Positions 1 through 32,000 of a stretch of DNA of 32,000 nt are shown piece by piece; positions within the stretch are counted from its first letter, which is position 1, and each line of letters starts with the position of its first letter. Where the stretch lies: positions 3,696 through 35,695 of the forward strand of contig JAHJIJ010000017.1 of assembly GCA_018823325.1 (NCBI GenBank). Reading direction: 5' to 3'. The notes under the pieces are model-generated. The model had not been told where the DNA came from and did not search any database. It was given only the letters and a program-made list of their open reading frames with translations. The DNA comes from Alphaproteobacteria bacterium (lineage in GTDB: Bacteria; Pseudomonadota; Alphaproteobacteria; Sphingomonadales; Sphingomonadaceae). The translations under genes and the position numbers were made by a program.

Positions 1-109
1 AATCTGTGCGTTGGCAGTTGGTATTGTCAGCGATTTTACAAAGCGAATGGGTCACTTATCCACTAGGATGCACGAGCCGAATACCCAGTGCCGCCCAATA
101 GCGAACTGG

Positions 110-1462
110 ATGATTTCAGAAGTGCGTGGGGATCCGAGACTACTCACAGGTGTATCAAATCGATCGCCTGCAGAACTTGCCAAGTCCCACCCGATCGCTC
201 CCGTAGACATCGCTGACCTCGCACGCCTCTCACCTTCCGATCTCGCCTTTCTCTCCCGTGACTGGCCGCTTCTGGCGCGGCCCGAACAACTTCCGCCTGA
301 CGGAGACTGGCGCAGCTGGCTGATCCTCGGCGGGCGGGGATCGGGCAAGACCCGGGCCGGTGCCGAATGGGTGCAGGCTGAGGTGCTGGCGGCCGGCAAG
401 CGGACGGATCTGCGCATTGCGCTGGTGGCGGAGACGCTCGGCGATGCGCGTGAGGTGATGATCGACGGGGCCTCCGGGCTTGCGCGGATCGCAAGGCGGA
501 TGCGGCCGGAGGTGGAGATTTCGCGGCGACGGCTGGTATGGCCGAACGGGGCGATTGCCCAGATCTTTTCATCAGAGGATCCCGAAAGCCTGCGCGGGCC
601 GCAGTTTCATCTCGCCTGGTGCGACGAGCTCGCCAAATGGAAACATGCCGACGAGACCTTCGACATGCTGCAGTTTGCGCTGAGGCTGGGGGAGGCGCCG
701 CGCCAGGTGGTGACGACGACGCCGCGTCCGGTGCCGCTGTTGAAGCGGCTGATGGCGGATGAGGGAACGGCGCTGACCCGGATGGCGACCTCGGCCAATG
801 CGAGGCATCTGGCGCCCGGGTTCCTGGCGGCACTTTCTGCCCGTTATGGCGGGACAAGGCTGGGGCGCCAAGAGCTGGATGGCGAGCTGATCGAGGACCG
901 GGCGGACGGCTTGTGGAAGCGCGCGCGGCTCGACGAGATCGTGGTGAAATTGGCTGAGCCCTTGCGGCGCATCGTGGTTGCGGTCGATCCACCGGCCGGC
1001 GGGGCGACGGCCTGCTGCGGCATCGTGGTGGCCGGGCTGAAGGAGAATGGTCAGGCGGTTGTCTTGGCGGATTGTTCGGTCGAGGGAACAGGGCCGGCGG
1101 GCTGGGCGCGGGCGGTGGTCTCGGCCTACAGGCGCTTCGAGGCCGACCGGGTGGTGGCCGAGGTCAACCAGGGCGGCGACATGGTGCGCGCCGTGCTCGA
1201 GGGCATCGAGGCGCGGCTGCCGGTGACGACGGTGCGGGCGACGCGCGGCAAGTTTCTCCGCGCCGAGCCGGTGGCGGCTTTGTATGAGCAGGGGCGGGTG
1301 GTTCATGCCGGGCGGTTTGTCGAACTCGAGGACCAGATGTGTGATTTTGGCCCGGAGGGACTGTCGAACGGGCGCTCGCCGGACCGGCTGGATGCGCTGG
1401 TCTGGGCGCTGACGGCGCTGATGCTGGAGGGTGGCGGGGAGCCGCGGATCAGGGGGGTGTGA
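110..1462 (+). CDS. GTA/phage terminase large subunit (RcGTA g2-like)
   Basis: ORF open from 11 (TTG). P-loop-like 'LGGRGSGKTRAGAEW' and the overall layout fit a large terminase. First ATG is at 110. The first ~110 nt are AT-richer, so the true start (11-110) is uncertain. Confidence 0.9.
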   Translation: MISEVRGDPRLLTGVSNRSPAELAKSHPIAPVDIADLARLSPSDLAFLSRDWPLLARPEQLPPDGDWRSWLILGGRGSGKTRAGAEWVQAEVLAAGKRTDLRIALVAETLGDAREVMIDGASGLARIARRMRPEVEISRRRLVWPNGAIAQIFSSEDPESLRGPQFHLAWCDELAKWKHADETFDMLQFALRLGEAPRQVVTTTPRPVPLLKRLMADEGTALTRMATSANARHLAPGFLAALSARYGGTRLGRQELDGELIEDRADGLWKRARLDEIVVKLAEPLRRIVVAVDPPAGGATACCGIVVAGLKENGQAVVLADCSVEGTGPAGWARAVVSAYRRFEADRVVAEVNQGGDMVRAVLEGIEARLPVTTVRATRGKFLRAEPVAALYEQGRVVHAGRFVELEDQMCDFGPEGLSNGRSPDRLDALVWALTALMLEGGGEPRIRGV

Positions 1463-1472
1463 GGTGGGGCTA

Positions 1473-1727
1473 CCTCTCCCCTTTGTGGGAGAGGTTACAA
1501 AATCGAAGGCTTAGCCCGATCGAGGGCTAAACTTCAGATTTTGTTGGTGAGGGGATCGGTGATGATGGTGCCAATGGAACCGATCCCCTCACTTGCGAAA
1601 TCTGAAGTTTAGGCGGCTTACGCTCGCCTAAGCCTTCGATTTCGCTTTCTCCCCCACAAAGGGGGGAGAGGGAGCGAGGCATTGCGGCATCGACACCTCC
1701 CCCTGTGTTGGTGAGGGGATTGGTTTA
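1473..1727. repeat. RIME-like mosaic palindromic repeat, copy A1 (unit1, loop, inverted unit2, truncated unit)
   Basis: Nested hairpins (cctctcccc..gggagagg; cttagccc..gggctaa; ttaggcgg..cgcctaa). 'aatcgaaggcttagc...ctaaacttcagattt' pairs with 'aaatctgaagtttagg...cctaagccttcgattt'. The same units recur at 2170, 7076 and 24924. Confidence 0.85.
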
Positions 1728-1737
1728 GCTGGCACCC

Positions 1738-2094
1738 TCACTCCCCACCATTGCGCAGCTCCGACAGAATATGACGGCAGACATCGTCGAGATGCTGCAG
1801 GACCTCGTCGTTCCAGAAGCGCAGGATGCGGAAGCCTTCGCCGCGGAAGAGGGCGTCACGGTTAAGGTCGTGGAGGCTGTCGCCGTGCTGGCCGCCGTCG
1901 ACTTCGATGATCAGCCTGGCTTCGAAGCAGACGAAGTCGAGGATGTAGCCGCGCAGCGGAACCTGTCGGCGGAACTTGGCGCCGGCCAGCTGGCGGTCAC
2001 GGAGCGCGCCCCAGAGCATGGCTTCGGGTGTCGTCGGGTCGGTGCGCATCTGGCGCGCCCGGGCTCGAGCAAGGGGTTTTGGTTCGTGGCGCAT
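1738..2094 (-). CDS. DUF559 (Vsr-like fold) endonuclease-domain protein
   Basis: 118 aa. 'GYILDFVC...LIIEVDGGQH...RD..L...GFRILRFWNDEV' matches the DUF559 signature as I remember it. Confidence 0.8.
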   Translation of the reverse strand: MRHEPKPLARARARQMRTDPTTPEAMLWGALRDRQLAGAKFRRQVPLRGYILDFVCFEARLIIEVDGGQHGDSLHDLNRDALFRGEGFRILRFWNDEVLQHLDDVCRHILSELRNGGE

Positions 2095-2169
2095 GGGACT
2101 GGCCTGTTGGATTGGCTCAGTATGCGCCTTTGGGTTGTGGGGACAAGAGGTGTGGTGCTAACGGAACGG

Positions 2170-2375
2170 GTCCCCTCACCAGCAAAATCTGAGGTTTAGC
2201 CCTGATCGGGCTAAGCCCTCGATTTTGTAACCTTTCCCACAAGGGGGAGAGGTGTCGATGCGGCTGGCCCCGCGCTCCCTCTCCCCCTCTCGCCCCACTG
2301 TGGGGGAGAAAGCGAAATCGAAGGTTAGGCGAGCGAAAGCCGCCTAAACTTCAGATTTCGGAAGTGAGGGGATCC
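2170..2375. repeat. RIME-like mosaic repeat, copy A2 (unit1 and unit2 both reversed relative to A1)
   Basis: 'tcccctcaccagcaaaatctgaggtttagccctgatcgggctaagccctcgattttgtaacc...gggggagaaagcgaaatcgaaggttaggcgagcgaaagccgcctaaacttcagatttcggaagtgaggggatc'. Near-identical to copy A3 at 7076-7272. Confidence 0.85.
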
Positions 2376-2395
2376 GTTCCATTATCCACCACACG

Positions 2396-2424
2396 AAAAA
2401 AACCGGCGCCCTTTCGGACGCCGG
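2396..2424 (-). terminator. Rho-independent terminator of the small minus-strand ORF
   Basis: Minus strand reads CCGGCG-tccgaaaggg-CGCCGG followed by TTTTTTT. It lies 27 nt after the stop codon at 2451. Confidence 0.75.
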
Positions 2425-2450
2425 TTGATCACGCAATGCGGTGGGTAGGT

Positions 2451-2576
2451 TTACTTCGCAGCCGTTGCGGGGGCTGCCGGCTGGCGGACCTGGCGCCATT
2501 CGTTTTCGAGGCGCTGCAGGACATGGGCCGGGATCGTTGCCGGGGCGGCGGTCTTGGTCGAAGTGTTCGTCTGCAT
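2451..2576 (-). CDS. Small hypothetical protein, 41 aa (MQTNTSTKTAAPATIPAHVLQRLENEWRQVRQPAAPATAAK)
   Basis: Hand-translated; too short for the ORF track. Strong SD (gaggaggga) 4-5 nt upstream of the ATG, with the intrinsic terminator just downstream. Divergent from the GH19 gene. Confidence 0.45.
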   Translation of the reverse strand: MQTNTSTKTAAPATIPAHVLQRLENEWRQVRQPAAPATAAK

Positions 2577-2676
2577 GTCTTCCCTCCTCGGGTTTGGAAG
2601 TCTGGCCTCCAAACGTGTCTGTGGGCTGAAAGTTCCACAGCGTTAAACCTTTGTAAATATGAACGGAACGAGCTCT

Positions 2677-2703
2677 AAACGATTGAAATTTCTTCAATCG
2701 TTT
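2677..2703. promoter_or_regulatory. Perfect 11-bp inverted repeat (aaacgattgaa-N5-ttcaatcgttt) in an AT-rich divergent intergenic region
   Basis: Read directly. It lies between the small minus-strand ORF (start 2576) and the GH19 gene (start 2784). Could be an operator or a bidirectional hairpin. Confidence 0.4.
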
Positions 2704-2783
2704 TAATTCCGAACTTTTTTGCAGGCCGCAGCGCCCGATACGGCGTAGCCGGCAGCTTTCTTCCCGACATCGAGGATTTCATC

Positions 2784-3404
2784 ATGCGGATCGACCGGCG
2801 AATCGTCTTCGCGGGGCTGCGCAATGCCGTGTTCGGCGGGCGGCTTTCTCAAGGGCAGGTGGACGGCGTGGAGGCGGTGCTGACGCGGTTTTCGGCGCGC
2901 GGCTGGGGCGATCCGCGCTGGCTCGCCTATATGCTGGCGACCGCGCATCACGAGACCGGCGGCACCATGCAGGCGGTGCGCGAGACCTTTGCGCCTGACG
3001 ATGCGGAGGCCGTCAACCGGCTGGAACGGGCCTGGCGGGCGGGCTGGCTGCCGACGGTGACGACACCCTATTGGCGCCGCGATGCGGCGGGCCGCAGCTA
3101 TTATGGGCGGGGTCTTGTGCAGATCACCCATCGCGGGAATTACGCGAAGATGAGCCGCGTGACCGGGCTCGATCTCGTGGCCGAGCCGGATCTGGCGCTC
3201 AGGCTCGACGTATCCGCCACCATCCTGGTGGTTGGCATGACCGAGGGGCTGTTTTCGGGGCTAAGGCTTGCGGACTTCTTCTCAGGCACCAAGGCCGACT
3301 GGACGGGGGCGCGAAAGATTGTCAACGGCACCGACCGGGCGAAAAAGATCGCGGTGACGGCGCGGATCTTCGACGCGGCTGTCAGGGCGGGGCTCATGGT
3401 GTGA
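2784..3404 (+). CDS. Glycoside hydrolase family 19-like (chitinase/lysozyme fold) protein, putative endolysin
   Basis: 206 aa. 'LATAHHETGG' (catalytic Glu context), 'YYGRGLVQITHRGNY' and 'EPDL...' match the GH19 / phage GH19 endolysin core motifs. No signal peptide is evident. Confidence 0.75.
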   Translation: MRIDRRIVFAGLRNAVFGGRLSQGQVDGVEAVLTRFSARGWGDPRWLAYMLATAHHETGGTMQAVRETFAPDDAEAVNRLERAWRAGWLPTVTTPYWRRDAAGRSYYGRGLVQITHRGNYAKMSRVTGLDLVAEPDLALRLDVSATILVVGMTEGLFSGLRLADFFSGTKADWTGARKIVNGTDRAKKIAVTARIFDAAVRAGLMV

Positions 3405-3483
3405 GGCGGCCAAGCGGCGCATTGAGCGGAGGCCCGCGCGATGCTATCGGCTTTTGCGCTGCAATAGCTCTTCGAGGTGCCTC

Positions 3484-3789
3484 ATGATCCGCCACATCGT
3501 CTTCTTCACCGTCAGCCCCGAACATCTCGAGGCAGTGCGTTCGGGGCTATCGATCCTGACGGAGATCCCGAGTGCAACTCGGCTGGAGATCGGCACGAAT
3601 GTGAAGACCGACGGTTTTCACCGCAGCATCGATCTGGTCGTCTATGGCGAATTCGAGGATGAGGCGGCACTCGCTGCCTACAAGGCGCACCCGCTCTATG
3701 AGGAGAGCATCCGCCGGGTGAAGCCGCTGCGCGAGGAGCGCTATGCGGCGGACTATGTGGTGGGGGATGCGGTGACGGCGCGGGTGTGA
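3484..3789 (+). CDS. Dabb family (stress-responsive dimeric alpha-beta barrel) protein
   Basis: 'MIRHIVFFTV...' N-terminus, ~100 aa, '...AYKAHPLY...' is typical of Dabb domains. ATG at 3484 is preferred over the 3454 track start. Confidence 0.7.
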   Translation: MIRHIVFFTVSPEHLEAVRSGLSILTEIPSATRLEIGTNVKTDGFHRSIDLVVYGEFEDEAALAAYKAHPLYEESIRRVKPLREERYAADYVVGDAVTARV

Positions 3790-3793
3790 GGGC

Positions 3794-3907
3794 TCAGCGG
3801 CTCTGGCGCCGGCGCAGCAAGAGATAGAGACCGGCGAGGACCGATAAGCCGAGCAAGAAGAGACCGGCCTGGTTGAAAAAACCGCTAGTGGCAGTGATGT
3901 CCATCAT
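3794..3907 (-). CDS. Small hydrophobic protein, 37 aa (MMDITATSGFFNQAGLFLLGLSVLAGLYLLLRRRQSR)
   Basis: Hand-translated. SD gaggaag 5 nt upstream. One TM helix followed by a basic RRRQSR tail. Confidence 0.35.
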   Translation of the reverse strand: MMDITATSGFFNQAGLFLLGLSVLAGLYLLLRRRQSR

Positions 3908-3993
3908 GGTGCTTCCTCAAGGTCCGAGAGAAATGTTCGTGCCGGTAAGGGTGCTGCGCAGTTTTGCACGGGAACGGTCTGCTGACAAACCGT

Positions 3994-4026
3994 CCCGCTG
4001 CGGCACGAGACATGCGCCGCAGCGGG
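3994..4026 (-). terminator. 11-bp perfect stem hairpin downstream of the hydrolase gene
   Basis: cccgctgcggc-N11-gccgcagcggg, 10 nt after the stop at 4036. The U-tract on the minus strand is weak. Confidence 0.35.
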
Positions 4027-4035
4027 GCACCCAGT

Positions 4036-5010
4036 TCACATCTGCTTCTGCTCGACTTTGCTGAGATCCGGAGCATGGGCCTCAAGCGCAGCCATCGCGT
4101 CCGGCCAGCTCTTGGCGTCAATGTCGAGCGCAGTGCGGAGCCAGGCGAGTGTCATGCGCTGGGTAACAGTGAGGCGATCGGGGTCTTCATCGTCGGTTTC
4201 CTTTGCGTCATAGCCGGCAATGCCGCCGAGGCCGTGTTTTCCGCCAAAGAGGGTGAGCAGCGCTTCCGCCCCCGGGGCGTGGCGATAGGGGTCGACATGC
4301 CAGTCGGCGCCGCGCGGCGTCAGATGCGGATTGTCGTCGGCGTCACCGGCGACGACCAGGGTGCGGGTGGTCAGCGTCGAGAAATCCGGATTGAGGGTGG
4401 TGTAGTTCTTGCGGGCGTGATCGCTGAGGCTGTCGCCGCCGAGGCCGGGGGCGGCGAGAAGCACGCCGGCCTTGATGCGCGGTTCCGGACGGCGAATGCG
4501 GGTAACGGCCGGATCGGCGGTATCCGTGAGGCCCGCGCCGAGCAGCATGCCGACGGTCTGGCCGCCGAGCGAATGGCCGACGGCCGCGATCCGTGTGTGA
4601 TCGAGGCGGCCTGATAGCAGCGGCACGGCCTGTTCGATGGTGGCGAGACTGTCGAGGACCAGGGTAATGTCGTCGAGCCGCGACTGCCAGAAGAAGGGAT
4701 AGCCGGGCGCATCCTGGCCGAGGCCCGCAACCTTCGAATTGGCATGGGTCGGCTGGATGACGACGAAACCATGGGCGGCATAGAAATCGACGAGTGGGCC
4801 ATAGCCGTCCTTGGAGGGAATATAGAGCGATGGGCCGTGGCCATGCGAGAGAAGGATGACCGGCAGGCTGTCGCCGGAGAGCGGTGTGGTGATGCGCAGA
4901 TCGAGCGGGCGGCCTCGACCGGGCGCCGGCAGCGTGACCGGGTTGATGGTTATGGTGGCTTGCGGGGTCGGCGTCGGGATGGTGCGTGCTTTTGTGACGA
5001 GATCGTTCAT
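4036..5010 (-). CDS. Alpha/beta hydrolase (dienelactone-hydrolase/chlorophyllase-like)
   Basis: 324 aa. 'LLSHGHG' oxyanion region and 'GHSLGG' nucleophile elbow. SD ggagc upstream of the ATG. Confidence 0.8.
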   Translation of the reverse strand: MNDLVTKARTIPTPTPQATITINPVTLPAPGRGRPLDLRITTPLSGDSLPVILLSHGHGPSLYIPSKDGYGPLVDFYAAHGFVVIQPTHANSKVAGLGQDAPGYPFFWQSRLDDITLVLDSLATIEQAVPLLSGRLDHTRIAAVGHSLGGQTVGMLLGAGLTDTADPAVTRIRRPEPRIKAGVLLAAPGLGGDSLSDHARKNYTTLNPDFSTLTTRTLVVAGDADDNPHLTPRGADWHVDPYRHAPGAEALLTLFGGKHGLGGIAGYDAKETDDEDPDRLTVTQRMTLAWLRTALDIDAKSWPDAMAALEAHAPDLSKVEQKQM

Positions 5011-5063
5011 GGAATGAAGCTCCGGGCTCTGGAAATTGCGAGATGAAGGAGATAAGGATTAAG

Positions 5064-5078
5064 CGGAACGGTGTTCCG
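5064..5078. promoter_or_regulatory. Putative TetR operator 1 (CGGAAC-N3-GTTCCG)
   Basis: Perfect palindrome in the 147-bp divergent hydrolase/TetR intergenic region. Confidence 0.55.
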
Positions 5079-5094
5079 AATGTTGAGGTTATAT

Positions 5095-5111
5095 ACGGAA
5101 CGTCGTTCCGT
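5095..5111. promoter_or_regulatory. Putative TetR operator 2 (ACGGAAC-N3-GTTCCGT)
   Basis: Second perfect palindrome with the same core, 31 bp from the first. Confidence 0.55.
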
Positions 5112-5157
5112 TTAGCAAGGGCTGCGCGGGATTTCTCCGTGCGGCTGGAAACTGCGC

Positions 5158-5784
5158 ATGGATAAAGAGGCTGCAATGGACGGGGATCACGGACAGGAAG
5201 CAGGCGGACCGCGGGTGCGCGCCGATGCGCGGCGCAACGAGGATGCACTGCTGGAGGCGGCCAAGGCGATCTTTGCCGCAAGCGGCGTTGATGCGCCGGC
5301 GCGCGAGATCGCGGCACGCGCCGGAGTGGGTGTGGGCACACTCTACCGACGCTTTCCGAGCCGCGCGGATCTCGTCATCGCAGTGTTCAAGCGCGAGGTG
5401 GACGCCTGTACGGCGGAGGCGGTGGTGCTCGCATCAGGGCATCCGCCGGGCGAGGCGCTGGCGCTCTGGCTGCGCCGTTTCACCAGGTTCATTGCCGCCA
5501 AGCGTGGGCTGGCTCAGGCGCTGCATTCCGGCGATCCGGCCTTTCAGGCGCTGCCCGATTATTTCCGTCAGAATTTCGAACCGGCTTTAGCCGGGCTCCT
5601 GGACGCAGCTGTCGATGTCGGGGCCGTTCGTTCAGGCATTGAGCCCTACGAACTGCTGCGCGCCATCGGCAATCTCGCGGCGATCAAGGGCGCGGAGCCG
5701 GAGGGCGAGACATCAGTGATGGTCGAGCTGCTGATCGACGGACTGCGCTTAAGTGCGGGCAAGGTACCGCCGGCTGCAGGCTGA
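5158..5784 (+). CDS. TetR/AcrR family transcriptional regulator
   Basis: N-terminal HTH 'AREIAARAGVGVGTLYRRFPSRADL'. Divergent from the hydrolase gene. Confidence 0.85.
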   Translation: MDKEAAMDGDHGQEAGGPRVRADARRNEDALLEAAKAIFAASGVDAPAREIAARAGVGVGTLYRRFPSRADLVIAVFKREVDACTAEAVVLASGHPPGEALALWLRRFTRFIAAKRGLAQALHSGDPAFQALPDYFRQNFEPALAGLLDAAVDVGAVRSGIEPYELLRAIGNLAAIKGAEPEGETSVMVELLIDGLRLSAGKVPPAAG

Positions 5785-5879
5785 GGCCGGCGATCGCTTG
5801 CAAGAGACGGCATAGGCGGGGGCCGGGCCGATCGCGGCAGGCTGCCTGATCGATTTTCATTTCTGTCGAGGACATCCCC

Positions 5880-7052
5880 ATGAAACTTCCCTTCCGAATG
5901 CCCTGGGCGCAAGCCCGGGATCGAACCTCCGTGCCCGAGGAAAAGGCGCTTCATCCGCGACCCGGGACGGCGCTGGCGCTGATTGCGGGCGAGGGCGAGG
6001 CGCGGTGGACGGGCAGGTCCTATGCGGCACTTTCGCGCGAGGGGTTCATGAAGAACCCGGTCGCGCATCGCTGCGTGCGTTTGGTGTCAGAGGCGGCGGC
6101 CAGCATCGCGTTCCTCGCCTATAACAGCGAGACCGAGCGGCCGGAGCATCCCGCACTTGCTCTGCTGTCTCGGCCGAACGGGGCGATGACGGGGGCGGAT
6201 TTTCTCGAAACGCTGTATGGCCAGCTGCTGCTCTCGGGCAATGCCTATGTCGAGGCGGTGGCGGCCGGCGGACGCAGTGCGGAACGGGCGGTGGAGCTGC
6301 ATCTGCTGCGGCCCGACCGGGTGAGCGTGGTGACCGGGGCGGATGGCTGGCCGTCGGCCTATGACTATCGCGCCGGCACAAGCGCCAGGCGGATCGCGCT
6401 CGATGGTCTCCTGCATCTGAAGCTGTTTCATCCGCTCGACGACCACGAGGGGTTCGCGCCGCTGGCGGCAGCGCAGGTGGCACTCGATCTGCATAACGCG
6501 GCGGGGCGCTGGAACAAGGCGCTGCTCGACAATTCGGCCCGGCCTTCCGGCGCGCTGGTCTACCAGCCGAAGGAGGGCGGCAATCTCTCTGCCGACCAGT
6601 ATCAGCGGCTGAAGGTGGAGCTCGACGAGGGTTATTCCGGCCCGATGCGCGCCGGGCGGCCGCTTTTGCTTGAGGGCGGGCTCGACTGGAAGTCGATGGG
6701 GCTCTCGCCCAAGGATATGGATTTCGTCGAGGCCAAGAATGGCGCGTCGCGCGACATCGCGCTCGCCTTCGGCGTGCCGCCCATGCTGCTCGGCATTCCC
6801 GGCGACAACACCTATGCCAATTACCAGGAGGCGAACCGCGCCTTCTATCGGCTGACCGTGCTGCCGCTGGTGACACGGACCGGGGCGTCGCTTTCGGTGT
6901 TTCTGGGCGAGCTGACGGGCGAGGGGCTGCGGCTGGTGCCGGATCTCGATACGGTGGCGGGGCTTTCGGCCGAGCGCGATGCGCTCTGGGCGCGGGTGGG
7001 GGCGGCGGCGTTTTTGACGGACGAGGAGAAGCGCGAGGCGGTGGGGTATTGA
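5880..7052 (+). CDS. GTA/phage portal protein, HK97 family (RcGTA g3-like)
   Basis: 390 aa. 'GNAY.E...', 'DFVEAKN..SRDIALAFGVPPMLLGIPGDNTYANYQEANRAFY' is typical of HK97-type portals. Confidence 0.9.
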   Translation: MKLPFRMPWAQARDRTSVPEEKALHPRPGTALALIAGEGEARWTGRSYAALSREGFMKNPVAHRCVRLVSEAAASIAFLAYNSETERPEHPALALLSRPNGAMTGADFLETLYGQLLLSGNAYVEAVAAGGRSAERAVELHLLRPDRVSVVTGADGWPSAYDYRAGTSARRIALDGLLHLKLFHPLDDHEGFAPLAAAQVALDLHNAAGRWNKALLDNSARPSGALVYQPKEGGNLSADQYQRLKVELDEGYSGPMRAGRPLLLEGGLDWKSMGLSPKDMDFVEAKNGASRDIALAFGVPPMLLGIPGDNTYANYQEANRAFYRLTVLPLVTRTGASLSVFLGELTGEGLRLVPDLDTVAGLSAERDALWARVGAAAFLTDEEKREAVGY

Positions 7053-7075
7053 GGGCTTTGTTGTGCCAAAGCGCT

Positions 7076-7272
7076 GATCCCCTCACCAACAAAATCTGAG
7101 GTTTAGCCCTGATCGGGCTAAGCCCTCGATTTTGTAACCTCTCCCACAAAGGGGAGAGGTGTCGATGCGGCTGGCCTCGGCTCCCTCTCCCCCTCTTTGG
7201 GGGAGAAAGCGAAATCGAAGGCTTAGGCGAGCGCAAGCCGCCTAAACTTCAGATTTCGCAAGTGAGGGGATC
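7076..7272. repeat. RIME-like mosaic repeat, copy A3 (same orientation as A2)
   Basis: Aligns by eye over its whole length with A2 and with the reverse complement of A4. Confidence 0.85.
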
Positions 7273-7363
7273 AGTTCCGCTGGCAATATCCCCCAGCATC
7301 ACACGGATGCCAGTTACAGATGTCCGCACTAGGATGCTTGCTCTACCGATACGGACATCGCCT

Positions 7364-7933
7364 ATGGAAACCCAGCCCCACCTCCCACCCGGTGCCAGCC
7401 TCATCGCCGACTGGATCACCCCTCAGCAGGAAGTAGCGCTTGCCGCCTTCCTGGATGCCGGTGACTGGAGCGGCGAGCTGAAGCGGCGGGTGCGGCATTT
7501 CGGCTATCGTTATGACTACCGGGCGAGGAGCGCCTCGCGAGAAAGCCGGATCGGGCCCTTGCCGGACATGCTCAAGGGGCTGGCCGAGCGGCTGGTGGCG
7601 GACGGGTTTTTCTCAGGCGTGCCGGACCAGGTGATCGCCAACGAATATCTGCCTGGGCAGGGGATCAGCGCGCATGTCGATTGCGAGCCGTGTTTCGGCG
7701 AGGTGATAGCCTCGCTCAGTCTGCTGTCGGGCTGCGAGATGCGGTTTGGATGCCTTGCAAGCGGCGAGACGCGCGCTGTCATCTTGCAGCCGCGTTCGCT
7801 GCTGGTGCTCGCGGGACCAGCGCGGCGCGACTGGACGCATGCGATCCCGGCGCGGCGGTCGGACGTGATTGATGGCGTGCGGGTGATGCGCGTGCGGCGG
7901 GTGTCGCTGACGTTTCGGACGATGCGGTTTTGA
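7364..7933 (+). CDS. AlkB-like 2OG-Fe(II) oxygenase
   Basis: 'NEYLPGQGISAHVD' (HxD), 'WTHAIP' (distal His) and 'RVSLTFR' (2OG-binding Arg). The track ORF start at 7262 lies inside repeat A3, so ATG 7364 is preferred. Confidence 0.75.
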   Translation: METQPHLPPGASLIADWITPQQEVALAAFLDAGDWSGELKRRVRHFGYRYDYRARSASRESRIGPLPDMLKGLAERLVADGFFSGVPDQVIANEYLPGQGISAHVDCEPCFGEVIASLSLLSGCEMRFGCLASGETRAVILQPRSLLVLAGPARRDWTHAIPARRSDVIDGVRVMRVRRVSLTFRTMRF

Positions 7934-8171
7934 CCGCAGTTCGTGGCAGGCAGGGCCAGCCACGGCTTCATCTATCAATTCAACCGGCGGAATCAGATTG
8001 TGAACTTTCGCCGTCAAGCGACTCCACTGACTCGGCAATTCGCTGCCACTTCACCTGACGGGTGAAGCGCTCGGCTCGGGCTGAAGGGGAAAAGGGGCGC
8101 CGGCCGCAGCCTTGAGGGCGGGATCGTTCCGGCCGGCGCTCTCCTAAAAGCTAACTGCGAAAGATGAACAA

Positions 8172-8492
8172 ATGACTGACTTCGGCCATGATGGCGGGGT
8201 GACCTCCGCGCGTCTGATCGGTGCTGTCGCGGGCTCCGCGATCTCGCTGGTCTATCTCCTCCCCAAACATCGCCGCGAGGCGGCCGTGCGTTTTCTGACC
8301 GGGGTTGCCTGCGGGCTGATCTTCGGCGGGCCGACGGGTCTCTGGGGCGCCGGACAGCTGGGGCTTGAGGGCCGGTTGTCGACGGCGGAGATCATGCTGG
8401 CGGGGGCGACATTGGCGTCGTTTACCGCCTGGTGGGGGCTCGGTGTTCTCGTGCGGCTGACGGGCCGGGCGGGAGACAGGGTGGGTAGGTGA
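8172..8492 (+). CDS. Small membrane protein with three predicted TM helices
   Basis: 106 aa with three hydrophobic stretches. Sits in the portal-protease gap. I recall a conserved small membrane ORF at this position in Rhizobiales GTA loci but cannot verify it. Confidence 0.5.
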   Translation: MTDFGHDGGVTSARLIGAVAGSAISLVYLLPKHRREAAVRFLTGVACGLIFGGPTGLWGAGQLGLEGRLSTAEIMLAGATLASFTAWWGLGVLVRLTGRAGDRVGR

Positions 8493-8496
8493 CGCA

Positions 8497-8945
8497 GTGA
8501 CCCCTCATCCTGAGGAGCCCCTGCGCAGGCAGGGGCCTCGAAGGATCGCGCTTCGTTCTTATCGGTGGCCCTAACCCTTCGAGGCCCGCGCGGTGCGCGG
8601 GCACTTCAGGGTGAGGGCGATGGGGGACGCCGGTCTCTACCCTCCCCTTGACGGGGAGCCGGGAGCGGTTGTGTGACCGCCTCTCCCCTTGGGGAGAGGA
8701 TCGCCGAGCGCAGCGGAGGCGAGGTGAGGGGGCGGATCGGCGAGGCGTCGAAGGTTCAACGTAAGCTTCGCTCCCCCTCATCCCCGGTGCAACAAGTTGC
8801 ACCTGAGACCTTCGGGCACCTTCTCCCCGCTGGGGAGAAGAGGGAGGGACCCGCCGCTGCCGTGCCAACCGTTCTGCGTCCGCACGTCACCCCCACCCGC
8901 CGCATTGCGGCGACCTCCCCCTCAAGGGGCAGGCAGGTGGGCACC
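8497..8945. repeat. Composite GC-rich hairpin repeat block B1
   Basis: Modules 'cccctcatcctgaggagcccctgcgcaggcaggggcctcgaagg', 'gtgaccgcctctccccttggggagagg..', 'ctccccgctggggagaag' and 'cacccccacccgccgc..ggcgacctccccctcaagggg' are shared with blocks at 10914, 15775, 16995 and 20262. Confidence 0.8.
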
Positions 8946-9000
8946 GCCTTTGCGCGTCGCAAGGAGACCAAACCAAATCAACATCACGAGGAGACAAGCC

Positions 9001-9576
9001 ATGCAGGCTTTGGAAACGGCGGGTGCGCCGCGGTTTTGGTATGCCGGGCTGACGCTGAAGGGCGTGGCGGGCGACGGGCGGTTTTCGGGTTATGCGAGCC
9101 TGTTCGGCGAGGTCGATCTTGGCCGCGATGCGATCGAGCCCGGGGCCTTTGCCGCGTCGCTGACGAAGCGCGGGGCGGGCGGTGTGCGCATGCTTTTTCA
9201 GCATGATCCGGCCGAGGTGATCGGCCGCTGGACCGTGATCCGCGAGGATGAGCGGGGGCTTTATGTCGAGGGCAGGCTCGCGACCGATGTCGGCCGCGCC
9301 CGCGAGGTGCATGCGCTGATGAAGGCCGGGGCGCTGGACGGCCTCTCGATTGGGTTTCGCGCGGTGAAAACGAGAGGCGACCGCAAGACCGGGGTGCGGC
9401 GCATCCTGGAGGCCGATCTCTGGGAGATCTCGGTGGTGACCTTTCCCATGCTGCCGACGGCGAGGGTCTCCAATGTCAAGCACAGGCGGTTCTACCGCGA
9501 CAGGGAAACCGAGCTTGTCCGGCTGATGCGCCGGGCGGCTCGCTCGATGGCGAACAATCACTTCACGAAAGGATGA
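9001..9576 (+). CDS. HK97-family prohead protease (RcGTA g4-like)
   Basis: '...GYASLFGEVDLGRD.I.PGAF...ML.QHD....IG.W......GL.V.G.L' pattern. SD gaggag 8 nt upstream of ATG 9001. The track start at 8797 lies in repeat B1. Confidence 0.9.
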   Translation: MQALETAGAPRFWYAGLTLKGVAGDGRFSGYASLFGEVDLGRDAIEPGAFAASLTKRGAGGVRMLFQHDPAEVIGRWTVIREDERGLYVEGRLATDVGRAREVHALMKAGALDGLSIGFRAVKTRGDRKTGVRRILEADLWEISVVTFPMLPTARVSNVKHRRFYRDRETELVRLMRRAARSMANNHFTKG

Positions 9577-10913
9577 GCGACATGGAAGACGCGATGATGA
9601 CGGGTGAGGGCATGATGGGGCAGGACATGACGGATGCGGCGGGCGGGCGGCGCGCCAGGCGGGCGAAGGGCGCGCCGGCCAGGCTCGCTCCGGAAGTGAA
9701 GGCGGCGCCCGATACGGTGACGGCGGCCTTTGCCGAATTCATGAATGCCTTCGAGGCTTTCAAGGAGGCGAATGACGAGCGGCTCGGCGAGATCGAGGAG
9801 AAGCTTTCGAGCGATGTCGTGACCCGCGACAAGGTCGAGCGGATCAACAAGGCGATCGACGAGCAGAGCCGGCTTCTCGACGAACTCGTGCTGAAAAAGC
9901 GCCGCCCGGCGCTGGAGCGGCCCGGCCGCGACGAGGCGGGGCTTGCCGAACACAAGGCGGCCTTCGAGGCCTATGTCCGGCGCGGCGATGATGCAGCGCT
10001 GCGTGACCTCGACCAGAAGGCGCTGTCGGCGGGAGTTTCCGGCGATGGCGGTTATCTGGTGCCGCAGCAGGTGGACGAGGAGATTGGCCGCCGGCTGAGG
10101 GTCATCTCGCCGATCCGGTCGCTGGCAACCGTGCGCCAGGTCTCGGGCGCGGTGCTGAAGAAGCCGTTTGCTGCCTCGGGTTTTGCCTCGGGCTGGGTGG
10201 CGGAGACGGCGGCGCGCACGCAGACCGGCACGCCGGAACTGGCCGAACTCGCCTTCCCGACCATGGAGCTCTATGCCATGCCGGCGGCGACCCAAGGCCT
10301 GCTCGACGATGCGGCTGTCGATATCGAGGCCTGGATTGCGGCGGAAGTCGACATCGCCTTTGCCGAACAGGAAGGCGAGGCCTTCGTGTCGGGTGACGGC
10401 GTGCTGAAGCCGAAGGGGTTCCTGGCCTATGACCAGGTGGATGACGGCGCCTGGGAATGGGGCAAGATCGGCACCGTTGCCACGGGGGCGGCGGGGGCTT
10501 TCGCGGCAAGCGGTGCATCCGATGTGCTGATCAACGTGGTCTATGCGCTGAAGGCGGGACACCGGCAGAACGGCACCTTCGTCATGAGCCGCCGCAGCCA
10601 GGGCGCGGTGCGCAAGTTGAAGGATGCCGACGGCAACTATCTCTGGGCACCGCCAGCGCGCGCCGGTGATCCGGCCTCGCTGATGGGCTTCCCGGTCGCC
10701 GAATCCGAGGACATGCCGGAGATTGCGGCCAATGCGACGGCGATCGCCTTCGGTGATTTCCGGGCGGGCTATCTCGTGGTGGATCGCGTCGGTGTGCGGG
10801 TGCTGCGCGATCCCTATTCGGCGAAACCTTACGTGCTGTTTTACACCACCAAGCGCGTCGGCGGCGGCGTGCAGGACTTCGAGGCGATCAAGCTGGTGAA
10901 GTTCGGGGCGTGA
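9573..10913 (+). CDS. HK97-family major capsid protein (RcGTA g5-like)
   Basis: 446 aa. N-terminal coiled delta-like region, then 'GGYLVPQQ', '..FPTMELYAMPAATQGLLDD' and 'DADGNYLW'. ATGA overlap with the protease stop. Confidence 0.92.
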   Translation: MSDMEDAMMTGEGMMGQDMTDAAGGRRARRAKGAPARLAPEVKAAPDTVTAAFAEFMNAFEAFKEANDERLGEIEEKLSSDVVTRDKVERINKAIDEQSRLLDELVLKKRRPALERPGRDEAGLAEHKAAFEAYVRRGDDAALRDLDQKALSAGVSGDGGYLVPQQVDEEIGRRLRVISPIRSLATVRQVSGAVLKKPFAASGFASGWVAETAARTQTGTPELAELAFPTMELYAMPAATQGLLDDAAVDIEAWIAAEVDIAFAEQEGEAFVSGDGVLKPKGFLAYDQVDDGAWEWGKIGTVATGAAGAFAASGASDVLINVVYALKAGHRQNGTFVMSRRSQGAVRKLKDADGNYLWAPPARAGDPASLMGFPVAESEDMPEIAANATAIAFGDFRAGYLVVDRVGVRVLRDPYSAKPYVLFYTTKRVGGGVQDFEAIKLVKFGA

Positions 10914-11260
10914 GGGTGGCGTGCCCCTCCGCTTGAGGGCGAGGTGGTTTTGCGGCCGCGTGACCGCCTCTCCCCTCGGGGAGAGGAACGCCGAGCGCAG
11001 CGGAGGCGAGGTGAGGGGGCGGTTCGGCGAAGCGTCGAATAGTAAGCCTGAGCTTCGCTCCCCCTCATCCCCGGTGCAAAAAGTTGCACCTGAGCGCTGC
11101 GCGCCACTTTCTCCCCGCTGGGGAGAAGAGAGGGAGGCCCGCCACCGCCCTCATGCTGAGGTGGGCGCGGAGCGCCCCTCGAAGCATCCATCTCTCAACT
11201 CTTCAGGGTGGCCTCGCCCTTCGAGGCCGGGCGTGGCCCGGCGCCTCAGGGTGAGGGGCT
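10914..11260. repeat. Composite GC-rich hairpin repeat block B2
   Basis: A ~150-nt stretch (10958-11125) aligns with 8673-8835 of B1. It ends with 'ggcctcgcccttcgaggccgggcgtggcccggcgcctcagggtgagggg'. Confidence 0.8.
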
Positions 11261-11289
11261 ACCTGCAATTCGTTTTCAAGGAACCTCCC

Positions 11290-11859
11290 ATGACCATCAT
11301 CGAACTCACTCCACCCGCTGTGGAGCCGCTGACGCTTATCGAGATCAGGGCGCATCTGAGGCTCGATACGGAGGAGGAGGATGCGCTGCTTTCAGCGCTT
11401 GCCATCGTCGCCCGCGAGCATCTGGAGCGGGAGACGGGGCTGGTGCTGGCGGAAAGGAATTTCCGGCTCTGCCTCGACGACTGGCCGGCGGACGGAATTG
11501 TGACCATTCCGCGTGGGCCTGTCAGGGTGGTAACCGCGGTGACCGTCTATGATGGCGAGGGTGAGCCGCAGGCTGTGGATCTCGATGGCCACTTGCTCGA
11601 CGGTCAGGCGCGTCCAGCGCGGCTCTGGCTGCGGGACGTGCCTGAGCCGGGGCGGGCGATGAACGGGATCGAGGTGGAATTGTCAGCCGGCTTCGGCGAG
11701 AGCGGCGCGGATCTACCGGAGACGCTGAAGCGGGCGATGCTCACGCATGTCGCGGCGATGTATGCCTGCCGCGGTGCGGTCGCGGTCGAGGCGCAGCCGG
11801 CTATTGTGCCGCCCGGTTACGAGCGGCTGATTGCACCCTTCTGCCGGCGTGGGCTCTGA
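11290..11859 (+). CDS. Head-tail connector protein (gp6-like; RcGTA g6-like)
   Basis: 189 aa. 'EPLTLIEIRAHLRLD...DALLSALAIVAREHLERETG' is the typical gp6-like N-terminus. Position after the capsid gene fits. Confidence 0.8.
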   Translation: MTIIELTPPAVEPLTLIEIRAHLRLDTEEEDALLSALAIVAREHLERETGLVLAERNFRLCLDDWPADGIVTIPRGPVRVVTAVTVYDGEGEPQAVDLDGHLLDGQARPARLWLRDVPEPGRAMNGIEVELSAGFGESGADLPETLKRAMLTHVAAMYACRGAVAVEAQPAIVPPGYERLIAPFCRRGL

Positions 11860-11861
11860 TC

Positions 11862-12197
11862 ATGGCGATGATGGATATCGATGCCGGGCGGCTGACGGCG
11901 CGGCTGGTGCTGGAGCGACCGGATGTGGTCGAGGACGGGCAGGGCGGGGCGGTGACGGGCTTCGTTGAAATTGCCCGCGTCTGGGCACTGGTCGAGCCGC
12001 GCAGCTTTGCCGAAGAGGAAAAGGGGCCGGGGCTTGTGGCGAGCGTCACGCATCATGTGACGGTGCGCTCGCGTGGCGATCTCGTGGCCGGGCAGCGATT
12101 TCGCAAAGGCGCGCGGGTGTTCGAGATCCAGGCCGTGCGCGATCCCGACGAGACGGGCCGGTTTCAGCTGGCGCTTTGCCGCGAGGTGACGGGATGA
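11862..12197 (+). CDS. Head-tail adaptor / head closure protein (RcGTA g7-like)
   Basis: 111 aa. '..DGQGG......VWA.VEP........HHVTVR........R......F.I..V.D' pattern and conserved position. Confidence 0.8.
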   Translation: MAMMDIDAGRLTARLVLERPDVVEDGQGGAVTGFVEIARVWALVEPRSFAEEEKGPGLVASVTHHVTVRSRGDLVAGQRFRKGARVFEIQAVRDPDETGRFQLALCREVTG

Positions 12198-12430
12198 GCC
12201 GCGGCGCCGGACAAGGGCGCGGATCCGGGCGGCGGGGCGTGGCGCTGGAGGAGACGGGCACGCAGCTTGCCGCGATCTTGCGGCGGGCGCTGGCAGTCCG
12301 TGTGGCAAAGCGCAGCGAGCCGGCATCGAAAGACGGGGGCTCGATGGAGCCGGATGGGTCGGCAACCGACGGACTGGGCGCTGACGGACGCTATAACCGG
12401 GTGACGGGTGAGGCGCAGACGGGCCGCTAG
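12194..12430 (+). CDS. Hypothetical Gly/Arg-rich ORF, translationally coupled to the adaptor gene
   Basis: ATGA overlap with the g7-like stop. 78 aa, low complexity, no recognisable motif. Could be non-coding. Confidence 0.2.
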   Translation: MSRGAGQGRGSGRRGVALEETGTQLAAILRRALAVRVAKRSEPASKDGGSMEPDGSATDGLGADGRYNRVTGEAQTGR

Positions 12431-12520
12431 GCAAATGGAAGCTTCGCGGACACCGGCTGTGCGCGAGGGGCACAAAGGCGCCGGTAGGTGTTGCTTGGCA
12501 CAGCTTGGGGAGACTGGAAT

Positions 12521-12919
12521 ATGACGAATGCGGTCAATGCCTTGCTTGCAGCGCTTCAACAGGCGGTCAAGGCGGACACGGCGCTGATGACCGCGCTCGG
12601 ACCCCAGGGACTGTCCGACCGGACGATCCGGCCGCAACGCTTTCCGGCACTTGTCGTCGGCGCGGTCGAGGCGCGGGATTTTTCAACCGGGGAGGCGGAC
12701 GAGGCTGAGATCCTGTTGACGCTCGAGGCCTGGAGCGCGGTGTCGCGCCGCGAGGCCGAAGGGCTGGTGGCGGAGGTGAGGCGGCTGGCCGACAGCTTGC
12801 CGGAGATGCTGGGTGAGTTTCGACTGGTCAACTTTCGCCACCGTCGGACGGTGAGCCGGCGCGAGGTGAAGACGGGGTTGTTCGTGGCCGAGGCCGCGTA
12901 TCGGGCGGTGGTGGAGTGA
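12521..12919 (+). CDS. DUF3168 tail-completion/terminator-like protein (RcGTA g8-like)
   Basis: 132 aa. Position before the major tail gene; alpha/beta pattern as in DUF3168. ATG 12521 preceded by ggggag. Confidence 0.7.
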   Translation: MTNAVNALLAALQQAVKADTALMTALGPQGLSDRTIRPQRFPALVVGAVEARDFSTGEADEAEILLTLEAWSAVSRREAEGLVAEVRRLADSLPEMLGEFRLVNFRHRRTVSRREVKTGLFVAEAAYRAVVE

Positions 12920-13079
12920 GGTAGCGAAGCTCGGAGCCGGGCGTCACGTGGGGCTGGGATGCCAGGTGTCTATGTTGGACCGCCTGCGGACAAATGGTTG
13001 TGTCCTCAGGGGTGCGGTGGCAGGCTTGTTTCTGTCGATTGACGTTCGATTCCATACATTTGCGTTGAAAGGAGTTTCG

Positions 13080-13604
13080 ATGAAACGGGCTTTTCTCTCC
13101 ATGGTCCTTTTGTCATCCACGCATTCGGTCAGTCTGGCATCGTCCTGCCCGTTGCCGGCCATGATCGATTTTTGCGTTACAGGTGCCGCCGACATCGAGC
13201 GCCTTCGAGAACTGGCGGAGCGACCAGGCTGGACCAAGGACGCAAACACAGACCGGGTGGATCGACCCATACCTCGATCTGGCTCGTTTACGGCCACCTC
13301 TCCTGACGGCTTTGCCTTCGCTGTATTCTATCAGGACTACGGTTCATTTGCGTCCGTGACCTGAACCTTCGAGGTCATGAGCTCCATCGGTGCCCTCGGC
13401 GGTACGACTGCCTGCGGCGCGCAGGAGGCTGAAACGTTCGAGACCGATCTTAAGACTGCTGTTACCGGCGAGATATCGAAGCAGACGAGTGATTTTGGCA
13501 ATGGCTTCATGATTCGAGGCGAGTCGATGTGGATGCGCGCGGTCGTCAGTGCGGACGGAGGTATCACCAGTGCCTGGACGGACAGTCACGCGCTGAAGCG
13601 CTGA
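13080..13604 (+). pseudogene. Secreted protein gene interrupted by one in-frame TGA (13362-13364)
   Basis: SD aaaggag before ATG 13080. Signal-peptide-like 'MKRAFLSMVLLSSTHSVSLASS'. ORFs 13080-13364 and 13377-13604 share one frame, separated only by TGA plus four sense codons. Confidence 0.4.
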
Positions 13605-13670
13605 CGACATCAAGACAACAAGGCTGTGGAACGCAAAGGCAGAATACTGTATCTTCGCGGTGGTTTTTCA

Positions 13671-14039
13671 ATGGGAAGATCCATGGGCGAGATCGCGCAG
13701 AGCTTGAGCGGGCGGGTGGCGGATCCTGAGAGGTTTCCGGAGCTGCAGACCTTGCTTGCGCGGATCGACGCGGCCTGCAATCCCATCGAGGTGATCCTTT
13801 ATGGGAGCCGTGCGCGCGGTGACGCCAACGCTCAGAGCGACTGGGATCTGAAGGTAATCGTTTCGGATGACGCGCCGGAGACGGTGATGTCGCCGCTGTT
13901 CGGCTGGCGTCTGCAGGAAGGCTCAGGGGTGCATGCAGACGTTTCCGTTGCGCGCCTTTCGGAATTCCAGGCGGACCTCGAAGTCGCAAATTCTGCGGCC
14001 AGCCATATCGTAGACGACGGTATCCTGCTTGTCCGCTGA
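13671..14039 (+). CDS. Minimal nucleotidyltransferase (MNT/MntA-like antitoxin)
   Basis: 'LYGSRARGDANAQSDWDL' matches the GSxxRGxxxxxSDxDL pol-beta-type NTase motif. Start is ambiguous (GTG 13626, ATG 13671 or 13683). Confidence 0.8.
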   Translation: MGRSMGEIAQSLSGRVADPERFPELQTLLARIDAACNPIEVILYGSRARGDANAQSDWDLKVIVSDDAPETVMSPLFGWRLQEGSGVHADVSVARLSEFQADLEVANSAASHIVDDGILLVR

Positions 14040-14478
14040 ACTGCATATCGCCAACGCGCTGCGGTTGGCGCGTGAGGATCTGGAGGCGGCGACCTTGCTT
14101 GCGGCTGCCGATAACCGCAATGACGCCTATCATGCACAACAGGCTGCGGAGAAAATGCTCCTGGCCCTTCTGACGGCGGAAGGTATCAGGGCCGAGCGCC
14201 GGGACAGCCACCGTATCGACGTGTTGCGGGAGCTTCTGCCCGACACGGATCCATTCAAGGCGCGGTTTGCAACACTGACTTTCTTGACGGTGTTCGCGAC
14301 CACCTATCGCTATCCCAAGGATGCCGGTCGAATTCCGGCGCGGGCCGAGCGCGTTGAATTGGAAGCGGCACTCGCAACGCTGAAGCAAATCCTGACCGAT
14401 CTCGCGGGGCATTTTGGCGTCGAGCTTCTCGCCTCGGATCGATTGCCAGCAGCGACGTCGAGCCCACCGCGCGCCTAG
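14029..14478 (+). CDS. HEPN-domain protein (HepT-like toxin partner of the MNT)
   Basis: Helical N-terminus 'ALRLAREDLEAATLL', 'AYHAQQAAEKMLLALL', and 'RAERRDSH' fitting R-x4-6-H. TTG start overlaps the MNT stop by 11 nt. Confidence 0.75.
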   Translation: MSAELHIANALRLAREDLEAATLLAAADNRNDAYHAQQAAEKMLLALLTAEGIRAERRDSHRIDVLRELLPDTDPFKARFATLTFLTVFATTYRYPKDAGRIPARAERVELEAALATLKQILTDLAGHFGVELLASDRLPAATSSPPRA

Positions 14479-15671
14479 ACCTTGACCTGTCCCCGCTTCG
14501 CAATCACCGCCAGCGCCAGGATGGCCGCGAAACCCGTGGTGGCGAAGAGGGTGGCAAGCACGAGGCCGGCATCGATGCCGGCGCGGTCGATGACGGCGGT
14601 CATCAGAACGGGGGCTGTCGCATTGGCGAGGTTTTGCGGCAGAGCGAGGCGCGCCGACTGGCGGGCGAAGCGGCTGGCGGAGAAGAAGGCGAGCGGCAGC
14701 GTGGCGCGGGCGAGTGTCGTGACGCCGGAGCCGAAGCCGTAGAGCGCGGTGAACATCAGCAGGCTCGAGGGCGTGCCGGATGAGAAGATCAAGAGCAGGG
14801 TGGAGCCCGTGAGCATGGCCATGCCGGCAAACCCGGTGGTCACAGGCGAGGAGCGCTTGCCGAGCACCAGATCGAAGGCGCGGGCGGCAATGCCGAAGAC
14901 GGCGCGCAGCGATCCGAGCTGTAGCGCCAGTGCCGGCGTGGCGCCGGAGAGTTCGAGGATATGCAGGAGCTGCGGCGAGAGACCAAAGGTCATCAGGCTG
15001 GCGAGCGAGGTCGAGAGCGCAATCATGAGGAAGGCAAGCGTCGCCATGCGACGGCTCAACTCCAGCGGTTCCCGGGCGTCTGCGGCGAGGTCCTCAGCCG
15101 AGCGGGTGATCGCGATGCGGCCGAGGGACAGATGGATCGGAAGCGCCAGCACGAGCTGCGCGGCGGCGGCGGCGAAAAGCGCGCCGCGCCAGCCGAAGGC
15201 CTCGCCGGCCAGCGTCAGAAGCGGCCAGCAGACCGCCGAGGAAAGCCCGGTGAAGATCATCAGTATGCCGATGGCGCGGCGGGAATTGTGGCCCTCGCGC
15301 TCGACGACGGCGGCAAAGGCCGGGACCATCAGGGCAAATGATCCGCCGGCGCCGAGGATCAGCCAGGCGATCGCATAGGTGACGATGCCGGTCGAGAGCG
15401 CCAGCATGGCAAGGCCGGATGCCATCAGGACCGAGCCCATGGCGAGCACGCGGGCAGCGCCATGACGGGCGATCATGCGGCCGGTCCAGGGGCCGAGAAA
15501 GGCCATGACGAGCATCATCACGGTGAGCCCGGCAAAGGCGGCCTCGTTGGCAAGTCCGAGATCGGACGCCATGGCCCGGCCGAAGACGGCCGGCATTTCA
15601 TAGGTCGTGCCCCAGCCAAGGATCTGCGAGACCGCAAGCGCGGCGACGAGGAGGGTGCGGGGCATGTTCAT
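14475..15671 (-). CDS. MFS transporter
   Basis: ~398 aa with about 12 hydrophobic segments. 'GRMIARHGAARVL'-type loop after TM2. Start at ATG 15671 or 15665. Confidence 0.8.
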   Translation of the reverse strand: MNMPRTLLVAALAVSQILGWGTTYEMPAVFGRAMASDLGLANEAAFAGLTVMMLVMAFLGPWTGRMIARHGAARVLAMGSVLMASGLAMLALSTGIVTYAIAWLILGAGGSFALMVPAFAAVVEREGHNSRRAIGILMIFTGLSSAVCWPLLTLAGEAFGWRGALFAAAAAQLVLALPIHLSLGRIAITRSAEDLAADAREPLELSRRMATLAFLMIALSTSLASLMTFGLSPQLLHILELSGATPALALQLGSLRAVFGIAARAFDLVLGKRSSPVTTGFAGMAMLTGSTLLLIFSSGTPSSLLMFTALYGFGSGVTTLARATLPLAFFSASRFARQSARLALPQNLANATAPVLMTAVIDRAGIDAGLVLATLFATTGFAAILALAVIAKRGQVKV

Positions 15672-15774
15672 GGAAGACTCGGGGGGAGGTTGCAATCGGC
15701 GGGAGTGTTTCTTCTAGGCCGGTTGCAGGGTGGGCGATAGGGTGAAATCTTGGGATGTGTGCGTGTTTGGGGGT

Positions 15775-15925
15775 GATCCACCCTCCCCTTGAGGGGGAGG
15801 GGCGGACCGCAGGTCCGGGGTGGGGTGATTCCGATTCCGGCTGTGCCCTTTCTGATGGTGGTCACCGCCACCCGCCGCTCTGCGGCGACCTCCCCCCTCA
15901 AGGGGGAGGTGGGAGCGCCGCCGGC
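15775..15925. repeat. GC-rich hairpin repeat block B3
   Basis: 'accctccccttgagggggagg.gcggac.gcaggtccggggtggggtga' is shared with 20262. 'caccgccacccgccgc..ggcgacctcccccctcaaggggg' is shared with 8886. Confidence 0.8.
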
Positions 15926-15970
15926 GCCTCGCCCGAAAACAATCACAGACATCATCAAAGGAGAGACGCC

Positions 15971-16378
15971 ATGGGCGCGCAGAAGGGCAAGGATCTGTTG
16001 CTGAAGGTCGAGGATGGGGCGGGGTTTGTGACGGTGGCGGGCTTGAGGGCCAGGCGTCTTGCCTTCAATGCGCAATCGGTTGACGTGACCGATAGTGAAA
16101 GCGCCGGGCGCTGGCGGGAGCTGCTGGAGGGGGCAGGTGTCAGGCGGGCCGGATTGACGGGCTCTGGCCTGTTCAAGGATGCCGCTTCCGATGCGCTGAT
16201 AAGGGCGGCCTTCTTTGCCGGTTCGATCCTGACCTATCAGGTGGTGATCCCGGATTTCGGCACGGTGACGGCGCCGTTTCAGGTGACGGCGCTGGATTAT
16301 GGCGGCAATCACGACGGCGAGGTGACCTTCGAGATCGCGCTGGAATCGGCCGGTGCCGTTTCCTTCGCGGCGCTGTGA
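15971..16378 (+). CDS. Phage major tail protein, TP901-1 family (RcGTA g9-like)
   Basis: 135 aa. 'GKDLLLKV.DG..F..VAGLR......N...VDVT...S..WRELL' pattern. SD aaaggag upstream. Confidence 0.88.
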   Translation: MGAQKGKDLLLKVEDGAGFVTVAGLRARRLAFNAQSVDVTDSESAGRWRELLEGAGVRRAGLTGSGLFKDAASDALIRAAFFAGSILTYQVVIPDFGTVTAPFQVTALDYGGNHDGEVTFEIALESAGAVSFAAL

Positions 16379-16385
16379 GGCGGCC

Positions 16386-16787
16386 ATGCGGGGCTATGAA
16401 CGCGAGATGCGCGAGCCGGTGACGGTCAACCGCGCCAACCGCCATCGCGGCGAGGTCGAAGGCGTCATCGACGGTGAGCGGCGCATCCTGTGTCTGACGC
16501 TCGGCGCGCTTGCCGAGCTCGAGACCGCTTTCGGCGCTGACAGTCTCACGGATCTCGCGACACGCTTTGCCGGCGGACGGCTGAAGAGCGCCGATCTGAC
16601 GCGTATCCTCGCCTGCGGATTGCGTGGCGGGGGCAACCGGGTTTCCGATACGGATGTCGCCGAGATGGCGGTCGAGGGCGGTGTAGCGGGTGCAGCGAAA
16701 CTGGTGGGCGAGTTGCTGGCCGTGACCTTCGGGGCCGAACCGGGCGCACAGGATCTGAGATCAGGCGAGGGCGGCAGCTCCCCTTGA
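16386..16787 (+). CDS. GTA tail assembly chaperone (RcGTA g10-like)
   Basis: 133 aa. 'NR.RGEV...IDGE.R.LCLTLGALAELE.AFG' is typical of the GTA family protein after the major tail gene. Confidence 0.8.
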   Translation: MRGYEREMREPVTVNRANRHRGEVEGVIDGERRILCLTLGALAELETAFGADSLTDLATRFAGGRLKSADLTRILACGLRGGGNRVSDTDVAEMAVEGGVAGAAKLVGELLAVTFGAEPGAQDLRSGEGGSSP

Positions 16788-16834
16788 GGGCCGCAGGCGG
16801 GCGAGCGGCGCGGCCGTTTCCCTGGGGATCGGTG

Positions 16835-16987
16835 ATGACGCTCGGTCTCTCCCGCCTGCGGCTTTCTCCTGATGTGTTCTGGGGGCTGAGCTTGCCGGAG
16901 CTGGCGGCGATGGCGGGGGCTTTCGGTGAGCCTACCGGCCTGTCGCGGCGGGAGGTGGAGACCCTGATGCAGAAATTTCCAGATTGA
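16835..16987 (+). CDS. Small tail-assembly protein (rcc01693 / g10.1-like)
   Basis: 50 aa. 'L.LSP..FW.LSL.EL.AM' motif and conserved position before the tape measure gene. Confidence 0.65.
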   Translation: MTLGLSRLRLSPDVFWGLSLPELAAMAGAFGEPTGLSRREVETLMQKFPD

Positions 16988-16994
16988 GCGTCGG

Positions 16995-17091
16995 CGTGAC
17001 CGCCTCTCCCTTCGGGGAGGAGGTGTGTTGCAGATTGCACCCCCTCGCCCTTCGATGCCCTCACGGGGCGAGGGCGCCTCAGGGTGAGGGG
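16995..17091. repeat. GC-rich hairpin repeat block B4
   Basis: 'gtgaccgcctctcccttcggggagg' and 'ccctcgcccttcga..ggcgagggcgcctcagggtgagggg' modules as in B1/B2. Confidence 0.75.
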
Positions 17092-17160
17092 AAAGTGCTG
17101 CCAGGCATCACGGATGTCTCTTGCCTGGCCGTCAGACCCTCTCACGAAAAGGACGTTTCC

Positions 17161-17769
17161 ATGACTGATGACGACACACTGGCGGTCGCAGTCGACCTCG
17201 ATGCGGCGGCAGCGCTTTCCGTGCTCGACGATCTCGAAAGCCGGTCGGCGAGTTTTGGCCGGGCGCTGACCTCGGCGTTGAAGGGCGCGACGACGGGCGG
17301 CAAGGGGCTGGAGGAAGTGTTGCGCGGGGTCGGGCTGCGATTGACCGATATTGCGCTCGCTTCGGGTCTGAAGCCGCTCGAGACAATGCTTGGCAATGCA
17401 GCGGGGAACCTAATCGGCAGTCTCTCCGCCGGGCTCGGATCGTCGATTTCGGGCGGGGTCACGGCCTTTGCCCAAGGCGGCGCGCCGGGACGGGTCACCC
17501 CTTTTGCCGACGGCGGCGTCGTGGCGGCACCGACTTACTTTCCGATGGCCGGTGGGAGCGGGCTGATGGGCGAGGCCGGGGCGGAGGCGATTTTGCCACT
17601 GAAACGCGGTGCGGACGGCGCGCTCGGGGTGGCGTCCGAGGGCAGCGTTGCAACCACGGTCATCCATTTCCAGGTGACGGCGAGCGATGCGGCGAGTTTT
17701 GCCAGAAGTGAGGGGCAGATCACGGCGATGCTGGCGCGCTCCGTGGGGCGCGGACGGCGGGGGATGTGA
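17161..17769 (+). CDS. Short tail tape measure protein (RcGTA g11-like)
   Basis: 202 aa, Gly/Ala-rich. '..FA.GGV...PT.F.M..G.GLMGEAG.EAI.PL.RG.DG.LGV' C-terminal motif is typical of GTA tape measure proteins. Confidence 0.85.
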   Translation: MTDDDTLAVAVDLDAAAALSVLDDLESRSASFGRALTSALKGATTGGKGLEEVLRGVGLRLTDIALASGLKPLETMLGNAAGNLIGSLSAGLGSSISGGVTAFAQGGAPGRVTPFADGGVVAAPTYFPMAGGSGLMGEAGAEAILPLKRGADGALGVASEGSVATTVIHFQVTASDAASFARSEGQITAMLARSVGRGRRGM

Positions 17770-17869
17770 GTGGGGTAGCGAGTAGCGAGTGGCTTGCCCC
17801 TCATCCGGCCCTGCGGGCCACCTTTTCCTCGCAGGCGGGGAGAAGGAAAGGGCGGCCGGCGTCCGGCCT
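17770..17869. repeat. GC-rich repeat block B5 (includes a gtagcga tandem duplication)
   Basis: 'gcccctcatccggccctgcgggcc...cgcaggcggggagaagg' hairpin modules of the same general type. Confidence 0.55.
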
Positions 17870-17873
17870 GTGC

Positions 17874-18278
17874 TCAGGCAACGACCTCCAGATCCGTGGC
17901 GCGAAACTCGTCGGCGGTGGCAAGGATCGGGACGCCGTGGAATTTGGCGCAGGCATAATGCAGGCAGTCGCCGAGGTTCAGGCCGTGGCGACCCTGGCGG
18001 AAGCGATGGGCGGCCTCCGAGGAGAGCCGCACCGTCTCTGCGGCTGGCGGCAGATCGCGGATGTCGATGCCGCGGGCTTCGAGAAATTCCGTCACCAGGG
18101 CTTCGACTGCAGTCACTGGAAGGTCTAGCTTGTCCGGGCGGGCGAGACCGAGAACCGTTTCGAGGACCGCGACCGGGGAAGTGAACGGCCGGGTGGCGGA
18201 CGCGAGCGCATCGGACACGCGCTGTGCTTCCGGCTCGTCCGAGAGAAGGGCGATGATCGCGCAGGCGTCGACGAACAT
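17874..18278 (-). CDS. vapC: PIN-domain toxin VapC
   Basis: 'MFVDACAIIALL' (N-terminal Asp) and 'LNLGDCLHYACA' (C-terminal acidic residue). ATGA overlap with the upstream antitoxin. Confidence 0.85.
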   Translation of the reverse strand: MFVDACAIIALLSDEPEAQRVSDALASATRPFTSPVAVLETVLGLARPDKLDLPVTAVEALVTEFLEARGIDIRDLPPAAETVRLSSEAAHRFRQGRHGLNLGDCLHYACAKFHGVPILATADEFRATDLEVVA

Positions 18279-18523
18279 CAGTTGTCGTCCCACAGGTCGT
18301 TGAAGACCTCGCGGGGAAGGGGGCTCCGGGCCCGCTCCGCCAGCACGACCTGGTGTTTTGTCCTGAGGCGCGCGGCCGTTTCCAGCGCTGTTTCGGCGCG
18401 ATTGCGCCGTTCGATCGCCTCCTTCATGGCGATCACGATCGCATCGGTGATGCCGACGCCTGCCATCTGCGCAAACTGCCGCGTCAGCGCATCGGCTTCC
18501 GGATTGTTGACGTTGATGGCCAT
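18278..18523 (-). CDS. vapB: VapB-type antitoxin (Rv0623-like/PSK family)
   Basis: 'MAINVNNPEADALTRQFAQMAGVGITDAIVIAMKEAIERR' resembles the VapB/Rv0623-like N-terminus. SD ggag upstream. Coupled to vapC. Confidence 0.8.
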   Translation of the reverse strand: MAINVNNPEADALTRQFAQMAGVGITDAIVIAMKEAIERRNRAETALETAARLRTKHQVVLAERARSPLPREVFNDLWDDN

Positions 18524-18532
18524 GACGGCTCC

Positions 18533-18563
18533 ATGTAGATGTTTTCCGCTTTCAATGTAGATG
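18533..18563. promoter_or_regulatory. Direct repeats atgtagatg x2 (22 bp centre to centre) just upstream of vapB
   Basis: Read directly. Minus strand: ATCTACAT-N14-ATCTACAT-ggagccgtc-ATG. Candidate VapBC autoregulatory operator. Confidence 0.45.
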
Positions 18564-18726
18564 GTCGTGGCCGGTTTTCCAAGGGGCGCCAGGCGCGCAG
18601 CCGTCCGGACTATCCGCGTGCGCTGCCGCCAAAGACAGATGTCGTCAGCCCTACAGATCACCGTTCAGGCGCCCGTCTGACATTTCTCTTTTCTTTTTCT
18701 TGCAGTTTTATCGAACGGAGCCCGTC

Positions 18727-19359
18727 ATGGCCTTTCACGAACAGCGTTTTCCGCTCCGTCTGTCGCTGTCCACGAGCGGCGGGCCGGGGCGGCAGACGGA
18801 TATCATTTCGCTTTCCAATGGTCGCGAGGCGCGCAATCGGCGCTGGCGGTTTTCCAGGCGCCGCTATGATGTCGGCACCGCAGTGCGCTCGGTCGCGGAT
18901 CTCTATGCCGTGCTGGAGTTCTTCGAGGCGCGGGGCGGGCAGCTGCACGGATTTCGCCTTCGCGACCCCGTCGATGGCTCGTCGGCCCGGCCTGGCGAGG
19001 CAGTGACGCCGCTCGATCAGTTGATTGGTACGGGAAACGGCGAGACTGCGGTGTTTCAGCTGGTGAAGGCCTATGGCGATGGCGCGGCGGTCGAGCGGCG
19101 TCCGGTGGTGAAGCCGGTGGCGGGATCGGTTCGGATTGCGCTTGACGGGGTGGAGCAGGCGGGCGGCTTTTCGGTCGATGCGGCGACGGGGACCGTCACC
19201 TTTGAACCCGGTTATGTGCCGGAGGAGGGCACCGAGATCCGGGCAGGCTTCGACTATGACGTGCCCGTTCGTTTCGACACCGACCGGATCGAGATCGATC
19301 TCGAAGCTTTCCGGGCCGGGCGCATTCCCTCCATTCCGCTGATCGAGGTGATCCCATGA
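18727..19359 (+). CDS. DUF2460 distal tail protein (RcGTA g12-like)
   Basis: 'FHEQRFP..LS.....GP.R.TDI..L.NG.E.RN..W..SRRRYD' N-terminus is characteristic of this family. Confidence 0.88.
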   Translation: MAFHEQRFPLRLSLSTSGGPGRQTDIISLSNGREARNRRWRFSRRRYDVGTAVRSVADLYAVLEFFEARGGQLHGFRLRDPVDGSSARPGEAVTPLDQLIGTGNGETAVFQLVKAYGDGAAVERRPVVKPVAGSVRIALDGVEQAGGFSVDAATGTVTFEPGYVPEEGTEIRAGFDYDVPVRFDTDRIEIDLEAFRAGRIPSIPLIEVIP

Positions 19360-20252
19360 AAAGGCTTCCTGCAGCGCTTGCCGCCCATGTCGCGACCGGC
19401 GAGACGACGCTGTGCCGCGCCTGGCGCGTCACCTGCCGGGACGGTTTTCGGCTCGGGTTCACCGAACATGACCAGCGGCTCGACTTCGCCGGCACGGTGT
19501 TCGAGCCGGGTACCGGCTTCTCAGCGACCGAGGCCAGTAGTGCAAGCGGTCTTGCAGCGCCCGGGGCCGAGGTGCGCGGTGGATTTTCGAGCGAGGCGAT
19601 TACCGAAGCCGATCTCGCAGCCGGGCGCTTTGACGGGGCGCGGGTCGAGTGTTTTTTGATCAACTGGCAGGCGCCGGAAGAGCAGCACGCGCTTGTTACG
19701 GTGCAGGAAATCGGCGAGGTGAGCCGCGCGGGGCCGGGGTTTTCGGCGGAGCTCCGCAGCTTTGCCCATCGCCTGCAGCAGTCGGAGGGGCGGATCTACA
19801 ACCGCCGCTGCGATGCGGATCTCGGCGATGACAGGTGCCGGGTGAACATGGACGTTGCGAACCGCCGGGTTATGGGCGTCGTTGCGGCAGTGTTGGCGGG
19901 GGACCGGCTGACGGTCTCTGGCCTGCCGGGTCTGGGCGAGGGGCATTTCCGGCTCGGGCATGTGAGGTTCGACGACGGGCCTCTGGCCGGCAAGCGGCTG
20001 GCCATCGAGGAGAGCAGTGCTGTGGTGGGTGGGCTGATGACGCTGAGGCTGTGGTTGCCGCTGGAGGCGCGGCCGGCCGAAGGGAATGCCGTGACGCTGA
20101 CGGTCGGCTGTGACAAGAGTTTTGCCACCTGTCGAGCAGTCTTCGGCAACCCGCTGAATTTTCGTGGCTTTCCGCACATGCCGGGCAGCGACTTTGCCTA
20201 TTCCTATGTCAGTGGCGATAGCACCCATGATGGCGGGGTGTTGTATCGGTGA
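19356..20252 (+). CDS. DUF2163 / BR0599-type tail hub protein (RcGTA g13-like)
   Basis: 'L..HVA.G.TTLCRAWRVT.RDG...GFT.HD..L.F.G..FEP'. C-terminal 'CDK.F.TC...F.N..NF.GFPH.PG.D'. ATGA coupling with g12. Confidence 0.88.
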   Translation: MKRLPAALAAHVATGETTLCRAWRVTCRDGFRLGFTEHDQRLDFAGTVFEPGTGFSATEASSASGLAAPGAEVRGGFSSEAITEADLAAGRFDGARVECFLINWQAPEEQHALVTVQEIGEVSRAGPGFSAELRSFAHRLQQSEGRIYNRRCDADLGDDRCRVNMDVANRRVMGVVAAVLAGDRLTVSGLPGLGEGHFRLGHVRFDDGPLAGKRLAIEESSAVVGGLMTLRLWLPLEARPAEGNAVTLTVGCDKSFATCRAVFGNPLNFRGFPHMPGSDFAYSYVSGDSTHDGGVLYR

Positions 20253-20261
20253 GGCTCGCTC

Positions 20262-20352
20262 TACCCTCCCCTTGAGGGGGAGGGCGGACAGGAGGTCCGG
20301 GGTGGGGTGAGCCTGGCTTGCTTCTCTTCGGTTCACCCCCACCCGCCGCTTC
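20262..20352. repeat. GC-rich hairpin repeat block B6
   Basis: Aligns with B3 ('accctccccttgagggggagggcggac..ggtccggggtggggtga', 'cacccccacccgccgc'). Confidence 0.75.
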
Positions 20353-20383
20353 CCGGTCATTACCTTCCCTCCGGAGCTTCCCC

Positions 20384-20899
20384 ATGTCCGTCAACACATC
20401 CGTCCTGGCGATTGCCGGGACCTGGATCGGCACGCCCTATCGGCATCAGGGATCGGTGAAGGGGGTGGGCTGCGACTGCCTGGGGCTTGTTCGCGGGATC
20501 TGGCGGGAACTCTATGGCAAAGAGCCCGAGGCCGTGCCGGCCTATGCGCCTGATTGGGCGGAGCGGGCGGGCGAGGAGCGGTTGATCGCGGCGGCCGGGC
20601 GGCATTTTCTGGCCGTGGCTTCCTTGGCGGAGAGCCGGCCGGGCGATCTCGTGCTGTTTCGCTTTCGGCCGCATCTGGCGGCGAAACATGCGGGCATTCT
20701 GGCCTGCATGGCTTGGGAAGGGGGCGGCTTTGACATGGACGCCGACGGGGCGCGGTTTCCGGCGGAATACGCTCCTAGTCAGCCGCCGCCCGACGCCTTC
20801 ATCCATGCCTATGAACAATCGGCGGTGACGTTGTCGGCGCTCGTGCCGGCCTGGCGGCGCAGGATTGCCGGCATCTACCGCTTCCCCGAAAGGATCTGA
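20384..20899 (+). CDS. NlpC/P60 cell-wall peptidase (RcGTA g14-like)
   Basis: 'WIGTPYRHQGSVKGVGCDCLGLVRGIWRELYG' (catalytic Cys) and 'AKHAGI...FIHAY' (His). Confidence 0.88.
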   Translation: MSVNTSVLAIAGTWIGTPYRHQGSVKGVGCDCLGLVRGIWRELYGKEPEAVPAYAPDWAERAGEERLIAAAGRHFLAVASLAESRPGDLVLFRFRPHLAAKHAGILACMAWEGGGFDMDADGARFPAEYAPSQPPPDAFIHAYEQSAVTLSALVPAWRRRIAGIYRFPERI

Positions 20900-20901
20900 A
20901 G

Positions 20902-23900
20902 ATGGCGACCATTCTTCTGCAGGCGGCGGGTGCTGCCCTCGGCTCCGTCTTCGGTCCGGTCGGAGCGGCGATCGGCCAGGCGGCCGGGGCGCTTGCCGGC
21001 AGCATGATCGATCGGAGCCTGCTGTCGGGCACCCGCGAAGTGAACGGTGCACGGCTGTCATCGGCGCGCATTTCAGGCGCCAGCGAAGGCACAGTCATTC
21101 CGCGGCTTTATGGCACCGCGCGGCTCGGCGGCACGCTGATCTGGGCGACGCGTTTCGAGGAAGAGACTGTGACCGAGCGTAGCGGCGGAAAATCCTCCGG
21201 CGGCACGCGCACCACGACCTATCGCTACTATGCCAATCTGGCTTTTGGGCTCTGCGAGGGGCCGATTGCGGGCGTGCGGCGGGTTTGGGCGGACGGGCGC
21301 GAGCTGGACACGACCGAAATCGAGATGCGCGTCTATCGCGGAACGGAAAGCCAGCCGGCCGATCCGCTGATTGCAGCCAAGCAAGGGGCGGCCAATGCGC
21401 CGGCCTATCGGGGGCTTGCCTATGTCGTCTTCGAGCGACTGCCGCTCGATGATTTCGGCAACCGCATTCCGCTGATCCAGTTTGAGGTGATCCGACCGGT
21501 CGGCGCGCTGGAGGAGAAGATCCGGGCGGTGACGATGATTCCCGGCGCGACCGAACACGGTTATGCGACGGTGAGGATCTCGGATGCGCCGAGCGAGGGC
21601 GCGAAACGCTGGCTGAACCGCACCACGCTTGTTGCGGCGACGGATTGGCAGGCCTCGCTGGACGAATTGCAGGCGCTTTGCCCTGATCTCGAAAGCGTGG
21701 CCCTGGTGGTGGCCTGGTTCGGCACGGATTTGAGGGCCGGCGACTGCCGGGTACTGCCGGGGGTGGAGGTCGGCTACCGCAACGAGGAGAGCCGGCCCTG
21801 GAGTGTCGCGGGGCTGGCGCGGGGCGATGCCTATGTGGTGTCGCGCCACAGCGGTGGTCCGGCCTATGGCGGCTCGCCGAGCGACGAGAGCGTCATCGAG
21901 GCGATCAGGGACATCAAGGCGCGCGGGCTGAAGGTGACGCTCTATCCCTTCGTGCTGATGGATATTCCCGCCGGCAACGGCCTGCCCGACCCCTATGGCG
22001 GCGCCGAGCAGGCGGCCTATCCCTGGCGCGGGCGGATCACGGCCTATCCTCCCGGAAGCGACAAGACGGCCTCGGCGCGGGCGCAGGTCTCCAGCTTCGT
22101 CTATCGCGGTGACGGCTATCGACGTCTCGTGCTGCATTATGCGGCGCTCGCCGCCGCTGTCGGCGGGGTCGACGCCTTTCTGCTGGGCTCGGAACTGCGC
22201 GGGCTGACCGCCCTGCGCGACGATGCCAACGCCTTTCCTTTCGTTGAGGCGCTGGTGGCGCTCGCCGGTGAAGTGCGCGGTCTGCTCGGCGGCGGGACGG
22301 CAATTTCCTATGGCGCCGACTGGACCGAGTATTTCGGCCATCAGCCGTCGGATGGCTCGGGCGATGTCTTCTTTCACCTCGATCCGCTCTGGGCGAGCCC
22401 TCACATCACGGCTATCGGGATCGACAACTATATGCCGCTCGCCGACTGGCGTGACGAGGATCTCGAGGCGGAGAGCCCCGATGGCTTCACCGGTGCCGAC
22501 GATGCCGAAGGTTTTGCCCGGACGCTGACATCGGGCGAGGGCTTCGACTGGTTTTATGCCAGCGAGGCAGACCGCAGGGCACGGGTGAGGACGCCGATCA
22601 CCGATGGCGCCTATGGCAAGCCCTGGGTCTTCAGGTTCAAGGACCTGAAATCCTGGTGGGAGAACCCCCATTTCAACCGGATCGGCGGCGTCGAGCAGGT
22701 GAGCCCGACGGCCTGGGTACCTGGCATGAAACCCTTCTGGATGACCGAAGTCGGTTGCGGAGCGGTCGACAAGGGAGCGAACCAGCCGAACATCTTCGTC
22801 GATGCCAAATCGGCCGAGAGCGGAAGGCCTCACTTCTCGGCGGGTGCGCGCAGCGACAGCCAACAGCGCCGGTTTCTGGAGGCCCATCTCGACCACTGGG
22901 CTGGCAGTCTCCTGCCGCCTGATATGGTCGATCCTTCGCATGTCTATGCCTGGACCTGGGATGCGCGGCCCTATCCGGCGTTTCCGCAGAACATGGCGCT
23001 CTGGGCAGATGGATCGAACTGGCGGACAGGGCATTGGTTGAACGGCCGCCTGGGTACGGCGACACTGGCCGACACGATTGCGGCGATCCTCAGGGATCAT
23101 GGCTTTGTCGATTTCGACGTGTCGGAAGTGGCAGGCGATCTCGGCGGCTATGTAAAAGGGGATCTGACCTCTGCGCGCGACCTGATCGAGCCCTTGCTCG
23201 ACCTCTTTCAGATCGACGTGATCGAGGACGCCGGAAGGTTGAAATTCCGCACCCGGCCGACGGCGAGCCTGGCTGCCCGCGAGATCACGGTCCTCGCCGA
23301 CATTGCCGATCGCCCCCTCTGGAGCGAGACGCGCGGCCATGACAGTGATTTCGCCTCCGAGGCGCTGGTGACCTTTTACGATCCGGCGGCGGATTATGTC
23401 GAGGCGAGCGTGCGCTCGCGCAAGGTGGAGGCGGCGACCGATCGGCAACTGGCCCGCGACCTGCCGGCGGCGATGCCGGAAGAGACTGCACTTGCGGCCG
23501 CCGAAGGCTGGCTGCGTGACAACCGGCTGGCGCGGCGCACGGTTCAGCTGGCGCTCGGGCCGCAGGAGATTGCGGTCGAACCGGGTGACGTGCTGCGCTT
23601 CCCCGATGGACCGGACGGGCGTTTTCTGGTGCAGGGCATCGAGGAGGGCTTCGAGCGTCGCCTGACGCTGAGGGCCTTTGCGGGCAAGGTCTCCGCACCC
23701 GTGCCGGTGGTTGAACCCGGACGGGTGGTCGACGGTGGCGGGGCGGCCGGCTTTGCGCCGGTCGTGCAGTTTCTCGATCTGCCGAGGCTGGAGAGTGCAA
23801 GCCATGCCGGTAACGCAAGCGTTGCGGCATATGGCCGACCCTGGCGGCGGCTTGCGGTATCGAGCTCTCCGGAAGCGGAGGGCTATCGGCTCAGGCTGAC

Positions 23901-24681
23901 GCTGGATCGGCCAGCGACCCTGGGACGGCTTCTGGAGCCGCTTGCCCCCGGACCTGTCGGGCGCTTCGATGGGGCGAATGCCCTTGTAGTCGAGGTGCTC
24001 GCCGGGGCCTTTGCATCCGCGAGCCGCATGGCTGTTCTCTCCGGTGCAAACCGGCTCGCGGTCCGGGCCAATACCGGCGGCTGGGAGGTCATCGGCTTTG
24101 TCGAAGCTGAGGAGATTGCGGTCGGACGCTTCCGGCTGACGGGCCTTTTGCGCGGGCTGGGAGGCACGGAGGACGCAGTCGTGGCTGGTGCCGCAGCCGG
24201 GGCCGAGGTCGTGGCTCTCGACGAAGCGGTCCGGCCGCTGGGGCTCGGGAATGCCGAACGCGGGGCCGCACAAAACTGGATCCTCGAGCCGATGGGGCTC
24301 GTGACCGAGATTTCGGGCCCGCATGTCTTTGCCGGCGGATTGCGGGCGGAGACGCCGCTTTCGCCGGTGCATGCGAAGGTGCAGCGGCGGGCCGCGGGCG
24401 ATCTCGCGATCACCTGGATCCGGCGCAGCCGCATCGAGGCCGATGCCTGGACAGACGGGGAGGTGCCGCTCGACGAGGCGGAGGAGCGCTACCGGCTGGA
24501 GATCCTTGATGGCGGCACCGTGCTTCGTGTGGCCGAGGTGACCGAGCCCGCCTGGACCTATGCCGCCGCCGATGAACTGGCAGATTTCGGCGCGCCGCAG
24601 ACGGCGCTTAGCCTCCGCATCCGCCAACTCGGACGGCTGGCCGCCGGCCTGCCGCTGGAGGCGGTGGTTCCCGTCGATTGA
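20902..24681 (+). CDS. GTA host-specificity / baseplate 'megatron' protein (RcGTA g15-like)
   Basis: 1259 aa. N-terminal Gly/Ala-rich TM-like segment. 'IPLIQFEV' and 'YPWRGRIT' blocks recalled from GTA TIM-barrel/phage-tail_3 family proteins. Terminal position in the cluster. Confidence 0.9.
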   Translation: MATILLQAAGAALGSVFGPVGAAIGQAAGALAGSMIDRSLLSGTREVNGARLSSARISGASEGTVIPRLYGTARLGGTLIWATRFEEETVTERSGGKSSGGTRTTTYRYYANLAFGLCEGPIAGVRRVWADGRELDTTEIEMRVYRGTESQPADPLIAAKQGAANAPAYRGLAYVVFERLPLDDFGNRIPLIQFEVIRPVGALEEKIRAVTMIPGATEHGYATVRISDAPSEGAKRWLNRTTLVAATDWQASLDELQALCPDLESVALVVAWFGTDLRAGDCRVLPGVEVGYRNEESRPWSVAGLARGDAYVVSRHSGGPAYGGSPSDESVIEAIRDIKARGLKVTLYPFVLMDIPAGNGLPDPYGGAEQAAYPWRGRITAYPPGSDKTASARAQVSSFVYRGDGYRRLVLHYAALAAAVGGVDAFLLGSELRGLTALRDDANAFPFVEALVALAGEVRGLLGGGTAISYGADWTEYFGHQPSDGSGDVFFHLDPLWASPHITAIGIDNYMPLADWRDEDLEAESPDGFTGADDAEGFARTLTSGEGFDWFYASEADRRARVRTPITDGAYGKPWVFRFKDLKSWWENPHFNRIGGVEQVSPTAWVPGMKPFWMTEVGCGAVDKGANQPNIFVDAKSAESGRPHFSAGARSDSQQRRFLEAHLDHWAGSLLPPDMVDPSHVYAWTWDARPYPAFPQNMALWADGSNWRTGHWLNGRLGTATLADTIAAILRDHGFVDFDVSEVAGDLGGYVKGDLTSARDLIEPLLDLFQIDVIEDAGRLKFRTRPTASLAAREITVLADIADRPLWSETRGHDSDFASEALVTFYDPAADYVEASVRSRKVEAATDRQLARDLPAAMPEETALAAAEGWLRDNRLARRTVQLALGPQEIAVEPGDVLRFPDGPDGRFLVQGIEEGFERRLTLRAFAGKVSAPVPVVEPGRVVDGGGAAGFAPVVQFLDLPRLESASHAGNASVAAYGRPWRRLAVSSSPEAEGYRLRLTLDRPATLGRLLEPLAPGPVGRFDGANALVVEVLAGAFASASRMAVLSGANRLAVRANTGGWEVIGFVEAEEIAVGRFRLTGLLRGLGGTEDAVVAGAAAGAEVVALDEAVRPLGLGNAERGAAQNWILEPMGLVTEISGPHVFAGGLRAETPLSPVHAKVQRRAAGDLAITWIRRSRIEADAWTDGEVPLDEAEERYRLEILDGGTVLRVAEVTEPAWTYAAADELADFGAPQTALSLRIRQLGRLAAGLPLEAVVPVD

Positions 24682-24704
24682 AAACCATTCAACAGGAGGA
24701 TGAC

Positions 24705-24914
24705 ATGCTGGAGATGAAACCCTGGTACCAGTCGAAGACCGTCTGGGGCGCCCTGATTGCGATCGCTGCCCCGCTTCTCGGCAGGGCCGGACTGGAGCTC
24801 GGCGGCGCCGAGCAGGCGGAAATCGCCGACGCACTGACGACGCTTGCCGGCACGGTCGGAGGGTTGCTGGCGCTTTATGGCAGACTGACGGCGACGAAGG
24901 GCGTGGGTGGGTGA
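24705..24914 (+). CDS. Small membrane protein, holin-like
   Basis: 69 aa. Strong SD aggagg 5 nt upstream. 'KPWYQSKTVWGALIAIAAPLLG' TM1 and 'LTTLAGTVGGLLALYG' TM2. Confidence 0.5.
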   Translation: MLEMKPWYQSKTVWGALIAIAAPLLGRAGLELGGAEQAEIADALTTLAGTVGGLLALYGRLTATKGVGG

Positions 24915-24923
24915 GGGCGGGCC

Positions 24924-25139
24924 GATGGTGCCAACTGAACCGATCCCCTCACTTGCGAAATCTGAAGTTTAGGCGGCTTACGCTCGCCTAAGCCTTCGAT
25001 TTCGCTTTCTCCCCCACGATTGGGGGAGAGGAAGGCCAAGGCCGGCCGCGTCATCTCCTCTCCCCTTTTGGGAGAGGTTACAAAATCGAGGGCTTAGCCC
25101 GATGAGGGCTAAACCTCAGATTTTGTTGGAGAGGGGACC
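24924..25139. repeat. RIME-like mosaic repeat, copy A4 (inverted relative to A2/A3)
   Basis: Its reverse complement aligns along the full length of A3. Its first 94 nt match 1564-1657 of A1 with 2 mismatches by eye. Confidence 0.85.
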
Positions 25140-25219
25140 GACAAGGTGACCTCTGCGTCTTGCCCCCTGTGTGACGGTCGTGATTGGCTCCCGACCGTGA
25201 TCCACACTCTGAGTCCACG

Positions 25220-25236
25220 CATTCATTTGCCATTCA
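25220..25236. promoter_or_regulatory. Direct repeat CATTCA-N5-CATTCA upstream of the feuN-like gene
   Basis: 11-bp periodicity, as expected for an OmpR-family tandem site, ~55 nt upstream of ATG 25292. Purely sequence-based. Confidence 0.25.
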
Positions 25237-25291
25237 GACGCCTTGCGGTACATAATTTGCCAAAGTGGACGTCATCCAAGAAGAAGCAGCA

Positions 25292-25531
25292 ATGGCATCT
25301 TTCATGAAATACGCGGGCCTGGCACTGGCCGTGACCGTGGCGGCTCTGCCGGCGACGGTGGGCGATGCCGTGGCGGCGGATTGCAGACAAGCCGCGGAAC
25401 GCGTGGTCGCGGAAGTCGGCGGGCAGTTGCTTTCCGTGCACGAATCGGGCGGTGAATGCGTGATCGTCGTGCTCGTGCCGGGCAACGGCAACGAACGGCC
25501 GCGCAAGGTCACGATGCGGGTCGCCGAGTGA
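25292..25531 (+). CDS. Small exported protein, FeuN-like by position
   Basis: 79 aa. Signal peptide 'MASFMKYAGLALAVTVAALPATVGDAVA'. Immediately upstream of the response-regulator gene, as described for feuN in Sinorhizobium. Confidence 0.55.
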   Translation: MASFMKYAGLALAVTVAALPATVGDAVAADCRQAAERVVAEVGGQLLSVHESGGECVIVVLVPGNGNERPRKVTMRVAE

Positions 25532-25576
25532 CCCGCCTCCGGGATTGAAGAGCTTTCCGCACCGAGGGGTGAACGC

Positions 25577-26242
25577 ATGCGCATTCTCGTCGTCGAAGAC
25601 GATGTCAATCTGAACCGCCAGCTTGTCGAGGCCCTGCAGGAAGCGGGATATGTGGTCGACAAGGCTTTCGACGGCGAGGAAGGCCATTTCCTCGGCGAGA
25701 CCGAACCCTATGACGCCGTCATCCTCGACATCGGCCTTCCCGAGATGGACGGCATTACGGTGCTGGAGAAATGGCGCGCCGCAAGCCGGGTCATGCCGGT
25801 GCTGATCTTGACCGCGCGCGACCGCTGGTCGGACAAGGTGGCTGGCATCGATGCCGGTGCCGATGACTATGTCACCAAGCCTTTTCATGTCGAGGAAGTG
25901 CTCGCCCGTATCCGCGCCCTGATCCGCCGTGCGGCAGGCCATGCATCCTCGGAAATCGTCTGCGGCCCCGTCCGGCTCGACACCAAAAGCTCGAAAGCCA
26001 CCGTCGAAGGCGTGACGCTGAAGCTCACCTCGCATGAGTACCGGCTTCTGTCCTATCTCATGCACCATATGGGCGAGGTCGTGTCGCGGACTGAACTGGT
26101 CGAGCATCTCTACGACCAGGATTTCGACCGCGATTCCAACACGATCGAGGTCTTTGTCGGCCGTCTGCGCAAGAAGCTCGGCGTCGACATGATCGAGACC
26201 GTGCGCGGCCTCGGCTACCGAATCCAAGCCCCGGCGAAATGA
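25577..26242 (+). CDS. feuP: OmpR-family response regulator
   Basis: Receiver domain 'MRILVVEDD...DAVILDIGLPEMDG' plus a winged-helix C-terminus 'TIEVFVGRLRKKL...VRGLGYR'. Symbol is inferred from synteny with cycHJK. Confidence 0.85.
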   Translation: MRILVVEDDVNLNRQLVEALQEAGYVVDKAFDGEEGHFLGETEPYDAVILDIGLPEMDGITVLEKWRAASRVMPVLILTARDRWSDKVAGIDAGADDYVTKPFHVEEVLARIRALIRRAAGHASSEIVCGPVRLDTKSSKATVEGVTLKLTSHEYRLLSYLMHHMGEVVSRTELVEHLYDQDFDRDSNTIEVFVGRLRKKLGVDMIETVRGLGYRIQAPAK

Positions 26243-27633
26243 GGATCCGCTCGCTCACCGCGCGCGTCCTGATCCTCGCCACGCTCTGGTCGGCGCTGGC
26301 CCTGGTGACGATTGCGGTAGCGATTTCAGCCCTCTATCGCCAGGGTGTCGAGCGCGGATTCAACAATCTCCTGCGCGCCCAGCTCTATAACGTCGTCAAC
26401 TCGGTCTCGATCGGCGATAGCGACAGCCTGACCGGTTCGCCGGCGCTGGGTGATCTCCGGTTCTCCCAGCCAGCAACCGGTTGGTATTGGCTGGTTGAGC
26501 CGCTCGGCAACTATGCCACGGCACCGCTCGCCTCCGCCTCGCTCGGGGTCGCAAACCTGGCCGTCCCCGACGTGGACGCAACACCCTTCGACCAGAACTA
26601 CGAACGCTATTACGAAATGACGGATGATGTCGGTAACCAGATAAGGGTTGCCGAAACCGAAGTGGTGCTCGACGACCAGGGACGGGCGGCGCGCTTCCGC
26701 GTGTCTGGTAATCTACAGGTGGTCGAGGACGAGATCGCCTTTTTCACCAGCCGTCTTTATGCGGCTCTCGCGGTGGTTGGTATTGGCGGCCTCGTCGTCA
26801 ACGGACTTGCCATTCTCTATGGCCTGAAACCGCTCGACCGCGCGCGCCGGGCGCTGGAACGAATCCGACGTGGCGAGGCCGAGCGGATCGAAGGCGATTT
26901 CCCCAGCGAAGTTCAGCCGCTTGCCAACGAGATCAACGCGCTGATCGACAGCAACCGCCGCATTGTCGAGCGGGCCCGCATGCAGGTCGGCAATCTCGCC
27001 CATTCTCTGAAAACGCCAATCGCCGTGCTTTTGAACGAGGCGCGCACCCTGGAGAAGAACCAGGCCGAAGTCATCGCGACCCAGGCCGAGGCCATGCAGG
27101 CGCAGGTAAGCTCCTATCTGAACAGGGCGCGGATCGCAGCCCAGCGCGACAGCGTGCTGGCCCGCACCGAAGCGCAGCCCGTCATGGAGCGGCTGGCGCG
27201 GGTGATGCGCAAGCTGAACGCCGATATCGTGTTCGAACTCGATGTCGCGCCGGACCTGACCTTCGCGATGGAGCAGCAGGATGTCGAGGAAGTTGTCGGC
27301 AACCTGCTCGAAAACGCCTCCCGCTTTGCCCGAACCAAGGTCGTCACCCGGGCCGTGATGACGACCCGTGATGGCGACACGACCGACGGCCGGCGCGGCT
27401 GGATCGAGGTGGTGGTCGAAGATGACGGGCCGGGGCTTGCCCCCGACCAGATCGGCGAGGCGCTGAAGCGCGGCCGAAGGCTCGACGAGAGCAAGCCCGG
27501 CACGGGGCTCGGGCTGTCGATCGTCAAGGAGATTTCGGGGGAATATCAAGGCTCTTTCGGCCTGTCGCGCGCCGGCATCGGTGGGCTTCGCGCACAGTTG
27601 ATCCTACCAGCTGTGACCAAGGACACTGCGTGA
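26239..27633 (+). CDS. feuQ: Sensor histidine kinase (two TM, HAMP, HisKA, HATPase)
   Basis: H-box 'NLAHSLKTPIAVL', N-box 'VVGNLLENASRF', G-boxes 'VEDDGPGL' and 'GTGLGLSIV'. ATGA coupling with the regulator gene. Confidence 0.85.
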   Translation: MRIRSLTARVLILATLWSALALVTIAVAISALYRQGVERGFNNLLRAQLYNVVNSVSIGDSDSLTGSPALGDLRFSQPATGWYWLVEPLGNYATAPLASASLGVANLAVPDVDATPFDQNYERYYEMTDDVGNQIRVAETEVVLDDQGRAARFRVSGNLQVVEDEIAFFTSRLYAALAVVGIGGLVVNGLAILYGLKPLDRARRALERIRRGEAERIEGDFPSEVQPLANEINALIDSNRRIVERARMQVGNLAHSLKTPIAVLLNEARTLEKNQAEVIATQAEAMQAQVSSYLNRARIAAQRDSVLARTEAQPVMERLARVMRKLNADIVFELDVAPDLTFAMEQQDVEEVVGNLLENASRFARTKVVTRAVMTTRDGDTTDGRRGWIEVVVEDDGPGLAPDQIGEALKRGRRLDESKPGTGLGLSIVKEISGEYQGSFGLSRAGIGGLRAQLILPAVTKDTA

Positions 27634-27756
27634 TTGATTTTCCTGTGAAATTACATAGGTGTATAAGATGGCCTTGAGCCGGTCGAAGGCCGCGATCCGC
27701 TTCGCGCGAAACGATCGGCCTAGACAACAGAAATCGACGGGACTTGGAACGGTCTG

Positions 27757-28164
27757 ATGGGTGTGAAGCACTTCGGGATACTTGCAACCACTGGCCTCGT
27801 GTCGCTCGCGCTTGCGGGCTGCACCACTTCGGGCGGCGGACGCAGCGCAATCGCCAATTCCGCGGTCTATATTTCTGCCTTGCAGGGGGGCATCGTATCC
27901 CGGACTGGCGTCGAACTCTCGCGCAGCCAGACGCAGCGGGCGCTCGAAGCCGAATATCGCGCGCTTGAGGCTGCCCCCGGTGGCCAGCCTGTAATCTGGG
28001 CAGGCGGCGAGGTGCGTGGGGAGGTCATTGCAGCCGCCCCTTACCAGGTCGGCCAGCAGAACTGCCGCCAGTTCACCCACAAGGTTTTTACGGACGGGCG
28101 TGAACGCCAGGCCCGCGGCGCTGCCTGCCGCAACCCGAACGGCACCTGGACGCCGCTGAGCTGA
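27757..28164 (+). CDS. Lipoprotein, surface-antigen-like
   Basis: Lipobox 'LALAGC'. Conserved 'C..F......G.......AC...DG.W'-type C-terminus. Confidence 0.7.
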   Translation: MGVKHFGILATTGLVSLALAGCTTSGGGRSAIANSAVYISALQGGIVSRTGVELSRSQTQRALEAEYRALEAAPGGQPVIWAGGEVRGEVIAAAPYQVGQQNCRQFTHKVFTDGRERQARGAACRNPNGTWTPLS

Positions 28165-28345
28165 GGCGAACCCGGGGCTGCTGATCCCGAGGATTTCAAT
28201 CATTTGAACGCGCCTCCCACTTGACTTGGGTCAAGGCTGGGCGGGTTATGGTGACTTAGAGAATTCTTGCGGCCAAACGCCTCAACTTTCCGTCAGGCGA
28301 GGTTTGGCTGTTGGAAAGCACCTGTCCTTGACGTAATTGAGTTTC

Positions 28346-29566
28346 ATGTTGTTCTGGATCATCTCCGCGCTTCTGACGGTCCTTGTTGCCGTCGTCCTGC
28401 TGTCCCCCTTGCTGCGGGCTTCGGCCCGAGCGACGCGTTATGACGAAGGCGAGGCGGCGGTCTATCGCGACCAGCTGCGCGAGCTGGAGCGGGACAAGGC
28501 CGGGGGGCTTATTTCTCCCGAAGATGCCGATTATGCGCGCGCCGAAATCGGCCGTCGTCTGCTGGCGATCGCAGGTCGGGAGAAGGCCGATGGTGAAGGC
28601 GAGGGGAGCGAGCCCGCGGATGCCGCGGCGAAGCGTTCCGGCCGCCGTCGCTACACCTGGTCGCAAGCCTTCATCCTGCTCTGTCTTCCCGTGATCGGGC
28701 TTGCGGGCTATCTGGAAATCGGCAGCCCGGGCACACCCGATGCGCCGCTCGAAGCACGCATTGCCGACCCCGGCGACGATGTCGATCTGTTGGTGGCCAA
28801 GGTGGAGCGGCATCTCGCGACCACACCGGAAGACGGGAACGGCTGGAACGTTCTGGCGCCCGTCTATTTTCGTATTGGCCGCTATGACGATGCCGAGCTT
28901 GCCTTTCGCAATGCGATCCGCATTCTCGGGCCGGATGCCGAGCGTATGAACGGCCTCGGCGAGGCCGTTGTCATGCGCAATGACGGGATCGTCACCGACG
29001 ATGCCCAGATGGCCTTCCAGGCGGCGCTGAAGCTCGAACCCAACAATCCGCGTGCCGACTTCTATCTGGCGCTGGCGCTCGAGCAGTCCGGTCGCCGCGC
29101 CGAGGCGCTCACGGCCTTCCAGAACATCGCCAAGGCCTCGCCGCCGACGGCCCCCTGGATGCCACTGGTCAACCAGCATATTGCGGCCAACAGCGCCGGC
29201 GTGCCGCTTGTCGAACAGCCGGCACAGACTGCGCCGGAAGGCGAAGCTCAGGCTCAGAACCCGGCAGCCCCGGGCAACCCGACGGCCGAGGACGTTGCCA
29301 ATGCCGGAGCCATGTCGGAGGCTGATCGCGGCGAGATGATCCGCGGCATGGTAGCGAGCCTCGATGCACGGCTGAAGGAAGATCCGAATAATTTTGAAGG
29401 CTGGATGCGGCTTGTCCGCTCCTATGCGATGCTGAAAGACAAGGAACGGGCAGAAGCCGCGCTCAAGGAGGGCCTGAAAACCTTCCCGGCCGACGGCGCC
29501 GAGGGCCAGCAGCTGCTCGCAATGGCGAGGGAACTCGACCTGTCCGTTGAGGAGGTGAGCCAATGA
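28346..29566 (+). CDS. ccmI: Cytochrome c-type biogenesis protein CcmI (CycH)
   Basis: N-terminal TM '[23 protein letters not shown]', then '[11 protein letters not shown]' and C-terminal TPR-like repeats. Position upstream of ccmE/ccmF. The ORF also opens at TTG 28337. Confidence 0.85.
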
Positions 29567-30015
29567 CCCGCAAACAGAAACGCCTGGCAGTGATTGGCGG
29601 TGGCATGGGTTTCATCCTGACCGCCGTGCTTCTGGTGATGTTCGCCTTTGGCCAGTCGATCGCCTATTTCTATGTGCCCAACGATCTTGCCGAATCCGAT
29701 GTCCAGCCGGGCACCCGCATCCGCCTCGGCGGACTGGTCGAGACGGGTTCGCTGGTGCGCGGAGAAGGCTCGACGGTAACCTTCACAGTGACCGACACCC
29801 TGAGCCAGTTGCCGGTGACCTATACCGGCATCCTCCCCGATCTCTTCCGCGAGGGGCAGGGGGTCGTCGCCGAAGGTCGCTTCGAGGGCATGGGCAAGGT
29901 GTTCGTCGCCGATACCGTTCTCGCCAAGCATGACGAGAACTATATGCCGAAGGACGTTGCGGATCGTCTGGAGGCGCAAGGGGTTCAACTGAGCGGCAAG
30001 GAGAAGATCCAATGA
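29563..30015 (+). CDS. ccmE: Cytochrome c maturation heme chaperone CcmE (CycJ)
   Basis: 150 aa. Membrane anchor plus '[11 protein letters not shown]' heme-binding His motif. Confidence 0.93.
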
Positions 30016-32000
30016 TCATCGAGCTTGGCCATTATGCCCTCGTTCTGGCGCTTGCCACCTGTCTCGTCGTCTCCATCCTGCCGGTGATCGGTGCGCGCCG
30101 CGGCGACGCGGCGATGATGGCGGTCGCGACCACCGGCACCTACGCGCTCTTCCTGCTCGTGGGCTTTTCCTTTGCGGTTCTGACCTACGGCTACGTCGTT
30201 TCCGACTTTTCGGTCCAGAACGTCTACGAGAACTCCCATTCGCTGAAGCCGATGATCTACAAGATCTCCGGCGTCTGGGGGAACCATGAAGGCTCAATGC
30301 TGCTCTGGGTGCTGATCCTGGCTTTCTTCAGCGCCATGGTCGCCTTTTTCGGTACCAACCTGCCGGACCGTCTGAGGGCGAATGTGCTGGCCGTGCAGGC
30401 CTGGATCACCGCCGCCTTCACGCTCTTCATCCTCTTGACCTCGAACCCCTTCATCCGGCTTTCGCCCATTCCCGCCGAGGGGCAGGACCTCAATCCGGTC
30501 CTGCAGGATATTGGCCTCGCGATACATCCGCCGCTGCTCTATCTCGGCTATGTCGGCTTCTCGGTCTGCTTCTCCTTTGCGATCGCTGCGCTGATGGACG
30601 GTCGCATCGATGCCGCCTGGGCGCGCTGGGTACGGCCCTGGACGCTGGCTGCCTGGGTGTTCCTGACCGCCGGCATCTCCATGGGCTCCTACTGGGCCTA
30701 TTACGAACTCGGCTGGGGCGGCTGGTGGTTCTGGGATCCTGTCGAAAACGCCTCGTTGTTGCCCTGGCTTGCGGGCACGGCGCTCCTGCATTCGGCGCTC
30801 GTGATGGAAAAGCGTGACGCTTTGAAAATCTGGACGGTGCTGCTCGCCATCATCGCCTTCTCGCTGTCGCTGCTCGGCACCTTCCTGGTGCGCTCCGGGG
30901 TTCTGACTTCGGTGCATGCCTTCGCCACAGACCCGACGCGCGGTGTTTTCATTCTCGGCATTCTCGTCATCTTCATCGGCGGCGCCTTCATGCTCTTTGC
31001 CCTGCGTGCGCCGCTTTTGAAGGCCGGCGGCTTGTTCCAGCCGATCTCGCGTGAAGGCGCGCTCGTCCTCAACAACCTGATCCTGACGGTGTCCACCGCC
31101 TCGGTGCTGATCGGCACGCTCTATCCGTTGTTGCTCGAGACGCTGACGGGCGAGAAGATCTCGGTCGGTCCGCCCTTCTTCAACATCACCTTCGGGCTTC
31201 TGATGATCCCGCTTCTGCTGGCGGTACCCTTTGGGCCGTTCCTCGCCTGGAAGCGCGGCGATCTGCTCGGCGCCTTGCAGCGCCTGTATGTGGCGGCGGC
31301 ACTTTCGCTCGTTCTCGGTCTCGGCCTCTGGTACGCCCAGAACGGCGGGCCCGTGATGGCCGTGGGCGGTCTCGCACTCGCTTTCTTCGTCATGGGCGGC
31401 GCGGTCTCCGATCTCTGGTATCGCGCCGGTTTCGGAAAACATCCGGTCGGCACGGCTTGGGCTCGGTTGAAGGGCCTGCCGCGCTCCGCCTTCGGTACGG
31501 CGCTCGGCCATTTCGGTGTCGGCGTCACGGTGCTCGGCGTCGTGGCTGTGACCACGTTCGAAACGGAAGCCGTGGTCGAGATGAAGCCTGGCATGACGGT
31601 GGAATCCGGTGGCTATGTCATCACCTTTGATGGCCTGCGCGCTGCCAACGGCCCGAACTACACCGAAGACCAGGGGCATTTCACCATCCGCGAGGGTGGT
31701 GTCGAAGTCGCCGATGTCTGGTCATCGAAGCGGCTCTATACGGCCCGCCAGATGCCGACGACAGAAGCCGGCATCGTCACCTTCGGCTTTAGTCAGCTTT
31801 ATGTCTCGCTGGGCGATCCGATGGCCGATGGCGGCATTGTCGTGCGGGTCTGGTGGAAGCCCTGGATCCTCTGCATCTGGTACGGCACGATCGTCATGAT
31901 GGTCGGTGGTGTCGTATCGCTGTCCGACCGCAGACTGCGGGTCGGTGCGCCGAAACGGGCCAAGGTGGCGGCAAAGCCGGTGCTGGAGGCTGCGGAGTGA
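30012..32000 (+). CDS. ccmF: Cytochrome c heme lyase subunit CcmF (CycK)
   Basis: 662 aa polytopic protein. '[13 protein letters not shown]' and the WWD-type '[20 protein letters not shown]' motif. Ends at the window edge with TGA. Confidence 0.93.

Follow-up and report, generated by a model that had tools for sequence, protein, structure and literature searches.

What allows an RcGTA-type head-tail cluster to accommodate so many other genes between its structural blocks, and do any of these genes work for the GTA itself? Both questions are raised by the window, that is, the whole 32,000-nucleotide stretch of DNA analysed here. We consider it likely that the locus is an intact and inherited RcGTA-type cluster, block-like and with layered junctions, in which insertions are tolerated through antitermination and toxin-antitoxin modules are hitchhiking.

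An intact head-tail cluster

The window carries an intact, full-length and colinear RcGTA-type g2-g15 head-tail cluster at 110-24681. Gene identities and order were obtained with Pfam, NCBIfam and PHROGs profiles, which bear out the RcGTA order proposed in the initial annotation, and full length was assessed by alignment to the chains of solved RcGTA structures. The structural genes are:

110-1462, plus strand: g2 large terminase (TerL); Pfam Terminase_6N and Terminase_6C, near full profiles
5880-7052, plus: g3 portal; Pfam Phage_portal (1.5e-85); RcGTA portal chain 18-389 of 396 (E 1e-117)
9001-9576, plus: g4 prohead protease (S78); Pfam
9573-10913, plus: g5 major capsid; Pfam; RcGTA capsid chain 58-385 of 386 (E 1.6e-101)
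11290-11859, plus: g6 adaptor; Pfam; RcGTA Rcc01688 chain 5-173 of 197
11862-12197, plus: g7 stopper/head completion protein; Pfam; RcGTA Rcc01689 chain 4-108 of 112
12521-12919, plus: g8 tail completion protein (DUF3168); Pfam Tail_completion_gp17 (2.1e-18)
15971-16378, plus: g9 tail tube; Pfam; RcGTA tail tube chain 1-137 of 137
16353-16787, plus: g10 tail assembly chaperone; Pfam
16784-16987, plus: g10.1 tail assembly chaperone; Pfam
17161-17769, plus: g11 short tape measure; NCBIfam RcGTA_tape (2e-43; 148.7 bits, under the 220-bit cut-off); PHROG tape measure families
18727-19359, plus: g12 distal tail protein (DUF2460); Pfam; RcGTA chain 1-208 of 210
19356-20252, plus: g13 hub (DUF2163-type); Pfam; RcGTA chain 3-296 of 296
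20384-20899, plus: g14 NlpC/P60 peptidase; TIGR02219 (4.7e-57)
20902-24681, plus: g15 megatron; Pfam GTA_TIM, Phage-tail_3 and Rcc01698_C; RcGTA Rcc01698 chain 1-1288 of 1304 (E 4e-243)

The structural ORFs, first described as full length, indeed cover RcGTA chains or Pfam/NCBIfam profiles almost completely. The TerL frame is open to the window's left edge, so its true start is uncertain, ATG 110 being plausible. The absence of visible structural decay also holds, since comparison of the window with its relatives yields dN/dS values of 0.03-0.25 for the structural genes at dS 0.3-1.0 (0.05-0.18 for TerL, which is 91-96% identical in close relatives, and 0.03-0.10 for g9). These genes, like the conserved junction genes, are under strong purifying selection, and they are intact in nearly all of the 80 related species despite 25-30% protein divergence.

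Blocks and permissive junctions

Is this layout unusual, as was initially believed? Comparison with 80 related Rhizobiaceae loci says otherwise: every one is expanded at the same junctions, the window lying near the long end. From TerL to the start of g13 the window spans 19.2 kb, against 8.7 kb in the compact RcGTA-like comparator L082. The expanded layout is normal for Rhizobiaceae, where, instead of a single compact operon, the cluster consists of about nine tightly coupled blocks separated by permissive junctions: TerL; portal; protease-capsid; g6-g7; g8; g9-g10-g10.1(-g11); g12-g13; g14; and g15. Four pairs are tight throughout the 80 loci, namely protease-capsid (overlapping in the window, and overlapping or tight everywhere), g6-g7 (a gap of about 5 bp in all loci), g9-g10, and g12-g13 (overlapping in all loci).

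Non-structural genes do occupy the four junctions named at the outset (1463-5879, 7053-9000, 12920-15970 and 17770-18726), intervals that are exact to the base or off by a few bases. They include the DUF559, GH19, AlkB-like, MNT-HEPN and VapBC genes listed then; beyond these come Dabb, a hydrolase with TetR, DUF6107, MFS and a 41-aa gene, and, past g15, a holin-like gene. Five of the junction units are read in the direction opposite to the cluster: DUF559, the 41-aa gene, the hydrolase, MFS and VapBC. Junction contents form four layers: family-wide genes, old passengers, young cargo and REP/RIME-like repeats.

Relatives share these occupants in part. GH19 (63 of 67 loci), DUF6107 (72 of 74), the holin-like gene (18 of the 19 loci that reach that far), MFS (37 of 72) and Dabb (30 of 67) are ancestral or long-resident, whereas DUF559, hydrolase-TetR, the AlkB-like gene, MNT-HEPN and VapBC are not fixed and differ between sister species. 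The description of the inserted genes as selfish and accessory cargo suits several of them, VapBC and MNT-HEPN with their plasmid relatives among these, but not GH19 and DUF6107, which are probably GTA components.

Family-wide genes and long-resident passengers

The conserved or long-resident features are the following:

2451-2576, minus: conserved 41-aa gene, part of 2401-2576; alignment of 15 loci
2596-2730, no strand: AT-rich divergent regulatory region 5' of GH19, highly conserved in alignment
2784-3404, plus: GH19 endolysin-like protein; Pfam Glyco_hydro_19; PHROG 181 endolysin (1.9e-32)
3484-3789, plus: Dabb (stress-responsive alpha/beta barrel); Pfam Dabb (3.3e-20)
8172-8492, plus: DUF6107 small hydrophobic protein, g3.5 position; Pfam DUF6107 (2.5e-49)
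14475-15695, minus: MFS transporter; Pfam MFS_1
24705-24914, plus: holin-like small membrane protein; PHROG holin families (best 4.9e-6, others weaker)

GH19, DUF6107 and the holin-like gene are probably working GTA parts rather than cargo. GH19 lies on the plus strand every time (dN/dS about 0.13) and has full-length homologues in 316 phage records, and two of its motifs, HHETGG with the catalytic Glu and YYGRG..Q, can be aligned with chitinases. The protein lacks a signal peptide and any TM segment; it is probably a cytoplasmic, endolysin-type enzyme and a candidate for GTA lysis. The holin-like gene directly follows g15, and homology suggests a lysis role for GH19 and this gene, the holin match being weak (E 5e-6). 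DUF6107 (dN/dS about 0.08) is a core family-wide gene and probably a GTA component; its homologue in the compact RcGTA-like record MW091529.1 sits between portal and protease and overlaps both.

The region upstream of GH19 contains a CtrA-box-like TTAA-N7-TAAA and, at 2677-2703, a perfect palindrome, AAACGATTGAA-N5-TTCAATCGTTT, which occurs once in the window and never in shuffled sequences, and is kept in 14 loci. Since GH19 has its own putative promoter, part of the locus at least would not simply be read through. The neighbouring 41-aa gene ends in an intrinsic terminator at 2426-2401 (an 11-bp stem then a T run, from a terminator scan), and L081 has a called gene of 41 aa in the corresponding position. 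The plus-strand orf2364-2678 was rejected as its shadow, since dN/dS in the plus frame is 0.4-1.4, at low dS.

Two other genes are passengers of long standing. Dabb, found as far as the Martelella outgroup (dN/dS about 0.09), is an old resident of the TerL-portal gap, and MFS, on the minus strand every time and with a clade-structured distribution (dN/dS about 0.15), is a long-resident passenger of the g8-g9 gap.

Young cargo

The third layer is young and derives from the mobile gene pool:

1738-2094, minus: DUF559 (Vsr-like endonuclease fold); Pfam DUF559 (1.8e-36)
4036-5010, minus, and 5158-5784, plus: alpha/beta hydrolase and divergent TetR cassette; Pfam
7364-7933, plus: AlkB-like 2OG-Fe(II) dioxygenase; Pfam 2OG-FeII_Oxy_2 (1.8e-22); weak NCBIfam AlkB match
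12920-13620, plus: low-GC (about 58%) piece, window-specific; composition
13671-14039, plus: MNT; Pfam NTP_transf_2; GSxxxGD..DxD motif
14029-14478, plus: HEPN; Pfam HEPN; Rx6H motif
17874-18278, minus: VapC PIN toxin; Pfam PIN
18278-18523, minus: VapB antitoxin; Pfam PSK_trans_fac

DUF559 is present in 6 of 67 loci (dN/dS about 0.10) and missing from the closest relative, L081. It is flanked on both sides by family-A repeats in inverted orientation, and relatives lacking it have a single repeat at the same place. The hydrolase and TetR make up a self-contained, variable cassette (dN/dS about 0.14-0.16) found only in L002, L003, L004, L006, L008 and L081, with palindromic putative operators CGGAACGNNGTTCCG between the two genes. 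The AlkB-like gene, whose start codon is uncertain (7307-7400), occurs in 11 of 74 loci with dN/dS 0.2-0.36. The low-GC piece holds two small ORFs, 13080-13364 (with a signal-peptide-like N-terminus) and 13377-13604, and has no match in the 80 loci, plasmids or Pfam.

Palindromic repeats

REP-like palindromic repeats occupy ten gaps within the cluster and lie just past its end; they are genome-wide REP/RIME-like palindromes and are the cause of several N-terminal ORF over-calls. They were found by a search for direct (D) and inverted (I) repeats, form stable hairpins in RNA folding with z-scores, and are given without strand:

1472-1722: family-A (REP/RIME-like), directly after the TerL stop; D2-D6, I1-I17; fold -80 to -84 kcal/mol, z -6.7 to -9.8
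2166-2383: second family-A, inverted relative to 1472-1722; I5 and I8, 94-95% complementary; fold z -4.7
7074-7297: family-A, directly after the portal stop; fold z -5.4 to -6.6
8569-8921: family-B array, DUF6107-protease gap; D1, D7-D9, D11, D13, D14
10952-11257: family-B array, capsid-g6 gap; D1 copy of 158 nt, 87% identical to 8665-8822
15777-15896: family-B, MFS-g9 gap; D9, D11, D19; fold z -2.3
16988-17090: family-B, g10.1-g11 gap; D7, D13, D14; fold z -4.1
17807-17863: family-B, between g11 and g12; D8; in every close relative, whether VapBC is there or not
20260-20367: family-B, g13-g14 gap; D9, D11, D19
24917-25140: family-A, closing the cluster; D3 copy 95% identical to 1564-1674; I2-I4; fold z -5

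Transcription across the junctions

How could such a locus still be expressed? The most plausible reason why the insertions are tolerated is antitermination: GTA transcription would use a processive antiterminator of the GafA/GafYZ type, with which RNA polymerase would pass hairpins, terminators and antisense genes alike, and every block would initiate its own translation. In C. crescentus, GafZ enables RNA polymerase to pass the GC-rich repeat terminators that lie within the GTA cluster (PMC11150451), and gafA homologues are found in 94% of GTA-bearing alphaproteobacteria (PMC9765227). The junctions may be safe harbours, where cargo would accumulate because they are rarely transcribed and flanked by conserved genes serving as homology arms for recombination. 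As a counterpoint, the antisense junction units could cause transcriptional collision, for which antitermination is no obvious remedy.

A less probable reading dispenses with a single antiterminated transcript and sees a regulon of separately promoted blocks, each with a GafA/CtrA-dependent promoter, between which insertions would be neutral. The blocks concerned would be GH19, portal, protease-capsid, g6-g7, g9-g11, g12-g13 and g14-g15. The strongly conserved region upstream of GH19, with its palindrome and CtrA-box-like sequence, fits such a regulon, as do the antisense genes and strong hairpins between blocks, and GafY of C. crescentus switches on about 18 accessory promoters (PMC11150451). 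However, no shared motif or sigma-70-like promoter is seen upstream of the other blocks, the GH19 palindrome has no second copy in the window, and the short segments between repeat and block start are not conspicuously conserved except for ribosome-binding sites.

Toxin-antitoxin modules

The MNT and HEPN genes overlap, occur only in L001, L008, L010 and L011 (4 of 72 loci), and share 69% nucleotide identity with modules on Rhizobiaceae plasmids. VapBC is restricted to L001, L002, L004, L006 and L008 (5 of 67), with 76% nucleotide identity to annotated modules on pRi-type and other plasmids. Family-wide recurrence of such modules at GTA junctions is confirmed: at least seven kinds recur there across Rhizobiaceae, ParE in 14 of 74 loci, and the adjacent flanks (209 kb of DNA, 150 ORFs) yielded none, a small control on phylogenetically related loci in which about seven independent events give a binomial p of about 0.05. 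Against this contrast, the closest relative, L081, does have a RelB/ParE pair in its flank, about 7 kb upstream of TerL.

Does this recurrence mean that the modules, along with other selfish cargo, have a functional tie to the GTA, whether stabilising it or linked to lysis, as the initial annotation suggested? One variant would make them anti-deletion devices for an altruistic, lysis-causing locus; another, effectors that GTA induction would activate, for example through read-through antisense to vapBC that depletes the antitoxin. Such a tie, which we find unlikely, fits the enrichment over the flanks, the orientation of VapBC against GTA transcription, the large tail-gene deletions that do occur in Rhizobiaceae (L027 and L075), and the immune-type system that governs GTA lysis in Caulobacter (PMC13236601). 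Against it, of about 70 loci only 4-5 carry any given one of the window's modules, most intact clusters have none of these, and clusters lacking modules altogether are equally intact; in L003, where alignment reveals a vapC remnant after VapBC deletion, the cluster has come to no harm. Module types also vary by junction and clade, as expected for opportunistic insertion, and a conserved endolysin/holin-type pair is already present for lysis. Sporadic and deletable, the modules look like hitchhikers rather than stabilisers, and this is what we infer them to be.

Inheritance and chromosomal site

Could the locus be a silenced or decaying remnant, where insertions, antisense genes and terminator-like repeats pile up without joint expression? 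The cluster exceeds a compact one by about 10 kb, hairpins and antisense genes stand in the path of transcription, tail genes are lost in the two relatives named above, and the literature found reports no gene transfer for this Rhizobiaceae group. Decay is nonetheless quite improbable, given full-length structural genes, purifying selection that is strong at dS values reaching about 1, integrity in nearly all 80 species, and the preservation of tight junctions that permit translational coupling.

The flank of the cluster, a two-component system and ccmI/E/F genes, marks a fixed chromosomal site whose neighbours are the same across genera, outgroup included, and the cluster tree is clade-structured like that of the hosts. 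A prophage, complete or defective, with morons is highly improbable: prophages typically carry morons and toxin-antitoxin modules among their structural genes, and both GH19 endolysins and holins belong to phages, but the 32-kb window and 7.7 kb upstream in L081 show no integrase, replication or lysogeny genes, the site and tree just described argue against it, and the RcGTA-specific g12-g15 and short tape measure protein are present. The cluster is vertically inherited on the chromosome, and its host is a Rhizobiaceae member close to Agrobacterium albertimagni and Rhizobium rosettiformans.

Identity and completeness of the head-tail cluster

The RcGTA series g2–g15 is complete and in order on the plus strand, at 110–24681, as recognized by Pfam, NCBIfam and PHROGs models. 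It runs from the large terminase (TerL) through the portal, the S78 protease, the HK97-type capsid, a gp6-like connector and a head completion protein to the DUF3168 tail completion protein, the tail tube, two GTA-type tail chaperones and a short tape measure, and it ends with DUF2460, a DUF2163-type hub, a phage NlpC/P60 protein and the megatron, which carries GTA_TIM, Phage-tail_3 and Rcc01698_C domains. The concatenated window proteins were searched by phmmer against the sequences of solved structures, which include the RcGTA chains of the PDB.

Matches of window proteins to RcGTA chains (phmmer; extent of match, E-value)
Megatron, g15: 1–1288/1304, 4e-243
Portal: 18–389/396, 1e-117
Capsid: 58–385/386, 2e-101
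Hub, g13: 3–296/296, 6e-62
Distal tail, g12: 1–208/210, 1e-61
Tail tube, g9: 1–137/137, 6e-43
Adaptor, g6: 5–173/197, 4e-11
Stopper, g7: 4–108/112, 9e-5

Together with the gene order, these near-full-length matches bear out the intact g2–g15 set described in the initial annotation. The tape measure g11 scores 148.7 bits with the RcGTA_tape model, under that model's cut-off of 220 bits, and g8, g10, g10.1 and g14 owe their identity to family models only. The window begins inside or just before TerL, and g1 would fall to its left; in the closest relative, locus L081, an unannotated 157-aa ORF lies upstream of TerL.

The structural genes have dN/dS values of 0.03–0.25 at a dS of 0.3–1.0. Stop codons flagged in the dN/dS table were discounted, as they come from merged HSPs extending into repeat-filled N-terminal over-calls. 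Synonymous divergence from one and the same relative differs several-fold between genes (window vs. the related loci L001 and L003): against L001, dS is 0.18 for HEPN, 0.14 for VapB, 0.67 for MNT and 0.55 for g13. Such variation along the cluster suggests mosaic recombination tracts, in an estimate made noisy by the shortness of the genes.

No integrase, replication or lysogeny gene was found in the window, nor upstream of the cluster in L081. The downstream flank (25577–32000) encodes an OmpR-type response regulator, a histidine kinase, a small lipoprotein, CcmI (TPR), CcmE and CcmF, and the neighbors from the response regulator to CcmE are the same, in conserved order, in 11 of the 11 loci that continue past g15, outgroup included. 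The cluster tree is clade-structured. By its gene content and setting, the locus thus reads as a GTA inherited vertically at a fixed chromosomal site, and neither as a prophage nor as a decayed remnant. Decay by deletion does occur in the family, and none is visible in the window: locus L027 passes from the capsid to a partial g15, and locus L075 from g6 directly to the response regulator, both having lost tail genes.

Coupled blocks and permissive junctions

One genome per species was scanned with the capsid, yielding 80 loci, all from Rhizobiaceae or close neighbors; the nearest, at 94% capsid identity, are those of Agrobacterium albertimagni AOL15 and Rhizobium rosettiformans W3. When all window proteins were mapped on these loci, the same junctions proved to be expanded throughout, so that the layout, initially thought to be unusual, is in fact that of the whole set. 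The window is one of its fullest versions, and the four intervals first named as interrupting the cluster were correctly delimited.

Lengths of the four main junctions in the related loci and in the window
TerL–portal: median 1516 bp, range 467–4838, window 4417
Portal–protease: median 1236 bp, range 65–5723, window 1948
g8–g9: median 1308 bp (bimodal), range 36–5618, window 3051
g11–g12: median 144 bp, up to 2524, window 930

Content of these junctions in the window
1463–5879, TerL–portal: DUF559 gene (minus strand); 41-aa gene (minus strand) with its own terminator; GH19 gene; Dabb gene; alpha/beta hydrolase gene (minus strand) with a divergent TetR gene
7053–9000, portal–protease: AlkB-like dioxygenase gene; DUF6107 gene
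12920–15970, g8–g9: unique low-GC piece with two small ORFs; MNT-HEPN; antisense MFS transporter gene
17770–18726, g11–g12: VapBC (minus strand)

Smaller gaps are likewise expanded (capsid–g6, g7–g8, g10.1–g11 and g13–g14), while protease–capsid, g6–g7, g9–g10 and g12–g13 are tight in all loci. Since the same junctions are tight or expanded from locus to locus, the cluster can be described as a series of coupled blocks with permissive gaps between them. The compact single-operon format of about 14–15 kb is not matched here: g2–g15 occupies 24.6 kb, and within this span eight gaps are expanded, five units run antisense and hairpins are numerous. As a compact comparator, the metagenomic record MW091529.1 (L082) shares the window's gene order, with protein identities of 27–66%, and covers the distance from TerL to the start of g13 in 8.7 kb, vs. 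19.2 kb in the window.

The two Martelella outgroup loci (L074 and L080) are nearly compact, with a TerL–portal gap of about 0.5 kb that holds Dabb only and a portal–protease gap of about 65 bp. Both lack GH19 and DUF6107, the entry or retention of which may be confined to Rhizobiaceae proper. The g7–g8 spacer (12198–12520 in the window) measures about 290–320 bp in the window's clade, and g7 and g8 overlap in more distant loci; in L081 this spacer carries a 78-aa gene call.

Old passengers and young cargo

The MFS transporter, found in 37 of 72 loci, antisense in all of them and clade-structured, and Dabb, found in 30 of 67 loci including the Martelella outgroup, are old passengers. The variable cargo is mostly confined to the clade of the window, where its distribution is patchy. 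The AlkB-like gene occurs in 11 of 74 loci, two of them outside the clade (L019 and L037), and DUF559 in six of 67, four within the clade and the other two elsewhere in the gap, in Ciceribacter-type loci. The hydrolase and TetR pair is present in 4/67 loci, plus L081 and another relative, L004, outside that count; MNT-HEPN is present in 4/72 and VapBC in 5/67. GH19, Dabb, DUF6107, MFS, DUF559, hydrolase, TetR, MNT and HEPN genes all have dN/dS values of 0.08–0.16; VapB and AlkB lie somewhat above this range, still under purifying selection.

Between the window and L081, whose GH19 is 97% identical and whose genes share about 91% nucleotide identity with those of the window, every difference falls in repeat-filled gaps. 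One of these differences is DUF559, absent from L081. In the window it is flanked by two repeats of one palindromic family (family A) in inverted orientation (1472–2383), and relatives lacking the gene have at this place either a single repeat, as in the related loci L007 and L009, or other repeats. DUF559 and its inverted repeats thus look like a small mobile or recombination-prone cassette, for which a search of plasmids returned weak partial hits only. The hydrolase and TetR genes form another self-contained cassette, with palindromic operators: CGGAACGGTGTTCCG and CGGAACGTCGTTCCG, located at 5085–5140 between the two divergent genes, are probably bound by TetR.

In a window of about 65% GC, the piece at 12920–13620 has only about 58%. 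It contains a 94-aa ORF (13080–13364) with a signal-peptide-like start and a 75-aa ORF (13377–13604), and it matched nothing in the 80 related loci, in plasmid records or in Pfam. Two further plus-strand ORFs, at 17766–18128 and 12176–12430, were rejected as shadows or low-complexity translations.

GH19, DUF6107 and the lysis question

GH19 is present in 63 of the 67 loci that have both flanks, on the plus strand every time. It matches the endolysin family PHROG 181 (1.9e-32) as well as the Pfam GH19 model, and 316 phage records contain full-length homologues, among them phages of Rhizobium, Sinorhizobium and Ruegeria and many of Acinetobacter; in the homologue search, the best 120 hits, which are those listed, are all from Rhizobiaceae. 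The motif of the first catalytic glutamate (HHETGG) and YYGRGxxQ align with GH19 structures, the placement of the second catalytic glutamate in the alignment being uncertain. Neither a signal peptide nor a membrane segment was found, which fits a holin-dependent endolysin.

The AT-rich region upstream of GH19 (2596–2730) is almost invariant over 15 aligned loci, some of which share only 76% capsid identity with the window. Within it lie a CtrA-box-like TTAA-N7-TAAA, whose half-sites are conserved across loci while its spacer varies, and, at 2677–2703, a perfect 11-N5-11 palindrome, AAACGATTGAA-N5-TTCAATCGTTT. Fourteen loci have this palindrome upstream of GH19, and in the window it occurs just once, with no second copy before any other block. 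A conserved upstream region bearing such a palindrome indicates that GH19 is separately regulated. Divergent from GH19, on the minus strand within 2401–2576, is the conserved 41-aa gene (MQTNTSTKTAAPATIPAHVLQRLENEWRQVRQPAAPATAAK), which is equipped with a strong ribosome-binding site and followed by an intrinsic terminator, is present in at least 24 loci and is called as a gene in L081. An overlapping plus-strand candidate, orf2364-2678, was dismissed as conserved cargo: dN/dS and alignment identify it as a shadow of the 41-aa minus-strand gene and of the conserved regulatory region.

A holin-like gene directly follows g15 in 18 of the 19 loci that extend so far. Its 69-aa product gives weak matches to holin PHROGs (4.9e-6 to 6e-3) and has two moderately hydrophobic segments, neither of which passes the KD>1.5 19-mer test. 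The gene is 21 kb from GH19, not adjacent to it. By comparison, R. capsulatus relies on a classical holin-endolysin mechanism, and C. crescentus, without holin or endolysin genes, uses LypABC (PMC13236601).

In 72 of 74 loci, DUF6107 occupies the portal–protease gap. The compact record L082 has a homologue there that overlaps both neighbors, i.e. in the g3.5 position, and it is by this position that DUF6107 resembles RcGTA g3.5 (rcc01685); a comparison with PHROGs gave no phage-family match. GH19, the holin-like gene and DUF6107, all conserved family-wide, are probably GTA parts.

Palindromic repeats and expression through the gaps

Two strongly palindromic, REP-like repeat families fill ten gaps within the cluster, as well as the cluster end; g7–g8 is without repeats.

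Copies of the two repeat families in the window
Family A: 1472–1722, 2166–2383, 7074–7297, 24917–25140
Family B: 8569–8921, 10952–11257, 15777–15896, 16988–17090, 17807–17863, 20260–20367

Their folds lie far below those of shuffled controls (z down to −9.8), and translation through them accounts for the false long N-termini of the protease, g6, g9, g11 and g14 ORFs. The family-B repeat of the g11–g12 gap is present in all close relatives, with or without VapBC, and family B matches many Sinorhizobium, Rhizobium and Shinella plasmids. Rfam returned no match for the whole window at gathering thresholds, so these repeats are not a curated RNA family. Short, GC-rich, palindromic, multi-copy, intergenic and mosaic, they resemble RIME and REP/BIME-type repeats, the comparison with RIME1 and RIME2 being one of descriptions only.

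Another parallel comes from C. crescentus, where three GC-rich 150-bp repeats with internal inverted repeats act as a terminator inside the GTA cluster, and RNA polymerase modified by GafZ reads through it by processive antitermination (PMC11150451). As in the window, these terGTA repeats follow directly on an early gene of an RcGTA-type cluster. Unlike them, the repeats of the window belong to genome-wide families and occupy ten gaps and the cluster end rather than one site, and whole genes are inserted too. Homologues of gafA are reported in 94% of GTA-bearing alphaproteobacteria (PMC9765227); the representative gafA accession and the other genes tabulated in that paper come from one genome series.

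We infer that antitermination may likewise operate across the cluster of the window. A processive antiterminator would account for the tolerance of hairpin repeats and gene insertions between blocks, and for the restriction of insertions to junctions that have no need for translational coupling. Alternatively, instead of antitermination or besides it, each block could have a promoter of its own. GH19 gives clear evidence of one and is the only block to do so; in a scan of the window, sigma-70 sites were no commoner than in shuffled sequence.

Toxin-antitoxin modules

Two toxin-antitoxin (TA) modules of the window were identified by their domains, motifs and gene layout. VapBC matches the Pfam PIN (4.7e-16) and PSK_trans_fac (Rv0623-like; 1.2e-17) models, its genes meet at 18278, a base shared by the end of vapB and the start of vapC, and the D4, E, D and D residues of VapC are visible, all of which designates it as a predicted type II module. 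MNT-HEPN combines the Pfam NTP_transf_2 and HEPN domains with the motifs YGSRARGD..DWD and RAERRDSH and an 11-nt gene overlap, and is thus a predicted MntA-HepT-like module. Both have relatives on Rhizobiaceae plasmids that are annotated as such, at 76% nucleotide identity for VapBC and 69% for MNT-HEPN.

A Pfam census of the junction ORFs that do not match window proteins was carried out in the 80 loci.

Families found in the junctions
TerL–portal: Fic/DOC in 5 loci, TumE in 1
Portal–protease: ParE in 14 loci, with ribbon-helix-helix partners; PAP2 (10 loci), oxidoreductases, others
g8–g9: TacA and GNAT in 4 loci, HepT-like in 1; also sulfatase, regulators, transporters
g11–g12: no TA family; PhzF, IS element, NUDIX, RTX protein, others

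Counting the MNT-HEPN and VapBC of the window, at least seven kinds of module are found across the 376 kb of junction DNA. A control set of 150 ORFs of 75–200 aa, from 209 kb of non-GTA flanking DNA of the same loci, contained no TA family. The chance that all seven kinds should fall in junctions is about 0.045 if they are counted as independent events, which is suggestive, not strong. A RelB/ParE pair lies about 7 kb upstream of TerL in L081.

Each module is sporadic, clusters without modules are intact, and one module has been lost cleanly: the g11–g12 gap of L003 (L003:17361–17672) lacks VapBC and keeps a stretch of about 50 nt that matches the vapC 3′ end exactly, a remnant showing that this "empty" site arose by secondary deletion. 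Most simply, TA modules are read as settling in permissive, rarely transcribed gaps beside conserved genes. The initial annotation had proposed that they stabilize the locus or are linked to lysis. TA modules can indeed stabilize chromosomal islands and superintegrons by opposing deletion, and the window resembles these in having several modules inside a dispensable-looking multi-gene locus. It differs from them in that its modules are sporadic and unneeded for cluster integrity across species; their absence from intact clusters and the deletion of VapBC in L003 make such a role unlikely.

A bolder and equally doubtful proposal is that the Rhizobiaceae GTA cluster serves as an open platform, its junctions being preferred landing sites for TA or selfish modules that are coupled to GTA induction or that penalize deletion. 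Antiterminated read-through could then run antisense into vapBC, MFS or DUF559 and in sense into MNT-HEPN, and would tip the balance of toxin and antitoxin only in the small GTA-producing subpopulation; or else the embedded modules would penalize loss of an altruistic lysis locus. Were this platform to exist, the family would also represent a third organization of GTA lysis, with the endolysin-type GH19 placed in the head module under a palindromic operator of its own and the holin-like gene following g15.

Comparison with known systems

The RcGTA-type element itself is well known, and clusters of this type are usually described and detected as compact operons. In R. capsulatus, the holin-endolysin lysis genes are encoded at a locus separate from the head-tail cluster. 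The window shares with the Rhodobacter capsulatus cluster (g1–g15; PDB 6TBA and related) the g2–g15 order, full-length structural matches, a short tape measure and a chromosomal, vertically inherited state. It departs from it in a g2–g15 length of about 24.6 kb, in the non-structural genes and repeats of eight gaps, and in having a GH19 endolysin-type gene inside the cluster and a holin-like gene at its end. Phage morons and the defense and TA hotspots of prophages offer the other obvious parallel: there too, autonomous and often opposite-strand genes occupy a few fixed positions between structural genes, their content differs between close relatives, and TA modules are frequent. Here, by contrast, the carrier is non-mobile, domesticated and vertically inherited, so its cargo cannot spread within a virus genome. 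Cargo turnover must proceed by chromosomal recombination, insertion and deletion.

Four aspects may be new: an expanded, modular layout shared by the whole family, in which the permissive junctions are fixed; the presence within it of conserved genes of endolysin and holin-like type; repeat elements in ten within-cluster gaps and just beyond the cluster end; and recurrent TA cargo in GTA junctions. The full-text literature searched gave no account of these aspects or of cargo at GTA junctions in Rhizobiaceae or Rhizobiales; older reviews of RcGTA-like clusters may show such gaps. As an entire family retains a cluster that looks functional though nearly doubled in length, GTA detection tools should allow for expansion. 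In a group whose GTA activity is unexplored, GH19 and the holin-like gene are concrete lysis candidates, and the repeats, terminator-like hairpins and antisense genes provide a natural test of the reach of GafA/GafYZ-type antitermination. That TA modules recur in a domesticated viral locus bears on a wider question, namely whether they simply lodge in DNA that is quiet or contribute to the retention of costly cooperative loci.

One last observation concerns the chromosomal neighbors. In a codon-usage study, 14 families were listed as co-varying with GTA genes, ccmE and a TPR protein being two of them (PMC9765227). The window has genes of both kinds, for CcmE and for CcmI with its TPR, a few kb downstream of its GTA cluster, and the co-variation of these families may be connected to their place beside it.
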